Virus record (IMG/VR): IMGVR_UViG_3300035698_022190
Coordinates: 124,001-188,000 of that record
Length of the DNA stretch: 64,000 nucleotides
Reading direction: 5' to 3' (one strand)
In this document: piece by piece, positions 1 to 64,000 of the stretch
How the letters are laid out: each line of letters starts with the position of its first letter
How positions within the stretch are numbered: the first letter of the stretch is position 1
Notes under the pieces: model-generated
The model's database searches: none
The model's input: the letters and a program-made list of their open reading frames with translations, nothing else
Told to the model about the DNA's origin: nothing
Made by a program: the position numbers and the translations under genes

Positions 1-93
1 TATCATTTTCGGCCGTTTGTAAAGATTCTTTTAGTTTAAAAATTTTCCGGTTCAACGCAGTTATCTGTTGCTGCCATGTTATTTTTGTCATAT

Positions 94-526
94 TTAATTC
101 CTATTGACTATTAAGGTGGTGTACTTTATAGCTTCATCAGCGATGTCTCCAATTTCTTTAATTGTTGACAAAGGGGGCTGTAGATCAACTACAAAATCCA
201 GCGATACAAACCGGTTTCCTACTAGCTGGAGAGTATTATTACTCCAAACCATTATGGCACCGTCAGACCCTACCCATTCATATTTTATGTCTCCTGCCTT
301 GTCGACAGAAATTGATAACGGGGCGGTCTTATCCTTCTTCATCTACTATCACCTTACATTCTTTTTGCGCTAATTTAACGCGTTTTTGAATTGCCAAGTT
401 TTTTTCCTCTAAAGTTTTACACTTTTGGAAATAGGTTCGCAATTCATAATTTTCTAAATCGATGCCTAAATACCTAACCCCTTCATACCAGCCAAGTATG
501 TAGGCATCTTTTTCTTCTTTCGTCAT
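94..526 (-). CDS. Two small hypothetical phage proteins (94-342, 329-526)
   Basis: Overlapping, co-oriented ORFs downstream of rtcB, both ending in TAA. Confidence 0.6.
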
Positions 527-532
527 TTTTAC

Positions 533-1717
533 TTAACCCTTTATTACTGCTAAGGGCCTTAATTTTGTGTGTATTCTAACAAGATCTTTTTGATTTTTCA
601 TAACCTCATTAATATCTTTATATGCACTTGGTGCCTCATCTAGCCTACTTGCGTCTAAATCATGGACAATATATTGATCGTCAAGAGTTTTTCGCTCTTG
701 TGCAAGATTAAGCGTTTGATTAGCTACACGTCTTCCCATTTTTCTTCCTGCACCATGTGAGCAGCTTTGAAAGGAGTCTCTGTTTCCAAGGCCTTCTACT
801 ATATATGAGTTTGTACCCATCGATCCGGGGATAATTCCTAGTTCCCCGTCACGCGCCCTCGTAGCACCTTTACGATGTACAAGTACGTTTGCACCAAAGT
901 GATTCTCCCACGCTGCGTAGTTGTGTGCTATATTTATTGTATGGCTTCCACAGTTAACGGTGCATGTACCTTTCATTACTCCCTGAAAAGCTTCTAGCAC
1001 ACGTGTCATCATTAGTTCTCTATTTGCCAAAGCAAAATCTACACAATATTGCATTTCTTCTAGGTAGGCTTTTCCTTCTTTTGTGTCTACAGGTAAAAAA
1101 GCCAAGTCAAAAGGTTTTGGCACACTAGTGTACCACTTTACGTTTTCAGCTTTTGCTATTTTATTGTAATGATCGGCAACTTGCTTTCCAAGATTGCGAC
1201 TCCCAGAATGTATCATAATCCAAATATGGTTCTGTTCATCTGATTGTACTTCTATGAAGTGATTACCGCCCCCCAGGGTTCCTAATTGTAATAATGCTTT
1301 ACCATAATTTCGCGCCACAACACTATCTGAGTCAGCCAATGAAACACTCTCTGGCATCATTTTCTCGTCTTGTGGTTTCTCATGCCAATTAAATCCTACA
1401 GGTACCAGCTCTTTTATTTTCTTTGTAAGAGACTTTAACATGCCTGTTGACACTTGACTAGCTAAATTTAAATTTGTTTTGTAGGCTAGCATTCCGCAGC
1501 CTATATCGACCCCCACGGCATTTGGTACTACAACCTTTTGGGTAGCCATTACGCCACCAATAGGCATACCGAAGCCGCAATGCACATCCGGCATTAAAGC
1601 TATGTGCTTATATGCGAATGGCAATTGCGATAGGTTTTGAGCCTGTGACATTGCTCCCGGCTCTATCTCCGGTGCCCAAGATTTTATTGGGACTCTTCCT
1701 TCTGTAAATACTCTCAT
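533..1717 (-). CDS. rtcB: RtcB family RNA ligase (tRNA-splicing/repair ligase)
   Basis: 394 aa with the RtcB motifs MPDVHCG, PNAVGVDIGCG, GTLGGGNHFIE, HSGSRNLG, HNYA, HRKGAT, PGSMG, HGAGR and DEAPSAYK. Confidence 0.97.
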   Translation of the reverse strand: MRVFTEGRVPIKSWAPEIEPGAMSQAQNLSQLPFAYKHIALMPDVHCGFGMPIGGVMATQKVVVPNAVGVDIGCGMLAYKTNLNLASQVSTGMLKSLTKKIKELVPVGFNWHEKPQDEKMMPESVSLADSDSVVARNYGKALLQLGTLGGGNHFIEVQSDEQNHIWIMIHSGSRNLGKQVADHYNKIAKAENVKWYTSVPKPFDLAFLPVDTKEGKAYLEEMQYCVDFALANRELMMTRVLEAFQGVMKGTCTVNCGSHTINIAHNYAAWENHFGANVLVHRKGATRARDGELGIIPGSMGTNSYIVEGLGNRDSFQSCSHGAGRKMGRRVANQTLNLAQERKTLDDQYIVHDLDASRLDEAPSAYKDINEVMKNQKDLVRIHTKLRPLAVIKG

Positions 1718-2315
1718 GCTTTATATACTCCTTCAAATTCTTTTAAATCAGGGGGAAAGGCTCCAATCTTTTCAATAAGAGCGTCGTCTTCATCTGTAAC
1801 CTCATCAATAACTAAATCTTTCGAAGTGAAATTATATTTTTCCGCCATTCGTAATAAAAATGTTCTGGAATTACCTTCGCCCAATTCGTGACCCTCATCA
1901 ACAAGTCTACCATTTATAAAAAAGCCTTCCCAATCCCCTTCCTGTGTTGTAAGAACAACAACACTCCAGGGTTTTTCTTTTGTCATTTTTCTTCCTCCAC
2001 CCATTTAGGGTTTTTAGTAAACCACACGGGTGTAATTCCCGTAGGAAAATCTTCTTCTTTTTCCATAATATAAATTCCAGCATAATCTAAAAAATATTTT
2101 ATGCTCATAAAATCATTGCTAGCTATATAAATTTCAAAACTACTTGCAGGCTGATCAGAATTTTTTATTAGATTCAATTTAAATTTTACAGCTTCTTGTT
2201 CTAAATATTTTATTGCAAGTTCTTTGGTATTAAAAAAGTAGCTGTTTCTTAATACTGAGCCATCCAAAAACCTAGTCATCTCATAATCAAGTGTTACTAT
2301 TTTCTTATTTTTCAT
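1714..2315 (-). CDS. Two hypothetical proteins (1714-1986, 1983-2315), translationally coupled
   Basis: Both end in TGA overlapping the next ATG (ATGA). The likely start of the first is MTKEKP at 1986. Confidence 0.75.
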
Positions 2316-2317
2316 AA

Positions 2318-2695
2318 TTATCCTAATAATTTAATTGCAAAAGCGTTAATAACAATATGTAAGATATTATCCTGAGCATATAATAACCAATAGGTTAGCC
2401 AGTCTGGCAATGCCTTTAGATACCCAGTGTTTGGGTTTACATCTTCTTTCTTGTGACCATTTTTCCACCTAATAAAATGTTTTACTAAATAATAATGATC
2501 CTCTACTGCGTGCGTTGAACATATAATCAATAGAGCAAATATATTCTGAGTAATAAGTAAAAACGGTAACGTATATACTATAGCATGTACAATTGCTGGA
2601 AACCATCTTTTTGTTTTATTAGATGACATCCAATTAGTCTGTAAAACATAGTCACCAATAAAATGTGCTATGATTTGATCTGCTGTAAAAAGCAT
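2318..2695 (-). CDS. DUF3307-like membrane protein
   Basis: AHFIGDYVLQTNWM motif, VHAIVY, hydrophobic helices and C-terminal QDNILH. Confidence 0.8.
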   Translation of the reverse strand: MLFTADQIIAHFIGDYVLQTNWMSSNKTKRWFPAIVHAIVYTLPFLLITQNIFALLIICSTHAVEDHYYLVKHFIRWKNGHKKEDVNPNTGYLKALPDWLTYWLLYAQDNILHIVINAFAIKLLG

Positions 2696-3183
2696 TATAG
2701 TAACTCCCTCATCATTTCAGCTTCAAAATGGCCAGGATGTTTCTGTAGCACTCTTTTAACACAATGTTTGTGTACAAAAGTGTCCCATTCGCCAGAAAAA
2801 TGTAATGGTCCTGCTTCTTCACCGTGCCAACAAAACCAGCACCCACCTTGTGTGGGCGGCAGATCTCCTTTGGCCATGCCGTTACCGGCTGTAATATCCC
2901 AAATTGCTCTCATTTGTTCTTTTGTTAATTCTTTCTTTAATTCTTGTTTTACATACGCATATAGCGTGTGTTCAGTTACTTTATCCATATCCTGGCTCCA
3001 AAAAACCATCTCTAGTTATATGCCAATTCTCATCCATATCAAAAATAATACCATTATCTGTGGCGATGGCAAGGGCATTTGTATTGTAAACTTCGCTAAG
3101 CATAAAAACTTCTCTAGCGTGTAATTTATTAAATGTGTGCAGATGCTTCATAATTTTTAGAATCTTTTTATCATCCTCACTGC

Positions 3184-3642
3184 CTATTTTAGCCATCTAA
3201 GTATCTCCTCTTTTTCCGATATATACTGGTCTACTTCAAGAAGTATATGACTGCATCCAAGTTGGTTTGTTAATTCTTCAATCCAGCTGCTCCAGTTTTC
3301 TTCTAGTAACTTTACAAATGCTGGCGCATTATTGCGTGCTATATAGCGCTCTATATAATTCTCTTTTAAATAAGGCTGTGGATATACTAAATTAAAATGT
3401 AAGCCTTCTTTAACTAGTGCATCTCTAACTTCTTTGTGACTGCTGATAAAAATAATGTCTGCCTTACCAATATTAGCTTTTATATGCTTTATATAATTGG
3501 TAGGAAAATCTTTTTTATCAAATGTAGAGCTGTCACTATCTAGAATTATTTTTCCATCTATACCCCCGAATACCGTGTAAAAATAAGATTTACCTGTGCC
3601 TGGAAAGGCTGAACATAGTTGTGTATTTTTAGACTTCATCAC
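3184..3642 (-). CDS. Small P-loop NTPase/kinase-like protein
   Basis: N-terminal Walker A SAFPGTGKS followed by ILDSDSS. Confidence 0.75.
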   Translation of the reverse strand: MMKSKNTQLCSAFPGTGKSYFYTVFGGIDGKIILDSDSSTFDKKDFPTNYIKHIKANIGKADIIFISSHKEVRDALVKEGLHFNLVYPQPYLKENYIERYIARNNAPAFVKLLEENWSSWIEELTNQLGCSHILLEVDQYISEKEEILRWLK

Positions 3643-3891
3643 AAAATGTCCCTAGTAAATAGGCAGATATAATTCCTTCTGATGGGGGATCTTCCAATGT
3701 TCGTACCGCAACCACATCAAGAACAAATGTATCCTTTACTAATGTTTCTGCTCCAATTACAATAAATTCAGTATCAGCTTCGATAGTGAAACGCTTATAT
3801 GCTTGGTCTGAAAATCCTACCATTGTTCTTGTTTTATATTTCTTTTCCATAACTTTCCTTTAAATAAGGGGCAGTTTCCTGCCCCTGTAAA

Positions 3892-4308
3892 TTAAAACGT
3901 TCTAAGCTTTCCGTCTTTCCATATTTTTATTTGCTTACCAAATAGTTGAGTCCACCAACAAAGTTTCTTGATGTTCACAGTCTTTTGATTAGAGGTAATT
4001 CCTTCAAAAGTTCTTTGGATTCTTGACATATATGTCTTCGATACCCAAGCATCCAACTTCTGATTTGTTTCTTTAGCCCTAACTTTAAACGTAGATTGGT
4101 TCGCTGTGTTGTACATTGCCAAACCGAGATCAGGCTGTACAGGAATTGGTTTAGAGACAGACTTTTTAGCTGGAGCTTTTTTAGCTACTGTCTTTTTTAC
4201 AACTGTCTTTTTAGGGACTGGTGTCATTTTCGCAACTGTCTTTTTAGGAGCTGCTTTTTTTGCAACTGTTTTTTTAACAGCTGGTTTCTTTTCTTTTGTT
4301 TTTGTCAT
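3892..4308 (-). CDS. Basic protein with histone H1-like Lys/Ala/Pro repeats
   Basis: N-terminal repeats KKPAVKKTVAKKAAPKKTVAK...KKTVVKKTVAKKAPAKK. The start is taken as MTKTKEK at 4308. Confidence 0.7.
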   Translation of the reverse strand: MTKTKEKKPAVKKTVAKKAAPKKTVAKMTPVPKKTVVKKTVAKKAPAKKSVSKPIPVQPDLGLAMYNTANQSTFKVRAKETNQKLDAWVSKTYMSRIQRTFEGITSNQKTVNIKKLCWWTQLFGKQIKIWKDGKLRTF

Positions 4309-4477
4309 ATTTAATTCTTTTCTTCCCAATAGTATTCACAAACAAACTTATTTTTCTTTTGTTTTCCTGGTACTTCTACAAAATAAGACTGTCTATGAGG
4401 GTTTATTGGAGCTATGTGCCTATAGCACTTCTCCTTTAGTGGACATTCTGTGCCTTTGCACATAGTAATGTCTGCCA

Positions 4478-4744
4478 TTATTCCTCCACGCGTTCATAGG
4501 TTTCTTCAAAGATATCTGATTTACAGGGATAAAATTCGCCCCGGACACCTTTAATGATCCAATCGCCCTCTGTCGCAATATGTTTACCTTCTAAAGTTTT
4601 AATCATCATGGTAGCTTTATTAGATGAGGCGTCTACTAATACTGTTTGAGAGGGAGAAAGAAATTCTGCCACCTTTGGCATTGCTTCGTCCGTATTAAAA
4701 AATTGAACAGCTTCAATAACCACGGGTTTCTTTCTAAACTGCAT
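4478..4744 (-). CDS. Conserved phage protein (FRKKPVVIEAVQ family)
   Basis: Recognisable motifs RKKPVVIEAVQF, IKTLEG, GDWIIKGVRGEFYPCKSDIFEETYE. Confidence 0.8.
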   Translation of the reverse strand: MQFRKKPVVIEAVQFFNTDEAMPKVAEFLSPSQTVLVDASSNKATMMIKTLEGKHIATEGDWIIKGVRGEFYPCKSDIFEETYERVEE

Positions 4745-6337
4745 TTACTTTGGCAGTTTGCTGTCGTCATCAAAAGAAATCAAATCAAAATAGCTGTCTA
4801 ACCAGGCATATTTTTCATCTAGTTCTTTATCTGATTCAAATTTAATTATATGTGTAGATCCACCTTGCAAGCCCAAAAGTATGGTTGATTCTGGTTTTGC
4901 TTCTGTAGCTCTATGCCGCATATATGTTGCGATAGCATCTAAATTAATTCTCAGATTTTCATCGGCTTTTAACATTGCCATATTATTTTATGGTTTTTTA
5001 TTATCCTTAACTCGAAAATATGGGTCAAGTTTATTTATTACTTCTATTAATCTTTTTGTTTCGGAACGAACAAGACGTAATTGGGTGCCAACTAAAATAA
5101 AAGGATCCAATAACATGCTGCGCTCTTTTGCTAAGAGCTCAAAAATACCCTGTAATTCTTGTAGATCCATACCAATTTCGTGCACACCATTGCGGAACAT
5201 TTTTTGATAAATATACTCAATATCTTCCTTTGTTATAATTGTCTCTTTCATTTTTTAACAGTGACTTTCGGTGTACCACGCTTGACGGGCTCTATAAGAA
5301 AACCCAATGCTTTTTTTCTGGCTCCAGCTTTTCGTAGCTGCTCTGCCTGTACTTCGAGTTTTCGTGCCTCATAGGCCGCAAAAATTTCCTTATCCATTTT
5401 ATCTATTTCAAAATACACCCCTTCCGGGTCTTCACGATAGTCCCATATACCGCCCAATGTCTCGGTGTTGTCTGGGTGCGTTATAGTTTCTAAAGCTAGC
5501 CCTAGTGGGTGCAAAAACTGTCTGTTTAATTCTTGAAGATACCCAAATTGTCGAAACTCGGTTATATTCATACGTTTAATTTCTACGCTCATTGTTTTAA
5601 ACCTTTTTTGTTTTCATTAATGTTTCCTCGTCATCTTCCGGCGTAATTAATAACCTTGCTGCCGGAACATCTAACATAGGTAAATCTTTTGTTTTTATTG
5701 TTTTTGGTTTTTCTATAATAACTGCTACTGGGCTCTTTCTTGTTTTGCTCCATCCCCAGTATGCTGCTTGATTATATATACCTTGAATGTGCGCTTCCCG
5801 CTTTTTATCTTTTAACGGTGTAAAGCATTCCGGACAATTTAAAACAATTTTTTGAGGGGGGCGTCTATTTAAGTATACAGTGTCTGATTTCTTTACAGGT
5901 AATCCGCAACAGGTCTCTTCATCTAAGTGAGAGGCCTTCGTTACTTTGTGTAAATATTTGCCGCCCTTTACTACAATGTATTTCATGATTACTCCTTAAA
6001 AAGGTAACTCGTCATCGAGACTCTCATTCTCTTCTACTATTCCCTCTGTCCGTAATAAAACTACGGTGGTCGGCTCAAGATCCTTATCCCTCATTATTTG
6101 GATAGAATCAAATTCATTTTGTAGAGTTAGTACAGCTTTCGCGGCTGTATCTATTAAAATCTTTTTAATTTGATCAAAAGGCACTTTTAGCATAGGCATT
6201 CTCGTCAGTTGTCCTTCCGCGCCATTATCACTTTGAAATTTAATAGTATCTATTTGATTTGCCGCATCGAGATCATCTCTCGCAATTCCTAGCTGTTTTT
6301 TTAATTTGTTTATATAATCTAAATCTTCTTTTTTCAT
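4745..6337 (-). CDS. Run of five hypothetical proteins (4745-4981, 4988-5251, 5248-5592, 5597-5986, 5996-6337)
   Basis: Tightly packed ORFs, some with clear AAGGA-type RBS. ATGA overlap at 5248-5251. Confidence 0.7.
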
Positions 6338-6355
6338 TTTTTCCTTTTGTCAAAG

Positions 6356-6511
6356 CAACAGAGGGCAGCTAGTATACTGCAGCAAAAAAGTATCTCTCAC
6401 CATGAGCCTTATCGGCTTACTTTGTAGATACCCACTAACAGTTAAGATCCCTAAACGTTGTTGGCCTTATACTGGTGTTTTGGTGCTAGGGTACAACCCC
6501 ACACTCTGTTG
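6356..6511 (-). ncRNA. Candidate structured intergenic RNA
   Basis: Closing stem CAACAGAG (6356-6363)/CTCTGTTG (6504-6511). Internal stems GGG-GTTGTA-CCC, GTATCT/AGATAC, AGCC-GATAA-GGCT and GCAG/CTGC. Confidence 0.45.
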
Positions 6512-6620
6512 GTTTTCTATTTGAATTTCTCTTGTAGCCAATCCCATAAATCGTGCGCACAGGTTCCACCTTGTAGCGCATCAATTCCGAACATAGCCAT
6601 AATTATTAATACAAAAAATG

Positions 6621-6818
6621 TTACTGTTTGCATCTAAATATTCTCCTAAACCAGTTGTCCTCATAATACTCACAATTATTGTTTTTATTTTGTTGTGAAT
6701 ATTTGGGAGTTTTACTTTGTCTTGAAGTTGGGGTGTCTACATAACCTATAACTTTGTTACACCAGGTCCCATATTCAGAGACTTTATAATACTTACAATT
6801 TATACAATAAACTTTCAT
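6621..6818 (-). CDS. Small Cys-rich protein
   Basis: MKVYCINCKYY...WCNK...CEYY. The start is placed at 6818. Confidence 0.65.
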   Translation of the reverse strand: MKVYCINCKYYKVSEYGTWCNKVIGYVDTPTSRQSKTPKYSQQNKNNNCEYYEDNWFRRIFRCKQ

Positions 6819-7513
6819 CGCATCTCTCTTCCTATACCAATTGCTAGGGCTAAAATTATTAAAGGTATTAGTACAAACGGCGCTAGTACTACCAATGAGA
6901 GGAATCCGCAGACTAATGCCGCAAACGCAAAACAACCCCCCACTATAGCAACCATTACCCCTAGTCCTTTTATTCCATCTATTAAAATTTGCATCTTATT
7001 TGTTCCTTCTTTATGTTGTTGCTGTGGATGTTGTCCAGGTTACCGTGCTATCTGATATCCACATATCCCCTGCAGTAATGACGGGCATATCTGGGTTACC
7101 TATTTCCCACCGTTCACAAGAATCAGAAAGTTTTCTACTGTCCACGCCATACCTCAAACACTTTCCATTTGCTTTACATCCGGACAATTTTTCCGTGTAA
7201 TACTGAAAATGTTTACAAAAAGCACATGTTTCTGTTTGATAATAAAAAGAACTCGGGGCAGCTGTGCTTGATGTTCCGTCCATTTTACCAATCTATGTCT
7301 GCAACCGCAAGCCCTGTAATTATAACCGCCAAAAATACTACTAATACCGGTATAAAAATAAACCACAATGTTTGGATCCCAGTCCATATTAATATAGAAA
7401 GGCCTATGGTTATAAATCCTACCCAAAATAAAACTTTTAAAAATAGATCCCAAGTTTCTGAATGGGAGCTTTTAAAGCTTTCTAAAAATTGAGGTAATTC
7501 CATCGTTTCTCCT

Positions 7514-7711
7514 TCATTTTTCTGTGAGGCGATCATTCCACCGTCTCTTTGCGTCCTTTCGAGTACGAGCCCTAACCATGGTAGTGTGCGTACTGCCTTT
7601 ACAACTAACCTCCCAATGATCATGCTTGCCCGAAGGCCAAAATATGTTTTTAACCCTGTATAATTCCGGGTACCCACCACAGAAGCAACAGGGTTTTAAT
7701 TTTGTAGTCAT
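7514..7711 (-). CDS. Lar-like (restriction alleviation) zinc-binding protein
   Basis: LKPCCFCGG start, WEVSC and C-terminal AKRRWN are typical of Lar-family proteins. Confidence 0.6.
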   Translation of the reverse strand: MTTKLKPCCFCGGYPELYRVKNIFWPSGKHDHWEVSCKGSTHTTMVRARTRKDAKRRWNDRLTEK

Positions 7712-9242
7712 TTAATATTATATTCTTTATAAAAATCTAATAAGCAAACTTGTCCGCGAATTCCCCATCTACGGGTAACGCCTTTAAAAGACAGCCCTTT
7801 TCGATTAAAATTGCGGATTCTAAGAGACATGCGTTTAGCATTTAGCTTCACCTCTTCATATCCATAAATAGTCCCGTCAATGTCATCCCCAAAAGTGGCT
7901 ACAAGATCTGCAAGTTCATCTAGATCATATGTGGCGAGTACTTTATTAAATCTTTCTAGATCACGTTCTTCTTTTTTTGTCATTTACTTTCCTTTTTAAT
8001 TAAGATAGGTAAGGATTTGCCGAGAAACGGGAAAAGTGGTATACCAATTTTCAGAACCAGTTTACTCGTATAGTCACCCTACAGTATTCACATTAACGTC
8101 CTGACTAAAGCAGTATCAAAGTACAATGTCTGTAACCATGCACAATGAGTAACCCCCGTTCAACGGCGTATACCTATTCCGCCACTATCTTAAATTTAAA
8201 TTATATTCCAACTAGGTTTAGCTAACCCTGCGGGGTCAATAACTCTTCGCCTGCGCCCATAGCCCATGTTTTCTCCAAGCTTTACAACACGTTTTTGGTT
8301 AAATCCTATGATTGCCTGATTCAATTCACAATCTTCTATGTCAACGTCAGATTCCATAACATGGGAAATAGATTGTTGCGCGTGACAATGCTCACAGCGC
8401 TCAGATTGTAGCCAAAGTCCATTTTTATTTCCCTTAACATAGTAAGGAGTTCCGGCGGGCATACTCATGCGACCGTTTTGCAAATCTCTGTTAGCTATAA
8501 CTCTCAGCCCTTCCCAATCCATTTTTCTTTTTGGTATTTTAATCATCCGGCTCCTCCAATCTTTTTAAATATATATCTTTTAAGACTTTACAATACTCGT
8601 CACATTGCGTTGGTGCGGGATTTCCGCTGTTATCCCAAAGTTTTTTAGGCATAGCAATACGGAACAATAAATGTTTGAGCATCATATATGATTTTTCATT
8701 AAACTCATCTATGTTCCAAGATTCCCCACCAGCATTATTTATAAAGCAATCCAAGGTGTAATCTTCTGGCTCTATCTCAAATAACTCTGGTGGTAAAATC
8801 TGGCCTATCATAAAATCTAATTCTTTATCACTCTGTTCTTGGCTGGGAAGAGCGTGTACTCCCATTACATGTTTTTTTCTTGTCATGCCTTATTAACTTG
8901 GTTAATGTTTCTTTTTAAATTTTTCAACTGCTTCCCAACACTTTTTGCACATAAATACCCACTTACCATCTATTGGCTCGTAGTATACTGTAGCAAAGGT
9001 AGGTCCTCCAGATTTTTTACATAGATCACATCTACACTTATATTCATTCATTGTGCGCACGCAAAGACTATAATTTGTAACTCATATATAATAATTGTGA
9101 AAAGAACCATCGCCGGATACGTCTGCCAGGACATTTTTTCCCCAACTAATTTAGTAAGCATATGAGCAACAAATGTAGCGCAGGTTATTATAAATGTAAA
9201 TGCGGCCAGACCTGATAGCAATATTTTTATTCCTTCGTGCAT
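7708..9242 (-). CDS. Hypothetical proteins 7708-7983, 8196-8546, 8539-8886, 9048-9242
   Basis: Co-oriented ORFs with overlaps. ATGA overlap at 7708-7711. Confidence 0.6.
8000..8192 (-). ncRNA. tRNA-Leu-like scaffold with large insertions
   Basis: Minus strand: acceptor AAGATAG/CTATCTT, class-II-type D arm TGGCGGAATAGGTATACGC, and T stem GTAGGG/CCTTAC with the loop GTG...CAAAT interrupted by a hairpin of about 55 nt. Confidence 0.5.
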
Positions 9243-10075
9243 TTGACCTCCGTTAGGTTGAAGCTTGAGTTATATAGCTTCATGTTAGTTAAATCCAAAT
9301 ATTTACTCAATAACTCTGGTTCATACAGTGAAATCTTAAGCCAAGATTTATCTTTTAAATATGGGTAAAAATTGGCTCCAAAAGCTATTTTACTACAATC
9401 CATGTCCTTTAATCGATCAAATAAGTAGGTAAAATCACTATATTTGTGCTTTGCTCTGCCCATTTGCATATATGGCAACAACACAAAGTAATAAATACCC
9501 TCAAATTCTTCTAAAAGGTCAAAAAAATCATCCACCGACTTCGCGTCAGAGATAATTATGTGTAAATTTGTCTTTACATCCGCAGCTATATAGCTGTGGG
9601 CTGCTATTTTCCACGGTAGGTGCGCGTGAGTTGAAACTGCAACTCCTCCACAGTATTCTACTGTTAAATCCAGCAACTTTTTATTTAAATTAAGCCCGTT
9701 CGTGGTATAGTTGGGCAAGATTCCTAAACTATCTGAGAGTGCAACAAAAGAATCGAACTCTGGATGATCTGTAGGCTCTCCACCACCAAATGCTACCTGA
9801 AACGGTCTTTGATTTTCTGTCATTTTACTGAAATAATCTACAAACCTTCCGACGGGTGGGCTATACCTTTCCAGGGCGGAACTGTCCTGGTAACACCAAG
9901 GACAGCCACCTCTGCAATGATTGGTAAGCTTTACGTCATAGAACTCAGGATACCTAAGTTCTTTGATAGGCTTTGTAGGATCTAGCGCAATTCGAATTGT
10001 TTTGCCATTATGAAAAACAGCAGAGTAATTCTCTTCCTCGAACTTACGAGTTTTAACCACAAAAACCTCCATCAA
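9227..10075 (-). CDS. Radical SAM enzyme
   Basis: CxxxCxxC cluster motif (NHCRGGCPWCY), FGGGEPT, YTTNG and VAVS. Confidence 0.92.
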   Translation of the reverse strand: MMEVFVVKTRKFEEENYSAVFHNGKTIRIALDPTKPIKELRYPEFYDVKLTNHCRGGCPWCYQDSSALERYSPPVGRFVDYFSKMTENQRPFQVAFGGGEPTDHPEFDSFVALSDSLGILPNYTTNGLNLNKKLLDLTVEYCGGVAVSTHAHLPWKIAAHSYIAADVKTNLHIIISDAKSVDDFFDLLEEFEGIYYFVLLPYMQMGRAKHKYSDFTYLFDRLKDMDCSKIAFGANFYPYLKDKSWLKISLYEPELLSKYLDLTNMKLYNSSFNLTEVKCTKE

Positions 10076-10451
10076 TATTAAATATACGTTTTATTTGCTT
10101 TATCATTTTAATGCTTTCTCTTGATTTATCTTTAGGAATCAGCAAAAGATCATGATCTTCCCAGTCCTCATCCTCATCATGGTACTTATCTGTCCGATTG
10201 CCTTCTGAATCAAAACCAATTTCTGCATCCTCTATTTCTTTGTCTGTCTCTGGATCATATACATAATCTCGTGACATTCTAATTGTAAATAAGTCTTCAG
10301 CTCTTTTATCTGAGTCAGCTGCTCTTAATAACGAGTTTAGGAGTTCAAAAAGAAACTGTGCTGTTTTTCCGTGACACTCAACAAAAATTTCTGTTGAAGA
10401 GTTTGTAATTACATCAATAAAAGAATGAATTGATATTCTTAATGCTTCCAT
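10053..10451 (-). CDS. SFxDVITNSSTE-motif protein (paralog 1)
   Basis: N-terminal IHSFIDVITNSSTEIFV. Overlaps the radical SAM gene. Confidence 0.75.
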   Translation of the reverse strand: MEALRISIHSFIDVITNSSTEIFVECHGKTAQFLFELLNSLLRAADSDKRAEDLFTIRMSRDYVYDPETDKEIEDAEIGFDSEGNRTDKYHDEDEDWEDHDLLLIPKDKSRESIKMIKQIKRIFNIDGGFCG

Positions 10452-10464
10452 TACTGTTTTTGAT

Positions 10465-11121
10465 TTAAGTTAAATGTATAAAGTCTTTATACTTTATTTT
10501 AGTTATAATACGTTTGCCGTCTCGGCCAATCAATTCAGTTTCCGGTCTCGCAACAATACCTTCGGCTATAAAGTCACCCCATTGAGATGCAAAACCATTC
10601 CTAGTTTTTTCAACCATCTCATGGAGTGTGCCTGTCCCAATTATAGGAACAATATCTATGCCCAATTGTTTGGCAATGTCTTCTACATTCTTACGTTGAA
10701 GCCACCAGCCTCCGATATTTACATCAAACAAAACAAATTGTTTTTCTTCTTGGTATTTTCCTCCACCTTTTTGAATTCCTGCGCCGTAACCCTCACCATA
10801 TAAACATACAGCTGTTGGGTTGTCGGTGGGGTTCTCAAATATCTCAAGGAACTTGTCTTGTTGACTACTAAATGTATCAACTAGGTATTGTCTTAAATCT
10901 TTGTGCATTTCAGCGTTGTCTGTTTTTCCGTTAAACTTTACCACTTCGTCATCATCGAACATAACACGGATATTTGTACCATCTACCTTTTCGGTCCAAA
11001 TCCATTTGTTATCTGAAAGATACTCAAACTCCGGCTTAGACCAGTAACCCTCTAGAAGGGTTTTGTGGTTGTCATCGGGGTCTCTAAAAAATATTGTCTG
11101 TATTTTATGATACTGTTTCAT
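10465..11121 (-). CDS. Rnl2-like ATP-dependent RNA ligase
   Basis: Nucleotidyltransferase motifs WTEKVDGTN, LYGEGYG, FVLFDV, EGIVARP and ITKIK, with no OB domain. Confidence 0.88.
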   Translation of the reverse strand: MKQYHKIQTIFFRDPDDNHKTLLEGYWSKPEFEYLSDNKWIWTEKVDGTNIRVMFDDDEVVKFNGKTDNAEMHKDLRQYLVDTFSSQQDKFLEIFENPTDNPTAVCLYGEGYGAGIQKGGGKYQEEKQFVLFDVNIGGWWLQRKNVEDIAKQLGIDIVPIIGTGTLHEMVEKTRNGFASQWGDFIAEGIVARPETELIGRDGKRIITKIKYKDFIHLT

Positions 11122-11129
11122 ACTTCTCC

Positions 11130-12485
11130 TTAAGTTAAGGTCATCGCCATTTCGAGAGAATCTTTTGCTCTCTGTAAATCATCTGTTGTATTCTTGTCTC
11201 CCCGCATCTCAACAAAACGTGGGTGTGAAAGGGCATAAGAATCTTTGCTTCTACTTTTTGTTAAATCATTTGCCTCAACTTCCATGATCGTGCCTATTAA
11301 CTCTTCTCTACGAGAATTAAAATCTTCTAATAGTTTGTCATTAAAACCCGAAGTCTGGCCTTTGATTAGCCCGTCGTCTGTTTCAAATGATATAGACCCA
11401 AATGTTTCTTCTCTTTTTGTTCCTGGAGTTCCTTCAATAAACCCTGTAATTCGAACATCAACAGAAAAAGCTACCTTAAGTTTTAACTGAAGTAGTGAAG
11501 TTCCGTCTTTAAATATTCCGTCTTTATCTTTTAAGATTGCCCCTTCATATCCTTTATTCATCCAGATAGAAGTTTGTTGCAATGCTTCTTTGATTGTATC
11601 AATTCGTTTTGTTTCGATCAACTTAATATTTGTTGTACTAACTTTTGTCATGATTCGTGATAACAAATGCCATCGTGTTTCATACCTAGTAGTATTTTTA
11701 ATTTTAACCACAGAATTTGCATACTCTTTAAGAGATACATAATCCCACAACTCACAAATAATGTCTTTGTGCGGCGGGCTACTTGAATTGATCATGCCAT
11801 TTGCTTCCGCCCTATCCGTGATACCACGCACAGTAAGTTCACCAATATACTTACCCTCTGGGAAAAATGAGAAGGCTCTGTTTAAAACAGGGTACTCATA
11901 TTCTTCCCCAGCCCGTGAGTTTGCTGTCACAGTGCCATCTATAACTGTAAACTCTCTGTAAGTACCGTCGGCTTTCTTTTGTATGAATGCTTGTACTGGA
12001 TTGATTCTATTAGCTGTGCCCTTCTTCAGTTTGCCATTAACAGTTTTGTCTACTGTATATATTCCACACCGCATGTAGGCAGGTTTTACTATTAAGCCTT
12101 TGAAGACTTTATTTATATTTGAACGGCCCATATTAATTCTCAGGTCCCTGGTAATTACTTTCTTAATAATATCAGCGTTGACCTCTGATAAGTTACCTAA
12201 TACAGTTGATAACATTTGTAAGGCCTTATGCCCAGTAAGCTCTCTTGTACTAAATTTAGCTTCCAGTATGTCTAATGCTAAGTTCAATGTTAAGGGGACA
12301 TCCAATTTGATCGGATCAAAATTTCCGACATTTCTCATTGTGATGCCGTAAGTGTATGACACTTTGTCATACGTCATTTTAAGTAATCTCTTTAACAGCT
12401 CATTTTTAGAATACTTTCGTAGCACATCTATTTTATAGTTTGTGCCGTTGTCAGAGTTTAGCTCATCTAGTATTTTCTTTATCAC
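11130..12485 (-). CDS. ATP-dependent DNA ligase (T4 gp30-like architecture)
   Basis: N-terminal helical DNA-binding domain, QKKADG, EGAILKD and LKLK motifs, and an OB domain ending in SHPRF. Confidence 0.92.
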   Translation of the reverse strand: MIKKILDELNSDNGTNYKIDVLRKYSKNELLKRLLKMTYDKVSYTYGITMRNVGNFDPIKLDVPLTLNLALDILEAKFSTRELTGHKALQMLSTVLGNLSEVNADIIKKVITRDLRINMGRSNINKVFKGLIVKPAYMRCGIYTVDKTVNGKLKKGTANRINPVQAFIQKKADGTYREFTVIDGTVTANSRAGEEYEYPVLNRAFSFFPEGKYIGELTVRGITDRAEANGMINSSSPPHKDIICELWDYVSLKEYANSVVKIKNTTRYETRWHLLSRIMTKVSTTNIKLIETKRIDTIKEALQQTSIWMNKGYEGAILKDKDGIFKDGTSLLQLKLKVAFSVDVRITGFIEGTPGTKREETFGSISFETDDGLIKGQTSGFNDKLLEDFNSRREELIGTIMEVEANDLTKSRSKDSYALSHPRFVEMRGDKNTTDDLQRAKDSLEMAMTLT

Positions 12486-12488
12486 TTC

Positions 12489-12881
12489 TTAGCCCAGGTG
12501 AAATCGTTGGCAATTGAAGGTATCAGTAATAACATCCATAAACTTCCAAGGAATGCTATTGTCTTCGGTACCGGTAATGAGAATATCTCCAACTTTGATC
12601 TTCAGCATCCCGGGATACCAATCAGACCAATGATCATGGTACTCTTTTACATCTTCCTTGGTCGCTAGATCCACCCTTAAGCATTCGCTTAGATCTTCTG
12701 ATCTCAGATAATCTTCGCCATCTGAATGGTATAATCTTTTATAGTGTGGCCATTTTTCTTCAAGAATGGATAGCACTAAGTCAGCAGACTTTTCGTCAGA
12801 AGTGACGAACAGCTCTGTTGATGAATTAGTTATTACATCCACAAATGAATGGGGTGTAACAACAAAAAATGTTTTTTTCAT
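12489..12881 (-). CDS. SFxDVITNSSTE-motif protein (paralog 2)
   Basis: N-terminal PHSFVDVITNSSTELFV, nearly identical to the motif in 10053-10451. Confidence 0.75.
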   Translation of the reverse strand: MKKTFFVVTPHSFVDVITNSSTELFVTSDEKSADLVLSILEEKWPHYKRLYHSDGEDYLRSEDLSECLRVDLATKEDVKEYHDHWSDWYPGMLKIKVGDILITGTEDNSIPWKFMDVITDTFNCQRFHLG

Positions 12882-13009
12882 AATTGCTCCTTAAGCGTCA
12901 AGCAGACTCATAATAAAAGACCATATAAGGCCTATTATAAAAAAACCTGCCCAACCTAAAACTTCTAAATAGTATAATACTAGCAACACCAGTATTCCCA
13001 TAAACCATA

Positions 13010-15047
13010 TCATAAGTCGTCCTTATGAATTATTTTTAATTGACCATATGGGTTTCTATACACATAGTCACCTATTGCAACACTATCTACAGCAGCATAG
13101 TCTGTACCATTACTTAAGTGTACAGTCTGATACGCAGGGCCATCAGTAATTTTTACAACAGTTCCCAGATAATTGTGTCTGGCAATTGTTGGCACTGTTG
13201 GTGCACAGGACATTATTATTAATGTAGCTAAAATTATAAGAATAGCTGCCATGGATATATTATATATCCGCTGCATATTCAACCTGGGTGTTATATTCCT
13301 CATTGGGCCGCCAACCTTCATATTCATGCCGCCGCCCTCATCAGGCCACGTGTACCAGAAACCATTCCAAGCTTCTGTGATCCACAAAAAAAATCGTTTT
13401 TTCATCTTAGTTTAATTACCCCTATTATAGTTTTAATGTCTTTAACACTATCATCAATTCCGCGATTCTTTAATTTAGTTTCATAATAGCTTACTTTAAA
13501 AGCTAAAACTAAAATATTGTTAATTATAATTAAGAAAAGCCCAATAACGAGAATGCTAATAGTAAAAAAATTCATTCCAAATCCTCCAAATCAATTTTAT
13601 AAATATTCTCAATAGCCCATAAGGCCCCAGCTAATCTAGCATTAGCTTCATTCCTAAAAAAGGTAGGCTCACTCTCCATTTGAATACCGTCTATAAACAT
13701 GTGTGCCCAGTTATGTCGCATGTGTTCGTGAATAAGTGTACGACGGAGTTCGTCCTTTGTCGTAATCATTTCTTGAAATATGCGTGCCTTAATTCGTTCT
13801 ATGCTAGTTGGGGTAAGCATTTTTTGCAACGTATCAACACTGGCCTGAACACATTCCACCATGTAGTCTTTTACGGCCTCTTCGATATCTCTTTGTTGCG
13901 GAATCATCAGTAAATTCGGTGCTTCTGCCTCTAGATATTGTTTAGGTGTTCTCATTTAATTCCTTAAATATTATATACTCAGTTCTATAACTTCCTGGAT
14001 TTACTAGGGTAAGGTCCGTATCTTTTACTGCGTGCCGGATACCCCGAAACAGTTTTTGTAATTGCCAGCTACCTATAGAAAAATAACTTTGACCTATTAA
14101 TGACGTACCATAAGTCTGCGCGACTTTTATTTTGGCACGATCAACAAATAAGTAGGCTTTCCAGGTATTGTTTAAATCTGAAGCTATCTCGTGTAACGAC
14201 ATAAGGATGCAATCGTCATAGTATATACCATAACTTTTTATCATCTTTATTACTGCATCTAGTCGTTCTTCTTTTAGTTTAGTCATCTGGTTCTATAATT
14301 TTGACGATAAAATACCGGCAATAAGACATAGAACCAAAAAAATCAAAAAACTGCCCTGATCCATATTTACTCCGTTATTGCGGTGTACATAGAATTAGTC
14401 GCTATAAAGTTTCTTTTCCAAGACCAATCATCCATTACATAATTGCTAAAGTCACTGGCGGAGACATCTATATAATCTTCGCTATGCATTTCAAGCATAA
14501 GTATTGCTTTGTCATAGTCTTTTGTTTGATCAACAGGTTTTTCCAAATAAATTTCCGTATTGATACTTTTACCGGCTTTTGCATCTGCTAAAGCTATATC
14601 TAGCTGCTTTATAGCTTCAGCGCGATAACCTTTTTGGGCATCCTTAAAAATTCCACGATGTTTTGTTCTATTTTCTTTTAGCTTTTCTAGTAATTCAGCT
14701 ACGTTTACATTTACTTCTTTCATTATATTGTCCTCATATTTATTATTTTATTCAAAAGAGCCCCTTACACCGCCACTTATTCTTGCGTACATGTCGTGTA
14801 CTTCACGACGAAGGTTATTTAAATGGCCCAAGATTCCCATTCTTCTGGGGTCTTCATTTCGTGGGTCACCTAATAACTCTAAAAGATGTTCCATAAGATG
14901 GTCCCGCTGATGTTCTTCAAACAGGGCGAGACCATCAATTACTTTACCACACATTTTACATCTACATTCACGATACCCAGCTTCTCTGTCTCTATCAATA
15001 TAGTGCTGAAAGTAGTCACTTAATTCTGGGGGTGTTGCGCGGTCCAC
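13010..15047 (-). CDS. Run of hypothetical proteins (13010-13405 possible lipoprotein; 13572-13955; 13942-14286; 14367-14723; 14748-15047 with a C2H2-like motif)
   Basis: Hydrophobic stretch ending IIMSC in the first ORF. CKMCGK...H...H in the last. Confidence 0.6.
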
Positions 15048-15898
15048 TAGTTAGTTACCCCTAAATGCTCTTTAGTTAATTTAAAGGTTAAATCTCTTAT
15101 AGCCTGAATATCTGGGGTGGCGGGAAGCTTTGAGTTTATATATGCTTCTTCACACTTCTCAAATAGACCATCAGCTATGCCCTTTATTCTTTTAAGTGTA
15201 AACTCTCCCCTTTTAATTTGTATCAGCTGGGAGGCGTCCCTACCGCCGCGATCCGGATAAAGGGTACCCTCTGTAAGAAACTCCACACCAGTTCTCAGCA
15301 ACCTAATCATATGAGCTGCGTTTTTTGTATCATAGCCATGTTTTTCTACTAATGCCTTTCGTTTAGCACCCATAACGGGTGTAGTCTTTCCAGCTTCCAT
15401 CTTTTTAAATTGCTGGTAAGCATACCCATTGAAAGAATGGTATACGGCTTTGGTCGCAAACAAGTGTCTATTATCTATGAGCTCCTGGCCGATGTCCGAT
15501 CTCTTTAAATAGTACTTGTCCGGAAGCCAAAGCATTTGAATCACATTAGGATTACTATTAGTTAAAAGATTCATAAATTTGTGAAACTCATAAATAACAA
15601 TATCCCATGGATCTACTGTATCCTCCGGATCAGGTAATCTTTCAAATTGCTCAAACTTACCTGCTTTCTTTTTATATGGGTTCGTGCCAAGATAATAATC
15701 TAATGGTGGTATACAAACTCCCATAACATCTATATCATCAGCTATGTTCTTGTCAGATACATAGGTCCCATGAACAGTGCTGCCACGGTATGCTAAGATA
15801 ATGGAGTGCTCATACAAATCAAACTCACCCTCAGTATTTAGTATGTGATTTAGGATCCGGAGTTTGCCGGTTCCCATCATACGAAGGTTTTTTGTCAT
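15047..15898 (-). CDS. Predicted nucleotidyltransferase (YcgL/PF10127-like)
   Basis: YRGSTVHGT...DDIDVMGV, NPNVIQMLW and YDTKNAAHMIRLL. Confidence 0.88.
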   Translation of the reverse strand: MTKNLRMMGTGKLRILNHILNTEGEFDLYEHSIILAYRGSTVHGTYVSDKNIADDIDVMGVCIPPLDYYLGTNPYKKKAGKFEQFERLPDPEDTVDPWDIVIYEFHKFMNLLTNSNPNVIQMLWLPDKYYLKRSDIGQELIDNRHLFATKAVYHSFNGYAYQQFKKMEAGKTTPVMGAKRKALVEKHGYDTKNAAHMIRLLRTGVEFLTEGTLYPDRGGRDASQLIQIKRGEFTLKRIKGIADGLFEKCEEAYINSKLPATPDIQAIRDLTFKLTKEHLGVTN

Positions 15899-17584
15899 TA
15901 GCCTACCTCAAAATCTTTTAGATCTTCCGTTTTAATTTTTCCCGTTGCATGCAGATGGGCCATAGAAAAAAACTCGGCCATAATCTCATAGTCTTCGGGT
16001 ATGAATTGACAAAAATTAAAATTTCCATATTTCCATTCATCGTGCGGTGCTTTTGTAGCTTTGGTTTTGGGATCATATTCAAAAACTAATACCCCTCTAA
16101 ATTCATACTTCATAATATTCCTATCTCCTTATACCTCGCTGTCCAGTATTTAATCATTCTTAAGTAGTGGCTTAAATCTCTAAACCCTTTATGACTAGCT
16201 CTAAATTCGGCGTTGCCATTAAAAGATGGGTAAAGATATGTGCCATATCCAAAGTTATGAACATTAACCTCACATCCGGCTACTTCTATTGTTCTTTCAG
16301 TCATAATAATTCCTTTTATTTATGCGTCTATAAAACCTCTAATGGTCTTATTGACGGCATCTATTAATCCTTTATGTATAAAATCTGGTGCAGCTAATAC
16401 ATACTTCACGTGCATCCCATTTAATTCCTTTTCAACAAAAGGTCCGTTAAATTTTGTTTCAAGACCGCTGTGTTGACAGAATGAGACATCCTCATCTTCA
16501 GCGATGTGGAAACTATATACCATGTCGTCATCCATCTCTAAATGAATTCCCACTATTTTCATGCTTGGTTAATCTCCTCTATTATAAGCTCTTTAATTAG
16601 GGCAGCTAAGTCCCACCTTAATGTGCCACATAATTCTCCAACGGCTATAATGTATTCAAGATTATCTTTTTCTATTTTTATATCGCTTAGTCTTAGGTGA
16701 ATCATTTTGTCTGTGTCATCTAGTTTCATTATAAATCTTTTATCCGTTGGTTTGTAGTTTTTAGTGCTGCCTTCATATAAGTATCGCCTGATAGACTGCC
16801 CATTATATGTCCTCCATTAATTTCTTGAGAGCGTCAAAACATTTTCGTTGATACTCGTTTTCTTCTATTGTCCTAGCAGGTATGGCTAGTATTGCACTAT
16901 CACATCTATCTATAACCCCTTTCTCAACAGAATTAAGTAAACTAATTAGGTGTCCTTCGCAAATCAAGCGGGTATCCCCTAAATCTTTTATATACTGGAA
17001 GACATAATCTAACAGTGTGTCGTAGGCCTTGCCAGATTCTTTATTCATTGTTTCTTTTCCTTAATGTTTTGTATTTAAAATTATTTGCCACTTCATATGC
17101 TCTTTCGTACGTGTTCCACTTATTGTTTCCATCCTCATCCGTGACTTCCTGTCCGTCTATATTGGCATACCAATGCTTGCCTAAAGGCCACTGCGTAATT
17201 CTGGGCCTGGCAATCATAAATTCATGGAGCTCTTGTTCCTTCATTTGTCTTTCAAAGTATGCCCCTTTATCCTTCGTGGACATACCGAGGAAGCCAAAAT
17301 ACATCTTTATATTAAATAATTCTAAAGCTGTACAGTCATCACTATTTATCTTAGTCTTGGCCCAATCCATAGTATCCTGGTATTCTTCATGGGCCTGATC
17401 AAGCATGCTTACACGTACTACAATATTGGGGCTCGAGGTCAATCTCGCCACGAAGAGCTTTCCATTCTTCATCGGTAAACTCATGGCCCGTTTTGATTAT
17501 TATACGGCAACCAGAACATAGCAATGCTCCATAGCCGTTGTTAAATTTAAATATTGCCTTAGGTATATTATCTTGTTTGTTCAT
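15898..17584 (-). CDS. Run of small hypothetical proteins
   Basis: ORFs 15898-16113, 16110-16304, 16320-16562, 16803-17048, 17041-17484 and 17399-17584. ATGA overlap at 16110. Confidence 0.55.
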
Positions 17585-17587
17585 AAT

Positions 17588-17881
17588 TTATCTCTCATCA
17601 TATTGCCACATAACTGCGTTGCAATAAGCATGCACTGCACCTTCAGTCATCCCTGTATCATGGTCGTGCTGTAAATGCACCGGCCAGCTTAAAAAGTTTT
17701 TAGGGAATAAATACCAGTTAATACTCTTCTCTGTTATTTCCTTTGGGGGCTTTTCTGTAAGTGGCTCCTTGCAGTAATAACATTTATTATCTTGCTCGAG
17801 TATGTACTGCTCTCGAACTTCTTTTCTTTGCTGCCAGGTTAATTTTGTATAGTCAGTAGGCAACTTCATGTTATCCGTCAT
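17588..17881 (-). CDS. Endonuclease VII-like (His-Me finger) protein
   Basis: QDNKCYYC...VHLQHDHDTG...GAVHAYCN. Confidence 0.75.
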   Translation of the reverse strand: MTDNMKLPTDYTKLTWQQRKEVREQYILEQDNKCYYCKEPLTEKPPKEITEKSINWYLFPKNFLSWPVHLQHDHDTGMTEGAVHAYCNAVMWQYDER

Positions 17882-18254
17882 ATAATTCCGCCAGGTTGTT
17901 ATCTAGTAGGTACTGATTTAAGGAATAATATTTGATGCCATCTATAATGGTCGGGGCAAGTTCTGGTGTGATAGGATCGGTCACATATAATTCACCAAGC
18001 ACTCTACCATATACACCTACACCAAGAGACTGTAAGAAAAACGGAGTATCCGTAGGCAATATATCTATCACTGCCTGTTTTGTAATAAGCCCGGCTTTCT
18101 TTTCGAGGAGGTCACGTGTCCTAGTTTCGGGAGCATTGATCCTCGCAAAACGTATTCGTTTCTTTATACTTATGTAGAACCCTAGATCTATAATAACATC
18201 TACAGTGTCTCCGTCTATAACCCTATCAAGTATTACTTCATATAAATATAACAT
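17871..18254 (-). CDS. Thermonuclease (SNase-like) family nuclease
   Basis: RVIDGDTVDV, RFARINAPE and YGRVLGEL. Confidence 0.9.
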   Translation of the reverse strand: MLYLYEVILDRVIDGDTVDVIIDLGFYISIKKRIRFARINAPETRTRDLLEKKAGLITKQAVIDILPTDTPFFLQSLGVGVYGRVLGELYVTDPITPELAPTIIDGIKYYSLNQYLLDNNLAELYDG

Positions 18255-18501
18255 CCTAGTCCGTGGTTACCCTTAGGTGCGTTACATCATAATTCTCGTC
18301 CACAACTGCTCTAATCTTTGGTTCAAACTCCATTCCGTTTTGGGCAACAACTTTAATCTCTAAGTTTTGCCAACTCTTCTTGAGTTTTTGTGCATCTTTA
18401 ATAAAATCTTTTAATTTCATGTTTACTCCTTAATCTTATAATTAATGATATTACTACTAACAACATGGGTATGCACAGTATTATGGCAAAAATAACTACT
18501 T

Positions 18502-21500
18502 TCATTCCTTCCTTACTTTCCCATTAGTTATATAAAATGTTTTGCTTTCTTGCATTATAGCACCATCAGGCATTCTAACATCACAAAATAGCTCAAATTC
18601 GTCTTTCTTTTGTGTATTAGTAATTCTTATTGAAAGGCCGCCCTTATTGGTAACCTCTACTCCAGCGTAAGCCTCTCTTATACCTAAACCGTTTATATTA
18701 ATTTCCATATCTTTCCTTAAAACCAATAAGGGTTAGCCCGACAACTTGATTAGTTTCCTTGTCTAGTATTACCAATTCGCTATCAGTTATTGGGTGTGCT
18801 ATGGTATCGTCGCTTTTCTTTATGTTAATATATAGAACATCTGCAATTTCATCATAGCTAGTGTTAATTTCTTTGGCAGCTTCTTTCTTTAGTTGGATCA
18901 GATCATATAATTCTTTCCTGATTGTTATCCTAACTATGTCACGGTGCCCCATTGATGCTTTTCGAACATTGAGGAGCATTTCCTCCCATCTGTCAACAAA
19001 GTCAGATAGTTCCAGCAATTCTTCATTAGTCATGCTAGAGCCTATCTTTTTGAAGCATATTAAAGGATTTGTCTTTTATTCCCAATTTAAGATCATCATT
19101 TAAGTCTCGTAAAAAGCCTCTAATGCCCGATCTTTCGCCTCGACTAAAAATTCCGATAGCATCTTGGTTATGGTCTTGTGGCGCAGTCTCAGCCATCTTT
19201 TCTTTTAAAAACGTAATAAGTTCTTTTTTCATTGTCTACTCCTTATATACTGTGTTGTCATCATAGTACAGCGACGCCCTCCGTTCTTATAAACATAATC
19301 TTTTTCCGTAGGCTCTATCCAGCCAAGTCGTTTTACGGGAACCCTATGCCTAACTTCTGATAAAGGAGGTATATTTCTAAAACCAAGAGAGCTTAACGCC
19401 TCTTCTAAATAAGACATAACAGTGGTTTTTCCTCTAAAGTCTTTTATCAAAGTAATTCGTATAATAAAAAACGGCTGCTCACTATCTTTAATAGCTGCGT
19501 TTAGACCATCATATACTGCGTCAATAACATCTTTCGTGCCTACCGACATTGCATCAAAATCTAAATAATTTACCCCTTGTTTTACAAAGGGCGAAAACCT
19601 AACTACTCTAAAAAACTCCCCTTCGCAAATACCCATAATTCTTTGCCCCATTGTAGGCGGCAAATTTCTCGTAAGGTGCTTTAGGGTGTCTAGAACCGGC
19701 CCATCACAATCCACCGGATATACAATGGCGGAAGGAGTTTCAGACATGTGTGTAATTAAATCAGGGCCTATTAAAGCCATTTCTTTTAGCTGCGACGTGT
19801 CGCAGTGTTGCTCCAGATCCTTCCATTGGCTCTTGACTACTATGCCTTTGGCTGCATGTACGTCTCGACCCCATTTGGAATAGACTGGAGATATTTTTCC
19901 ATGTTGTTTACCCGTCATTTTTCTTTCGGCATAGCTTATAGGGTAAAATTCCGAACCGCTAAATGTTTTTATTCCATATTCATCTGTTTGAGTTTGCATA
20001 TAAATCCTTCTAATTTGTCTGTTGGTAAAGTTGCCTTGAGCAGATCCATAAAGTCAGACATGTCGAGGAGATAGTTCTCTCCGTCCATATCAGGAATGGA
20101 ATCTCTCATAAAATCAAGTTCGTGGCCTTCATATGAATCTACATCTATAATTGTTAAAGTTCTCATGCTTCTTATTTTGGTTATTTAGTATTTTTTGCTC
20201 CACTAATTAATAACGGAGTATCCGTATCGCGGCAGTCTAACACAGCGGCAGTATAACTTGCGTCTGAAGTTTCAAAAACTTCTATTGAATACTCGTCATA
20301 CCCTTCATTATTCTTTTTAATATGTTCATCAAGATCTACTCCCGGAAACACATAAAAAATACCCTCATCTTTTTTTACACCTTTTTTTGAATTTGCAATG
20401 TAAGTTTCCAGGTCATCAGTAAGATCTCCTATACCCAAAGTAGGCATAATGCTGCTAGACTCCCATCCCTGTATTCCTGTCTCTCGTTCTAAAACTTTAA
20501 TTATGTCCATAATGTTTTCCTCCAGTTTAAATGCGTATTGCACTGCCTGACCAGACCAAAAAGAATATCCTTCGGGGGTATTATCCCAGAAAAAAGCTGA
20601 AAGGATAGTATCAATTACGTCTTTGCCTGTATCTTGTTTAAAATAGCCGGGCTGTGCTTTTACATTGTTTGTAAATTTATCTAGTAGATCAGTTTCTTTA
20701 AGCCAAGAACGTAGTCCTGGCAAAATCTTATTTTCTTGCTTCATAGTTGTTGCCCTTTATAATAAATAAGGGAGGCCAGCGTGTACTTTGCTGGCCCATC
20801 TAATATGTTCATTACCAGTAGAGCTTCGCATCTCTACGTGTGCCGGGGTTAAATGCCCCGGTGCTATTGGCTCAGCTACAGTAAGCAGTCATATTATACC
20901 CTTATTGTTTTAATTAAATAATAATTCTTCGATCTCAGCTATCGCTTTTAGCGCATGTTCTCTGCGCCTTGCCAGATCATCTGGAGTGCTCTCAAGGAAC
21001 TCTCTTAAGCCGGGATATCCTGGATCTATTTTGTCGCCGCGTTCTTCAGTTGGCTGTGGCTGTATTTTTTGTATTAAGTTAGAGAGTGACAGCGATATAT
21101 CCCCTAAACTTCTTATCTCGTCCACTATGTGGTGATGCAACTGTGTTTTAACATCTGTTTTTTCACAAGTCATATTCTTTTTATGGTTCATCTATTTTAG
21201 TTCTGCTAATAAGTTGTGCTTTCTTAACTCAGCCTTTACTTCTGCTAAGCCTTCATCAAGTTTTCCTTTACTGGAAAACATTATAACTAATGGGGGCGCA
21301 CTCAGGATATCAAATGTAATTCCCAAGCCCTTGGCGGTGACGCCTATCGTTATGATTTGATTTGTATTTATGTAGGTTGTTCCTATCTTTATAAATGCCA
21401 TGTTATTTCTTTTCTATAGTCTGAATATCCACATATGCAAAAGTAATAGTTGCAGTAACTTCTTGTTCTGGTCTATATTTAATATCTACAGCTGATAGGG

Positions 21501-21819
21501 GTCCAAGGTTTTTTCCTTGATAGGTTACATATTGTAAATCTTTTTCTTTGTCTATGATAATAACTAGTTTATCCATCTAGGTTTTTGGTTAGCAGTTTGC
21601 ATTTATATATTCCCAAACATCTCTACCAAAGACGGCCTCCATCGCCGACTCAAATATGAAATGTTCACGATCATTGTCTTCATGGTACTCTTCGCTTGTT
21701 AAATAATCTAAATATTCCTGACACTCGTCTATCAGTTCCTGGAAATTTGGATTACCTTGTTGTTTTGGTTTTTGCATAGTATTAATTGGTCTGTTTCTGT
21801 AATGTGACAAATTTGTCAT
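18502..21819 (-). CDS. Run of about ten hypothetical proteins
   Basis: Includes 19229-19999 (256 aa; ATGA overlap at 19229), 20181-20744, 20910-21191, 21192-21401 and 21589-21819. No family recognised. Confidence 0.55.
20765..20906 (-). ncRNA. Candidate multi-hairpin intergenic RNA
   Basis: Closing stem AATAAGGG/CCCTTATT enclosing the hairpins GGCCAGC/GCTGGCC, GTAGAG/CTCTAC and CCGGGG/CCCCGG. Confidence 0.45.
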
Positions 21820-22532
21820 TTAGTGGAAATATGTTGGGCTACTTCAGACGGCTGCTTGCAGTCGTCTAGGGGAAATACACCTTAAAAATTATACGGATCA
21901 GCATCGCGTGGGTGAGGTTGACGGTATTATTGCCGGTGGGTACCGGGGGTCCGTTTTGTTACTTAACGTTGGGCAGTTGGGCAGTGGGGAGGCTTAGTCA
22001 GTGACTAAGCTAGGTGGCGTTGAATGAAAAGTCAGACAAAAACAACGTTTTTTGGCTGTTTTGCATGAAAAGCCATTCAGTCGTGTCGATTGGTTAGACA
22101 TGTTGGTTGGACATGTCGATTCATGCTCGTTGGTTGTGCATGAATAGGGGGCAATGCCCAAAAAAAACGTTTTTTTGTGCATGAATGCTGGTTTTGTCTG
22201 GCAGTTGTGGTGGGTTGGCCAGCCCTAATATGCCCTCTTTTGGGGGCATTTGTGGGTAACTGACATTGTTGGGCAGTTAAACTGAAGTTAAACTGTAGTT
22301 AAACTCTGACGTGACCTGTAAGTTTCTAGATAAATTCTCTAAGCTGGTCGCTGGGGTATGTAGCTATCAATTAGGAACTTAGACAGTTTAGTTAAAGTGC
22401 GGGTAGTTTTACCCACAAAAAAAACGTTTTTTGTTGCTTAAAATGTTCTCTGAACACTGTTAATATTGAAAGTATCACTTGAAGTCTTTTTAGGTTAAGT
22501 TGTTGGTATTGTTAGAAGTTAGGTTGTTTTCT

Positions 22533-22954
22533 CGACTACCGTAACTACTTTTTCGACTACTTTTTTGAACAGCATGTAAATGTCTGATAGATAGAGAGAT
22601 AGAGAAGTTCATTCCGTTTTCGACTACAATCAATTGTAGTCGTGTTAACTTCTTATATAATAGTATGTTAGATAGGGTAAATCAGTCGTAACTACCAAAA
22701 GCGCACATAAACCCCCTGTACAGATACGCATTTCGTTTTTAAATTAAAAATGTGAAATATTCAGTTACATAGGGGTCTTATACGGCTTTTTGGTAGTTAG
22801 GGGTCGTTTTTGGCTGTAAGTCTTGATATTGCTTGATTTGTTCGACTACAATTGTTGGTAGTCGTGTTTTTGAAAATCTCTTGTAAGTTATTGATAAATA
22901 AGGTAGTTGCTCGACTACAATTTTTTGTAGTCGAAACGGCTCTTTTTGTAGTCG
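22533..22954. repeat. CGACTAC iteron/palindrome array in a largely non-coding region (candidate origin)
   Basis: CGACTAC at 22533, 22554, 22621, 22843 and 22912; GTAGTCG at 22636, 22858, 22927 and 22948. Three CGACTAC-N8-GTAGTCG palindromes. Confidence 0.75.
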
Positions 22955-23230
22955 AGATGGCTTAAGTACTGTGTTATCAATATGATTAACACTGTTCAGA
23001 AAATTTAAGTAAGAAAAAACGCTTAGCCGTAGGCAATGAAAGTGCCATAGCAAACAAAAAAACGTTTTTTCTATCTTATTCTCAAAGATTTTTCCAGAGA
23101 CCCCACTCGACCAGTAGAGCATAGATGGACAATTGCTAGAAGGAGGTAGCCCAACCTCATAATTTATATGTGCCATCGGTAACCGATCCTACCCCTGCGG
23201 GAGCCGGTTATTCCGAATAGCTATACTGCT

Positions 23231-24536
23231 TTACTGACCTATTTTACTTATTAGATCAAGTGCTTCTTCATTAGCAGCTAGTCTATGTGCGGCATCAACT
23301 TTTCTCATATCTTGTCCACATCCACATGGACACTCAAAGAATGTAGCCCATACTTCAGGGAAACACCTTTGACAAAAACTATAGCCTGTGTAGATCCTAC
23401 GTACTTCGTCGTAACCTCGCTCGGTAACCTCATGATCTTGATCATGAAGTCTCCGGCCACAACAGGTCGTGCCTAAGTGATCTTCATCTCTACTTAGCAT
23501 TGTAGCGGGCGTAGATTTATGTACTTTTCTTAATCCGAAAGGTATCCAGAGTCTGTCAAGAGGTTGCTTCATAATGGCAATCTATTCTTTTGATATTCAT
23601 CATAGCTCTCTTTCCATCCTAAGGCTTCTTTAGTAGTTTTAGCCTCCAGGTAAGTATTAAGGAATGATTCAATATCTTGCATCAATCCTGATTCGCCTTT
23701 AATGTCATCTTCGAAACCGCTCTCCATAACTATATGAAGGACACTCTGGTTATTTGTGGAGAGCATTAAGTTATATATGTCTATGTGATCGATATTAACA
23801 AATGTGCCGGCTAAGTTAACTATCATCTCTTAACTCCTTCAGCAGCATATCTGTAATGTTAATAACATCTCGTCTCTCTGCGTCTACATATATAATTTGA
23901 TGTTCCATCTCAATAATGCTCGGACAAGTGAATTGTAGTATACCAAATCCTTTGTCTACCATTTCTTCAATATCTTTGACCGAGAACCAGGATAATAGGC
24001 CAGCTTTATCAGCTACTGCGGTTTTCCAGTTCTTGCCATCAGTTTGGTGGATTGGATCATAAGGCATTGGCAAATTAAGCAATCTGTCATCTGACAACTG
24101 CTCAAGTACCAGTTTACCATCAATTTTTGTAGTCCACATTCCATTTGATTCATCTAAATGTTCTATTCTACACAACCTCATCTCGTAATTCCTTATATTT
24201 ACCGGCTATTACTCCTAAGCGTTGCTTTTCAAGAGTAAAGCCATGTTCAGCAGGATTTTCTGTCATATATGTAGCTGCTAACTGCTCAGTAGCAAATACC
24301 TGAAAATCTGTATCTATTCCGTCCCAGCCCATATCAATATAGACTAACCATACTTCTTGGTGATAGGCTAATTGATGACTAGCACCAATTAATGCTACGT
24401 TTAGGCTGGATAAAGCTTTATCTTTGGCGTCTTTTAGTCTTTTATCACTCATACATTTTAAGCAAAGATCTTCAGACCACCACACTGCATTAGATATTGT
24501 ACTGCTGCATTCTCTGCAGATCTTTTCTTCTGCCAT
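23231..24536 (-). CDS. Four hypothetical proteins (23231-23572, 23569-23826, 23816-24181, 24168-24536)
   Basis: Overlapping ORFs with an ATGA overlap at 23569. The last gene likely starts at MAEEK (24536), after the RBS AAGGAG. Confidence 0.65.
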
Positions 24537-24556
24537 TTGCGTCTCCTTTAAAATTG

Positions 24557-24622
24557 CTAAGTATGCCGGAATCGAACCGGCGTCACTCGTTTGTGAGTAT
24601 ATTACCCCTCTACCAATACTTA
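24557..24622 (-). ncRNA. Minimal tRNA-like RNA with a degenerate anticodon loop
   Basis: Acceptor TAAGTAT/ATACTTA, perfect T arm GCCGG-TTCGATT-CCGGC, GG-containing D loop, and anticodon stem TACTC/GAGTG with a 6-nt loop ACAAAC. Confidence 0.5.
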
Positions 24623-24807
24623 GGTTCATCTGGTCGCGAACCAGAGTCTTCTTTGACGTCAGTCAAAATTTTACGAGCATGCAAGTATGTGTTGGATCAG
24701 GGCACATTTAGCCGACATCCTAGGTCTCGACGTATTCTATCCGATGCACCTTGGATACATTGTATCCACGGCACTTGCGCCCGTAATAAGGCTATATTCC
24801 AAAATTT

Positions 24808-24910
24808 GTGACCAGTGGAGGATTTGAACCCCCGATTATAGAGACTAGTGAGTTTCGCTCTATTAGCCTGCTGCTTACTACGCAGCGCTACACTTGAATA
24901 CCCGGCTCAC
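24808..24910 (-). ncRNA. tRNA-like RNA (atypical)
   Basis: T arm GGGGG-TTCAAAT-CCTCC, imperfect terminal stem GTGAGCCGG/CTGGTCAC, stem GCTGC-GTAGTAA-GCAGC and a long extra arm. Confidence 0.4.
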
Positions 24911-25370
24911 TACTATCGAATATTACCGTGCGAATGTTTTAAAGAGTCTCGCCCTCTAAAACATAAAACTGGTCATTGCAATGTATTATTTCTTCGGAGG
25001 AAGTCCAAGACTATCTTGACGCTCAAGATAATGTTCAAGGGCCTCCGTTACTACCCAGGAGAATCTTTTTGTGGTAAGACGTTTCCATCCGAATAGTCTC
25101 TTTAAAGAATTCTTTAGAGCAGGCTCAATAGTACATTCCCACTCAACGAAGTCTCCATCGATCTCTACTTCTTTGATAATTTTAAAACTTCCTAACTTTT
25201 TCTCCATATGAATATCCTTTAATTTAAAGTATTAGGAATAAGGCTTAACTTTTCACCGGCGACTTTCAGGATTCGAGTATGAAATGTCCCGCCCGACTTA
25301 GAGGGGCCTCCTTGCAATGATCAACCTGCACGAGCTATCTGGGTTAAGCCATAAGTTCCTACGAAATTAA

Positions 25371-25639
25371 TTGAGACTGTCCCCGCCTGTCGGTCTTGGG
25401 TACAGTTGGACCGGCCTAGTTAGTGGCTAACTCGTAATACAGTATCGGCAATACCCCATCAGGGGTATCTGCTCTCTTCGGGTTCTCTATATAGGCTCAG
25501 TGTACAGCTATCTTCCGGACTCTGTACTCGATTACTCTATATATTTCCATCCCCGTCCTGTTAACTGAACAAAGGGGATCTGCACTAGGTTAGTATCTTA
25601 CGGCCAGATTCTGTTAGGCTACAATGCCTACAGTCTCAA
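25371..25639. ncRNA. Candidate 269-nt structured RNA
   Basis: Perfect 10-bp terminal inverted repeat TTGAGACTGT/ACAGTCTCAA, internal hairpins such as ATACCCC-ATCA-GGGGTAT, and no credible ORF. Confidence 0.45.
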
Positions 25640-25644
25640 ATTTG

Positions 25645-25736
25645 ATGAATAGACAGGGTTCGAACCTGCATAGTACCGTTCAAAGCGGCGACATTTCCGA
25701 ATGCACCTGCATAGTGCCATTTTATGCTACTATTCA
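25645..25736 (-). tRNA. Class II (Ser-like) tRNA with an abnormal 8-nt anticodon loop
   Basis: Acceptor TGAATAG/CTATTCA, D stem GCAT/ATGC, anticodon loop TTCGGAAA, long variable arm CCG-CTTTGAA-CGG, and T arm GCAGG-TTCGAAC-CCTGT. No encoded CCA. Confidence 0.6.
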
Positions 25737-27515
25737 TTTTGGTATATGGGCCGCGTTGCAACCTCATGCATGCATACATGTGTATCCAAGCACAGGGACA
25801 CATCCTTACATATACCGAGTTCGGGGCAGGCATTGAATGGACGAGTCCACTCTTACCGCCTCCACCATTCTCACCGAAGTGAAAATTTATTTGTAAATTA
25901 TTGTAGTGGGCAATCTGAGCTGCTCCGCTGTCACGGACACAGGCATATAATGTTCAGGGTGAATAATATACCAACAGGGTCTTATCCTATACTATGACCG
26001 ACTCCCTTAATGAAACCGGCTTTTGTCCGCTGCAGAGTTAACTCGTTGCGGTTCTTGGCGGAAAATAGATTGACATTATAATATTGCTAGGGCACAACCC
26101 CTGCAGCTCGTACGATCGCTAGGAAGAGCGGCCTGCCGTTGGCCTATGAAGGTCCATTAATTGAATAGCGGACCCGCAACTGGGATCGAACCAGTGTCTC
26201 TCTTTTGATCGGAATGACCTTTTGTGAGTTATTACATTCCTGATCCCATTTTCATGGGTGTCTCATCCTGCTCTAGTCACTAGGATAATGCTGTCGGAAG
26301 CAATTCCCAACATTTTGACTACGTGAATTTTGTTTCCATATTAACATCCGTAGGTTTGTTCCTGGGCACGTATAAGTTTTACAAAATATACAGTGATTTG
26401 ATGTTGCTCCTATTAGTGCGATACCTTTTACGCAAAGCGCCATGTTAATAAAACTATTCTTGATGAGATACGCTCATCTATTCTTTCTAACGTAGTAGTT
26501 GGTAGCCCGGTATACTTAATTGCTTCCAAGTTTGAAATTGTTCGCGAGGGCGGATTGATTCCCGAAGGGGTCACCGCCAACCTCCACCTCACCATACAGT
26601 CGCGTGAACTGTACTTATGGTAAGACTTTGGATTCAAGTCGCCACCTGAATGCATGTGCTGCACTAGTTTGTTGCCAGCCAGCTTCTGCTTCTCACTTAC
26701 GTTTAATAAAGGTTTTGTTCCGGTCTGTTGTTCAGTAGACATTATGGAACAGTTTTCTTATACCAAAAAGAGCCCATAAAATTGAAAAACCCACTTCTAA
26801 GAAATGGGTGAAAGGAGGTCATTTTATGGGCCCAATAAATCTAATGTTGTATAAGTTGATCCATAGTGAACTCGGTGTGGTGTTCACAGGTTCCTGCTTG
26901 TTTGCAGCTAGGGGGCAATGGAACTTTGCAATCCTTTGTAGTACATCTCAAACGACGTTTAAATTCTGCCTGTGTCATTATGTATACTATTACTTTTTCT
27001 TTCGGTTCGTTTGTAAATATATTAGTCATTCACTAGTGTTGATTTGTCTGTTTATATGTTGCTGAGAACTTGGTTACTTGACTCTGGTTGTAATAGAGTT
27101 TCTGTAATAGGTTTATCATCAACTACGCCGACCTTGACTTTAGGGCCGGATTCTTTTAATTTTGCCTTCGAAGCTGTTTTAGTCTTCTTAGCGTCACGCT
27201 TTGTAATTAGATTGTCAAGAAAATCATTTATGTTAACTCCTTCTTTCTTTGGAGTGCCTAAAGTTTTGGCACGCCATTTATCAATAGCAGCTTGCGTGTG
27301 TAGATTTTGCGTGTCTTGACAGTTGAAACACAGCGTATCAGAAAGACCCATGGGTAGGGGTGATGTACACCCCGGTGCAATACATATATCGCGATTCTTG
27401 AACTCTGTCTGTGTCTCCACGTTAATTAATATGCGTTTTGGCTTATCGCTCATTTTCCTGTTTCCTGTTTTATAATTATTTGTTTCCCAATACTAAATCT
27501 GGATGTGTTAAAAGG

Positions 27516-28262
27516 CTACTTAGACTTACGCTTGGTCGTGGGTCTATCTTTCCCCACGTCGTTAGTCCTGGTAGTTGTTTTAGCGTTGCTGCTATTATTA
27601 CTCCTTCTTTTATTGGAATCGCTTGCCACGGAATTCCCTTTCGTCCTTGCGCTTTTCGACACTCGTTTATTTGGTGTCTTATTAATCCTATCCTCTTCCG
27701 AGCGTTTCCGCACTCTGGGCAATACTTTGCGTATGGTCCCTTCTTTTGACGAGGGCACCCTCTTGCTTCGCACAATGGGCTTCCTTTTTTCGCCTGTCTT
27801 TGTCGGCGTTGCTCTCGAAGGTATGCTTTTGCGCCCTTCTTTGATCCGAATAGTGCCATTATTGTTTTCTGGTTTATTTGTTGTCGATCGTTTGTAAGGA
27901 CTACGCTTAGTCCAGCTGCGATCATATCTATTTTTATAAGGTTTCTTCTTTTTATACTTAAAGTAATGGTTATCATACCTATTGTAGGTGTTCCAATTGT
28001 AGTAACTTGAGGAATACCAAGGATAATTCCAGTCCCAACCATAATAGTTCACATAATAATAGCCATAGTGAGGGTTAAACTGGTAATAATTGTATGAATA
28101 TCCCGGATTAAAAGATAACGTAAAAGAATAGGACCCCAAATCGTAATCGACATAGTCATAGTGAGGTTTCTCTACGTATAGTCTATGTCGTGTGTTCATA
28201 TTAGTGTAGCAACCCGTTAAAAACAGTATTGCCATCATAAGTGTAATTAGTCTGTATTTCAT
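27516..28262 (-). CDS. Lipoprotein with a Tyr-rich N-terminal part and an Arg/Lys/Ser-rich disordered tail
   Basis: Signal peptide with lipobox FLTGC and low-complexity composition. Confidence 0.7.
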   Translation of the reverse strand: MKYRLITLMMAILFLTGCYTNMNTRHRLYVEKPHYDYVDYDLGSYSFTLSFNPGYSYNYYQFNPHYGYYYVNYYGWDWNYPWYSSSYYNWNTYNRYDNHYFKYKKKKPYKNRYDRSWTKRSPYKRSTTNKPENNNGTIRIKEGRKSIPSRATPTKTGEKRKPIVRSKRVPSSKEGTIRKVLPRVRKRSEEDRINKTPNKRVSKSARTKGNSVASDSNKRRSNNSSNAKTTTRTNDVGKDRPTTKRKSK

Positions 28263-28725
28263 ATATATGTGTCCTGATTTATATCATAATATACTATATA
28301 TAGTACAAAAACTGTGCCAAATACTTAAATATAATAATATCAGTATATTCAGATTAAAATTCCAAGATTAGTGTCTAAATAGTATACATTAAATTGTATA
28401 CTAAGTAAACAGTGACGAATTTTAACGAGATTAGTGCGTACTTCTTATACCGGAAAGTGTAAAAAAATTGGCGTGTAATAACAAGTATTACTAATGGCTT
28501 ATCTTGTATCAGCCCTCTTACTCTAGTCGTTACCTCATAATAATAAGAACCCCTTCTTATTAATTAAAGTAATATAGCTCCTGTATTAAGGGAATTATAT
28601 GACTGGAAAGATTGTTCTCCTTCGTGGAAAACAAGTCTAGTTGTTCTTCGTGTTTATCATCCAAGACGCCACCTGATAATTTTGAAGGTCGTTAACCTTC
28701 TTGCACAATTCTTATACCAGAATAC

Positions 28726-29364
28726 CTACTTTTTACGCTTTTTTGAGGGCTTAGAGGTGTTGAAGACTTTTTTCCACCAATTATTGGCGTATCCCCGTCT
28801 TCTGTGGAAGGGCGTGGGTCCCACTGTGTTGAGGAGCTTCTTGTCATGAGCCCTGATTAACCCTTTACTAAAGTTGGGCGCAAAATCAGGGTAAAGTGCG
28901 GCAAAGCCATGAAACAGGGCATCAGCGGTTACTTTAGCATGAATTGATGCTGCCCATACCCAAGCATCTCCACCGGTTATGCTTTTTACGCTGAAATTGG
29001 GGTGAAATTCGCTAGAAAAGGGTTTAGCTAAGGATTCATCAGCATGAAGCTCTATTTTGCCCGTACGAAGCCGCCTAGGCAGGGATTGAATAATTCTACG
29101 TACTGCTTCAGCTGCAGCCTGATTACGAGCGCGATATACCCCGAATCGCTCAATATCTGAGGGCATTGCTAAAGAAATTACATAATGACCTATTTGAGTA
29201 AGGCTATTAAATAATTCTACTCTAGCTGCTGAGTTGATAGCCTTTGAGTCTCTGATGTTTGATGGAAGTGTGGTGCGAGTTGGACGAAGGATATATGCCG
29301 CACATACACAGGGGCCTGCCATAGATGGGCTATAGTTTGCTTCATCGAGTCCTATAATTACCAT
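28726..29364 (-). CDS. rnhB: Ribonuclease HII family protein
   Basis: IIGLDEA...AGPCVCAA, IRDSK, HADE, WAASIHAKVTAD and a C-terminal HRR. Confidence 0.85.
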   Translation of the reverse strand: MVIIGLDEANYSPSMAGPCVCAAYILRPTRTTLPSNIRDSKAINSAARVELFNSLTQIGHYVISLAMPSDIERFGVYRARNQAAAEAVRRIIQSLPRRLRTGKIELHADESLAKPFSSEFHPNFSVKSITGGDAWVWAASIHAKVTADALFHGFAALYPDFAPNFSKGLIRAHDKKLLNTVGPTPFHRRRGYANNWWKKVFNTSKPSKKRKK

Positions 29365-29412
29365 ACCTAAATATAAGTTAAAAGAATAGTATTACCTATT
29401 CTTTTTTAGTCG

Positions 29413-30550
29413 CTAGGTGAGGTCTAGACGTCGAGAAGGCTTTTGCATATACTGCCATACATCTGGCGTAGTGTGCTTTACAGCCCCTTTACAGTCACAA
29501 CATACTTTAGCATCAGACTCACGAGTAAAAAAGGGTGAATCTCCGCTACACACTGGGTCCGGTTCTTTATAAAACGGTTCTCCGCAAGATGTGCAGATAT
29601 TTACTTTTGTGTTATTAGCCATGGGGAAAACTCCTTTACTAGTTTAGGTTACTGTTCTTATCCCAAATTTTAAGCTAAAAGAGTCAAGTTCCCAGAGGGA
29701 ATTATGTGACTTACGTTCTACGTTATTGTTCTTATACCAATAACTTATATGTAAGCCACATAATAATTAACTTGAGAGCTTTTCCTTTTCAACGTCCCAT
29801 TTATGCTTCAACACAATCTTATAATGGTTAAACTGTTCATGACAATATGTACCCAGATTCATAATACCCCACCCTAAGAAAGGCCAGACACATGATCCTA
29901 TAACTAATAACATTATTAACGCTAATGTTAGGTCCTCTACCCTGTGTGAATGTAGGCTTGGATCTGTGTTTATTTCGATCATCTTAGCTACGCCCCAAAT
30001 AAAAACTAGACCCGCAAAAATTCCACCAAAGGCTGTTCCTGTTCGCATATTGCGTTGGTCTTTGGAACCTCTCTGGTAGTTTCCGTCAGGCTTCCAAAGC
30101 CAAGCATGAATAGTGTGAAACCACTCTACCACAAGGGTAAGAGCTAAGTTCTTTGCTACATCTGTATTAGTCGGAGTTGCTGTCATGGAAGCTCTCCTTT
30201 AACTTTTCCCAAGACTCTTTGGCCTCGTCCCATTTACGTTCGCACCACCATATAAAACGTCCGGTAAGAAAGCCTATAACTCCCACACAAAACATAAGCA
30301 GCATAGCTAAGCATATCCATAGACAGAGGGTAAATATTCCCATTATAAATCCTGCCCAGTTAGGGATATCATTAGGAACTATGCCAAAGACAATAGCCCC
30401 AAAGAAGGGAAGTGATATCAATAGACCAACAACACCACCAACTGCTCCTCCTTGGTCTTCAAGATCTGAAGAGCCCCATTCATATACTATACTATCCCAG
30501 AAGTTACTTAAAGCATGCTTTAGAATTGCACCTGTTTCTGATTTATCCAT
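29413..30550 (-). CDS. Small Cys protein (29413-29622) and two membrane proteins (29767-30186, 30167-30550)
   Basis: CxxC pairs in the first ORF and two hydrophobic helices in each of the others. Confidence 0.6.
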
Positions 30551-30759
30551 CTTTCTTCTTCTTCCTTATATGTAGTAAGTGTAAGTTATACTTACGTTGA
30601 CTTAAGCGTTTACGTAAGGGAATCAGCCCTCTACCATTACGCTTAGAATTATTATGCATAATATCTCCTTTAATTAATACTTAATATTAAGTATACTAGA
30701 TTTCTTATACCAAGAATTACCTTTGCTATTTGCCAAGGAAATGCTTATATTTAAGTGTT

Positions 30760-32646
30760 ATGAAAAAACGTAATGTATATTCTCCTTATTTAAAGGATAG
30801 TTTGGGCGCCAACATATCTCGAGTATTTAGAGCTGTTGTAGTTGCCATACCAAAAGAAGAGGGCACAAATCGTCGCACTATCAAGGTACGTGATCTGTCT
30901 TCGACTATTGGACAGCTGTCTGAAACATTTACAGCATACCCCCCAAACCCCATACCGCACTCTGATACAGGGAGTGGTTTTTACTCTGTACCTGATGTAG
31001 GAACAGAATGTGTAGTCACAGACACCCATGAAGACGGGATAGTCCAAATTTTGACATATACACCACATACGAAGACAAGTGCTTCAACCCCCCAAGGCGT
31101 TCGCCATGCTGAGAACACAGAGCCAGGGGATTTCTATTTAAAGTCAGGGGGACATATTAAAGGGGTATTGCAGCTTTCACGAGGGGGTCTTGCGAGTTTA
31201 TTCGCTGGGCATTTTGCACGCTTATCTGTGAATGGCACGGATAAACTGGTTACAATAGGAAATAAGCGGTTTAAACACTTTAGTGCTGTAGGCAGGCATC
31301 TTAATACATACCAAGAGTCAGATGATTATACCGGAGAAGATGAGTTTACTACTCACGAGGCTAGTTTTGCACGGACATTTGAACATCCGGGAAGTAGCGA
31401 TCTTGATTATGAAACTGAGATTCAACCTAAAATTATTACTACCAAGTATGTAGACAAAGCATTAGTGCGTGCCGGCGGTATACCAAACCGTAATCACGCC
31501 ACAAAGTTTTACCCACAACATACTTACCAGATTGAAACTCGTCAATCAACTGGCGAGAACCCTCAAAAGAAAGATACTATAACCATCTTACGTTTAGGAC
31601 ACCAGGCAGGCCGTAATTTAGGAGTTTATAAGTACGGTACAGATTTATTCAACCCACCGGGGACCATGGTCGAGCTAGAAAGTAAGCGGGTGACAGCGTC
31701 TTCCTCTAGTTCGATGCTCTGGAGGTATGGAAAGTTTACAAAAGATATACAAACACGAAACCCTGATTTAGCAGCAGGAGCACCAGGCACTGACACAGAT
31801 TATGTGAGTGGTGAAGTATTTCGTCATCAAGTATATGAAGGTATAACTCCGGGAGGGGGGTCCGTCTTAAACCCAATGGCAGACTCTAAGCATTATGATT
31901 TTGAATTCCCCAAAAATAAGGCTACAGAGCAACTGACTACCAGTTTCGGCACATTAACTAGTAATTTTGCGTCCGCAGATTTAAAAGGCAGTATTTGGCG
32001 TAAGCATATTCATAGATATGATACCCCACTCACTGCAGCACCAAAAGGTTTGTCGCGAACGGAAATCTTAGGAAGAGCCTCTGAAGAATACTTGTATTCT
32101 GATGTAATTTCACATTCACTGGGGACTACTACAGTAGATTATGAACATTATATAAAAAAAGATTTATATCAACGTATATGGACACGAGTAGCCGGGGGAA
32201 CATCTAAGCTAAAGGAACAGGTGTCCGGCACAGATGATATTACTTACACCCTTACTCGATCGGACGATGACAATAGCGAAAAAATTACCTTAGAGAAGGA
32301 TAAAGCTTTAATAAAAGTATTAACTAAGAGCACTACATATTTAGTTAAGCTGAATGAGGAGGCATTGACCATTTCTATTGAGGATGACACAGATAGTGGG
32401 TCAATAGAGCTAACATCGGGCGGAATCACCATAGACGCTGGAACTAGCCCTGCAAATATTATTAAGTTAGGCGGATCAGGTGGAGAGCAGCAATTAGTAA
32501 CGAAGTCTTGGGTAACCAATATATTTATGAAACACATGCATCCAACAGCAGCAACCGGACCACCCTCTACACCTATCCCTTTGCCAGCAATAACTATTCC
32601 AGACTCATCTAACTCACCCTATACTAAACAAACCAAGGCTGAATAA
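30760..32646 (+). CDS. Baseplate central spike-like protein (gp5/gpV-type OB fold, beta-rich C-terminus)
   Basis: N-terminal AVVVAIP...IKVRDL...GFYSVPDVGTECVV OB-fold signature and a C-terminal HxH (KHMHP) followed by a Pro-rich end. The start is placed at ATG 30760, behind a promoter. Confidence 0.6.
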   Translation: MKKRNVYSPYLKDSLGANISRVFRAVVVAIPKEEGTNRRTIKVRDLSSTIGQLSETFTAYPPNPIPHSDTGSGFYSVPDVGTECVVTDTHEDGIVQILTYTPHTKTSASTPQGVRHAENTEPGDFYLKSGGHIKGVLQLSRGGLASLFAGHFARLSVNGTDKLVTIGNKRFKHFSAVGRHLNTYQESDDYTGEDEFTTHEASFARTFEHPGSSDLDYETEIQPKIITTKYVDKALVRAGGIPNRNHATKFYPQHTYQIETRQSTGENPQKKDTITILRLGHQAGRNLGVYKYGTDLFNPPGTMVELESKRVTASSSSSMLWRYGKFTKDIQTRNPDLAAGAPGTDTDYVSGEVFRHQVYEGITPGGGSVLNPMADSKHYDFEFPKNKATEQLTTSFGTLTSNFASADLKGSIWRKHIHRYDTPLTAAPKGLSRTEILGRASEEYLYSDVISHSLGTTTVDYEHYIKKDLYQRIWTRVAGGTSKLKEQVSGTDDITYTLTRSDDDNSEKITLEKDKALIKVLTKSTTYLVKLNEEALTISIEDDTDSGSIELTSGGITIDAGTSPANIIKLGGSGGEQQLVTKSWVTNIFMKHMHPTAATGPPSTPIPLPAITIPDSSNSPYTKQTKAE

Positions 32647-32909
32647 TGCAGACAGTAACAGAAGATAAAATATTTGAGACCTTTAAGTCTTTATATGAGT
32701 CCCAAAACCATGAGGAAGAGGTAACGATATCGCACACCTTCAATGATGAGACGGGACAAATAACAGATGAGACAGAAGTTCAGGCATTTGATGTAAATGC
32801 AGATCTTGAAGCATTAGTACGCTCTATTATAAAAGCAATGCTAAGTGAAATTAGAAAGAATGGTATAGCTATGGGTGATTCAACTGCTACGAAAATTGAG
32901 GTCGGTTAA
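32646..32909 (+). CDS. Hypothetical protein in the baseplate module
   Basis: TAATG overlaps with the genes on both sides. Confidence 0.65.
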   Translation: MQTVTEDKIFETFKSLYESQNHEEEVTISHTFNDETGQITDETEVQAFDVNADLEALVRSIIKAMLSEIRKNGIAMGDSTATKIEVG

Positions 32910-33322
32910 TGAAGAGCTATATAGTCCATGGAGATAAGATTATATTTGAGCCTATGGCTGGGGCAGCAATAGTTACAGCCCCTCCTGCAGCATTTATTGT
33001 TACCAGCAACATTGGGGTAGCTATGGGTAGTAAAAAGAATTTAGCAATAGAAGATGATTTAAAAAATGTAAAGGTAAGTGCTACATATATTAGTTCTGCC
33101 TTTGTTGGGGGTACGGGATTAGTTACTTTAATTAATTGGCCCAAAGTATCTAGCAAGACGACTAAGAAAAAGAAGGGGGTACTGACACATGGAGGTAAAG
33201 GAAAGTATAAACTTAGTGTTGTAACGCCGGCTATCAATCCTTCGGGCGTGGTTGATCCAACACCTATATATAATGGGTCATTTACATCCGTTCCATCACA
33301 ATTTGTATTTACTGAGAAATAA
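32909..33322 (+). CDS. PAAR-like spike tip protein
   Basis: IVHGDKIIFEP...GAAIV...YISSAFVGGTG...KTTKKKKGVL...PAINP...DPTP resembles contractile-injection-system spike-tip proteins. It lies two genes downstream of the spike. Confidence 0.6.
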   Translation: MKSYIVHGDKIIFEPMAGAAIVTAPPAAFIVTSNIGVAMGSKKNLAIEDDLKNVKVSATYISSAFVGGTGLVTLINWPKVSSKTTKKKKGVLTHGGKGKYKLSVVTPAINPSGVVDPTPIYNGSFTSVPSQFVFTEK

Positions 33323-33417
33323 CTTGACTAAAAGGTCAAACAAGGATATATTTAGGTATAATGAAACAATTAACATCATATAACACGAGCACACGTTCAT
33401 AAGGCTGGGAGACGCAA

Positions 33418-35598
33418 ATGAATAACTTATTTCTAGACAATGTTGAGTTTGAAAAGATCGGGGAGCTGATATACTTAGACAAAGATTCAACTAAGTGGAT
33501 TAAAACAATAGTAGGTGCATTCTTGGAACAATACCCAATGATGCAAGACTTGCCTATTACCCTTTCTTGGAAAAAGAAAGATACTAATAAGGGTTACGGC
33601 GTTGGTACACTAAACATAGCAGGAGCACAGGTTCCCGTTATTGCAAACCAATGGCAGGTATCACCTTTTGATATCATTCTTGTTTCTGGACAAACATATC
33701 CATTAAACACAGACATCTTACAAACTTTAATGACTGAGGCTTCACCTTTTAAAGGTGTTGCTGGGTCTGGAAAGAAACAATCTATGGCTATCTTTGGAGA
33801 ACAGCTACAGATTTCACCACAAGATGTAGGACAAACACCTATTAAATATGCGTCAGCCAATTCTTTTATTGATGCGATAGAAAATGTAGATAAGCAGGCC
33901 GTTATAAATATTCTTAGAACTGTACAAGATAATCCTACAATTAAGCAAGGCTTTGTTGATAATGACACATATGACATAATTGAGAAAATAGCTACAAAGA
34001 AGGTAACTGACTTACAATCAACGGTGGACACATTTACTCGTGGATTAGAGATGGATCGCCAATTTGTAGCCTCAGATGCTTATGGCAATAAAATTTTAAA
34101 GCAAGCTAATTCAGCAGTGGATGTGACATGGGATACATCCATTACTCCAGCCGAGGGTGAAACTTATGAATTGAAAACAGCTACACTACCAGAGATTGAA
34201 GATGTTAAGGTTAAAAAACCTGTCGCTATCTTTGGAACGGATACAGACACAGTCTTGCATATATATGAAGACAGATCATGGGAAATAAAAGAAGCAGAAT
34301 TAAATGAAGAGCTGGAGAGTACACTTGAAAGTGATCAGCCACACACCGGTGACTTCGGAGTTTGGGCACTACATAATAAGGTAACTGCTCCTTTTGAGGT
34401 TTCTCGTATTTACAAAACAGCTGAAGTTGATGCTGTAAATAAATATCATATTACAGATTCAGATGACTCTCTATATTTAACAAAAGAGGGTGAATGGTTC
34501 AGAACACAGGAAGAGCGCGAACAGCCACTAACATCTAATTTTGAAGCTGAAGGTGTCGACCCCAAAGTTCATGACTTTGGTGTATGGATCACTAACGATA
34601 ATGTTACTGAGCCTTTTGAAATAGTTTCAATGGAAAAGATTGCTGAAATTGGTCAGTGGGAAATCACCGGACATTCAGGTCTAAAGATGACACGTTACTA
34701 TCCCATTCGTACCAAGTCGGAAGAATTAGTAGAGAAAGAAAAAAATGCATACTACGTACCAGGAAATGCTAAATTTGTCAAACTAGGTGCTCAGGTAACT
34801 GAGGCTGATACTGCAGATGTATATAAACAAGCAGCGGAACTAGCAGCTGAAACTAGCGCTGTGTGTATTGAAGGAACAGCTGATTTTCGCAAAGTTTCTT
34901 ATTATCTTGAAAAAGATTGTGAGAATAAATCCTTTGTGAATCATCAAATGTATCTGGATGCAAAAGTCGTACCTGAAAAGGCAAGGTTCATTAAATTAGG
35001 CGAAAAAGCCACATATAAATTGCCCAATAGAATAAAAGAAAATGTACACAATATCCATAAAGATTCTGCAGGGCTATACAGATTAAGTGGTAGAGAGTTT
35101 GATAAATATGCAGATAAACACGAAACTCGTGATCTGAACCATGATAGTGCTTTTTGGGCAATGGTTCACTGTGGAGTAGCCAAAGAAGATCTTCGTAAAA
35201 TAGCATCAATGCACAATGGAGAGACTATTGCGTTGATATCTAACCCAAAAGCTCCATTATCTGTAAAAGATGTGGTTGGCGCAGTAGAACGCAATTATGA
35301 AAAGCATGCAGAAACTATTGGTAAGCTAAAGATCAATTTAGTGAAGGAAGCTTCTGTGTTAAATAATAAAGGTAGTGTAGATGCTGTATTATCTTTAGGA
35401 TTACTAAAGAAAAGTAATGCATTAGAATATTCTAACCTTGTACCTCAATATGAGAGTGTAATGTCAGATATGGCAAAATTACTATTAGCCACACGTCTGG
35501 GAATGCAGCAAGTTCCAGAGGAAGCAGTAAAGACGGCTATGTTATCTCTAGCTGATGTAGTGGCGGTATTAAAACAAATTGGAGCCGTAAATAAATAA
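33418..35598 (+). CDS. Large (726 aa) probable virion protein
   Basis: Long uninterrupted ORF in the structural block, with an internal repeat (DFGVWA/DFGVWI...PFEV/PFEI) and several KxA motifs. All 10 Trp codons are TGG. Confidence 0.6.
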   Translation: MNNLFLDNVEFEKIGELIYLDKDSTKWIKTIVGAFLEQYPMMQDLPITLSWKKKDTNKGYGVGTLNIAGAQVPVIANQWQVSPFDIILVSGQTYPLNTDILQTLMTEASPFKGVAGSGKKQSMAIFGEQLQISPQDVGQTPIKYASANSFIDAIENVDKQAVINILRTVQDNPTIKQGFVDNDTYDIIEKIATKKVTDLQSTVDTFTRGLEMDRQFVASDAYGNKILKQANSAVDVTWDTSITPAEGETYELKTATLPEIEDVKVKKPVAIFGTDTDTVLHIYEDRSWEIKEAELNEELESTLESDQPHTGDFGVWALHNKVTAPFEVSRIYKTAEVDAVNKYHITDSDDSLYLTKEGEWFRTQEEREQPLTSNFEAEGVDPKVHDFGVWITNDNVTEPFEIVSMEKIAEIGQWEITGHSGLKMTRYYPIRTKSEELVEKEKNAYYVPGNAKFVKLGAQVTEADTADVYKQAAELAAETSAVCIEGTADFRKVSYYLEKDCENKSFVNHQMYLDAKVVPEKARFIKLGEKATYKLPNRIKENVHNIHKDSAGLYRLSGREFDKYADKHETRDLNHDSAFWAMVHCGVAKEDLRKIASMHNGETIALISNPKAPLSVKDVVGAVERNYEKHAETIGKLKINLVKEASVLNNKGSVDAVLSLGLLKKSNALEYSNLVPQYESVMSDMAKLLLATRLGMQQVPEEAVKTAMLSLADVVAVLKQIGAVNK

Positions 35599-36063
35599 CG
35601 GAAATATTATGAGTGAATATACAGTATACAGTAAATCAGCTACGCGTTTAAATTCTTTAGACTTAAACATAACTTATATGAGTAGCCCGGGATATACTAC
35701 TAGTGGGTTACTTGAACCTGACACTTATGTTACTGAATACTCTGGTAATGTAGTAGCTACCTTCGATACTAATCTAGAAAGAGAGAATTTAACTATCCGA
35801 AAAGATTTAATGCCATTTCTTACATCGGCAGAGAAAGCAGGGATAGTTGCTATTATAACACGACTAAAGACATTAGCCGAAGGAACTATAGACAATGGGT
35901 AAATTCTTTAAAAAAGTCTGGGATAACGTTAGTGCCAAGAAAGTCTAGCCAATATGAACCAGGATCTGCGCAGAGAGACAGAATTTCAGAATCTTCTTCA
36001 TTTTACTTAAATTAATTAAGCAAATTAACCAATATACCTAAAATATTTAAGCACACACAAAAT

Positions 36064-36411
36064 ATGGCAAAACTTAATGCTAACCCTCCTCTAACAATAT
36101 CAAAAGAGGCACATCAGGTTATAGAATCCACCCGATTGAACGCTCACAAGAAGAAAAGTGATTTTTTGCGTGTTAAGGCTACTGTTAGACCTGACACACC
36201 CACAGTATCCTTCGATATGTTCTTCGATGATGTACTTATGAAGGGAGATATGGCATATAAGACAGAGGGAACAAAACTTTTGTTGGATAATGACACTGCA
36301 TACTTACTTGTAGGGTCAAAGCTAGTCCAACTAGACTCAGGAGAGTTAAAATTCGTACATTTAGACACCACAGCATGCTTTGACATGACAGATACACCCA
36401 TTATGAACTAG
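36064..36411 (+). CDS. HesB/IscA-fold protein lacking the canonical cysteines
   Basis: LTISKEA...FLRVKA...FDD...EGTKLLLD...LLVGSKL follows the A-type carrier pattern, but CSG and CGCG are absent. Confidence 0.55.
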   Translation: MAKLNANPPLTISKEAHQVIESTRLNAHKKKSDFLRVKATVRPDTPTVSFDMFFDDVLMKGDMAYKTEGTKLLLDNDTAYLLVGSKLVQLDSGELKFVHLDTTACFDMTDTPIMN

Positions 36412-36524
36412 ACACAGACAACATATTCCTTCATAAGGCCTAGACCTAATAAGTTTAGGCCTTTCTGTATCTAGACCTTACTATATTAGGCAAATACCCA
36501 AGTTTTTCACGGAACAACAACCCA

Positions 36525-36735
36525 AGCCTCCGGCTTCGGCCTTCGGCCTCCGCCTCGGACGGTAAAGCACCGTCCTCGGACTGCCTACGGCACCGGGGGA
36601 CCGTCGCGTGTGTGCAATGTGCGCAATGTGCGCTGTTGAGCGGGTGTGTGCTGTTGAGCGGGTGTTTTACCCGCGAGAGTTTTTCGAGCTGTTGCGAGCT
36701 GTATGTGCGAGCTGTGTTTTACAGCGAAGCTTGGG
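36525..36735. repeat. GC-rich short-repeat and hairpin region at a convergent gene junction
   Basis: CTTCGGC tandem, GCTGTTGAGCGGGTGT x2, CGAGCTGT x3, and TGTGC(G)CAA repeats. Confidence 0.7.
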
Positions 36736-37068
36736 TTTTATGGTGCTTATGGGCAACATTAATTGCCAATATGACGCATAACAGTGCTTATAGCCAACAT
36801 GCTAATAACCAATATATGGCCGGTTACGTCATGATATAGGCCTTAACAACCAATAAATTACCTATTAACAATCCAAACTTTTCGACAAGGATGTAGGGTC
36901 CCCTATCGGCCCCCCATAGAGTACCTAGATGTGGCCGACAAAATTACCAGGGTACTTGGTATCGCAATCTGTGATCTCAAATTTTTTTAATTTAAATTTC
37001 ACAAAGGTCTCTATAGAAATTTTTAAGCTAAAGAAAAGGCTTCTTAAAATAAGCCCTTTCTATAAATG

Positions 37069-37575
37069 CTATAGAAATTCCATTTTTGTTTGTACTGATT
37101 TGAAACGGTTCCCCAGTACTTGTGCTAGCCATATTCTATTACTGAAGAATTGGTATTCATTATAAACAATATAATCCACATCTATATTTCCAAGACGTTG
37201 CGCAGCCTCTACAAACATACCAGCAACTTCAAAAATATCATCTGTAGGGATGGCTGCCCCTGTAACATATTGTCCAATTAGTAGTACACGATCACCGGGT
37301 TGGTGCATATCTTCTACAATGCGGCGTATCTCGGGCACGCAACAGCTGTCCAGATGGAAGTTACCCAGGGTACCACATTCAACTCCCTTTCCCATTTTTC
37401 GAGCAACAAGAGTGGCTACAGTATCTTCGGCGAAATCCGGCTCAGTAAAACGTCTGTGTAAAAAATGACGCACAGCCTTTTCTGGCGTAAGTGAAGTTTC
37501 TCCCTCAAAGGAAGCTAGTAATGGCACATTTAGATCTAAAGCTTGTACAAATCCATGTAATTCTTGAGGATTCAT
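37069..37575 (-). CDS. Hypothetical protein
   Basis: 168-aa ORF with an AAGGAG RBS and an upstream GGTATAAGAA motif. Confidence 0.7.
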   Translation of the reverse strand: MNPQELHGFVQALDLNVPLLASFEGETSLTPEKAVRHFLHRRFTEPDFAEDTVATLVARKMGKGVECGTLGNFHLDSCCVPEIRRIVEDMHQPGDRVLLIGQYVTGAAIPTDDIFEVAGMFVEAAQRLGNIDVDYIVYNEYQFFSNRIWLAQVLGNRFKSVQTKMEFL

Positions 37576-37697
37576 TTTTTGTCTCCTTTTATTTAGTTAG
37601 TAAATTAAGTTACTGTTCTTATACCTAATTTTTTTAAGATTTTGAAGTTGCCCTTTTGATTTTTTTACCTTATATTTAAACATAACCATAAAATTAT

Positions 37698-39050
37698 ATG
37701 CCTGAATCATTTGATCTTTTTAAAAAAGAAGTCACAGAATGGCTTCTAGACAACGTTCCACAAAATGCTCGAATCCTTGATGTAGGTCCTGGTAAAGGAA
37801 CCTATAGTCAGCTCCTTAAACCATATGGCTATCGCCTAGATTGTGTAGAAATATGGCAACCTTACATAGACAAGTATGAGCTATCCAGCCAATACGATCA
37901 TGTATATAATCAAGATATAATGGATTTTGAGGGCCTAGCTTTATATGATTTCATAATTCTAGGGGACGTCCTTGAACACATACCTACGATGCAGGCACAG
38001 CAACTTATAAATAGTATAATTCAGAAAGGTATAGGATGTCTTGTAGCGGTACCATATAGTATGGAACAGGGAGAATACGATGGCAATATTTATGAGACAC
38101 ACCATCAACCAGATTTAACAGAAGATGTTATGAACTATAGATATCCGAGCTTGACGCTTATATATGGTAATCAGTACTACGCATACTACACTAACAAATC
38201 TTGGAAATATGAAAAGGCATACGTACTCTTTACAACTGAGTCCTACTCTGATCTGGCTGATATATGTTGCCAATCAATTCGGGCTGTTAGCAAACACCCT
38301 ATACTTGTATATATGGCAAATTCTGATAAACAACTGGCGTCAGCTACCGAAACTATTCGGTGGGATTGTGATGCTAAAATTTTAGTTAATCGAGATGATT
38401 TTATACATCGTCGAGATAAAAATATATATTTACTTCTGAAAGAAAGACCTTCAATAATGTTAGATGCTTTAAAGCGAACTGAGGTTGCAGCATATGTTGA
38501 TACGGACTCTATTGCTAGTAAGCATGCGGATAGAATGTTTGCTTTTTATGATCCAACAGAGGCTTACCCCCATTTTACTAAAGGGATTTATGAGTTTCTG
38601 ATGGTTGATGGAAAAGGCGGGGTTGAGAATAGAGATGAACTTCACAAATCCTTAGAACATAATGCGTGTGATTTGTTTTCTATAGATCAAAGCACACGAA
38701 AAGATTATAGACAAACAGGTTATTTTGTGTGTGGACAAAATACTACAGGCTTTCTTAAGGAGTGGTATTGGATGTGCCTACACCCGACAATTTTGGGAAA
38801 TACTTTTAAGTATTGTCCTTTTCATGAAGAGACCATCGTAAATGTCTTATTATGGAAATATGACCTCACGTGCGGGCTCCCCTTAGTTTATGTAAACGGA
38901 CTCCATAAGGATCTTACTTTTAATGGACAAGAACAGCTTTTAGAGGACTGGGTAAAGATTCCAACGCATGAGGAAAATTTACTATTCTACCATGGCGAAA
39001 AAGATATAAAGAAATTAAAGAAATTTCTGCAATATTTGAGGACTTTTTAA
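37698..39050 (+). CDS. SAM-dependent methyltransferase fused to a glycosyltransferase-like domain
   Basis: ILDVGPGKG and DFIILGDVLEHI (class I MTase). The C-terminal part has a DxD (YVDTDS) and EETIVNVLLW. Confidence 0.8.
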   Translation: MPESFDLFKKEVTEWLLDNVPQNARILDVGPGKGTYSQLLKPYGYRLDCVEIWQPYIDKYELSSQYDHVYNQDIMDFEGLALYDFIILGDVLEHIPTMQAQQLINSIIQKGIGCLVAVPYSMEQGEYDGNIYETHHQPDLTEDVMNYRYPSLTLIYGNQYYAYYTNKSWKYEKAYVLFTTESYSDLADICCQSIRAVSKHPILVYMANSDKQLASATETIRWDCDAKILVNRDDFIHRRDKNIYLLLKERPSIMLDALKRTEVAAYVDTDSIASKHADRMFAFYDPTEAYPHFTKGIYEFLMVDGKGGVENRDELHKSLEHNACDLFSIDQSTRKDYRQTGYFVCGQNTTGFLKEWYWMCLHPTILGNTFKYCPFHEETIVNVLLWKYDLTCGLPLVYVNGLHKDLTFNGQEQLLEDWVKIPTHEENLLFYHGEKDIKKLKKFLQYLRTF

Positions 39051-39087
39051 TAGTTGCTATTCTGGGTTTTTTTAGTTATATTTAAAC

Positions 39088-39696
39088 ATGAGTTATATAC
39101 TACCAAAACACGAATCCATCTTTATTCATATTCCGAAAACAGGTGGAGGAGCAATCAAAAGATGGCTTGCATCGGAACTTCCGGGTATCCAAGTGCAAAA
39201 CCATGATACACCAGAATCACTGGTACGGTATCAAAAAGTAAGTAGAGATCTCGTTGCAGAATATTGGACGTGGGGAGTAATAAGAGACCCTTGGGCACGA
39301 TTTGTTTCAGCCTGGACCTCTCGAAGTAGCACCCCAAATTTGGAGAGATATAAAAGAGGAGACACTTTTGAAGAACATCTTCTTAGTTGTTATGAAACTC
39401 CTATGGACGAACTAATTCGGTTCGACATAATCCTAAAACCACAAATTGACTATATACGTTCTTTAGAGGATTCAAGCCTAGATATGGACTTTCTTATCAA
39501 TCATGAGAATTTTACAAAAGGTTTGAAAAAGGTAACCGATCACTTAGACATACCATTTCCAGTATTACCGAAATATAATGTTTCCGCCGATCCGGATAAA
39601 CACTTTAGTACATATTACACCCCTGAAACCAGAGACATGATTGCAGAGATGTATGCTGAAGATATAGAATACGGAAAGTATACTTTCGAAATTTAA
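39088..39696 (+). CDS. Sulfotransferase family 2 protein
   Basis: PAPS-binding motifs FIHIPKTGG and RDPWARFVS, and a C-terminal YAEDIEYGKY. Confidence 0.92.
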   Translation: MSYILPKHESIFIHIPKTGGGAIKRWLASELPGIQVQNHDTPESLVRYQKVSRDLVAEYWTWGVIRDPWARFVSAWTSRSSTPNLERYKRGDTFEEHLLSCYETPMDELIRFDIILKPQIDYIRSLEDSSLDMDFLINHENFTKGLKKVTDHLDIPFPVLPKYNVSADPDKHFSTYYTPETRDMIAEMYAEDIEYGKYTFEI

Positions 39697-39734
39697 AATA
39701 AAAAAAGGGAACTAATACTTCCCTTTTTTCTTCT

Positions 39735-40355
39735 ATGCCTTTTATAATGCCAAAACAAAAAGCAATCTTTCACCACATACCAAAGACAGGTGGAACTAGT
39801 ATTCGTGCATACCTAGAAAATTATACCCATGGCAAAGATGTATATCGTCACAGACCCCCGAGCAAATGTATAGAAGATGGGCGTATCCATCCAAAATGGT
39901 TTTTCGAATCTTTTAAATTTGCCTTTGTCAGAAACCCATTTGCGCGGGCCGTATCAGTCTGGGAATTTCGAGGACGAACGGATATTAAACGTCGGCACAA
40001 CTGCGCAACTTTTGAGGAATTTATAAAATACTATTACCCACATATGCCACTACAAGATTGGGATCCAGTAGAAGCAACTATGTGCCCACAACATCATTTT
40101 GTGATTAATAAAAAAGATTCTCGCCTAAGTATGGATTTTGTGGGATATTATGAAAATTTACAGAAACACTTTAATAAGGTCTGTACCCGCTTGAAACTTC
40201 CTGTAGGAACTTTAGAACACCGCAATAAAGCCTGGTCTTTAAAAAAGTATCCCCATTACAGTACCTATTACACTACAGAACTAAAACAAATGGTTACGGA
40301 AATGTACGAAGAAGATCTAGATACTTTTAAGTACACCTTTGAAAATTTAAGTTAA
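39735..40355 (+). CDS. Sulfotransferase family 2 protein (tandem paralog)
   Basis: FHHIPKTGGTS, RNPFARAVS and YEEDLDTFKY. Confidence 0.92.
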   Translation: MPFIMPKQKAIFHHIPKTGGTSIRAYLENYTHGKDVYRHRPPSKCIEDGRIHPKWFFESFKFAFVRNPFARAVSVWEFRGRTDIKRRHNCATFEEFIKYYYPHMPLQDWDPVEATMCPQHHFVINKKDSRLSMDFVGYYENLQKHFNKVCTRLKLPVGTLEHRNKAWSLKKYPHYSTYYTTELKQMVTEMYEEDLDTFKYTFENLS

Positions 40356-40801
40356 AAGAAGGGTTAACCCTTCTTTATATTTTACCTACCATTGTTCGTG
40401 AGCGTGCTCTTCTGCGTAACGCATTAGTTCTTCATCAGGCCATTTGTCCATTTGTGAAAAGCGTTGCTCTTTTAATCTTTTAAGCTCTTGCTCCTCTAAA
40501 ATAACTTCAAGCGCATCTCGGGTTGACATACTATGGCTAAGTATGTGTAGGTCTTCATAAACTTTGGGATAGCTATAATCAATATTAGCATTCAATATGT
40601 GGATAGCATGTGTATCGCTAAACAATTGAGGCCCATAATTTATGAGTAGCAAGGTAAGGAAAAGGCTGCCTATAAAAGCAACCCCAAAATGTTTTCCCTT
40701 TATCGATTTGTCCATAAGTTTTAATCTCCTTTAATTATATTTCTTATACCTTTTTCGGTATTAAAACTTGCTTTTAATACCTTTAAACGCTATATTTAAG
40801 T

Positions 40802-41464
40802 ATGATAAATAAAAAATTTCGAGAAAATTACTTTCAGAATATAAACACTCAGAACAAGGGCTATCATCTTGGCTGGATGTATGCAGATGGAAATGTAGCA
40901 GCAACGAGTAATCAAATAGGTTTTACTATAAACCCTAAAGATATAGAACAAGTTGAAAAATTTAAGGCTGATATGGCTATTTCAAATAATCCAACTTTTC
41001 ATCGTAAAGATGACAAATATGATATGGTAAGTTTTCATTTTAGTAGTAAAATTATGCGTGGAGATTTAATTAAATTGGGGTGTACTCCAAAGAAAAGTCT
41101 TACGCTTCAAGCACCCATAGATATGGATCCCCGACTTAGGCGGCACAATATTAGAGGTTATTTTGACGGAGATGGGTCAATAGGATATATGGGCAAGAAT
41201 AAACAGCCCCAGGTAACTTTTGTCGGTACGGAGAAAATGCTAAAATGGATTCAAAATGAATTACCGGTACCCTCACACATTTATGCTTTTACCCATGCTC
41301 ATGTAAATACACGCAGACTTGTTGTTACTAAACAGAAAGATGTTATAGATTTATATGACTATTTATATAAAGGAGAAACACGTTCTCTATCTCGAAAGAA
41401 AAGTAAGTTCGCAGAAATTAAGACCGACTTACAAGCTCGACACCGTAACAAGAAAAATTCTTAA
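40802..41464 (+). CDS. Free-standing double-motif LAGLIDADG homing endonuclease
   Basis: YHLGWMYADGNV and IRGYFDGDGSI motifs, flanked by its own promoter and terminator. Confidence 0.9.
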   Translation: MINKKFRENYFQNINTQNKGYHLGWMYADGNVAATSNQIGFTINPKDIEQVEKFKADMAISNNPTFHRKDDKYDMVSFHFSSKIMRGDLIKLGCTPKKSLTLQAPIDMDPRLRRHNIRGYFDGDGSIGYMGKNKQPQVTFVGTEKMLKWIQNELPVPSHIYAFTHAHVNTRRLVVTKQKDVIDLYDYLYKGETRSLSRKKSKFAEIKTDLQARHRNKKNS

Positions 41465-41605
41465 TATAAAAAGAGGCTTTAATCGGCCTCTTTTTTTTGT
41501 CTTTTCAATGAAGACATGCATTGTCCACCCAAGTTATAACTGCTGCAAAGATTAAAATTAATACACCAATTATGTAGGGCCTACGTTTTGGAATCGACCA
41601 AAGTT

Positions 41606-42531
41606 TCAACTATCTACCCAAGTAATCTCAGTAGGATCCGGTTTAACAACAATAATTATAGTGCTTTTCTTTATCAAGTTGCCCCATAAGAAACTTTTTT
41701 GTTGTTCCTGTTTTTTACTCACTTTATAATTGTAACTGTCTACCCTTTCATGTAAGCTGCGAAGGGTAGTGGTCATAAACTGATCAGTCGAATCCACTGC
41801 GGGTGTAAACAACACCCAATGTGCTGAATCTGGTTCGAATAGCATCGAATCGTCGTAACTGCTTTCTATACTCATGAACTCCATAGCTAGGTTATTATCG
41901 CTAACGTTTGATAGTCCCGAAACACCTAGTACAGTAAAACTACTTACGATTAACGCTATTAGTAACACAAACTCAAAACCAAAGAACCCCTTGCTCCACG
42001 ATCTAGGTTTGTCAAACATTGCAGCACCTGCCGAGTTATCGGTTACAAATCTATATATCCACAATAGTGTTGCAAAGCTCATAATGACAAATAGTGTAGT
42101 TAATATCATGTTAATTTCCTTTTTCTAGTTTGTTAATATCGATAAAGTCGTATTGACCTTGTGGACCAATTTGCTGAGGATAGGTCTACCGTGTCTCTGT
42201 CTATCCTTCGAACGGCCACTGCTTCCCGCATAGTATTGTCGTTTGTAGTAAGGGTGAATATATAATCACCAGCGCTATGGGACTTCCATGTTCCTTTTTT
42301 ACATACAGGTACATCACAATATACGTTTTGCCAGAAACCTCTATCATCTATAATGATTTTGGTTTCCCAACTAATTGGTTCTGACATGGCGTAAAAAGTC
42401 ATGGTTGGATATCCCACACGATCGGGATTAGCATACCATGAACCTATTAAATAGTTCTCTATGTCTTGGCCAAACAGTGGTACTAACATTATTGTCAGTA
42501 GTACAGTAAAAAACATTTTTTTGTTTTTCAT
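41606..42531 (-). CDS. Membrane protein (41606-42109) and secreted protein (42133-42531)
   Basis: Hydrophobic N-termini, and a signal peptide in the second ORF. Confidence 0.65.
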
Positions 42532-42656
42532 GTGTTTCCTTTTTTTTTAATTAGATTATCATACAATTCTTATACCTCAAAAACACCTTCAAAACTTAAG
42601 CTAAAAAAGTGCTTAAGTAAACTTAAGCTAAAAGAAGACCGAAGTCTTCTTTGTGT

Positions 42657-42941
42657 TTACGGAGCTATATTCCTATTTAGCTCAGGCAAATCCCTGATAT
42701 GAATCTTTTGATACATTTTTTTAAGCTCTGCGCGCTTAACGGGAGCAGTGCCGACCCAGGGATGACTGGTTAAGTGCCAATGCTGACAATACTTGCACCA
42801 GTAGTAAAATAAGAAATGTGTATGTAGTTCACCGTTTCTTGTTTGATAAAAAATGGCGTCCTTTGCATCTTTTCTATTTCTATACTTTACTTTTGTGCAA
42901 GTGTCAGTTATTTTTTTAGGAATATAATTTTTTGTAATCAT
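42657..42941 (-). CDS. YxCxxCxxWHLTS zinc-ribbon phage protein (paralog 1)
   Basis: YYWCKYCQHWHLTS motif. Confidence 0.75.
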   Translation of the reverse strand: MITKNYIPKKITDTCTKVKYRNRKDAKDAIFYQTRNGELHTHFLFYYWCKYCQHWHLTSHPWVGTAPVKRAELKKMYQKIHIRDLPELNRNIAP

Positions 42942-43069
42942 AGTATTCCTCTTTTAGTTAATTAAAAATTACTTACATATTACTTATACCAATTCTTAAC
43001 CTAAAAGAGCGCTTAAATAAATTTAAGCTAAAAGAAAGACCAAGGCCTTTCTTTTTTTAGTAAACCTGC

Positions 43070-43513
43070 TTACAGAATGCCAGTATCACTGAAGCTGTAG
43101 TAACCATTCTTACCGGCTATTATGATATGATCATGTAGCATAACATCAATTGCTCTGCAAGTAATTGCAATTCTTGTTGTAGCATTAATATCATCCTGAG
43201 AAGGTTCGGTTGAATTGCTTGGATGGTTGTGTCCAACTATTATAGCGGCTGCATCTAGTTCTAGAGCTCTCTTGGCTATTTCTCTTGATGAAATAACAAT
43301 AGAGGTTAAACTTCCTTTGAACATTACTTGACTAGTAATGATACGATTTTTAGCATCAAGAAAGATAACTGCAAATTGTTCTATATTTGTATCGCCGGAT
43401 AGCACAACTCTTAAGTGCTTAGATGTATCTCGAGATCCTACCAACTTATCGCCATGTAGCTTAAAAACTCTTTCTGGATTATCTTGAGGTAACGATTGAA
43501 TATGTTGTTGCAT
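43070..43513 (-). CDS. RadC-like JAB/MPN domain protein
   Basis: EQFAVIFLD, HNHPS...PSQDD and LHDHIII. Confidence 0.93.
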   Translation of the reverse strand: MQQHIQSLPQDNPERVFKLHGDKLVGSRDTSKHLRVVLSGDTNIEQFAVIFLDAKNRIITSQVMFKGSLTSIVISSREIAKRALELDAAAIIVGHNHPSNSTEPSQDDINATTRIAITCRAIDVMLHDHIIIAGKNGYYSFSDTGIL

Positions 43514-43994
43514 GTTAACTCCTTATTTAGTTATTCTTCTTATACCTAAAAACCTCCCCAAAAGCTTCTCAAAACCTATTAATTTTTAAGCTAAAAAGCT
43601 CTTATTAAAAAACTAGCAGGGTAGCTTATACTTCCTACCCTGCTCTCGGTTTGAATAAACATGAAAATTTTATTTTTAAAATGAGCAGGGCGGATATTGT
43701 GGTCTACCCTGCTCGGTAACTAGTAAAAAACATTTTTGTTTTTCTTAGCTTCGTTAGTTGTCCTAGTAGTGAATTAACTGTATGACAGTTCTAGCTAGCC
43801 CCCGTGTAAACAAAACTGTTTTTTCGTCGTTAAATTTTATCTGCGTCTTCCGCCACGTCCGTTGCCATGCCCGTCTTTACGATTTGGCTTGTCGTCGCCT
43901 TTTTTACCAGTGCGTGGATTATCTCCACAGTCGCCTTTTTTAGGCGTTTCTTTTTTGTCTGCCATGTTTATAGCGTCCTTTTTTTATTGATTGA

Positions 43995-44231
43995 TTACAG
44001 TCCTCTTTTTCTTTTTCTTTTCATTGTAGGCTGCTTGGTATGGTGATAGTTATTTTTTTCCCTTTCTGGGCTTCCCCATGGGACTGATGTTAAATGCCAC
44101 AATCCGCAGTGTTTGCAATGATAAAAAAACATTTTTATTCGTCTTTCACTCCTATGAGCGTTGTTGTGTTGAAAAAGAATGGTAGCCTGCTTAGCCTTTC
44201 CAGCTGAGTTGTATGGTATCTTATAGCACAT
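43995..44231 (-). CDS. YxCxxCxxWHLTS zinc-ribbon phage protein (paralog 2)
   Basis: FYHCKHCGLWHLTS motif. Confidence 0.75.
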   Translation of the reverse strand: MCYKIPYNSAGKAKQATILFQHNNAHRSERRIKMFFYHCKHCGLWHLTSVPWGSPEREKNNYHHTKQPTMKRKRKRGL

Positions 44232-44266
44232 TTTACTTCCTTTCTTTTAAAAAACGTTTTTGTTGT

Positions 44267-47200
44267 TTACATTAAACTAATACCTTCTGACATCTTTAAT
44301 TCAACAATGAGTGCAATGGCTACAGCCATTTGACAAATTAAAGCTATTGCCAAAAGCATCATAACTACCTTCCAATATTCACCGTCCCATTGATCCCACA
44401 TTACAAACCCCAGCGCAAGCAAAACAGCAACTAGGGCAATTACTGATATTATTGCCATTTAAAATTCCTTCCCGTCGCTTTCGATCCAGCGTTGATTGCT
44501 CACAGCAGCATGCCGAACTATAGCTTCCTGAGCTTCTTCACGGGTATTATAACGCACTTCATCAACAGCGTTATTAGTATATTTAACTAATACCTTAAAA
44601 GTACCGTTGCCGAATTCATGTATGCTATACCCGTTGACGCTACAGTATGATGGTCGCTTTTTACTACCTTCGTTAACCGGGCCTTTTAAAATCCTGTGTA
44701 CAGGATCATTTACAGGATCATTTACAGTATCCTTTACAATATTATTGGGTTTATTAAATCGTCCGCTGTTGCCCTCGAAACCAGTAGGTGGTCCATAAAA
44801 CAACATTGTTAGTCCCATTATTGCAAGCATTACAATAATCACTGTGCTTGTTTTCATATAGTTTTTCCTTTCTGTAGTATGCCATGTTTTTTAGCTAGGT
44901 TTAAAGCTTCGCCTGGACGAAACCGGGCCAACCGACTAACTCTGCCTAACAAATTTCGATTCAAATCATATTCATAGACCCTTCCATCGATTGAAAACTT
45001 AACGGCATCTAGACCTAAATTGTGTTTTGCGGTGCCTATTAATACTATCTTAGTCATAAGGCCTCCTTGTTATTTTGTCAGTTCTGAAATAGCGCGTTCA
45101 TGACGTAAACGTGCGATCCCCCGCTCTTTTGGTGTAAGCTTCCAATTAGTCATGCGTTTTTTATTGTCACGCATTTGCTTCATTAACCGTGCAATTTTTT
45201 CCCTAGTCATGTCTGTCCACCATTTCCAACTTTACATTACTTAAAACTCTGTTTGTATCTTCCCCATCAACTAACACACAAACGCTAAAGTATCCATCGC
45301 CTTTGTCCCGATAAACATTTCGGACCAAAGCTTCTTTCCCAATTAATCCGGTGCGTTCTGTATTGTTGGAAACATCTTTTTCTTCCAGTACTAAGAGAAT
45401 AGCCTTATCATTTCTTTTCATGACTAGTCTGTTAAAACTGCAACGAGTATTATACAAAGTATAATTAGCATTATCAATTGCATATTTGCTCCTTTTGCTT
45501 TTAATTAAAGTTTCACATGTTTCTTATACCTAAAAACTCTTTAAATCAACACAATTTTTAAGCTAAAAAAAAGGACCGACTAGCGATCCTTTTTTAAACT
45601 AAAATTAATTAGTAGCGGCTATCTACACCACAAAGCCTGTTGAACTCGGCAATAACAATTTTCTTGCCGGCGAATTCGCGTGCTTCTTCTAGGTAACCTT
45701 CAACGATTGGAATATGGGAAAGCATATCTCTTGAAAGAGGTATCGTTGTATAATTCAATGCACCCTTAATATTGAGGGTAGGTAGCTCTTCAATTTCTTT
45801 TGCAGCATACCAGCTTTCGATATCACGGGTTGACAGCTCACCACTGGAAATTCTCAGTGCGTCTGATAATACGGTGTTTTCACCTTCGTCTAGGTGTCCG
45901 AGGTAAGTCTTACCACTTACTTCGACTATAATAAGATTTTTTTTGGCCATCTTATATATCCTTTTATTTTATTGTTTTAGAATGTTTGTTTTCTAGGCGG
46001 TCTTTTGCTACCGGGCCTAGTTGGTCTTTGTTTGATGTCTCCTGCGAAGCGTATAGTATCGCGTGGCGCAATTTTCATGTCAAGTAGATGATCAATGTCT
46101 TTTTTGCAATAAGCTTCCATAGATTCCATGGCAGCTCTACTTGGGCTTGGTGGATAGGGCATTCCGTCCGGATCCATTTCAAATCCACCAGCATGCTTTT
46201 GTAAAAGTTCGAAAGAATTTTCGCCAATAAAGCCGCCGTATTCGCCTGATTTAGAGTTTCCTATTTTAGGGGTTACTTTGTATCCGGGCTGTGAATGTCC
46301 CCCGAATCCTCCATTGTACTCACCGCGACATACAATCCTAACTTGAACATTAAAGTCCCTGCTAGCAATGCCTGAGCCACCATGCATACCCCTTACAATA
46401 TCTCCTACTTCAAACTCATAATCCAAATCGGGCTCATTGTTACGGCCTATAGAACGTATGTGCTCTTCGGATACGTAGAAACTATCATCATCATCATCTT
46501 CCCGTACTCCGTTTGAATCGCATGCATAACAAAGGTATTCGTCGTCTCCGTCTTTTTCTTCATTAATAATAACGAAATCGCCCTCATAATATATCTGATC
46601 ATCATGTTCCTCAATGACCTCACAAACATCTCCAATATCAAATTTATCCATATGGTTTTATCCTTAATTTAGATATTAAATAGATACTTTCCTTATACCC
46701 TAAAATTTAAAATTTAGTATAGGATACCTTAGACATTTTAAGATCCCGTCTAAGCTAAAAAACGGGCCAACTTCGACCCGTTTAATAATGATATCCCTAA
46801 TGTAAGGGGAATGGCGATACAACAATTTCTGGTTCTAAATAAACTAACCGTGGGTTACTCTCGGCATCAAGCATCATCAACCAAGTTGCACTAGAGCTCG
46901 TTGGCATGAAGAGCCCATTAGGATCGGCCTGTGGTAGTATTTCAAAACCACCCTGGTAAGATCTTTTGGTTCTCATAGGGTTTGTGAACTGCGCGGAGAA
47001 AGGAACGCCATATCCTAGGCATTTACCAATATACATAAGTTTTCCCTGGTAATCGCTTTTGATATAAGCATAGCAAACTATATCTTCTTGATCTTGTAAT
47101 TCATAGATCATTTTCATTAGTTTACGTTGCTGGAAATTTACAATATTTGGCATCCCAATCTGACGTTGAGATTCGGCAAGTAATAATTCTGTTGCCTCTT

Positions 47201-48412
47201 CTTGGATTGAATCTGTATCTGAACTCATTTCGCATGTTTCTGCAGTGAATACAAAGTAACACAGTGTTACAAGCAGTACTGCATATAATGGACGTACCCT
47301 CATTAATAGCCTCTTGTTTTTACTAAGAAATCTCTTAGTGTTTCATTGGAAATGTCTTCAGCGTTTACATCTGCAATTTGCATTTTGATTGTCGCTTCAA
47401 TGGCTTTCTTGCCATCATAATCAGTATCTTGCCATTCGCCATATAGCTTTCCTAGCAATTGTTGCTGACCATGAACATATGATTTTGTATTTTCGAAAAC
47501 TTCTCTACGGATGTTTTCTTTCTTTGGAGCATACCATTTAGTAAAACTTAGGTCCATGGCTCCTGAAATGAATAGTATAAGAAATAGGCCTACAATACAA
47601 AGTAGGACAATTACCGTGATTTTAAACGGGCTCATCTATTTTCCTTTTTAATTAAGTTTCTTTTTGCACCTTCACAGAAAGGATGGTCTTGATTGCCGTG
47701 ACACATTACCCGCCAGAAACTGTGCGGATAGTCTTCATCATCCTTCATGTCTATTAATTTACAATAACTTCCTGCACCATCTCGTAGATAGTGTGGACAG
47801 CTCTCTAAATTTAAAACTTTAGGCCGACGACCACCGGCCCTACTGTTTAAATTCCTGTGGTTTCCCATAGTTCTCCTACTTTATAGTTATTATATCTTTT
47901 TCTAATAATTCTTTCTGATACATCTTTACTCGATCATCCATCTTCCATTTGTCATATCTTCTGAGATAACTACTATTAAGCTGATTAGGCCCTATCTTTA
48001 TCTCGGAAGCCACTACCACCTCTATATAATTACCAGGAATCATATATCCTTTTGTATGGCCCCCACGATAGTCGACGGCCAGGATATAATATTCTAGATC
48101 TATGCGTCTTAAATTTATCCAATCCTCGGCATCCTGTACATTAGTAAATATATGCCAACCCATCGGGTATTCAAGTTTTGACAGAAGGACGTCTATAGTG
48201 CTTTTTTTGGAATTAGCATTGGTTCTAAAATCTTTTTCATGTAGCCACCGTTGTATAAAAAGGGGCTTATTTATATCATAGTAAATTTCTGGAAAAGGTC
48301 GACCATGACATGACCAAAAGACTTTAACACCAAAACCACTTATATTCATTCTGGTTTCAGTAATACTTTTTAAACTCATTTTATTTCCTATGAAATGCGG
48401 CGCCCACATCAT
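44267..48412 (-). CDS. Array of small accessory genes in promoter/terminator-bounded cassettes
   Basis: ORFs 44267-44458, 44459-44857, 44854-45057, 45609-45950, 45977-46651, 46797-47303, 47303-47635, 47632-47868 and 47876-48412. ATGA overlaps at 44854 and 47632. Confidence 0.65.
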
Positions 48413-48431
48413 TGACGTAAGCGCCTGTTAA

Positions 48432-48866
48432 TTAATTAGTTATGATTTTACCGCCACGTACTAGATCAAGAAAATCTACGCTCAAGGGCACTTCCCCGGG
48501 ATAGTCTTCCCAACGATCGGCCATTAAGGTAAGATGCTCTTCAGGAATATCGTGAACTCCTTGAAATTGTCCGGTACATTTCAAAACTTTAAGATTTGCA
48601 TCATACTTTTTAGCGAGATCAATATATGTCTGCATTTCCCAAATTCTTGTAAAGGTGTTTGACACTACTACGTCCATATTAAATCTCAGGGCGGTTTCAC
48701 AGGCCACGATGCAAGCTTCTGCAACGTCTTTAATCTGTGAAGGGTCGAATTCATAAACACCGTCTCTGATAAAAAACATGTCCATCTCTAAGTGTAAACA
48801 TTCAAAAGATTTAGCCATTGTAGTTTTTCCACTACCAGATAATCCCCTGATGAGTGATAACTTCAT
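48432..48866 (-). CDS. AAA_33/polynucleotide-kinase-like P-loop protein
   Basis: LIRGLSGSGKTT and VVVSNTFTRIWEM. Confidence 0.85.
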   Translation of the reverse strand: MKLSLIRGLSGSGKTTMAKSFECLHLEMDMFFIRDGVYEFDPSQIKDVAEACIVACETALRFNMDVVVSNTFTRIWEMQTYIDLAKKYDANLKVLKCTGQFQGVHDIPEEHLTLMADRWEDYPGEVPLSVDFLDLVRGGKIITN

Positions 48867-48999
48867 GCAACCTCCTATGCTACAAAAGGTCCAAGAAAAA
48901 GCTTAGCGGCTAATATTATCAATCCCACAATTGTTACTAGAATCATAATATCTATAAAACCACGCCACTTTGTTGATTTTGGTTGTCCCACATATCCTC

Positions 49000-50700
49000 C
49001 TATTTTCTAATCATTGCAAAATATACTTTTATTTCATGTTGAAATATTTCAATTTTTGTAACAACATGGCCTTTATTTTTTATGTTAGCTAAAGCTCCAA
49101 CATCTTCCCAGCTCAGTGCTTTGGAATAATCTCCATTAGTATTAAAGAGATTTGTCTTACAAATTACTTCACCAAGTTTGGCAGTTTTAGCAATTTCAAT
49201 TTCGTCCAGGCTCGTCCATTTTCCTTGAAAATATAGCCCAAATAGGCCACATAGAATGGCAACACCCATGCCCCACCAAAGTACTGCAGGAAGCGGAGTA
49301 AAAGAATTTTCTACATGTGTCCAAACATATAAGATTATTCCAGTTGCTATGGCCACCATCGTTCCAATAAAGATATATTCATATTTTTTATATTGCTTTA
49401 TAGTCATTTTTATTCCTTTTTTGTTATACCATTCTTATCCCAATTTTTAAGTTAAAAAAAAGGGAGCGAGGCCCCCTTTAATTTATTGTTCTTCTTTGGC
49501 TGCAGCTATTATTTCTTCCCTGTTTTCCCACATGATTGGTGCCCAGGTTAAAGTATATCTACAAAAAGTTCTTACAAATTTGTCGATACAGTTCCATCTT
49601 GTTTGTTCAATTCCACATTTTACCATTTCTCTGCGCACTATGGATCTCATGGATTTTTCGGATTGAAGCAACAATATCCAACCTAAGAGGACGTAAAGTA
49701 TTACTATTGATAACAATATGTGTATTATCATTTTAATTTCCTTTCTATTAAGTATTCTTCTTATACCCAATCTTAACGTAAAAGAGAGCATCACTGCTCT
49801 CTTTAATTTGTAAATATCTCACCAATATTTACAGAGTTCCCCATAATAACAAACAAAGACTATATATAACTATATAGCTTTACATAATTCTTATACCTAA
49901 TTGCGGTTAAAAGTGTCTAATGAAAATAAAAGAAATATACAATAATAAAACTCAGGAGGGCGCATACCAAACATGGTAGAAGATGGGTGTATATAAATTT
50001 ACGTCGGTCCCCAGTTCGGCGGCCGAAGTGTAAGTCAATGAACTTACATAAATAGTTCTTCATAATTTAATATACACTTTAAATAAAATAAAAGCAAGTT
50101 TAAACGTTCTTAAACTAAAAGAAGAGTTTAACCTCTTCCTTTAAGATACATCTTCTAAAGTACTGGTGCATTACAATCTGGGCAGTGTTTCTTTGTCAAG
50201 CCCAGTCCAGATAGCCCATTCAAAAACTTATGTGTTTTTTCATGTTTTACCGTAATGGGCTGCCATGCGGTCGTACATAGCGTGCAAAAGAAAGCGTTTG
50301 CTCCCCTGTTAGTTTTTCTTGTACTCGATTTATTTTGTAAAATAGCCTTTGATGTGTTTTTCATACTTATAAGAAATTGACAAATTGTATTATTTGTGTC
50401 TACATTTTGTGGAAAGTGTTTTGCTTGTAAAGCCATGTTATCTCCTGTTTGTTATTTATGGGCAATTTGCTGTCCCGGACTTAGTTTTAATTGGGAAAGC
50501 TTTTCTTGTAACTTAATAAATTCTACATCTGTGAGATGGATATCTATCTCTCGATCAGCGGTAAGAACTGATAAAACAATGGCCGATCCTGTTACTTTGC
50601 AAACTTCTCGGCTGGTATTAATCTTTATTTTGTCAGCACAAATCAGTTCTTCTTTTCTTGTAATGACAGCACTTGGGGATTTTTTCTTGGACATAGGCAT
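49000..50700 (-). CDS. Hypothetical proteins 49000-49407, 49483-49731, 50155-50436, 50452-50700
   Basis: Mostly preceded by a GG(T/G)ATAAG motif and followed by a hairpin. Confidence 0.6.
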
Positions 50701-50809
50701 GCTCCTTTTAGGTTAATTTAAATGACTAGTTATAATTCTTATACCATTTATATTTTAAGAAAAAATAAAGAAAAGTTGCTTTTAAAGGTATTGTATGCTA
50801 TATTTAGGT

Positions 50810-51001
50810 ATGAAACCATCAGAAAAAATTTATAACGATTTGATTCGAGAGTGGAATGCCTTTGAATTAGATTACGAAAAATACTTAGAATTTGGTAACC
50901 AAGCAGCAGCACGACGTGCACGACTCTCTTTAATCAGGCTGAGAAAATTGGTGACCCCTTTTCGTTTAATAAGTGTAGCTGAATCACAAAAAAAGGGTTA
51001 G
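50810..51001 (+). CDS. Hc1-like small basic (histone H1-like) protein
   Basis: GNQAAARRARLSL...KLVTPFRLISV resembles the GNKAAGTRARK family. Apparently leaderless ATG at 50810. Confidence 0.65.
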   Translation: MKPSEKIYNDLIREWNAFELDYEKYLEFGNQAAARRARLSLIRLRKLVTPFRLISVAESQKKG

Positions 51002-51002
51002 A

Positions 51003-51809
51003 ATGAATTCATCAAAATATAAGCTTACATTAAGAAAATCTTTATTAGATTACAGAGATTGGCGTGCTGAAACAATATATAGTGCCGGACCGCTTCCTAC
51101 TAAGTTTAGTTTAGAAAAGACCTTATCAAGAATAAAAGACCAAGGTAGTTTTGGGACCTGCGCAGCACAGACAGCTGCCTGCATAAAAGAAAGTCAGGAA
51201 TATATAGAAGATGGCTTACTTGAGGACTTTAGTCCTATGTTTGTTTATGCACACAGAACTCCAACCAGCATAGCCGGGATGTACCCTAGAGATGTAATGA
51301 AGATTATGCAAAACTTGGGGGGCGTTGCTGAACAAGATTACCCCTACAAAGCGGCTAATAGAAATAAACAAAATATCACCACCGCTATTTACGAAGACGC
51401 CAAAAATTATACTATTAAAAGTTATGCAAGCATATCAACAATCGATGCAGTAAAAAGAGCTTTAATAGCAGATGGCCCTGTCTTTGTAGGGCTCCCAGTA
51501 TTTAATTTTGGAAATACTTTCTGGAAGGCTAATTTTGGTGACGATTCTCTTGGAGGGCATGCGGTTGCTATAGTTGGGTATGATAAAAAAGGATTTACTT
51601 TACGCAACAGTTGGGGAACTTCTTGGGGCGATTATGGTTACGGATTCTTTCCTTATAAAGATTGGGGTGTACAATGGGAAGCATGGACAACAATTGATGA
51701 CAGCTCCTTTATTATAGATAATTATAAATATAAAGCCAGCCAATCAGAGAATACAAAAAACTTTGTTTTGTTAATTCTTGAATGGATCCTAAACATTTTT
51801 AAAAAGTAA
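51003..51809 (+). CDS. C1 (papain-like) cysteine peptidase
   Basis: QGSFGTCAAQ, GHAVAIVGYD and RNSWGTSWG. Confidence 0.93.
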   Translation: MNSSKYKLTLRKSLLDYRDWRAETIYSAGPLPTKFSLEKTLSRIKDQGSFGTCAAQTAACIKESQEYIEDGLLEDFSPMFVYAHRTPTSIAGMYPRDVMKIMQNLGGVAEQDYPYKAANRNKQNITTAIYEDAKNYTIKSYASISTIDAVKRALIADGPVFVGLPVFNFGNTFWKANFGDDSLGGHAVAIVGYDKKGFTLRNSWGTSWGDYGYGFFPYKDWGVQWEAWTTIDDSSFIIDNYKYKASQSENTKNFVLLILEWILNIFKK

Positions 51810-52379
51810 TGAAATTAAAAAATATTAAATTAAGATATTTCTTTCTTCCTTCAATAGCTTTTATCGTAGCACTTTGGTTTGTTCCTACCCAAGCACATAT
51901 GGCCGTGGGACCTGAAATAGAAGTTATGGAGATGCGCTCCTTATCTCCAGATGGAGAAGAACCACAAGTGGTTCATTTTGAAACAGAAGAATTTTCCTGG
52001 CAAAAATGGATTACTTGGATAGTAGCTACTGGTAATGGTTTATTGGGAACTGCTGTGCAAATAAAAAGAATTAAAGATAAAAAATAACCAACTAATATAG
52101 ATGAAACGTACTAGAGAAGAAGTATATGCATTAATAGACCAAGAAAGGGCATATCAAACAAAATGGGATTTGACCAATTATCCCGGCAGGGTAAAAGATG
52201 CCGATAAAGAGGTTGAATCTTGGCTATCCTCTATGAGAGTATATCTCAGAAAATCAGAAGAAGCTGCGCTTTCAGTTGACAAAACAGAAGCATTAGAAAA
52301 TATTAGAAAAGTTTTAGGTCTTGGGGTTGCTTGCTTAGAACATCACGGCGGACCATCACGAGAACAACCTGTCATATAG
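51809..52379 (+). CDS. Membrane protein (51809-52087) and hypothetical protein (52101-52379)
   Basis: Two hydrophobic segments in the first ORF. The second is helical, beginning TREEVYALIDQERAYQ. Confidence 0.65.
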
Positions 52380-52484
52380 ACAGACCAAACTTTTGAGTAA
52401 TAAAAAACTGTGCCAAAATGACAATTCCTGGATTCTGGCACAGTTTTTGTACTATAATAAGCAACTAATTACATAAACAATAAT

Positions 52485-52841
52485 ATGGAGATACAAAAAA
52501 TGTACTACTTTTCAGAACTATTCGAAAACCGCGGTTTTGATTATGATTGGGAAAGCCGAACTAGTATGTCGGTAGAGACCCTTGATGATCATTTCGAAGC
52601 ATATATAGCATTACCAGGGATAAAGAAAAAAGATATCAAGGCAACAGTAGATAATAATCTTTTGACCATTGAAACAGAGCAAAATGAAAAATATAAAATT
52701 AATACAGCTTACAAAAAAACATGGCGCCTTGGCGATAGTATTGATACGAGTAAAATTGATTTAAAACTTGATGCGGGAATTCTTATAATCACATTACCAA
52801 AGAAGGAAGAATCCAAGTCTATTACATTAACTGTTAAATAG
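52485..52841 (+). CDS. Hsp20/alpha-crystallin small heat-shock protein
   Basis: ALPGIKKKDI and IDLKLDAGILIITLPK. Confidence 0.9.
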   Translation: MEIQKMYYFSELFENRGFDYDWESRTSMSVETLDDHFEAYIALPGIKKKDIKATVDNNLLTIETEQNEKYKINTAYKKTWRLGDSIDTSKIDLKLDAGILIITLPKKEESKSITLTVK

Positions 52842-52942
52842 CCGTCAGTTTTTTTTAATTTAAAAACAGGGAATGTTGGTTCCCTGTTTTTTTATGCCCG
52901 AAACCACTTGACTTTCTGCAAGTAAAAACGTTATATTTAGAT

Positions 52943-53152
52943 ATGACTAAAGCACAGAAAATATTTTTTAAGTATGCCCAAACAGCACCTTTAAAAACCA
53001 TAATTAAGGCAACTACAAAAGTTGTACAAAAAGGTGTAGGGACTGTTCCCCCAAAAGGAATTAAGAGTGTTGGTTTTAAAGGAAAACACTTGCCCAATAA
53101 AAATGCTTTTGAAGGGGCAGATAAAATTGGAAAAGGCGCTCCACGCCCCTAA
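52943..53152 (+). CDS. Small basic protein, first gene of the recoded block
   Basis: Apparently leaderless start 5 nt after TATATT, with the sequence FFKYAQ. Confidence 0.65.
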   Translation: MTKAQKIFFKYAQTAPLKTIIKATTKVVQKGVGTVPPKGIKSVGFKGKHLPNKNAFEGADKIGKGAPRP

Positions 53153-53154
53153 GT

Positions 53155-54510
53155 ATGTCGTCTAAAGCCAAAGGCATTCCCGATAGATCTAAGTATCTAC
53201 AAATGCCGGTTACTAAGAATAATGAGTGGCTTGGCAATATTCAGTCCCACAAGGCAAACAAGGCAGGGCAACATTTTGATTTACGTATAAATGATCCAAA
53301 AACTTCGCATGCATATTCTTGAGCACTTCGTAGTTTACCAGAACCTGGACAAAAGGTATTAGCCGTTGAACAGCCCACTCATACAAAATCTTATATGGGG
53401 TGGTCTGGTATAATAGAATCCGGCTACGGGGCAGGGACAGTAGAAAGTACTTTTCATGATAAAATAGAAGTGCTAGAATCTGGCACAGATAGAGTCACCT
53501 TTAATATGTATGGACCGGGACAAAAAGTACATCGTTATATGCTTATGCGGATGGATAACAAAGATTGGCTACTTTATAACTATACTGCTACAACAGACAC
53601 ACCATTAATACCAAAACATAAACGTTCTTATAAAGAAATATCATATGATAAAGTTGAAACTAATAGAGATAATGAGTGGATGGCGCCCAAGATGGACGGT
53701 GCCCACAATACAGTTCTTCTTAGACCTGAAAAACGCATTGACGTATATTCTCATAGGCTAAGTAAAAAAGGCTCAGAAAGAATTGATCATTCATATAGAA
53801 CAGATTTATATAAAACGAAAAGTCCTAAGGAATTAGGAGTAACGGTAGTTCGTTCTGAATTATATTTACCAAAACAAGATAGTTCTATAGTAGGAAGTTT
53901 GTTGACTCCTACTGTTTGGAAATCAAGACTAAAGCAAAGAACTCTTGGTAAATTACAAAATGTTATTTTTGATGTGGATCGTTATAAAGGACAAGACATG
54001 ACTGACGCGCCATACAGTGAAAAATGGCGAATATTGCAAAAAATTAATAAACTTATTCCTGCGCTACATTTACCCGAACTGGCTAAAACTCCAGAGCAAA
54101 AAAAAGCTATGTTAAGATCGGTTCGTGATAATACCCATTCAGAAACAGGCGAAGGTATTGTTATTTATAAACTTAACAAATCTATTCCTATCAAAGCAAA
54201 AGCTGTAAGTGACTACGATGTAAAAATAACCGGAACTTATCCAGCACTTCCTGGATCAAAATATGATGGAAAAGCTGTTGGAGGTTTCACGGCTACCCCA
54301 GAGTATGACAGCAATGTTGAGATTAGAGTGGGTACTGGCTTAAAAGATGTAGAACGAATGGAAGTTTATAAGCATCCTGAAAAATATATAGGCCAATGGG
54401 CTAAAGTCCAGGGACTAAAAAAAACGAAATCGGGCAAGATTAGAATGCCCGTATATAAAGGACTTCGTTTTGAAAAATATCTTGGCAAATTTTTTAACCA
54501 AAAAACATAA
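53155..54510 (+). CDS. LigD-type 3'-phosphoesterase domain fused to an ATP-dependent ligase (451 aa; TGA at 53320 read as Trp)
   Basis: Reads HKANKAGQHFDLRI...AYS[TGA]ALR...LAVEQPTH...GYGAGTV, matching the LigD PE pattern HxDLRL...SWA...LAV...GYGAG. The ligase part has APKMDG, EGIVIY and RMPVY. Confidence 0.88.
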
Positions 54511-54962
54511 TGGAAAACATAGCAAACTACTTTTATTCTGAAATGCTTGCAAATATGATATCACAAGCACGATATACTGTTAAAAGCTTAAAAAAACAGA
54601 ACTATTTATATTCCCCATCTTCGGCGGCGTGGGAGTATCAAACTATTCACTTTGGAGGGATGCGCGGATCTGGCCATAACACAGCTATGGAAGCCTTGTC
54701 CCATGTTTTTAAATGTGAAATTGTTTGCGCAATCGCCGCACATACCAAGCTTTTTCCTGAGGCAAAAAAAGGTACGTCAATTACTTGGCTTGACCATGTG
54801 CTACAGCCGGGAACTCATAGACATAAATTTGAAGTAGTGTTTCTAGATAACTGGGCCACCATGATGTTACAGGCATACCCAGATGTGGAAAGCATGATTC
54901 ACCAACTAGAGCCCATATATAGAGCATACACAAATAGCACTATTTTTGTATTAATACACTAG
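54510..54962 (+). CDS. Hypothetical protein
   Basis: TAATG overlap with the ligase gene. Ends in TAG. Confidence 0.6.
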   Translation: MENIANYFYSEMLANMISQARYTVKSLKKQNYLYSPSSAAWEYQTIHFGGMRGSGHNTAMEALSHVFKCEIVCAIAAHTKLFPEAKKGTSITWLDHVLQPGTHRHKFEVVFLDNWATMMLQAYPDVESMIHQLEPIYRAYTNSTIFVLIH

Positions 54963-54981
54963 AGGATGAAATAAAAAATAT

Positions 54982-57144
54982 ATGAGTTTTAATTTAAATA
55001 AAGTTGAGTATAAAGACCATTTAAAAGGGTTTTGAGCGGGCAATTTAATAGCTAATTGGAAAGCGTTGCCGAGCGAGTTCAAGAAATTTGAGCCACCATT
55101 TTTTACCACAAAGGATGATATACTGTTTCCCTATAACTGGCAAGTGAACTGGAAAGCTGACGACGACAATGATATTGAGTATATGTATTTACACTTAATG
55201 AATAAACATAAAACATTGCAGCTGTCAGCAAATCAAATTCGAGATGGATGATTAGAACATATAAACGATGATTATTTGTGGGTTGCCAATCAGCGTGCTT
55301 ATGATTTAATGAAAACAGGCATGGTTCCCCCAAGCACAGGAATGGCGTGTAATAATGAGTTTTCTGACAAGATTGATGCCCAAATAGAGTGTGAAATCTT
55401 TGGTGTATTTTATCCCGATGAGCCACACAAGGCATTAAATATAGCAGATTTGCCAATTAGAACAGTTGGCGAAGGTATTGCTTATCACGCCTCAAGAGTT
55501 TATGTGGCGATGTATTCTTTAGCTTTAAACAGTCAATCGCCATTAGAGTTGTTAGATAAAGCAATCCAATATGGGAATGATAAAACAAGTGAGATTTATA
55601 ATTCAATAAGAGTAAGTTTCAAAAATAGTTATACTTGGGAAGAAGCGAGAGATTTCTTTTATGAAGAATATCAAAAGAACAACTCTGACTACGATTGGGC
55701 GTTAGATGCTGAGATTAATTTTGGTGCTGTTCTAATTGCTCTGTTATGGGGTGAAATGGATTACAAAAAGACTGTGATGATTGGTACTCTTGCAGGATGG
55801 GATTCAGATTGTAATGCAGTTACAGCAGGGTCATTGGTTGGATATGTAAAAGGATTCAAACATCTTGAACAGGTTTTTGGTAGAAAGATTTATACTAATT
55901 ATAATATAGCAAGAACTCGTAAGAATATGCCTGATTATTTACCTAATGTAAGTGGCGCTGAAGATACTTTTGAGTTCATGGCAGATAGAATGATTAATTT
56001 TATGACAATAGATAATGGAGATAAAATGAAAAAAGTAATATTTTGTATTGGAGACAGTAGAACTGCTGCAGGACACAGTCCTTGGTACACACCAGCTCCC
56101 GATAGTTATCCTTTTTTCTTACAGCAAGAAATGGGGAATGGGTATGATGTTAGACAGTGGGGACAAGGTGGCACTTCTGTAACTAAGGGAGTCCATTGGA
56201 GTATCTGGGATGGTTTTGAAGGTAACCCGGCTTTGTCTTTTCAGCATTTAAAAAATGTTCAGCAAATAGAGAGTTTCTGGGATAAAGCTTTTCCTGGAAT
56301 GCCTTTTAATGAAACTGAGATAATTAACATCGTCAATTATGGTACTAATGATGCGATGAATAATAGATGGCCTACAACTAAAGCGAACTTTAAAAGGGAT
56401 TACAAAGCATTAACTTGGCTACTAAAAGGTAAAACATACCTTTGTTTACCACAGCCAACTTTTGGTACAGGTGAAGACCATGTTTATAACTCGTCAATTT
56501 TAGAAGTGCACGCATTAATAAATGAGCTTTCCAAAGAAACAGGATGCCCCACAATAGACTTTTATACAGGTACAACAGCTAGTATGTCGCCTGTTGATGG
56601 GCTACATTTCGGAGCATTAGGCAATATGCACTTTGCTAATGCAGCAAGTAAAGAATTAAAAAATGACTCACCAATAATACCACCAATAATCGGAGAACCT
56701 ATGGAAACACCAATAATTAAAATTGAAAATAATAAACTATCCGTAACTAATTTTGATCCAACTGTTACAAATTATAGCTGGCAGTATAGTAAAACATTGC
56801 ATGGTTATGATGAATGGCTTGGTTTTGGAACAGAAATGGACATTAAGCCGAGATTCCAAATAGATGGACATTATTTCTTTTGTTACGCAAGAGATAATAC
56901 CACTGATGGTAGAACACCTGATTCTAAGAGGGTGATATATAAATCAGGCGCCCCGGCCCCAATATGCGGATGCACAGATTCGGAAGCAACAAATTATAAT
57001 CCAAACGCCACAGAAGATGACGGCACATGCATATACTCTAACCCCACCAATAATGATAAAGTTGTTTTAGAGATGCGAGCACATCTTTTAACTGCTACAA
57101 ATGCATTAACTGCCATTGAAGACTTATTTGATGATATTGAGTAA
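54982..57144 (+). CDS. ADP-ribosylglycohydrolase-like domain + SGNH/GDSL hydrolase + C-terminal GCTD-NYNP repeat motif (720 aa; TGA at 55033 and 55249 read as Trp)
   Basis: LKGF[TGA]AGNLIANW, DDDNDIEY, IRDG[TGA]LEH, IDAQIECEIFG and GWDSDCN (ARH family). IGDSRTA, GQGG, NYGTND and DGLHF (SGNH). CGCTDSEATNYNPNATEDDGTC. Confidence 0.85.
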
Positions 57145-57157
57145 AATTTAAGGAGAC

Positions 57158-57433
57158 ATGATGAAAAAAATAGCTAATAGATTTGTGCCCTCAAGAGATT
57201 TCGTTAAGCTTTGAAACAGGCGTAGTCGTATTGCAGCACAGCTCACAAAACAGGTAGCTGAAATAGCAACTAAACGAGTAGCACCTGGACCAGAGCCATT
57301 GGGAAAATTTATGAAAGCAATAAAAGTTCCAAGCCAACGAATCACAAAAGTTGATCAAGATATTTCTAAAGTCCAGTCAATAATAAATAAAAAAAGATAT
57401 TCAAAATTATACAAACAGTATCATGGAGCTTAA
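57158..57433 (+). CDS. Basic hypothetical protein (91 aa; TGA at 57212 read through)
   Basis: AAGGAG RBS and an open frame to TAA except for one TGA. Its end overlaps the next gene. Confidence 0.7.
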
Positions 57434-57794
57434 ATTAAAATATATTTTCACTACCGAGACAGATCGTCAAGAGGGGCTTATGCAGAAGGCCCCTCTTGCA
57501 CAGAACGAAGGTGCTTTATTTATCTGGCAAAAGCCCGTTGTAAATTATGTTTGGAATAAGAACGTATCCTTTCCAATAGATGTCGGATTTTTTTCTGAAT
57601 CACACTCTCTTATTAATATAGAGCATTTAAGAGCTTATCAAGAAAGTCCAGTATATTCAGTTGGGCGCTATCAATTTATCTTAGAAACCCCTCATAGTTG
57701 GTTTATTAAACACAAAATAAAAGTGTTTACCAACTTAATTAAACTTTTAGACCCTATACCCAAAGAATTATCTTGACAAACTGCTAAAAATTAA
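57423..57794 (+). CDS. DUF192 family protein
   Basis: RQEGLM, GALFIW, WNKNVSFPIDVGF and ILETPHSWF. Ends at TGA 57776, or at TAA 57794 if read through. Confidence 0.85.
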
Positions 57795-57806
57795 CTATCT
57801 TAAAGT

Positions 57807-58304
57807 ATGTTAAATCCTGCGACTGATAAGACACAACCTTCCGAATATACGAAGGCCCTCAAACTAAAAAATAAACTTGATATTGCTATACGCAATAAAG
57901 AGCTCCAAAACATTTCTCATAATGTTCGAGCAATGGTTGATGGAAAAGAAAGTAACAAATCTTTTGCTAAGAGTGTTAGCAAACATACCGCCACAGGTGC
58001 TGTAGTAGGCGCTGCCGCTGGTGGGGTTGCCTCTGTTCCCCTATCTTTAATATCAAAAGGTTTTAGAGGTTTAAGACATAAGCCCATTGGCATGGCTACA
58101 GTGGCTGCCTCAACTGCAATCGGTGCAGTTGCGCTTGGCGGAAATCGCCTTAGACAGGGAAAACGTCCAATTCAAATTAGACAACACGACGCAGATTTAA
58201 TGCATTTAAAAGGCTTAAGACAAGAATTAAAAAACACAGAATCACCTGCTTATACAGCATATGTTAAACATAACAGAAAGTTGAGCAGGACTGTGGATGT
58301 TTAA
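57807..58304 (+). CDS. Basic protein with Gly/Ala-rich hydrophobic segments (putative internal virion protein)
   Basis: ATGAVVGAAAGGVASV and MATVAASTAIGAVALGG. Confidence 0.65.
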   Translation: MLNPATDKTQPSEYTKALKLKNKLDIAIRNKELQNISHNVRAMVDGKESNKSFAKSVSKHTATGAVVGAAAGGVASVPLSLISKGFRGLRHKPIGMATVAASTAIGAVALGGNRLRQGKRPIQIRQHDADLMHLKGLRQELKNTESPAYTAYVKHNRKLSRTVDV

Positions 58305-58764
58305 AGTCAATGCTGTTTCACATAAAAATTTTTCAGAAATACAAAAAGAAGTTTTAGATCAAACGATTGTTAAGCTCGAAACGGTATTTAATAGTCAAAA
58401 ATTTAAAGAACAAGTAGTAAACTTTAAATGTCCTTTAACAGGAAAGGAAGAATTTCTTGAAAATTTAGGACATTCAAATGAACAGTTGTATGACAAGTTG
58501 ATGAGCGGAGCCACACTCCACGTAGAAATTGATACCGACCTACCCAGTCGCAGGGTTATCGGATATACATATCCCAAAGGGGTTACAATTTATACATATA
58601 AGTGGTGGTTTGATAAATATGCAAAAAAATATTATGCTGCTCATTTAGCGCATGAATGGTGCCATAAACTAAACTTTGACCATACAGCACGTCGTAAGAA
58701 ACGGTGGAAGTATACTGTACCATATATGATAGGAAATATAGTAGAAGAGTTAACTAATGAGTAA
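58297..58764 (+). CDS. Zincin-like metallopeptidase domain protein
   Basis: HExxH motif in AAHLAHEWCHKLNFDH, preceded by VIGYTYP. Confidence 0.7.
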   Translation: MFKVNAVSHKNFSEIQKEVLDQTIVKLETVFNSQKFKEQVVNFKCPLTGKEEFLENLGHSNEQLYDKLMSGATLHVEIDTDLPSRRVIGYTYPKGVTIYTYKWWFDKYAKKYYAAHLAHEWCHKLNFDHTARRKKRWKYTVPYMIGNIVEELTNE

Positions 58765-61408
58765 AGCCAAAGATATTTGATCTAAGACTAAAAAACAAGT
58801 TGGACAGAAAGTCGAACAGATTGAGAAAAAAGATATAGCTATTGGTACTGGTGTAGGACTTGGCGCTGGGACAATAGCCCAGAAAATAGACAAACCTAAA
58901 CGTTTGTTTGCCGGTGGAGTCCATCAAGGTAAAAAATTAGTCTACTATAATCCTTTTGTAGCAAAGTATCCTTTTAAAATACAAGGTAAGTTCAAAGAGA
59001 CAAAGCGAAAAATTAATCGAGCAGCTACATTTATTTCCAGAAAAAAGGCTCAGATTAGACACCCCGCAATTCCCGTTTACACAGATTCCCAAAAAATACC
59101 AAAAGGCTCGGTCGCTTATAATTACTCTGAATTAGACCTTAAGGGCGGGGGCCCAAATAGGGCTCCTGTGCATAAAAGTGTATCTGTAATTAATAATATA
59201 AAAGATTCTTCTACCTTTACTGATAAGTATAATTTACAATCTAGTAAGGCTTTTTATTCACGGGGTATTTCAACAAAAACAGAAATGTTTGATGACTATG
59301 TATCACGCAAAGTAGGGAAACCCATAAAAGATATTAGCCAGCTAGAGGCTCAAAAAGTCTTTGAAAGTGCCTCTCACAAATTTGTAAAACCACGAGTCGG
59401 AACCATGAGCCAAGGAACTTATACTTCTGGTGAGAAACTTTTAACTGAATTTGATGAGACCATCGGAAAGGGTACTAACAAAAAATCAGGTAAACCAGCT
59501 TTCTTAAAGGTTTGAAATAATAAAAAGAATTTTATTGTACAAGACAAATTAGATTTTGCTGGCAAAAAAGAATATCGTATCCATGTGGGACCAGAAGGTG
59601 TAGAGCAGACCGGTTTTAAACGTTTTGGAAGAAGAAACCCTGTAAATGCCTTTAAACATGTGGATCAAGAATTTTTAGGAAATCTTGGGGCTGCTCATAA
59701 AGAATTTCTGAAAACTAAGGGTGAGTCAAAGAACATGGTTATTGGTTATGACGTCGCGCAGACCAAAAAAGGATGGAAGGTGGTCGAAGGTAATATTATG
59801 TCAGACTTTAAAGCAGGCGGACACTGAAGAGCAAAAAATTTAAAATTTAGACATGCTGTAACAGGAAAAGGTCTTACAGGTAAAGCTATAGGTGTAGGAG
59901 CTTTAGCAGCTGTAGGCGTAACAGCATACTCTGCATTAAAGAAAGAGGCTGCAAAGAAACGGAAAGTTTCCGGAGAAACAAAAGCCACGGCATTAATGGC
60001 AGGCGGAGCAACCACTGCTGGAACATATATTCATCTTCGTAAGCCTGATTATCACACATCAAGAAACATAGCCGCACTTCAAAGAGAATCAAAAGGTAAA
60101 GTTACTTCTTTACATTATAATACTTCAAGTAAATTCCATCAATTAGCTAATAAGGCTGTATTTGGTGGATCTATGAAACATCTTGATTCTCATAAGCTGT
60201 GGTCCCAAAGAAAAGGACCTTGAAAAAAAGGAAAGAAAAAACAAATTGAAGGTACATTATATCTTAGATCACAGAAGGGGACTGCAACAAAATGAGTACC
60301 AGATGTGGGAATTAATTTAGATCCGGGACAGCACGCAAAAAAGGGCGGCAAAGGATCAGCCTGAGGTCGTTTAATAAAAAAAGAAACATTATCTGATACC
60401 CCTGCATTGAAAGGTCTGGCAGTTGAGAATTGAGATGCTGATAGGTTTCTTGAATCGAGAGGTACTACTCGAAAAGAATTTTTGTCAAAAACAAACGATG
60501 AGTGGGAACCGCTATTTAAAAAGTGGCATAAAGAAAAGCCAGTATTTGTTAAACAAGACAGTTCCAATATGAAGGGAGTATATGGTGATTTAGATAAAAT
60601 TAGACGACACCAAATGAAAGACATTGGGGGAAAGAAAGTATATACCCCAATCAAAACTGACAATTATGATATTCTTAGAAAGCAATTAACTAACCCACCT
60701 AAGGCAGTAAAAGGGGCTGTTAATAGAGGCACTTTCTTTTTTGGCGCAAAGATTCCAAAGGAAATGAAAGAATATCGTGTTCACACTCTTAATGGAAAGT
60801 TTTTAAATGCTTCTCCTCGTTGGGGTGACAAAGCTCTAACAAAATGAGAAACCAATCCAGCTAAAATTAATGAAAAATCCATTCGACAGCTTGAAGCTGG
60901 TGTAACAAAGCTCCAATATGAAGAGCTCCCCAAAGAACTAAAAAAGCATAGACAGCATAAAAGATTTAAAACCTCGCCTGCTCGAATTCGTCACAAATAT
61001 TTAGGGATGGACGTTTTTATAGACCCATCTGGAAAGCATGCTCCAAAAATAGTAGAAATTAATTCTAGTCCTATGACTGCTGGTATGCCTATGACTAATT
61101 TAAGGAAGGATCAGGTAGAAGATATATTACAACAAAATAAAAGAATTAAAGGGCCTTTACCTGATACTAAAAGCAAAGCTTATAAAAAAATTGTGCGAAA
61201 GCCAAAAAACTTCTTACTTTTAACGAAATCTCGTTTAGGTAAAATGAAAGCACAGCATAGTGAAGCAAAAGCTTTTTATACTTCTTTGACTGGAAGAAAA
61301 GAATTTAGAAATGTAGCGGTAGCCAAAGCTGGCGTAGCTGGTTTAGCAACAATTGGATTAACAGGAGCGGCAATTCATGGCCTCAAAAAAAGAAAAAAGA
61401 ACAGATAA
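58757..61408 (+). CDS. 883-aa protein with two ATP-grasp modules and Gly/Ala hydrophobic segments (8 in-frame TGA read as Trp)
   Basis: Five listed ORFs share one frame, separated only by TGA (58778, 59513, 59825, 60221, 60293, 60362, 60431, 60845). Module 1: FVKPRVG, FIVQDKL, KEYRIHV, IGYDV, VVEGN. Module 2: VFVKQ, KEYRVH, LGMDV, IVEINSSP. Confidence 0.85.
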
Positions 61409-62567
61409 TTTAATTTCTGCAGCAGGCGGCACGGGTGTGGGGACAGCTGCATACTTAGGTAGCAGGTCTATTGACATCTCAAATCACTCAGATGCGACAC
61501 AGCAGCGTTTAATTTCTGCTCATAAAAAACGTGGTACAGGCATTGGTTTTAGAAATAAGCCTAGAGCCCTGCTAGCTAAAGTTATATATGAGCCTAAATT
61601 TAAGTATTATACTTTAAAGTCACAGGTACGGAAAAACCCACCAGGGGTAATGTTTAGTAAATTACTTACTAAAACTGAGGGCGGTATTACTATTAATGGC
61701 CCTAAGTTATTTAAATCTTATCGCAAAACTTTAAGTAATAAAAAGAATTACCAAAACCTTCCGCATATTGGAAAATATTTTCCGAAAACAATGGAAATGA
61801 CGGATGCCTTTGCAGAAGTTGGTATTTCAAATGTATCTAAAACCACCGATAAACAGCTTTTAAAAGGCGTAGCTGATATTGAAAAGAAACACGGTAAGTT
61901 CTTTTATAAACAAAAACCAGACTTTGATAGAAATCTAGGGCACTCAATGCGTGGAGCATACGGCCATAGTGAGGATATACCTAAGGGTGTAAAACGTACA
62001 GATATTACTCTTTGAGACCGCGTACGAAATAAAGATGTAAGATATAAAAAAGCTCCTGACATATTAAAAACAATTAGAAAAGAAGCCCCTAATGTACTAA
62101 TCAGCAATGATTGGGGAACAGGACACAAAGAATACCGTTTAGAAATTTTGGGAGATAAGCCCACACTTCTACACCGTTTTGGTCGTAAAAAAGGAATGAA
62201 GGTTAAGATAGACAAAGAATTAAGTGAGTCTGGAAGAGCCGGGTTAAACACATTTATTGGTGACTATAAAAAATATTTAACCAACAAAGGGGCATACAAG
62301 CATCTAGATGAAGTTCCTTTTGTTGGCGCAGATATAATTATTCCTAAGAAAGGAAGGGTAAAAGGAGTAGAGTTACAATGGAATTCAGGTTTCCCCTTCC
62401 ATGCTAAGGCAATGAAACATATGGTATCTAAACCCTATGGATCAACCGGACGCATGGCCGAATATATAACGGGACGTATTTCACATCCAAAGGCATTAGC
62501 TATAGGAGGTACTGCAGCCTTAGCAGTTGGCGGCGGAATCAAAGCGTGGAGAAGACGTAACGATTAA
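61377..62567 (+). CDS. 396-aa ATP-grasp protein with terminal hydrophobic segments (TGA at 62013 read as Trp)
   Basis: FPKTMEM, KFFYKQK, KEYRLEI, VGADII and GVELQWNSG. GGAG RBS. Confidence 0.8.
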
Positions 62568-63454
62568 TGAAAACTTTAGTTAAATTAGGTTTTGAGGCTG
62601 CTAAACCACGTACGCGTCTTAGACGTGTCACGGATGTAGGCACAGCGGCCTTTGCTGGGGCCTTAACGTCACTTGTACCCGGAGTCCCTATAGGAACCGG
62701 TATAGTAGCTGGGATAGCTCCTAAGGGCCATAAAACAGAAGTGGCGGCTAAAACAACAGCTGGAGGTATACTTGCCTCAGCACCCGCAGCAATGTATGGT
62801 GTGCATAGGTTAGCTAAAGATGTCAGTAATACTAATAAAGCTGATTATATGCGCTTAATAGATCGCGGACAAGAATTATATAAAGATGTAAAGACCGGGA
62901 AAGCAGGTAAGTGAAAAACGTTAAAGTATATGATGCGTCGAAGTAAAGGGGCAACTAAGAAAATGTATGCAGCCAACATTGCCTTAGGAACAATAGGAAC
63001 TGGGCTATCATATGCTGCAGCAACAAAAAATTATTATAAAAAAGCAGAACTAACTAAGCTTGGTTTCCATCCTGAGTCTTTTACGCAACCATCTCATGAA
63101 AAAGATCAGGCCTTTCTAAATTCTTTTTCGCGTGCGGGGATTAGTGGCAAAACAAGAAAAACTTTAAATAATCCACTGACTTGGGCTTTAGGTGGTATAA
63201 GTTTATTTATGAATCATAAAAAACGTTCAGATAATCCAGAGTCAATGTGGCCTTATTTAACTGGTGGTTTGTTAGCAGCAATATCAATAAAAAGATGAAG
63301 CAACGCAAGCAAAAGAGAAAAACAAAAATTTGTAAAAGAATATAATGCTACAATGGGCACCACTTTTACTTTAAAGCATCCTAAGATGCAATCACTTTGG
63401 AATATGACAAATGCCCATGCAAATAGGGTAGACAGGTTTAAAGGTAATGGCTAA
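62567..63454 (+). CDS. 295-aa basic protein with several Gly/Ala hydrophobic segments (TGA at 62912 and 63296 read through)
   Basis: ORFs 62567-62914 and 62930-63298 share a frame, which stays open to TAA 63452-63454 and overlaps the next ATG. Confidence 0.75.
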
Positions 63455-64000
63455 ATTTTTTAAAAAAGCTGAGTATGATCCAACTAAAGTACGTCAGGCC
63501 CCTGGCTATGATGCCGGAGCTCAATATAAACATAATAGAAACACGCCTACATCACATGCTATTAGACAATTAGGGGCAGAGTGAATTTATAGAAAACCCC
63601 CAAAAGGAGTTTTTAAAGAAAGTAAAATTCCTGTAAATCAGGGATCCCATTTAAAAACAGCCGGGGTATGGGGAAAATTTACTAATGCCTTGTCAGAAGG
63701 TTTTAAAGAAAGCGACGCTGAATTAAAACAAAGTATGAATCATGGTTGAGAGACTTTAAAAGCTCATGGTAGGTATGGTAAGCATTTGAGTAAACATAAA
63801 TTTTATGTTTATAAAACGGGTCGAGAGTATGGAACGCCTCGTATTCCTTTATTAAAGCACGACATGTCAAAATTTTTACCAAGTGAATGAGTTCCCTATA
63901 CTAATTTTTGAGAAGGCCCTGAGGGAGTTAAAGGTACATCAAAATCTAGAACATTAAAAACTAGATATGGTCTAGCAGCTCCAGCAGTTTACGATCGTTT
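63447..64000 (+). CDS. Partial basic protein running off the window (TGA at 63582, 63747, 63888, 63909)
   Basis: MAKFFKKAEYD... No TAA or TAG in 184 codons. Confidence 0.75.

What the first reader, a model, noticed from the sequence alone, without database searches (positions are those of the whole stretch)
30723..57809. Plus-strand promoters appear to make leaderless mRNAs, while minus-strand genes use Shine-Dalgarno sites
In five of eight TTG..-17/18-TAT(A/C)TT promoters the ATG begins exactly 5 nt after the -10 hexamer (39088, 40802, 50810, 52943, 57807), which puts the expected start site at the ATG. Most other plus-strand starts also lack an SD (exceptions 57158 and 61377), whereas many minus-strand genes have AAGGA(G). 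Transcription signals, initiation mode and stop-codon meaning therefore all divide by strand. Inference: two expression programmes, the second possibly running on phage-modified translation machinery.
Basis: partly seen in the sequence, partly recalled or inferred. Interest (0 to 1): 0.6.

Follow-up and report, generated by a model that had tools for sequence, protein, structure and literature searches.

The report
Promoters that abut start codons
A 210-kb salt-lake phage has a family of strong promoters, half of which sit so close to the start codon that the messenger RNA can have no leader; this goes with the promoter type, not with the DNA strand, and is a known kind of phage gene expression.

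Summary
The core observation is real. All eight plus-strand promoters are there, and five have ATG exactly 5 nt after TATATT. Across the genome, TTGNNN-N17-TATATT occurs 29 times, 9 with ATG at +5 (P=1e-9).

The arrangement marks a promoter class, not a strand. Class A is aaaacTTGAC(T/A)-N17-TATATT-tAAGT, with about 27 copies on both strands. Thirteen copies abut a start codon, 8 on plus and 5 on minus, including window 29364 and 50063. One orthologous gene keeps this promoter-to-ATG geometry in five other phage lineages.

A second class, GGTATAAGAA (class B), has 24 intergenic copies. All are on the minus strand, none abuts a start codon, and 13 lead to SD-led ORFs.

The SD difference holds only locally. 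It is 15% vs 47% in the window but 23% vs 30% genome-wide (p=0.25).

TGA meaning does split by strand: Trp in plus-strand genes (127 in-frame), stop in minus-strand genes (30).

Outside the window the phage encodes an RpoD-like sigma, a fused RNA polymerase beta/beta', ribosomal protein bS21, 25 standard tRNAs, a tRNA(UCA) and a tmRNA.

No RNA data exist, so the start sites are inferred. I rate it a new member of known kinds: leaderless phage transcripts and a stop-codon-recoded phage.

The parts
30723..30751 (+). Class A promoter (TTGCTA-17-TATATT). ATG of the 628-aa gene follows at 30760, 8 nt after the -10, so the leader would be at most 2 nt.
33324..33352 (+). Class A promoter (TTGACT-17-TATATT) with a 65-nt leader to the 726-aa gene at 33418, which has a GGGAG SD.
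37648..37676 (+). Class A promoter (TTGCCC-17-TATATT). The methyltransferase-domain gene starts at 37698, 21 nt after the -10, with no SD.
39054..39090 (+). Class A promoter plus abutting ATG at 39088. The gene 39088-39696 encodes a sulfotransferase; the Pfam match starts at residue 4.
40768..40804 (+). Class A promoter plus abutting ATG at 40802. The gene 40802-41464 encodes a LAGLIDADG-like (homing-type) endonuclease; the PHROG match starts at residue 2.
50776..50812 (+). Class A promoter plus abutting ATG at 50810. The gene 50810-51001 encodes a 63-aa histone-H1-like Hc1 protein; the Pfam match covers residues 7-60 of 63.
52908..52945 (+). Class A promoter (spacer 18) plus abutting ATG at 52943. 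The 69-aa basic protein gene (52943-53152) is followed by a DNA ligase gene with an in-frame TGA.
57773..57809 (+). Class A promoter (TTGACA-17-TATCTT) plus abutting ATG at 57807. The gene 57807-58304 (165 aa) has no family match.
50061..50097 (-). Class A promoter on the MINUS strand (TTGCTT-17-TATATT) plus abutting ATG at 50063. The ORF is 49917-50063 (48 aa).
29362..29375 (-). Class A -10 element (TATATT-taggt-ATG) with no TTG -35, on the MINUS strand, abutting the RNase HII gene 28726-29364. The Pfam match starts at residue 4.
50736..50745 (-). Class B promoter GGTATAAGAA, divergent from the class A promoter at 50776. An AAGGAG-led ORF follows.
49888..49897 (-). Class B promoter GGTATAAGAA.
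49758..49767 (-). Class B promoter GGTATAAGAA; an SD-led ORF follows.
45521..45530 (-). Class B promoter GGTATAAGAA; AAAGGAG then ATG lie downstream.
43537..43546 (-). Class B promoter GGTATAAGAA. A 25-nt leader with TAAGGAG precedes the 147-aa gene.
42567..42576 (-). Class B promoter GGTATAAGAA; an SD-led 132-aa gene follows.
40741..40750 (-). Class B promoter GGTATAAGAA, back to back with the class A promoter at 40768. An AAGGAG-led ORF follows.
37616..37625 (-). Class B promoter GGTATAAGAA, back to back with the class A promoter at 37648. The AAGGAG-led 168-aa gene 37069-37575 follows.
30702..30711 (-). Class B promoter GGTATAAGAA, back to back with the class A promoter at 30723.
26755..29738 (-). 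Four more class B promoters (26755-26764, 28442-28451, 28709-28718, 29729-29738) in ORF-poor stretches.
53155..64000 (+). Plus-strand genes with in-frame TGA read as Trp, for example 58757-61408 with 8 TGA codons.

Best explanation
The window belongs to a 210-kb tailed phage from salt-lake and marine metagenomes. The phage uses two conserved promoter classes.

Class A is a near-consensus sigma-70-type promoter, aaaacTTGAC(T/A)-17 bp-TATATT-tAAGT. It nearly always has a purine, usually A preceded by T, as the sixth base after the -10 hexamer. I infer that this purine is the transcription start.

In 13 of about 27 class A promoters that A is the A of the start codon. The promoter-proximal gene would then be made from a leaderless mRNA, read by ribosomes that bind a 5'-terminal AUG without a Shine-Dalgarno site. 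Downstream genes in the same units use weak or moderate SDs, or stop/start coupling.

Class B (T-rich, then GGTATAAGAA, with no -35) lies only on the minus strand. It heads short units of small genes with 15-45-nt leaders and strong TAAGGAG sites.

TGA usage tracks the classes. Class B units end genes with TGA. Class A units avoid TGA stops and, on the plus strand, read TGA as Trp. This fits an early programme (B, standard code) followed by a middle/late programme (A, compatible with suppression).

Shown here:
- the motifs, their exact spacing and their statistics;
- that the abutted ATGs are genuine start codons;
- conservation of the geometry in relatives;
- the split in TGA usage.

Inferred:
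- the start-site position;
- which polymerase or sigma reads which class (I favour the phage RpoD-like sigma for class A);
- the timing of the two programmes.
For: Motif and spacing:
- Searches give P=1e-9 and a spike only at offset 5.
- PWM hits scoring 18 or more are all intergenic and point at genes. Markov-simulated sequence mostly tops out at 15-18, once at 19.5.

The ATGs are real starts:
- Family alignments begin at residues 1-7 of the ORFs for the sulfotransferase, endonuclease, Hc1, RNase HII and PolB-like exonuclease.
- In-frame stops lie 2-10 codons upstream (29 for the 52943 gene), and no SD-led alternative start lies within 45 codons.

Conservation:
- The gene after the terminase gene keeps TTGAC(A/T)-17-TA(T/C/A)ATT-N5-ATG in four other lineages and N6 in a fifth.
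- These orthologues share only 27-69% protein identity, and where a pairwise alignment was made it runs from residue 6 of both proteins.

Promoter class:
- Start codons abut 13/27 class A vs 0/24 class B promoters (p=5e-5). There is no strand effect within class A.
- Class B is 24/24 on the minus strand. It is conserved and equally one-stranded in relative G001.

TGA:
- 127 in-frame TGAs are evenly spread in plus-strand genes and align to W in 22 of 35 cases.
- 30 of 33 minus-strand TGAs are terminal stops.
- TGA stops number 2/121 under class A vs 25/145 under class B (p=1e-5).

Phage sigma:
- It has regions 2 and 4, and its region 4.2 motif TRERVRQ matches that of principal sigmas.

Precedent:
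- Thermus phages YS40 and Lalka27a have mapped leaderless transcripts (bioRxiv 10.64898/2026.04.20.719267).
- Deinococcus has -10 elements adjacent to ORFs (PMC12340547).
Against: - No RNA run holds this phage, so no 5' end is mapped.
- In E. coli the commonest start lies 7 nt after the -10 (my own knowledge). Here that is the T of ATG, and the G at 8 is also a favourable purine. A start there would lose the AUG.
- The exonuclease orthologue in G001 is not promoter-abutted, and G001 has only 2-3 such sites, so the arrangement turns over.
- Several abutted ORFs are short (48-69 aa) and have no homologues.
- The host is unknown, so its ability to translate leaderless mRNA is unknown.
- The sigma gene itself lies downstream of a class A promoter, which complicates a simple B-then-A cascade. 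In the distant relative Arash, sigma and RNA polymerase are found in virions (PMC10585845).
Confidence: 0.7

Rival explanations
1. The two strands are two programmes: the plus strand is leaderless, SD-free and recoded, and is translated by phage-modified ribosomes; the minus strand is SD-dependent.
For: - In the window, SD frequency differs by strand (15% vs 47%).
- TGA meaning splits by strand.
- Class B promoters are minus-only.
- A bS21 gene lies in the late plus-strand cluster next to the terminase gene.
- bS21 sits at the anti-SD and affects leaderless mRNA handling in E. coli (PMC10491246).
Against: - Five of the 13 abutted promoters are on the minus strand.
- Genome-wide SD frequency is equal between strands and reverses outside the window.
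- Many plus-strand late genes have AGGAG or GGAGG sites.
- No IF1, IF3, S1 or release factor is encoded.
- Nothing ties bS21 to these mRNAs.
Confidence: 0.12
2. The promoters are real but the mRNAs are not leaderless. Transcription starts at the G of ATG or elsewhere, or these genes are mostly translated from read-through polycistronic RNA. In that case the AU-rich TATATTTAAGT acts as an SD-independent ribosome landing site.
For: - G at position 8 after the -10 also follows a pyrimidine.
- Several abutted promoters lie inside co-directional gene runs with no terminator upstream, for example 39054 only 4 nt after the preceding stop.
- Many other genes in this phage start without an SD.
Against: - All 13 ATGs are in frame with the ORF and are the only usable start.
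- The exact 5-nt (once 6-nt) distance is kept across six lineages while the intervening bases change. A loose AU-rich element would not require that.
- The same -10 plus tAAGT-A element occurs before the tRNA array and before leaders of 20-100 nt, where it cannot be a ribosome site.
Confidence: 0.15
3. A chance juxtaposition of AT-rich hexamers and ATG in a genome of 37% G+C.
For: A generic sigma-70 scan finds no more sites than in shuffles (71 vs 75.5).
Against: - Binomial P=1e-9.
- 0 of 100 shuffles reach the observed count.
- The arrangement is conserved in relatives.
Confidence: 0.01

Closest known systems
Thermus phages phiYS40 and Lalka27a (experimentally mapped leaderless transcripts)
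   Same: Large lytic phages in which the promoter -10 sits directly before the start codon, and the first base of the initiator codon is the 5' end of the RNA (bioRxiv 10.64898/2026.04.20.719267, citing Sevostyanova 2007).
   Different: - There, most transcripts are leaderless and the host phylum itself favours leaderless mRNA.
- Here only 13 of about 51 promoters are abutted, all from one promoter class that has a full -35.
- The host here is unknown, and no start sites are mapped.
Lambda cI mRNA from PRM
   Same: A sigma-70 promoter whose start site is the A of the AUG. A resembling downstream sequence (TAGATT-taacgt-ATG; recalled from memory, not tested).
   Different: - PRM is a single regulatory case in a temperate phage with a 6-nt gap.
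- Here a whole promoter family has a 5-nt gap.
-10 region adjacent to ORFs in Deinococcus-Thermus (PMC12340547)
   Same: The same architecture. That paper shows experimentally that the -10-to-start-codon distance must be right, and that a -35 placed 17 bp upstream boosts expression.
   Different: That is a bacterial genome-wide habit. Here it is a phage promoter class in a low-GC genome.
Stop-codon-recoded phages (Borges et al., bioRxiv 10.1101/2021.08.26.457843)
   Same: - TGA aligns with Trp.
- Recoding is concentrated in structural/late genes, with early genes in the standard code.
- A suppressor-type tRNA is present.
- The model is a mid-infection code switch.
   Different: - Those phages came from gut microbiomes; this one is from salt-lake and marine samples.
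- Here the split coincides perfectly with strand, and TGA stop usage tracks a specific promoter class.
- The tRNA(UCA) here is Sec-like in shape.
Salmonella phage Arash and Vibrio phages D69/D148/D181
   Same: - Nearest cultured relatives, at about 30% identity in terminase and RNA polymerase.
- Arash also encodes RNA polymerase beta, beta' and a sigma, all detected in virions (PMC10585845).
   Different: - Very distant.
- D69 has no TTGAC-N18-TANNNT-N5-ATG site at all.
- Here beta and beta' are fused into one 2019-aa protein.
Phage-encoded bS21 (Chen et al. 2022, PMC9723584)
   Same: The bS21 gene sits among structural and packaging genes. That paper proposes that phage bS21 biases late translation initiation.
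   Different: - Those phages infect freshwater Bacteroidetes, which ignore SD sites.
- This phage has strong SDs in one module.
- This bS21 is very divergent, with no pairwise hit to any solved bS21.

Membership tests
Leaderless mRNA genes | The promoter -10 element ends 5-7 nt before the start codon, leaving no room for a 5'UTR or SD. | tested here: met
   13 sites with a gap of exactly 5 nt.
Leaderless mRNA genes | The transcript 5' end maps to the first base of the start codon. | not testable with these tools
   None of the 19 listed runs is RNA. The read-laying run returned DNA contigs only.
Leaderless mRNA genes | The abutted codon is the genuine start. | tested here: met
   Family alignments begin at residues 1-7. 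The orthologue alignment runs from residue 6 of both proteins. Upstream in-frame stops are present and no SD-led alternative start exists.
Leaderless mRNA genes | A 5'-terminal AUG is preferred over GUG or UUG. | tested here: met
   12 of 13 are ATG. The one GTG (genome 65597) may be a spurious ORF ahead of the tRNA(UCA).
Sigma-70-family -35/-10 promoters | TTGACA-like and TATAAT-like hexamers 17+/-1 bp apart, intergenic, oriented towards genes, and more frequent than chance. | tested here: met
   About 27 PWM hits score 18 or more, against Markov controls that mostly top out at 15-18, once 19.5. All are intergenic and correctly oriented.
Sigma-70-family -35/-10 promoters | A cognate sigma is available, and binding is shown. 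| tested here: inconclusive
   The phage RpoD-like sigma has regions 2 and 4, with TRERVRQ conserved. Binding and start-site choice cannot be tested. Host sigma-70 is equally possible.
Code-4 recoded phages | In-frame TGA in late/structural genes that aligns with Trp. | tested here: met
   127 in-frame TGAs are evenly spread in plus-strand genes. 22 of 35 aligned positions are W in G001.
Code-4 recoded phages | Early genes remain in the standard code. | tested here: met
   30 minus-strand genes end in TGA, many in ATGA overlaps.
Code-4 recoded phages | A TGA suppressor tRNA. | tested here: inconclusive
   ARAGORN calls a 98-nt tRNA(tca) of Sec-like shape. Rfam tRNA-Sec scores 32.5 bits, below the 47-bit gathering score. 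No TrpRS is encoded.
Phage-encoded ribosomal protein bS21 | An S21 domain scoring above the curated cut-offs. | tested here: met
   Pfam 30.3 bits vs a cut-off of 27; NCBIfam 35.6 vs 28.95.
Phage-encoded ribosomal protein bS21 | It alters initiation in favour of phage mRNAs. | not testable with these tools
   Only the gene's position (directly upstream of the terminase gene) is known.
phiYS40-type phages in which most transcripts are leaderless | The majority of transcription units are leaderless. | tested here: not met
   13 of about 51 recognised promoters and 13 of about 270 genes. No class B promoter is abutted.

The most novel reading that the evidence does not exclude
Promoter class, 5'-end architecture and codon meaning together form one temporal switch.

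- Early class B units would need SD pairing and TGA termination.
- Later class A units would be leaderless or SD-poor and free of TGA stops.
- The phage's divergent bS21, made with the late genes, would retune the anti-SD platform of host ribosomes.
- As a result, SD-dependent host and early mRNAs would be disfavoured, and 5'-AUG or SD-independent late mRNAs favoured, at the same time as TGA becomes Trp.
Probability: 0.12. Interest if true: 0.75.

Novelty: new member of a known kind. Interest (0 to 1): 0.42.

Why it matters
Leaderless phage transcription is documented mainly in hosts that favour it themselves, such as Thermus and actinobacteria. This is a clean, statistically strong and evolutionarily conserved case in an uncultured low-GC jumbo-sized phage. 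That phage also switches the meaning of TGA and carries its own sigma factor, RNA polymerase and bS21.

The practical consequences are:
- The two promoter motifs give a direct handle for annotating transcription units in this clade.
- Gene callers that demand an SD will mis-start these genes.
- The link between promoter class and TGA usage gives a sequence-only way to separate pre-switch from post-switch genes in recoded phages.

The finding does not open a new mechanism unless the bS21 link proves real.

Tried and rejected
- RNA evidence. The one run search found 19 DNA holders (salt-lake and marine) and no RNA run. Laying contigs of four runs on 37500-43400 showed near-identical strains but nothing about start sites.
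- Host identification.
  - The bS21 look-alikes in the protein atlas are viral clusters.
  - bS21 has no pairwise hit to any solved structure.
- A Bacteroidetes-type promoter (TTG / TAnnTTTG). I considered this because TATATTTA resembles it. I rejected it as unproven because the final G is absent, the -35 is TTGAC, and strong SDs exist. Leaderless mRNAs are in any case rare in Bacteroides (about 3.7%, PMC7366714).
- More orthologous loci. The ligase and RNase HII genes have no relatives in viral contigs. The metagenome record behind L115 is not held for whole-record scans.
- A generic sigma-70 scan is not enriched.
- Alternative codes. TAG and TAA recoding give no coherent gain.
- The paper PMC1885378 (phiYS40) is not held, so I cite it only through papers that cite it.

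Full report
**Context.** The window is bases 124001-188000 of a 210,208-bp IMG/VR virus record that CheckV rates as complete. G+C is about 37%. Near-identical DNA occurs in salt-lake and marine metagenomes, and no RNA run holds it. The nearest cultured relatives are very distant, at about 30% identity in terminase and RNA polymerase. They are Vibrio phages D69/D148/D181 and Salmonella phage Arash.

The genome carries 25 standard tRNAs, a tRNA(tca) and a tmRNA (Rfam scores the tmRNA at 108 bits). It also encodes:
- a 2019-aa fused RpoB-RpoC protein;
- a 270-aa RpoD-like sigma factor;
- a bS21 homologue directly upstream of the terminase gene.

**Checking the observation.** ATG begins exactly 5 nt after the -10 hexamer at 39088, 40802, 50810, 52943 and 57807.
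- In the window, TATATT-N5-ATG occurs 10 times against 1.8 expected, and no shuffle out of 100 reaches 10.
- Genome-wide, 9 of 29 TTGNNN-N17-TATATT sites have ATG at offset 5 (binomial P=1.1e-9). No other offset has more than 2.
- Requiring that the ATG opens an ORF of at least 45 aa gives 13 cases at offset 5 and 0-3 per strand at any other offset.
- A generic sigma-70 consensus scan is not enriched (71 vs 75.5 in shuffles). What stands out is a phage-specific extended motif, not AT-richness.

**The motif family (class A).** A weight matrix built from 22 sites gives the consensus aaaacTTGAC(T/A)-17-TATATT-tAAGT. About 27 hits score 18 or more. All are intergenic and point at a downstream gene. 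Markov-simulated sequence mostly tops out at 15-18, once at 19.5.

The sites lie on both strands, 17 on plus and 10 on minus. Thirteen have a start codon at exactly +5:
- Plus strand: genome 3439, 65597 (GTG), 163088, 164802, 174810, 176943, 181807 and 196155.
- Minus strand: genome 12937, 29344, 80384, 153364 and 174063.

Two of the minus-strand cases lie in the window, at 29364 (RNase HII) and 50063. One more promoter (30751) has ATG at +8.

The remaining class A promoters have leaders of 20-100 nt, or head the tRNA array (107658) or the RNA polymerase gene (83302). One sits 190 nt before the tRNA(tca). Nearly all class A sites, abutted or not, have a purine, usually A after T, as the sixth base after the -10. 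This is what a conserved start nucleotide looks like.

**Are the abutted ATGs real starts?**
- Pfam and PHROG alignments begin at residues 1-7 of these ORFs. This holds for the sulfotransferase (residue 4), the LAGLIDADG-like endonuclease (2), Hc1 (7 of 63), RNase HII (4), the PolB-like exonuclease (3) and an HNH/DUF559 endonuclease.
- In-frame stops lie 2-10 codons upstream (29 for the 52943 gene).
- No SD-preceded alternative start exists within 45 codons.

**Comparative test.** The 342-aa gene that follows the terminase gene (genome 196155) has orthologues in five other lineages, at 27-69% identity.
- Where a pairwise alignment was made, it runs from residue 6 of both proteins.
- Upstream, four of these lineages have TTGACA-17-TA(T/C/A)ATT-N5-ATG, like G000. 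One has TTGACT-17-TATATT-N6-ATG.
- The spacer bases and the 5-nt gap bases differ between lineages.

This is selection on geometry, not inherited sequence. The arrangement also turns over. The exonuclease orthologue in relative G001 is not abutted. G001 has only 2-3 such sites, and Vibrio phage D69 has none.

**A second promoter class (class B).** K-mer enrichment in upstream regions revealed GGTATAAGAA, preceded by T-rich sequence and with no -35.
- There are 24 intergenic copies, all on the minus strand.
- In the window the exact 10-mer occurs 13 times against 0.24 expected.
- None abuts a start codon.
- Thirteen are followed at 15-45 nt by a strong SD such as (A)AAGGAG and an ORF.
- Relative G001 has the same motif, again on one strand only, the strand opposite its structural genes. 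It also has the same divergent A/B promoter pair in front of its RNA polymerase gene.

At four divergence points in the window (about 30.7, 37.6, 40.75 and 50.75 kb), a class B promoter faces left and a class A promoter faces right.

**Shine-Dalgarno use.** With starts chosen by coding potential alone, an SD of at least 5 nt precedes the following fractions of genes:

| Region | Plus strand | Minus strand | p |
|---|---|---|---|
| Window | 15% | 47% | 0.005 |
| Whole genome | 23% | 30% | 0.25 |
| Outside the window | 26% | 15% | n.s. (0.11) |

Internal ATG controls give 4-5%. SD richness is therefore a property of the class B small-gene module, not of a strand. Many plus-strand genes without an SD start at or within 5 nt of the preceding stop (25 of 92).

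**Stop-codon meaning.**
- Plus-strand genes contain 127 in-frame TGAs spread evenly along their length, against 268 TGG codons.
- Minus-strand genes have 33 TGAs, of which 30 sit at the end with no coding signal beyond them, often in ATGA overlaps.
- TGA positions align with W in 22 of 35 cases in G001, and with TGA again in the close relative L028.

TGA usage also tracks promoter class. Genes whose nearest upstream promoter is class B end in TGA in 25 of 145 cases. Those under class A do so in 2 of 121 (p=1e-5), and one of those two is a TGATAA tandem stop. This matches the early-standard, late-recoded model of Borges et al. (bioRxiv 10.1101/2021.08.26.457843).

**Mechanism and who reads what.** The start position is inferred.
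- The A of ATG is the sixth base after the -10 and follows a T, which is a favourable start dinucleotide.
- In E. coli the commonest start lies at position 7 (my own knowledge). Here that is a T, and the G at 8 is a possible alternative.
- Conserved geometry and the in-frame ORFs favour the A.

The phage sigma keeps the region 4.2 motif TRERVRQ that reads TTGACA in principal sigmas. The alignment shows changes where E. coli sigma-70 has the residues that read an extended -10; I identify those residues from my own knowledge. This mildly favours the phage sigma for class A and the host holoenzyme for class B.

That assignment is inference. In Arash, beta, beta' and sigma are found in virions (PMC10585845), so other orders of events are possible.

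**Translation machinery.** bS21 is the only ribosomal or initiation protein found. IF1, IF3, S1, the RF-1 release-factor domain and TrpRS are all absent. bS21 supports the anti-SD helix, and its absence eases lambda cI leaderless mRNA handling in E. coli (PMC10491246). Phage bS21 has been proposed to bias late translation (PMC9723584). A link here is possible but untested.

**Comparison and verdict.** Leaderless phage transcripts are known from lambda cI, Thermus phages YS40 and Lalka27a, and hosts of Deinococcus-Thermus (bioRxiv 10.64898/2026.04.20.719267; PMC12340547). Recoded phages and phage bS21 are also known. This is a well-supported new member of these kinds.

It adds one useful observation: initiation architecture and TGA usage both follow promoter class. 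The strand-based formulation is only partly right.

Code 4 was used only for plus-strand genes, where the genome shows it.

Noticed in passing
window 24557-24622 (-): A tRNA-like element scores 41.6 bits against the Rfam tRNA model. It has good acceptor, D and T arms, but the anticodon arm is stunted (a 3-bp stem with a 6-nt loop). ARAGORN does not call it, and it overlaps the start of ORF 24168-24629.
   Followed up: partly
genome 65786-65883 (+), outside the window (L005:9786-9883): The only TGA-reading tRNA candidate has a long variable arm and a Sec-like shape. ARAGORN labels it 'SeC'; Rfam tRNA-Sec scores 32.5 bits, below the 47-bit gathering score. Yet TGA aligns with Trp in relatives, and no TrpRS is encoded. 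How Trp is inserted is unexplained. A class A promoter lies 190 nt upstream.
   Followed up: partly
genome 83406-89465 (+), 10611-11423 (-), 193165-193419 (+): The phage encodes a fused bacterial-type RNA polymerase beta/beta' (2019 aa, 3 in-frame TGAs), an RpoD-like sigma and a divergent bS21. In relative G001 the polymerase match is split by about 1.3 kb of inserted DNA.
   Followed up: partly
window 21778-23230, 25208-27051, 28160-28725: These are ORF-poor stretches of 0.6-1.8 kb on the minus-strand side. Class B promoters at 26755, 28442 and 28709 fire into them. They may hold non-coding RNAs or very small genes. Rfam finds nothing there at gathering score.
   Followed up: no
window 39700-39735: The second of two tandem sulfotransferase paralogues (39735-40355) starts 4 nt after a 12-bp terminator-like hairpin. 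It has no promoter and no SD, and its mode of expression is unclear.
   Followed up: no
window 40379-42506: One marine run (X2) has a contig that joins 40378 to 42507. It skips the 2.1 kb that holds the class A promoter, the abutted LAGLIDADG-like endonuclease gene and two minus-strand genes. This may be a presence/absence polymorphism of a mobile cassette. The evidence is weak: one contig, a 36-nt side, and an 85% likeness threshold.
   Followed up: no
genome 80384-80420 (-): The TGA stop of the upstream gene (80388-81521) lies inside the TTGACA -35 hexamer of the class A promoter. That promoter abuts the HNH/DUF559 endonuclease gene, which makes a very compact junction.
   Followed up: no
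genome 1-100 and 210109-210208: Both contig ends consist of the same GGAACATC-type short repeats inside an open reading frame. The record is probably a circularly closed or permuted genome that the assembler broke inside a repetitive gene.
   Followed up: no
genome 7808-36374 (-): The replication module (ribonucleotide reductase, primase, exonuclease, sigma) uses TGA neither as a stop nor as a sense codon. It is therefore readable both before and after a code switch.
   Followed up: partly

What the first reader, a model, noticed from the sequence alone, without database searches (positions are those of the whole stretch)
53155..58780. TGA codons placed near 5' ends of otherwise TGG-coded genes, resembling a translational gate
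In the LigD-like gene the single TGA is codon 56 (7 TGG elsewhere). In the ARH-SGNH gene the two TGAs are codons 18 and 90 (about 17 TGG elsewhere). The first TGA is codon 19 in 57158, codon 8 in 58757 and codon 46 in 63447. Without suppression these genes would yield only short peptides. TGA density rises towards the window end (8 TGA vs 5 TGG in 58757-61408), and plus-strand genes before 53.1 kb have none (10 of 10 TGG in 33418-35598, 8 of 8 in the C1 peptidase). Inference: either selection for early off-switch codons, or a recoding front spreading along a transcription unit that starts at the 52908 promoter.
Basis: partly seen in the sequence, partly recalled or inferred. Interest (0 to 1): 0.7.

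Follow-up and report, generated by a model that had tools for sequence, protein, structure and literature searches.

The report
Phage late genes read TGA as tryptophan
The early TGA codons are real tryptophan codons in the late genes of a 210-kb salt-lake phage that switches genetic code (a known strategy), but their position near gene starts looks like chance; the phage's TGA-reading tRNA has an unusual second, tryptophan-type anticodon arm.

Summary
The window is part of a complete 210,208-bp phage from salt-lake and marine metagenomes.

**What the TGAs are.** In plus-strand structural and late blocks, TGA encodes Trp: 22 of 34 aligned TGA sites are W in a standard-code relative, the same rate as TGG sites. 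Minus-strand replication genes have no sense TGA and use TGA as a stop. This is the known phage stop-codon recoding.

**The 5' gate idea fails its own tests.**
- Genome-wide, TGA sits where a random draw of Trp sites would put it (mean relative position 0.508, null 0.519, p=0.24).
- A syntenic recoded relative shows no 5' bias (p=0.88).
- The 5' TGAs are not conserved. LigD W56 is TGG in two relatives, and one of them carries its single TGA at a different Trp. ARH W18 and W90 are TGG in the relative.
- The rise in TGA density stops beyond the window (rho=-0.06).

**What holds.** A conserved terminator plus promoter (52866-52937) marks the start of the TGA-bearing unit.

**Side finding.** The phage's only tRNA(UCA) is a tRNA-Trp with two anticodon arms (UCA and CCA). 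About 50 distinct versions occur in uncultured phages, and I found no description of it.

The parts
50795..52841 (+). Plus-strand genes upstream of the boundary (68-aa ORF, C1 peptidase 51003-51809, two 92-aa ORFs, 118-aa ORF). Together they hold 0 TGA and 17 TGG, and all end in TAA or TAG.
   Evidence: The homologues in relative L017 are annotated Hc1, Peptidase_C1 and HSP20, and are also free of sense TGA.
52866..52894 (+). Intrinsic-terminator-like hairpin (11-bp stem, -14.6 kcal/mol) followed by a run of seven T.
   Evidence: fold; conserved in L017 and L020, with compensatory stem changes.
52908..52937 (+). Sigma-70-type promoter TTGACT-18-TATATT. The next ATG is only 6 nt after the -10 box, which suggests a leaderless transcript.
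   Evidence: the -35 and -10 blocks are invariant in three phages; the same arrangement recurs at five other genes on both strands.
52943..53152 (+). 69-aa ORF, the first gene of the unit. It has no Trp codons.
   Evidence: 38% identity to the L017 homologue.
53155..54510 (+). LigD-like gene (3'-phosphoesterase plus ATP-dependent ligase plus OB domain), 451 aa. It is the first gene with a sense TGA (codon 56, 53320-53322), and the codon falls in the conserved S-W-A motif.
   Evidence: The 8 Trp sites are the same in L017 (76% identity). The own TGA is at W56; the L017 TGA is at the site matching own W255. L020 has none.
54510..54962 (+). 150-aa ORF with 0 TGA and 3 TGG.
54982..57144 (+). ADP-ribosylglycohydrolase plus SGNH/GDSL hydrolase gene, 720 aa. 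TGA at codon 18 (55033-55035) and codon 90 (55249-55251).
   Evidence: Bacterial homologues have W at both sites. The L017 orthologue has the domain order SGNH-ARH, TGG at both sites and no TGA.
57158..57433 (+). 91-aa basic ORF with an AAGGAG ribosome-binding site and TGA at codon 19 (57212-57214). Whether it is a real gene is unverified.
   Evidence: The codons after the TGA score as coding (LOD 24). The ORF is absent from L017.
57423..57794 (+). DUF192 gene. A TGA at codon 118 (57774-57776) is followed by 5 codons and then TAA. L017 has a TGA at the same place.
58297..58764 (+). 155-aa gene. The true start is at 58297, so the TGA at codon 8 of the longer code-4 ORF (58261) lies outside the gene.
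   Evidence: The L017 homologue is 155 aa, and the start overlaps the previous gene by 8 nt.
58757..61408 (+). 883-aa gene of unknown function with 8 TGA and 5 TGG. TGA codon 8 (58778-58780) lies in a 13-codon N-terminal insertion.
   Evidence: The start ATG is homologous to that of L017 (same 8-nt overlap). Two of the TGAs are shared with L017.
61377..64000 (+). Three further recoded genes: 396 aa, 295 aa and the start of a 269-aa gene. They hold 1, 2 and 5 TGA (the fifth lies beyond the window end), and most are shared with L017.

Best explanation
The window belongs to a complete 210-kb phage from salt-lake and marine samples that uses two genetic codes.

- Replication and nucleotide-metabolism genes on the minus strand, and a few plus-strand units, are written in the standard code and sometimes end in TGA.
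- Four plus-strand blocks read TGA as tryptophan. They hold the baseplate, portal, terminase, protease-like, tail-fibre and fused beta-beta' RNA polymerase genes, plus the unit that starts at the conserved terminator/promoter at 52866-52937.

Without that tRNA these genes give truncated products, so code use works as a switch for whole expression units. This is the model already proposed for recoded gut phages.

Within a recoded unit, TGA and TGG behave as synonymous Trp codons drifting under A+T pressure. Each lineage has converted different Trp sites. The LigD-like and ARH-SGNH genes have few conversions, and in this lineage those few happen to lie early in the gene.

Shown here: TGA means Trp, the block structure of code use, the tRNA, non-conservation of the 5' TGAs, and the lack of positional bias. 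Inferred: the timing of expression, the host's standard code, and the gating function.
For: TGA means Trp:
- 22 of 34 own TGA sites align to W (TGG) in the standard-code relative G001. Own TGG sites do so at 125 of 180.
- 5 of 8 terminase TGAs align to W, including all five that lie in well-conserved stretches.
- The LigD and ARH TGAs fall at Trp sites conserved in homologues.

Block structure:
- Minus strand: 0 credible sense TGA against 433 TGG, and 26 of 176 genes end in TGA.
- Plus strand: 114 TGA against 270 TGG.
- Functions by PHROGs and Pfam. NAPRTase ends at a TGA, and its Pfam match reaches aa 404 of 408.

The tRNA(UCA) lies at genome 65786-65883. It is present at the same site in the relative L022, which carries in-frame TGAs, and in L024. 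It is absent there in G001, which reads well in the standard code, and in L023.

No positional selection.

Non-conservation:
-.
- At conserved Trp sites in the recoded zone, own/L017 codons are TGG/TGG 28, TGG/TGA 13, TGA/TGG 4 and TGA/TGA 9.

TGA is tolerated rather than favoured: its share of Trp codons is 0.34, while other NNA/NNG codon pairs in the same genes are 0.73-0.84 A-ending.

Unit boundary. The general model is in bioRxiv 10.1101/2021.08.26.457843.
Against: - A mild genome-wide excess of TGA within the first 60 codons remains (17 observed, 12.3 +- 1.8 expected, p=0.012). At least two of the 17 rest on unverified starts.
- The 4-gene local cluster is nominally significant (p=0.008 for mean relative position).
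- Only one recoded relative (L017) covers the whole region, and one more (L020) covers LigD alone.
- There are no transcript, ribosome or proteome data, so expression timing and actual read-through are inferred.
- The host is unknown.
- The same sigma-70-type promoter form occurs before both TGA-free and TGA-bearing genes, so the promoter type does not explain the timing.
Confidence: 0.8

Rival explanations
1. Selected 5' gate. TGA is kept near the start of late genes so that ribosomes abort early until the suppressor tRNA appears.
For: The local cluster: LigD codon 56, ARH codons 18 and 90, ORF 57158 codon 19 and gene 58757 codon 8, with p=0.008-0.08. Genome-wide, TGA within the first 60 codons is 17 against 12.3 expected, p=0.012.
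Against: - Mean relative position genome-wide equals the null (p=0.24), and p=0.50 outside the region.
- Relative L017 shows no bias (0.60 against 0.57, p=0.88).
- The 5' TGAs of LigD and ARH are TGG in L017, and the L020 LigD gene has no TGA.
- The ARH orthologue in L017 and the LigD orthologue in L020 have no TGA at all.
- The major capsid, sheath and portal genes have none.
- TGA is under-used relative to other A-ending codons.
Confidence: 0.1
2. Recoding front. TGG-to-TGA conversion spreads progressively along the transcription unit from the 52908 promoter.
For: TGA share rises within the window (rho=0.58, p=0.077, n=10). The first TGA-bearing gene is LigD in both the own phage and L017.
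Against: From LigD onward, across the contig end and as far as genome position 7759, rho=-0.06, p=0.74. TGA-rich genes (terminase, 8 of 17) and TGA-free genes (major capsid, sheath) are interleaved. Other recoded blocks carry TGA in their first Trp-containing genes.
Confidence: 0.07
3. The TGAs are stops. On this view the genes are broken (pseudogenes or assembly errors), or the true starts lie downstream of the TGA.
For: True for one case: the TGA upstream of the 58297 start. It is also true for all 14 apparent minus-strand 'internal' TGAs, whose leading segments have no coding signal.
Against: Pfam domains and homologue alignments run across the TGAs. There are 114 in-frame TGAs with coding signal on both sides. 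Four runs give identical sequence. A tRNA(UCA) is present.
Confidence: 0.02
4. TGA encodes another residue (Gly as in code 25, Sec, or Ser via the long-armed tRNA), or the host itself uses code 4.
For: ARAGORN labels the tRNA as tRNA-SeC, and it has a long extra arm of the kind SerRS recognises.
Against: - W is the aligned residue at 65% of TGA sites, the same as at TGG sites. S, C and G are at background level.
- Rfam tRNA-Sec scores 32.5 bits, below the 47-bit cut-off.
- The acceptor end is Trp-type: A1-U72 and G73.
- 26 early genes stop at TGA, which a code-4 host would not allow.
Confidence: 0.03

Closest known systems
TGA-to-Trp (code 4) recoded phages of gut microbiomes, for example the Agate and Jade clades (Borges et al., bioRxiv 10.1101/2021.08.26.457843)
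   Same: In-frame TGA aligns to Trp. TGAs are concentrated in structural and late genes and absent from replication genes. The phage encodes a tRNA(UCA). The genome is low in G+C. Close relatives use the standard code. The suppressor tRNA sits next to a lysis-type gene (Amidase_2).
   Different: The source is salt-lake and marine, not gut. The genome is 210 kb with a fused beta-beta' RNA polymerase. No RF1 or TrpRS is encoded. TGA is still a fairly common stop in early genes (26 of 176). The suppressor tRNA has a second anticodon arm that carries CCA.
Block-wise dual coding in crAss-like phages (Yutin et al. 2021, PMC7886860; the Mgcod tool, bioRxiv 10.1101/2022.06.29.495998)
   Same: The genome is divided into blocks that use one code or the other, and here a block boundary coincides with a terminator/promoter pair.
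   Different: A different phage lineage. crAss-like phages reassign opal or amber stops; here the reassignment is TGA to Trp.
Bacterial tRNA-Trp and the tRNA-Trp(UCA) of Mycoplasmatales
   Same: A1-U72 and G73 acceptor identity, and a UCA anticodon that reads UGA as Trp. The two halves of the phage tRNA match annotated tRNA-Trp genes.
   Different: An extra 5-bp stem with a 7-nt loop N-U-C-C-A-A-A lies between the UCA arm and the T arm. No record in the cultured-phage collection matches more than about half of the tRNA.
tRNA-Sec and other class II (long variable arm) tRNAs
   Same: Length of about 95 nt, a long arm in the variable region, a UCA anticodon and G73. ARAGORN calls it tRNA-SeC.
   Different: The Rfam tRNA-Sec score is below the cut-off. 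The acceptor stem has 7 bp, not 8 or 9. The TGA sites align to Trp. The extra-arm loop is sequence-conserved as a Trp anticodon loop.

Membership tests
Stop-codon-recoded phage (TGA read as Trp in late genes) | In-frame TGA in conserved genes, aligned to Trp in homologues | tested here: met
   22 of 34 TGA sites are W in G001, against 125 of 180 TGG sites.
Stop-codon-recoded phage (TGA read as Trp in late genes) | Recoded codons concentrated in structural and late genes, with replication genes in the standard code | tested here: met
Stop-codon-recoded phage (TGA read as Trp in late genes) | Phage-encoded suppressor tRNA for the recoded stop | tested here: met
   One tRNA(UCA) at genome 65786-65883. 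It shows compensatory changes against the copies in L022 and L024.
Stop-codon-recoded phage (TGA read as Trp in late genes) | The host uses the standard code | not testable with these tools
   The host is unknown. Indirect evidence only: 26 early genes end in TGA.
Stop-codon-recoded phage (TGA read as Trp in late genes) | Read-through occurs in vivo and is timed to late infection | not testable with these tools
   The listed runs are all DNA and no listed RNA run was shown to hold it; the search was not RNA-specific.
   A weak excess within the first 60 codons (p=0.012) is the only residue.
   One of the five testable 5' TGAs is shared with L017.
tRNA-Sec (selC) | Reaches the Rfam RF01852 gathering score, and UGA sites correspond to Sec or Cys | tested here: not met
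   32.5 bits against a 47-bit cut-off. TGA sites align to W.
Bacterial-type tRNA-Trp | G73 discriminator and an A1-U72 first pair (identity set as reviewed in PMC9976931) | tested here: met
   Own tRNA. Family: G73 in 49 of 49; A-U in 40 and G-U in 8 of 49.
Bacterial-type tRNA-Trp | CCA anticodon in the anticodon arm | tested here: inconclusive
   The arm next to the D arm carries UCA. CCA sits in the second arm. Which arm occupies the decoding position cannot be told from sequence.

The most novel reading that the evidence does not exclude
The TGA codons are decoded by a previously undescribed kind of suppressor: a tRNA-Trp in which the anticodon arm is duplicated.

- The 5' copy carries UCA and reads UGA.
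- The 3' copy keeps the native Trp loop (N-U-CCA-A-A) and may serve as the handle by which a standard-code host's TrpRS, which relies on C34-C35-A36, still charges the tRNA with Trp.
- Alternatively, either arm may be presented to the ribosome, so that one tRNA reads both UGG and UGA.

This would explain how such phages switch code without encoding their own TrpRS.
Probability: 0.35. Interest if true: 0.85.

Novelty: new variant of a known kind. Interest (0 to 1): 0.55.

Why it matters
For the finding as stated, this is a useful negative. In a code-switching phage, the position of recoded stops inside genes carries no detectable signal. Recoding acts on whole expression units, and individual TGA/TGG choices drift.

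The work also extends TGA-to-Trp recoding from gut phages to a large clade of ~200-kb salt-lake and marine phages.

The more consequential point is the suppressor tRNA. It has long been unclear how phages in standard-code hosts get a UCA tRNA charged with Trp. Only about a third of code-4 phages have a detectable suppressor, and very few encode TrpRS. A conserved second arm displaying the Trp anticodon makes that question directly testable with simple aminoacylation and suppression assays. It could also give genetic-code engineers a natural design for keeping synthetase recognition while changing the decoding anticodon.

Tried and rejected
- Megablast of the region against cultured phages: no match.
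- IMG/VR scans with the ARH-SGNH and LigD proteins, and with an exact 21-mer of the tRNA: nothing. The relatives came instead from the protein-cluster and contig look-ups and from one metagenome scan.
- The record behind L017 is not held for whole-record searches, so its tRNA set could not be read.
- One portal relative had no retrievable DNA.
- Release-factor and TrpRS families: absent from the genome.
- The base following the codon: sense TGA against TGG differ only weakly (chi-square p=0.04). Sense TGA against stop TGA do not differ (p=0.20). No usable context signal.
- Pseudogenes, sequencing error, and Sec, Gly or Ser decoding: rejected for the reasons given under the rival explanations.
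- ARAGORN's tRNA-SeC label: rejected.
- No complex prediction was run for tRNA with TrpRS, because the tool gives no verdict for RNA.
- PHROGs gave no hit for most large recoded proteins, including the 883-aa gene in the window.


Full report
**What the window is.** The window is bases 124001-188000 of a single 210,208-bp contig with 36.7% G+C. The contig is an IMG/VR virus record that CheckV rates as 100% complete. Near-identical sequence is held by many salt-lake and some marine metagenome runs. Contigs from four of those runs cover window 52800-58780 with no differences. The genome carries 25 ordinary tRNA genes and a tmRNA-like gene in one cluster, plus a single separate tRNA with anticodon UCA at genome 65786-65883.

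**Checking the observation.**
- The LigD-like gene (53155-54510) has one TGA at codon 56 and 7 TGG.
- The ARH-SGNH gene (54982-57144) has TGA at codons 18 and 90 and 17 TGG.
- The ORFs at 57158, 58757 and 63447 have their first TGA at codons 19, 8 and 46.
- Gene 58757-61408 has 8 TGA and 5 TGG.
- Plus-strand genes before 53.1 kb have none.

Pfam domains span the TGAs: LigD_N covers aa 30-97 and ADP_ribosyl_GH covers aa 16-296. The sequence upstream of each of these TGAs is therefore coding.

**What TGA means.** A syntenic relative, G001 (IMG/VR 131.6-kb fragment; terminase 49% identical), reads well in the standard code. Of 34 own TGA sites that align to it, 22 are W there. Own TGG sites are W at 125 of 180, so the rates are the same. 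In the terminase, the five TGAs that lie in well-conserved stretches all align to W. LigD codon 56 is the W of the conserved S-W-A motif. ARH codons 18 and 90 are W in bacterial homologues. TGA is therefore Trp, not Gly, Sec or Ser.

**Code use is block-wise.** I called genes with my own codon-score method.
- On the minus strand there is no credible sense TGA against 433 TGG. The 14 apparent cases are all false 5' extensions without coding signal. Twenty-six of 176 minus-strand genes end in TGA.
- On the plus strand there are 114 sense TGA against 270 TGG.
- Minus-strand genes include family A DNA polymerase, class II ribonucleotide reductase, an AEP primase, helicases and NAPRTase. NAPRTase ends at a TGA.
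- TGA-bearing plus-strand blocks include a baseplate wedge protein, large terminase (8 TGA), a protease-like protein, tail fibres and a 2,019-aa fused beta-beta' RNA polymerase. The portal (0 TGA, 5 TGG), the major capsid protein and the tail sheath lie in the same blocks but have no TGA.
- One plus-strand block (window 30730-41464) and the genes at 50795-53152 are TGA-free.

This is the pattern described for recoded gut phages, where the recoded stop is proposed to hold back late genes until a suppressor is made.

**Position test.** I permuted TGA among the Trp sites of each gene.
- Genome-wide, the mean relative position of TGA is 0.508 against a null of 0.519 (p=0.24).
- Outside the finding region the result is 0.525 against 0.525 (p=0.50).
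- The four genes of the finding give p=0.008-0.13 depending on the statistic. They were picked after looking, and other runs of four TGA-bearing genes have lower means.
- A small excess of TGA within the first 60 codons remains (17 against 12.3, p=0.012). It includes starts I could not verify: for gene 205074, the alignment to the relative begins only at aa 34.
- In the syntenic region of the relative L017 there is no bias (0.60 against 0.57, p=0.88).

**Conservation.** L017 is a 113.8-kb ENA contig, and the same sequence occurs in a JGI and a Logan assembly. It carries the same gene order: C1 peptidase, HSP20, small ORF, LigD-like, a 150-aa ORF, ARH/SGNH, DUF192, a 155-aa gene, an ~830-aa gene and so on. 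It is itself recoded.
- LigD is 76% identical and has the same eight Trp sites. My phage has TGA at W56, where L017 has TGG. L017 has TGA at the site matching my W255, where mine is TGG.
- A third phage (L020, 78% identical) has no TGA in LigD.
- The L017 ARH/SGNH orthologue has the two enzymatic domains in the opposite order, has TGG at both sites and has no TGA at all.
- The TGA at codon 8 of a code-4 ORF at 58261 is an artefact, because the homologue fixes the start at 58297.
- The start of gene 58757 is homologous in both phages, but my TGA at codon 8 lies in a 13-codon insertion that L017 lacks.
- ORF 57158 has no counterpart in L017.
- Only the TGA at codon 46 of gene 63447 is shared.

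Across the recoded zone, conserved Trp sites are TGG/TGG 28, TGG/TGA 13, TGA/TGG 4 and TGA/TGA 9. Codon choice at Trp sites has therefore diverged substantially at this distance, as expected of synonymous sites.

**Gradient and unit boundary.** TGA share rises across the ten informative genes inside the window (rho=0.58, p=0.077). From LigD onward, across the contig end and as far as genome position 7759, there is no trend (rho=-0.06, p=0.74).

The boundary itself is real. A hairpin plus T-run at 52866-52894 and a TTGACT-18-TATATT promoter at 52908-52937 are conserved in all three phages. The hairpin stem shows compensatory changes. The first TGA-bearing gene downstream is LigD in both my phage and L017. 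The start codon lies only 6 nt after the -10 box. The same arrangement recurs at five other genes on both strands, so this promoter type alone does not separate the two codes.

**Is TGA favoured?** In the recoded blocks TGA makes up 34% of Trp codons. Other NNA/NNG codon pairs in the same genes are 73-84% A-ending. TGA is tolerated, not preferred, which argues against positive selection for TGA as a gate codon. The base following the codon gives no clear signal.

**The suppressor tRNA (outside the window).** The tRNA(UCA) is 98 nt long. It has A1-U72, G2-C71, G3-C70, G73 and an encoded CCA end, like the phage's own tRNA-Trp(CCA). These are the bacterial Trp identity elements (PMC9976931). Rfam's tRNA-Sec model scores it below the cut-off.

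Between the UCA arm and the T arm it has an extra 5-6-bp stem with a 7-nt loop GUCCAAA. That loop has the form of a Trp anticodon loop.
- The tRNA sits just upstream of an Amidase_2 gene, about 4 kb from the portal gene.
- The same tRNA is at the same site in L022 (portal 79% identical) and L024 (60%).
- It is absent at that site from G001 and L023.
- All stems show compensatory changes among the three copies, while the extra loop is invariant.

A pattern scan of IMG/VR without any constraint on the extra loop returned 48 distinct long-armed tRNA(UCA). Of these, 26 have GUCCAAA and most of the rest have CUCCAAA or UUCCAAA. Nine have no CCA.

Forty-nine distinct members align well.
- G73 occurs in 49 of 49.
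- The first pair is A-U in 40 and G-U in 8.
- RNAalifold predicts the extra arm, with 5 to 27 double compensatory changes per pair.

Loci that carry this tRNA gain more long-ORF coverage when TGA is read through than when TAG is read through (p=1e-5), and more than the other loci returned by the same scan (p=1.4e-5).

BLAST of one member against cultured phages splits it into two halves. The 5' part, up to the UCA loop, matches the 5' part of annotated tRNA-Trp genes. The part from the extra arm to the 3' end matches tRNA-Trp from its anticodon arm onward. No record covers more than about half of the tRNA. The simplest reading is a tRNA-Trp with a duplicated anticodon arm in which one copy has mutated to UCA.

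Six literature searches and four papers read found no description of such a tRNA. That library is incomplete, so novelty is probable, not certain.

**Comparison and verdict.** The phenomenon behind the finding is a known kind: a phage with standard-code early genes and TGA-to-Trp late genes served by its own suppressor tRNA. This phage is a new, non-gut member of that kind.

The boundary at the 52908 promoter is supported. The most interesting element is the two-armed tRNA-Trp(UCA/CCA), whose function is inferred and not shown. I give 0.35 to the reading that the CCA arm keeps TrpRS recognition or allows dual decoding.

Noticed in passing
outside the window: genome 65786-65883 (+) = L001:5786-5883; relatives L022:201-296 and L024:1610-1704; family L025-L144: The only tRNA(UCA) of the phage is a tRNA-Trp-like molecule with two anticodon-type arms. 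One arm carries UCA. The other carries the Trp loop N-U-CCA-A-A. About 50 distinct versions occur in IMG/VR contigs. All have G73 and nearly all have A1-U72. The second stem covaries heavily, and the tRNA is associated with TGA read-through gain in the surrounding DNA.
   Followed up: partly
window 52908-52945; also genome 3433, 29350(-), 80390(-), 181801, 196149: A recurrent TTGAC-N17/18-TATATT promoter with the ATG exactly 6 nt after the -10 box, on both strands. This suggests leaderless mRNAs for a subset of genes.
   Followed up: partly
window 54982-57144 against L017:10001-12181: The ARH and SGNH hydrolase domains are in opposite order in two otherwise syntenic orthologues (ARH-SGNH here, SGNH-ARH in the relative), with a shared C-terminal domain.
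   Followed up: partly
window 57774-57776 and L017:12194-12562: The DUF192 gene has a TGA 5 codons (3 in the relative) before the TAA or TAG, at the same place in both phages. It may give a short product under the standard code and a slightly longer one once TGA is read.
   Followed up: no
genome 83406-89465 (L006:406-6465): A single 2,019-aa polypeptide fuses beta-like (Rpb2) and beta'-like (Rpb1) RNA polymerase domains. It carries 3 sense TGAs and is conserved in relatives (57-68% identity).
   Followed up: partly
genome 193423-196092 (L007:6423-9092); portal homologues P0127, P0160, P0162-P0164: The large terminase has an insertion of a few hundred residues between its N- and C-terminal parts, in this phage and in the relative G001. 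Three of its TGAs lie there. Several portal homologues of ~1,000 aa carry LAGLIDADG (intein-type) insertions, and L022 has a GIY-YIG gene inserted next to the amidase gene.
   Followed up: no
genome 202388-203284 (major capsid), 5496-7118 (sheath), 70036-71910 (portal): The genes expected to be most highly expressed in the recoded blocks have no TGA (2, 4 and 5 TGG), while enzymes and very large proteins have many. This fits a residual cost of TGA decoding.
   Followed up: partly
genome 95541-107601 (L002): A cluster of 25 tRNA genes, including tRNA-Trp(CCA), and an ARAGORN-predicted tmRNA-like gene, all on the minus strand.
   Followed up: no
tRNA family alignment A6, columns 33/49: The top pair of the UCA anticodon stem (27-43) is often G-U or mismatched (U-U in this phage). 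The stem is then effectively 4 bp, a feature recently linked to UGA decoding by tRNA-Trp (PMC13092985).
   Followed up: no

What the first reader, a model, noticed from the sequence alone, without database searches (positions are those of the whole stretch)
53155..64000. Split genetic code: TGA read as Trp in a plus-strand gene block, but used as stop on the minus strand
Seen in the sequence: 20 in-frame TGA codons in eight plus-strand frames, with no interrupting TAA or TAG (53320; 55033, 55249; 57212; 57774; 58778, 59513, 59825, 60221, 60293, 60362, 60431, 60845; 62013; 62912, 63296; 63582, 63747, 63888, 63909). Reading through them restores gene-to-gene overlaps and full domains. Three TGAs sit where I recall a conserved Trp: the LigD phosphoesterase S-W-A, and G-F-W and D-G-W in the ADP-ribosylglycohydrolase domain. 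That points to Trp rather than Gly (code 25) or Sec. TGG is used alongside TGA in the same genes. At least nine minus-strand genes end in TGA within ATGA overlaps (1714, 1983, 5248, 7708, 16110, 19229, 23569, 44854, 47632), and long minus-strand genes contain no internal TGA. Every other plus-strand gene I checked ends in TAA or TAG. Established: stop-codon recoding biased to late genes is known in gut phages (crAss-like, Lak). Inference: this phage infects a standard-code host and switches code during infection so that this block is translated only late. The 57774 TGA lies inside a -35 box and is ambiguous.
Basis: partly seen in the sequence, partly recalled or inferred. Interest (0 to 1): 0.95.

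Follow-up and report, generated by a model that had tools for sequence, protein, structure and literature searches.

The report
Jumbo phage reads TGA as tryptophan
A 210-kb salt-lake phage writes tryptophan as the stop codon TGA in its late, virion-building genes, while its early genes still use TGA as a stop; this kind of split code is already known from gut phages, so this is a new example of a known kind.

Summary
All 20 listed in-frame TGAs are present, in eight plus-strand frames that have no TAA or TAG. Independent assemblies from four sequencing runs show no differences at the 12 TGAs in the stretch laid.

TGA means Trp:
- Sites 53320, 55033 and 55249 align to Trp in 54/55, 58/58 and 60/60 homologues.
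- Against a TGA-free 228-kb relative, 10 of 13 aligned TGAs match TGG.
- Two recoded relatives swap TGA and TGG with the window in both directions.

Early minus-strand genes have no internal TGA, against about 280 TGG. About 20% of them end in TGA, nearly all in ATGA overlaps.

The split follows gene modules, not strands. Two plus-strand blocks in the window (30730-41464 and 50795-53152) have no TGA at all. The recoded set also includes the large terminase, an intein-bearing protein and a giant RNA polymerase elsewhere on the contig.

This matches the known pattern of stop-codon-recoded phages (Borges et al.). No UCA-anticodon tRNA, release factor or TrpRS turned up in the 134 kb I could read, which includes a 28-tRNA array. 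The other 76 kb were out of reach. The verdict is a new member of a known kind, of moderate interest.

The parts
53155..54510 (+). LigD-like gene (3'-phosphoesterase plus ATP-dependent ligase domains), 451 codons, with a sense TGA at 53320 in the motif HAYS-W-AL.
   Evidence: Pfam LigD_N, DNA_ligase_A_M and OB_2 match the pieces weakly. PDB 3p4h aligns from just after the TGA. The TGA column is Trp in 54 of 55 homologues. Relatives L034, L030 and L031 have TGG there.
54982..57144 (+). ADP-ribosylglycohydrolase plus GDSL-hydrolase gene, 720 codons, with sense TGAs at 55033 and 55249.
   Evidence: The Pfam ADP_ribosyl_GH match starts at profile position 90 in the piece after the second TGA. The TGA columns are Trp in 58/58 and 60/60 homologues. 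L034 has TGG at both.
57158..57433 (+). Small 91-codon ORF with a TGA at 57212. Neither the gene nor the TGA is verified.
   Evidence: The frame is open. No Pfam match and no counterpart in L030.
57423..57794 (+). DUF192 gene. The TGA at 57774 is either its stop (117 aa) or a Trp followed by 5 more codons.
   Evidence: Pfam DUF192, E 3e-16. The L030 orthologue ends at a length that matches a stop at the TGA, and carries two in-frame TGAs of its own opposite window TGG. The site stays ambiguous.
58757..61408 (+). One 883-codon gene of unknown function with an ATP-grasp/TTL-like C-terminus and 8 sense TGAs (58778, 59513, 59825, 60221, 60293, 60362, 60431, 60845).
   Evidence: It aligns along its length with the 831-aa protein P0176 and with the L030 orthologue. 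TGA is shared with L030 and/or L034 at 59825, 60293 and 60845. The other sites face Leu, Phe, His or Tyr. A window TGG (SPRW) faces TGA in L030 and Trp in P0176.
61377..62567 (+). 396-codon gene of unknown function with a sense TGA at 62013.
   Evidence: The frame is open. L034 has TGA and L030 has ATC at that site.
62567..63454 (+). 295-codon gene with sense TGAs at 62912 and 63296.
   Evidence: At 63296, L034 and L030 have TGA and the TGA-free relative L031 has TGG. Site 62912 faces Asn or Ala.
63447..64000 (+). DUF5662-like gene that runs on to window-equivalent position 64256. Sense TGAs at 63582, 63747, 63888 and 63909, plus one at 64107 outside the window.
   Evidence: Sites 63582, 63888, 63909 and 64107 face TGA or TGG in relatives; L031 has TGG-Trp at 63888, 63909 and 64107. 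Site 63747 faces Gln, Glu or Arg.
54510..54962 (+). A TGA-free gene inside the recoded block. Genes 57807-58304 and 58297-58764 are also TGA-free.
30730..41464 (+). Plus-strand block with no TGA at all: 37 TGG, no sense TGA, and every stop TAA or TAG. It includes a spike-tip protein at 32909-33322.
   Evidence: Pfam CIS_spike_tip, E 6e-19.
50795..53152 (+). First genes of the plus-strand late block (papain-like peptidase, HSP20 and others). They are TGA-free, with 16 TGG.
1..30186 (-). Early minus-strand block (RtcB, two ligases, nucleotidyltransferase, many small ORFs). No internal TGA. Thirteen genes end in TGA, all in ATGA overlaps with the next start codon.
41606..50700 (-). Second early minus-strand block. 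Three genes end in TGA (41606, 44854, 47632) and there is no internal TGA. The orthologue of 48432-48866 (stop TAA) in L030 ends in TGA at the same length.

Best explanation
The window is positions 124,001-188,000 of a 210-kb jumbo-phage contig (IMGVR_UViG_3300035698_022190) from a salt-lake or marine community. The phage is a TGA-to-Trp (code 4 type) stop-codon-recoded phage of the partial kind.

In its late modules about a quarter of Trp codons are written TGA (45 TGA against 140 TGG). Those modules hold the large terminase, an intein-bearing 967-aa protein, a fused RNA polymerase beta/beta'-like giant protein, and the LigD-like, ADP-ribosylglycohydrolase and ATP-grasp genes of this window. 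The early modules, which are minus-strand and carry the tRNA array, contain no sense TGA and still end about 20% of their genes with TGA.

Shown: the TGAs are real, they stand for Trp, they are confined to certain modules, and they exchange freely with TGG among relatives.

Inferred from the published model for such phages: the host uses the standard code. Early genes are translated normally. A phage-induced change then lets ribosomes read UGA as Trp, so that the recoded genes give full-length protein only late. The most likely agent is a tRNA with anticodon UCA encoded in the 76 kb of the contig that I could not read, or beyond the contig's ends. With 8 TGAs in single genes, decoding must be efficient at each site.
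For: - **Frames:** open frames run across 20 TGAs. The chance for the largest frame is about 4e-28.
- **Reads:** four independent run assemblies show no differences at the TGAs.
- **Trp in homologues:** Trp stands opposite the TGA in 54/55, 58/58 and 60/60 homologues.
- **TGA-free relative:** 10 of 13 aligned TGAs face TGG in L031.
- **Recoded relatives:** TGAs in L030 and L034 face window TGG in 17 of 24 cases, and TGA is shared at 8 window sites.
- **Gene E:** it aligns end to end with an 831-aa protein.
- **Early genes:** no real internal TGA against about 280 TGG. 28 TGA stops, 24 in ATGA overlaps, with read-through tails of 0-41 codons.
- **Domain ends:** the NAPRTase and isochorismatase domains end 4 residues before their TGA.
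- **Stop exchange:** TAA and TGA swap at an orthologous early-gene stop.
- **Late functions:** terminase, major-head-like protein, intein host protein, RNAP-like giant.
- **Published model:** Borges et al., bioRxiv 10.1101/2021.08.26.457843. That study detected a TGA suppressor tRNA in only 35% of code-4 phages.
Against: - No tRNA with anticodon UCA in contig 76,199-210,208, even with relaxed ARAGORN thresholds and an Rfam scan of the tRNA region.
- No ORF of 180 aa or more with a GGQ motif and no TrpRS.
- Expression timing was not measured, and the host is unknown.
- Some structural genes (spike tip, major-head-like protein) carry no TGA, so TGA does not mark the whole late gene set.
- The recoded block also holds enzymes (LigD-like, ADP-ribosylglycohydrolase) whose expression time is unknown.
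Confidence: 0.8

Rival explanations
1. UGA is decoded without a dedicated UCA tRNA. The phage's own tRNA-Trp(CCA), made in large amounts from the 28-tRNA array, reads UGA by third-position mispairing. It may be helped by its U11-A24 D-stem pair, which is the state of the E. coli Hirsh suppressor as I recall it, and by a phage factor that weakens host RF2.
For: The phage has a tRNA-Trp(CCA) at L026:14304-14375 with U11-A24 by my reading of the sequence. No UCA tRNA was found in 134 kb, including the whole tRNA array. Only 35% of code-4 phages have a detectable suppressor.
Against: 76 kb of the contig are unread, and the contig may not be the whole genome. A U11-A24 pair is common in tRNAs and is not diagnostic. 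Near-cognate reading is normally far too weak for genes with 8 TGAs. The bases after sense TGAs are mostly G or A, which is not the leaky TGA-C context.
Confidence: 0.12
2. The whole phage, and its host, use code 4 uniformly. The minus-strand ATGA 'stops' would then also be read as Trp, giving slightly longer proteins.
For: Read-through tails after early TGA stops are short (0-41 codons, about 8 in the middle) and would do little harm.
Against: - Early genes have about 280 TGG and no real internal TGA, against 24% TGA in late genes.
- 24 of 28 early TGA stops sit exactly on the next gene's ATG.
- An early-gene orthologue swaps TAA for TGA at the same position.
- TGA is the minority Trp codon even in late genes, although the genome is 37% G+C.
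- From general knowledge, no free-living code-4 lineage is known from such waters.
Confidence: 0.04
3. TGA stands for something other than Trp: Gly (code 25), selenocysteine, or Cys or Arg by read-through.
For: About half of the 20 sites fall at variable positions where relatives have Leu, Phe, Ile, Asn, Glu and so on.
Against: Wherever the column is conserved it is Trp. TGA and TGG are the dominant exchange in both directions. No site faces Gly or Cys consistently.
Confidence: 0.02
4. The genes are broken (pseudogenes), or the TGAs are assembly errors.
For: None beyond the stops themselves.
Against: The sequence is identical in contigs of four runs. There are no frameshifts and no TAA or TAG in 10.8 kb of frames. 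TGA is conserved at the same codon in relatives of 42-70% identity.
Confidence: 0.01

Closest known systems
TGA-recoded (code 4) phages with recoding biased to structural and lysis genes: the Agate and Jade clades of Borges et al. (bioRxiv 10.1101/2021.08.26.457843; later Nature Microbiology 2022, from memory)
   Same: In-frame TGA aligns to Trp. Recoding is concentrated in late and structural genes, while early and replication genes fit the standard code. Close relatives with the standard code exist. Genome size is in the 150-200+ kb range. TGA is depleted as a free-standing stop.
   Different: - The habitat is a salt lake or sea, not a gut.
- Early genes keep many TGA stops, but only inside ATGA overlaps.
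- Two plus-strand blocks, one with a structural gene, avoid TGA completely.
- No TGA suppressor tRNA, RF1 or TrpRS was found in the 64% of the contig that was read.
- The overall gain in coding density is only about 4 points, below the 10% threshold used in some surveys (PMC13037316).
TAG-to-Gln (code 15) recoded crAss-like and Lak phages (validated by metaproteomics, PMC9523058)
   Same: The logic is the same: a stop codon is used as a sense codon in late genes of a phage that infects a standard-code host.
   Different: The codon, the amino acid and the phage lineages all differ. Reading TAG as sense does not improve this window.
Uniform code 4 (Mollicutes and some insect endosymbionts) and code 25 (Absconditabacteria and Gracilibacteria, with their phages)
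   Same: TGA is a sense codon.
   Different: In those systems TGA is sense in all genes and never a stop. Here it is absent from early genes and ends about 20% of them. In code 25 it means Gly; here it aligns to Trp.

Membership tests
Stop-codon-recoded phage, TGA to Trp, partial or late-biased (Borges et al. type) | In-frame TGA inside conserved protein-coding genes, real in the DNA | tested here: met
   20 sites in the window and 45 in the late blocks. Four run assemblies agree.
Stop-codon-recoded phage, TGA to Trp, partial or late-biased (Borges et al. type) | TGA aligns with Trp in homologues | tested here: met
   Trp in 54/55, 58/58 and 60/60 homologues. 10 of 13 sites face TGG in the TGA-free relative.
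Stop-codon-recoded phage, TGA to Trp, partial or late-biased (Borges et al. type) | Recoded codons concentrated in late, structural or packaging genes, with early genes compatible with the standard code | tested here: met
   Terminase, intein host protein and RNAP-like giant are recoded. Early blocks have no internal TGA against about 280 TGG. Exception: the spike-tip block and the major-head-like gene are TGA-free.
Stop-codon-recoded phage, TGA to Trp, partial or late-biased (Borges et al. type) | Phage-encoded suppressor tRNA with anticodon UCA | tested here: inconclusive
   None in contig 76,199-210,208, which holds 28 tRNAs and a tmRNA. The feature is present in only 35% of published code-4 phages.
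Stop-codon-recoded phage, TGA to Trp, partial or late-biased (Borges et al. type) | Accessory code-change genes (RF1, TrpRS); optional in the family | tested here: inconclusive
   No ORF of 180 aa or more with GGQ. The one ORF with KMSKS has no aaRS domain. Larger ORFs scanned by Pfam gave none. 36% of the contig is unread.
Stop-codon-recoded phage, TGA to Trp, partial or late-biased (Borges et al. type) | Host uses the standard code | not testable with these tools
   No host link was found. The only hints are indirect: TGA stops in early genes, and a related 204-kb contig binned with a Bacteroidales MAG.
Stop-codon-recoded phage, TGA to Trp, partial or late-biased (Borges et al. type) | Temporal switch: recoded genes translated only late | not testable with these tools
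   Needs time-resolved transcript, ribosome or protein data from an infected host.
Uniform code 4 genome | TGA used as a sense codon throughout and never as a stop | tested here: not met
   No internal TGA in early genes. 28 early genes end in TGA, 24 on the next ATG. TAA and TGA swap at an orthologous stop.
Code 25 (TGA = Gly) | TGA aligns with Gly | tested here: not met
   One Gly in 55 at 53320 and none at the other conserved sites.
Selenocysteine insertion | TGA opposite Cys or Sec in homologues, with a tRNA-Sec gene | tested here: not met
   Trp stands opposite the TGAs. No tRNA-Sec passes threshold. SECIS elements were not searched.

The most novel reading that the evidence does not exclude
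This phage may truly lack a UCA suppressor tRNA and reach efficient UGA-to-Trp decoding by another route. One candidate is its own tRNA-Trp(CCA), which has a U11-A24 D-stem, acting as a Hirsh-type suppressor. Another is a phage factor that disables host RF2. Either would be a new way for a virus to switch the genetic code in mid-infection.
Probability: 0.1. Interest if true: 0.8.

Novelty: new member of a known kind. Interest (0 to 1): 0.4.

Why it matters
- **Annotation.** Gene calling with the standard code breaks the packaging, RNA polymerase and several enzyme genes of this phage into fragments. The overall gain in coding density from reading TGA as sense is only about 4 points. Surveys that ask for a 10% gain would miss partial recoders like this one, so recoding outside guts may be undercounted.
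- **Evolution.** The clade offers a natural series: one TGA-free relative and at least two recoded relatives whose TGA positions differ. This could show how sense TGAs spread gene by gene.
- **Mechanism.** The phage carries a near-complete tRNA set, a tmRNA and RNA-repair enzymes, but no visible UGA decoder in two thirds of its contig. Completing the genome would show whether the decoder is an ordinary suppressor tRNA or something else.

Tried and rejected
- Megablast of 53000-64000 against GenBank phages found no match.
- A terminase tblastn found only distant jumbo phages (Salmonella phage Arash, Vibrio phages).
- Pfam on the separate pieces of the recoded genes gave mostly sub-threshold hits. 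Full-length homologues were needed instead.
- Exact-protein look-up of the RtcB gene failed. This contig's proteins are not in that collection, so the contig had to be walked with the capped viral scans.
Contig 1-76,198 stayed out of reach. The first metagenome scan found nothing, and the second found only a 65% relative.
- ARAGORN at 70% thresholds gave four 'tca' calls among 372, one of them antisense inside the tRNA array. I treat them as noise.
- The 27-bit tRNA-like element at L027:9000-9075 has a 13-14-nt 'anticodon' loop and a poor acceptor stem. An alternative long-range helix fits a YrlA-like fold. I rejected it as a suppressor.
- The 319-aa ORF with KMSKS, just past the window end, is not an aaRS by Pfam.
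- The giant RNAP-like gene gave only 1 of 3 TGAs opposite Trp in its orthologue. This is uninformative, not contradictory.
- Early TGA-ending genes of the window had no Pfam families, so domain-end evidence came from the neighbouring NAPRTase, NUDIX and isochorismatase genes.
- The bases around sense TGAs show no leaky-context signal.
Full report
**Where the window comes from.** A protein of the window retrieved its own source, IMGVR_UViG_3300035698_022190, a 210,208-bp viral contig. Window position x equals contig position x + 124,000. Public runs that hold the sequence are labelled salt lake metagenome and marine metagenome. Using proteins at the edges of what I held, I walked the contig in both directions and assembled positions 76,199-210,208, which is 134 kb.

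**The observation.** On the + strand between 53125 and 64000, eight frames are free of TAA and TAG but contain the 20 listed TGAs. The longest frame, 58757-61408, has 883 codons and 8 TGAs. Its two other frames carry 53 and 69 TAA/TAG, so such an open run has a chance of about 4e-28. Reading TGA as sense raises coding density in 53155-64000 from 0.89 to 1.00. Reading TAG as sense does nothing.

Contigs assembled independently from four runs were laid on 55000-60999. No differences are listed at any of the 12 TGAs in that stretch. The pieces shown cross 10 of them with no differences at all. One run carries a slightly different strain that keeps the TGAs at 57774, 58778 and 59513. The TGAs are therefore real.

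**What TGA stands for.** The pieces of each gene were searched separately, and the homologues were then aligned to a read-through translation inside scripts.
- In the ADP-ribosylglycohydrolase gene, 55033 and 55249 fall in columns that are Trp in 58/58 and 60/60 homologues.
- In the LigD-like gene, 53320 falls in the S-W-A motif of the phosphoesterase domain. The column is Trp in 54/55 homologues.
- Three relatives were fetched. L031 is a 228-kb JGI contig with no in-frame TGA. L030 and L034 are closer relatives that do carry in-frame TGAs.
- Against L031, 10 of 13 aligned TGAs of this phage face TGG. These include three in the large terminase.
- Against L030 and L034, TGA is shared at 59825, 60293, 60845, 62013, 63296, 63582, 63888 and 63909. 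The relatives' own TGAs face window TGG in 17 of 24 cases.
Five fall at variable positions (Leu, Phe/His, Asn/Ala, Gln/Glu/Arg). Four could not be aligned (57212, 57774, 58778, 60362).
- The 883-codon frame aligns along its length with an 831-aa protein, so it is one gene.

Gly, Cys and Sec are not supported at any conserved site.

**TGA in the other genes.** In the early, minus-strand blocks every apparent internal TGA in a code-4 ORF call turned out to be an antisense artefact or an upstream extension. That leaves about 280 TGG and no sense TGA.

In those blocks, 28 ORFs end in TGA. Twenty-four of these stops sit in an ATGA that is the next gene's start codon. Reading through would add only 0-41 codons. 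In the neighbouring NAD-salvage cluster, the NAPRTase and isochorismatase domains end four residues before their TGA. The orthologue of window gene 48432-48866 (stop TAA) in L030 ends in TGA at the same length. TGA is therefore a working stop there, but it is almost confined to overlaps, where the ATG dictates it.

**The split is by module, not by strand.** Plus-strand genes 30730-41464 and 50795-53152 contain 53 TGG, no sense TGA and no TGA stop. With the late-block TGA share of 24%, the chance of that is about 5e-7 (my arithmetic). The first of these blocks encodes a contractile-injection spike-tip protein, so not all structural genes are recoded.

Recoding continues past the window to the contig end. 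The large terminase has 8 TGAs, five of them in an insert of about 360 aa. A 967-aa protein with a Hint-LAGLIDADG intein has 3. Recoding reappears in a + strand block at contig 83-93 kb, where a 2019-aa fused RNA polymerase beta/beta'-like gene has 3 TGAs; its orthologue in another phage has none. Over both recoded blocks there are 45 sense TGAs and 140 TGG.

**The decoder.** The minus-strand early region holds an array of at least 28 tRNAs at contig 98,145-107,601. It includes tRNA-Trp(CCA). A tmRNA lies nearby, and its tag frame ends in TAG. No tRNA has anticodon UCA, even at relaxed thresholds. No ORF of 180 aa or more has a GGQ motif, and no TrpRS was found.

This does not exclude membership in the known class. 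Borges et al. detected a TGA suppressor tRNA in only 35% of code-4 phages, and a third of this contig is unread. A less likely reading is that the phage's tRNA-Trp(CCA) itself reads UGA. Its D-stem has U11-A24, the state of the E. coli Hirsh suppressor as I recall it, but that pair is common, so I give it little weight. The base after sense TGAs is G or A in 36 of 45 cases, which is not the leaky C context.

**Comparison with what is known.** The pattern matches the published picture of stop-codon-recoded phages: sense TGA equals Trp, it is concentrated in late genes, early genes are standard-compatible, standard-code relatives are close by, and free-standing TGA stops are depleted.

The differences are of degree:
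- The habitat is non-gut. A 2026 survey found alternative codes in only 0-0.65% of jumbo phages outside guts (PMC13037316).
- The overall coding-density gain is only about 4 points.
- Two plus-strand blocks are entirely TGA-free.
- No decoder is visible so far.

I therefore file it as a new member of a known kind. The temporal switch and the standard-code host remain inferences.

Noticed in passing
L026:8960-18416 (contig 98,145-107,601): An array of at least 28 tRNA genes on the early strand. ARAGORN finds 25, and Glu(UUC), Asp(GUC) and a second Tyr(GUA) come from Rfam or relaxed ARAGORN. It includes tRNA-Trp(CCA) at L026:14304-14375. No stop-codon anticodon is present.
   Followed up: yes
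L027:10268-10672 (contig 95,539-95,943): A phage-encoded tmRNA (Rfam 108 bits) with tag peptide GKNIPVNLLAQGQVGHSNFAYAG. The tag frame ends in TAG, so it stays a stop under TGA suppression.
   Followed up: partly
L027:9000-9132: A tRNA-like element (27 bits, below threshold) with a perfect T-arm, a 13-14-nt loop in place of the anticodon loop, and a possible long-range helix like the Y-RNA-like YrlA (E 0.33). The same genome encodes RtcB at window 533-1717.
   Followed up: partly
L028:7208-13267 (contig 83,406-89,465): A 2019-aa single gene matching RNA polymerase beta and beta' PHROGs. It may be a virion RNA polymerase. It has 3 in-frame TGAs, and its 58%-identical orthologue in L029 has none.
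   Followed up: partly
L002:17014-19914 and L002:12758-15427: The 967-aa late protein carries a Hint plus LAGLIDADG intein. The large terminase is about 360 aa longer than that of relative L031, and the insert holds five of its eight TGAs.
   Followed up: partly
L028:1421-2356: A reverse transcriptase (RVT_1) gene on the minus strand. It sits near a MoxR-type AAA ATPase and a DUF559 endonuclease-like gene.
   Followed up: no
L023:2794-2869: A second phage contig from the same metagenome (3300035698_005070) carries a tRNA with anticodon CTA. A TAG-recoding phage may live in the same water.
   Followed up: no
window 26751, 29643, 29717, 30698, 37604, 42555, 43525, 45517, 49748: The motif TTCTTATACC (GGTATAAGAA on the minus strand) recurs at repeat copies across 26.7-49.8 kb. 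It may be a phage promoter for minus-strand genes.
   Followed up: no
L004:16628-18995: An NAD-salvage cluster (NAPRTase, NUDIX hydrolase, isochorismatase/nicotinamidase-like) joined by ATGA overlaps.
   Followed up: partly
window 533-1717, 11130-12485, 15047-15898, 53155-54510: A heavy load of nucleic-acid repair genes: RtcB ligase, an ATP-dependent DNA ligase, a nucleotidyltransferase and a LigD-like phosphoesterase-ligase.
   Followed up: no
L003:19400-19614 (contig end): The contig ends inside a + strand gene made of GGAACATC(A/C)GG-type repeats encoding Gly/Thr/Ser. The assembly probably broke there, so the genome is likely larger than 210 kb.
   Followed up: no
L038 (DAOQAF010000001.1, 204,271 bp): A contig binned in a Bacteroidales MAG encodes a LigD-like protein 53% identical to the window's. 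It is probably a related jumbo phage. This is a weak hint at a Bacteroidota host.
   Followed up: no
window 4174-4283: Five overlapping copies of a 32-nt repeat, spaced mostly 15 nt apart (one gap of 33), inside a minus-strand ORF (3892-4329).
   Followed up: no
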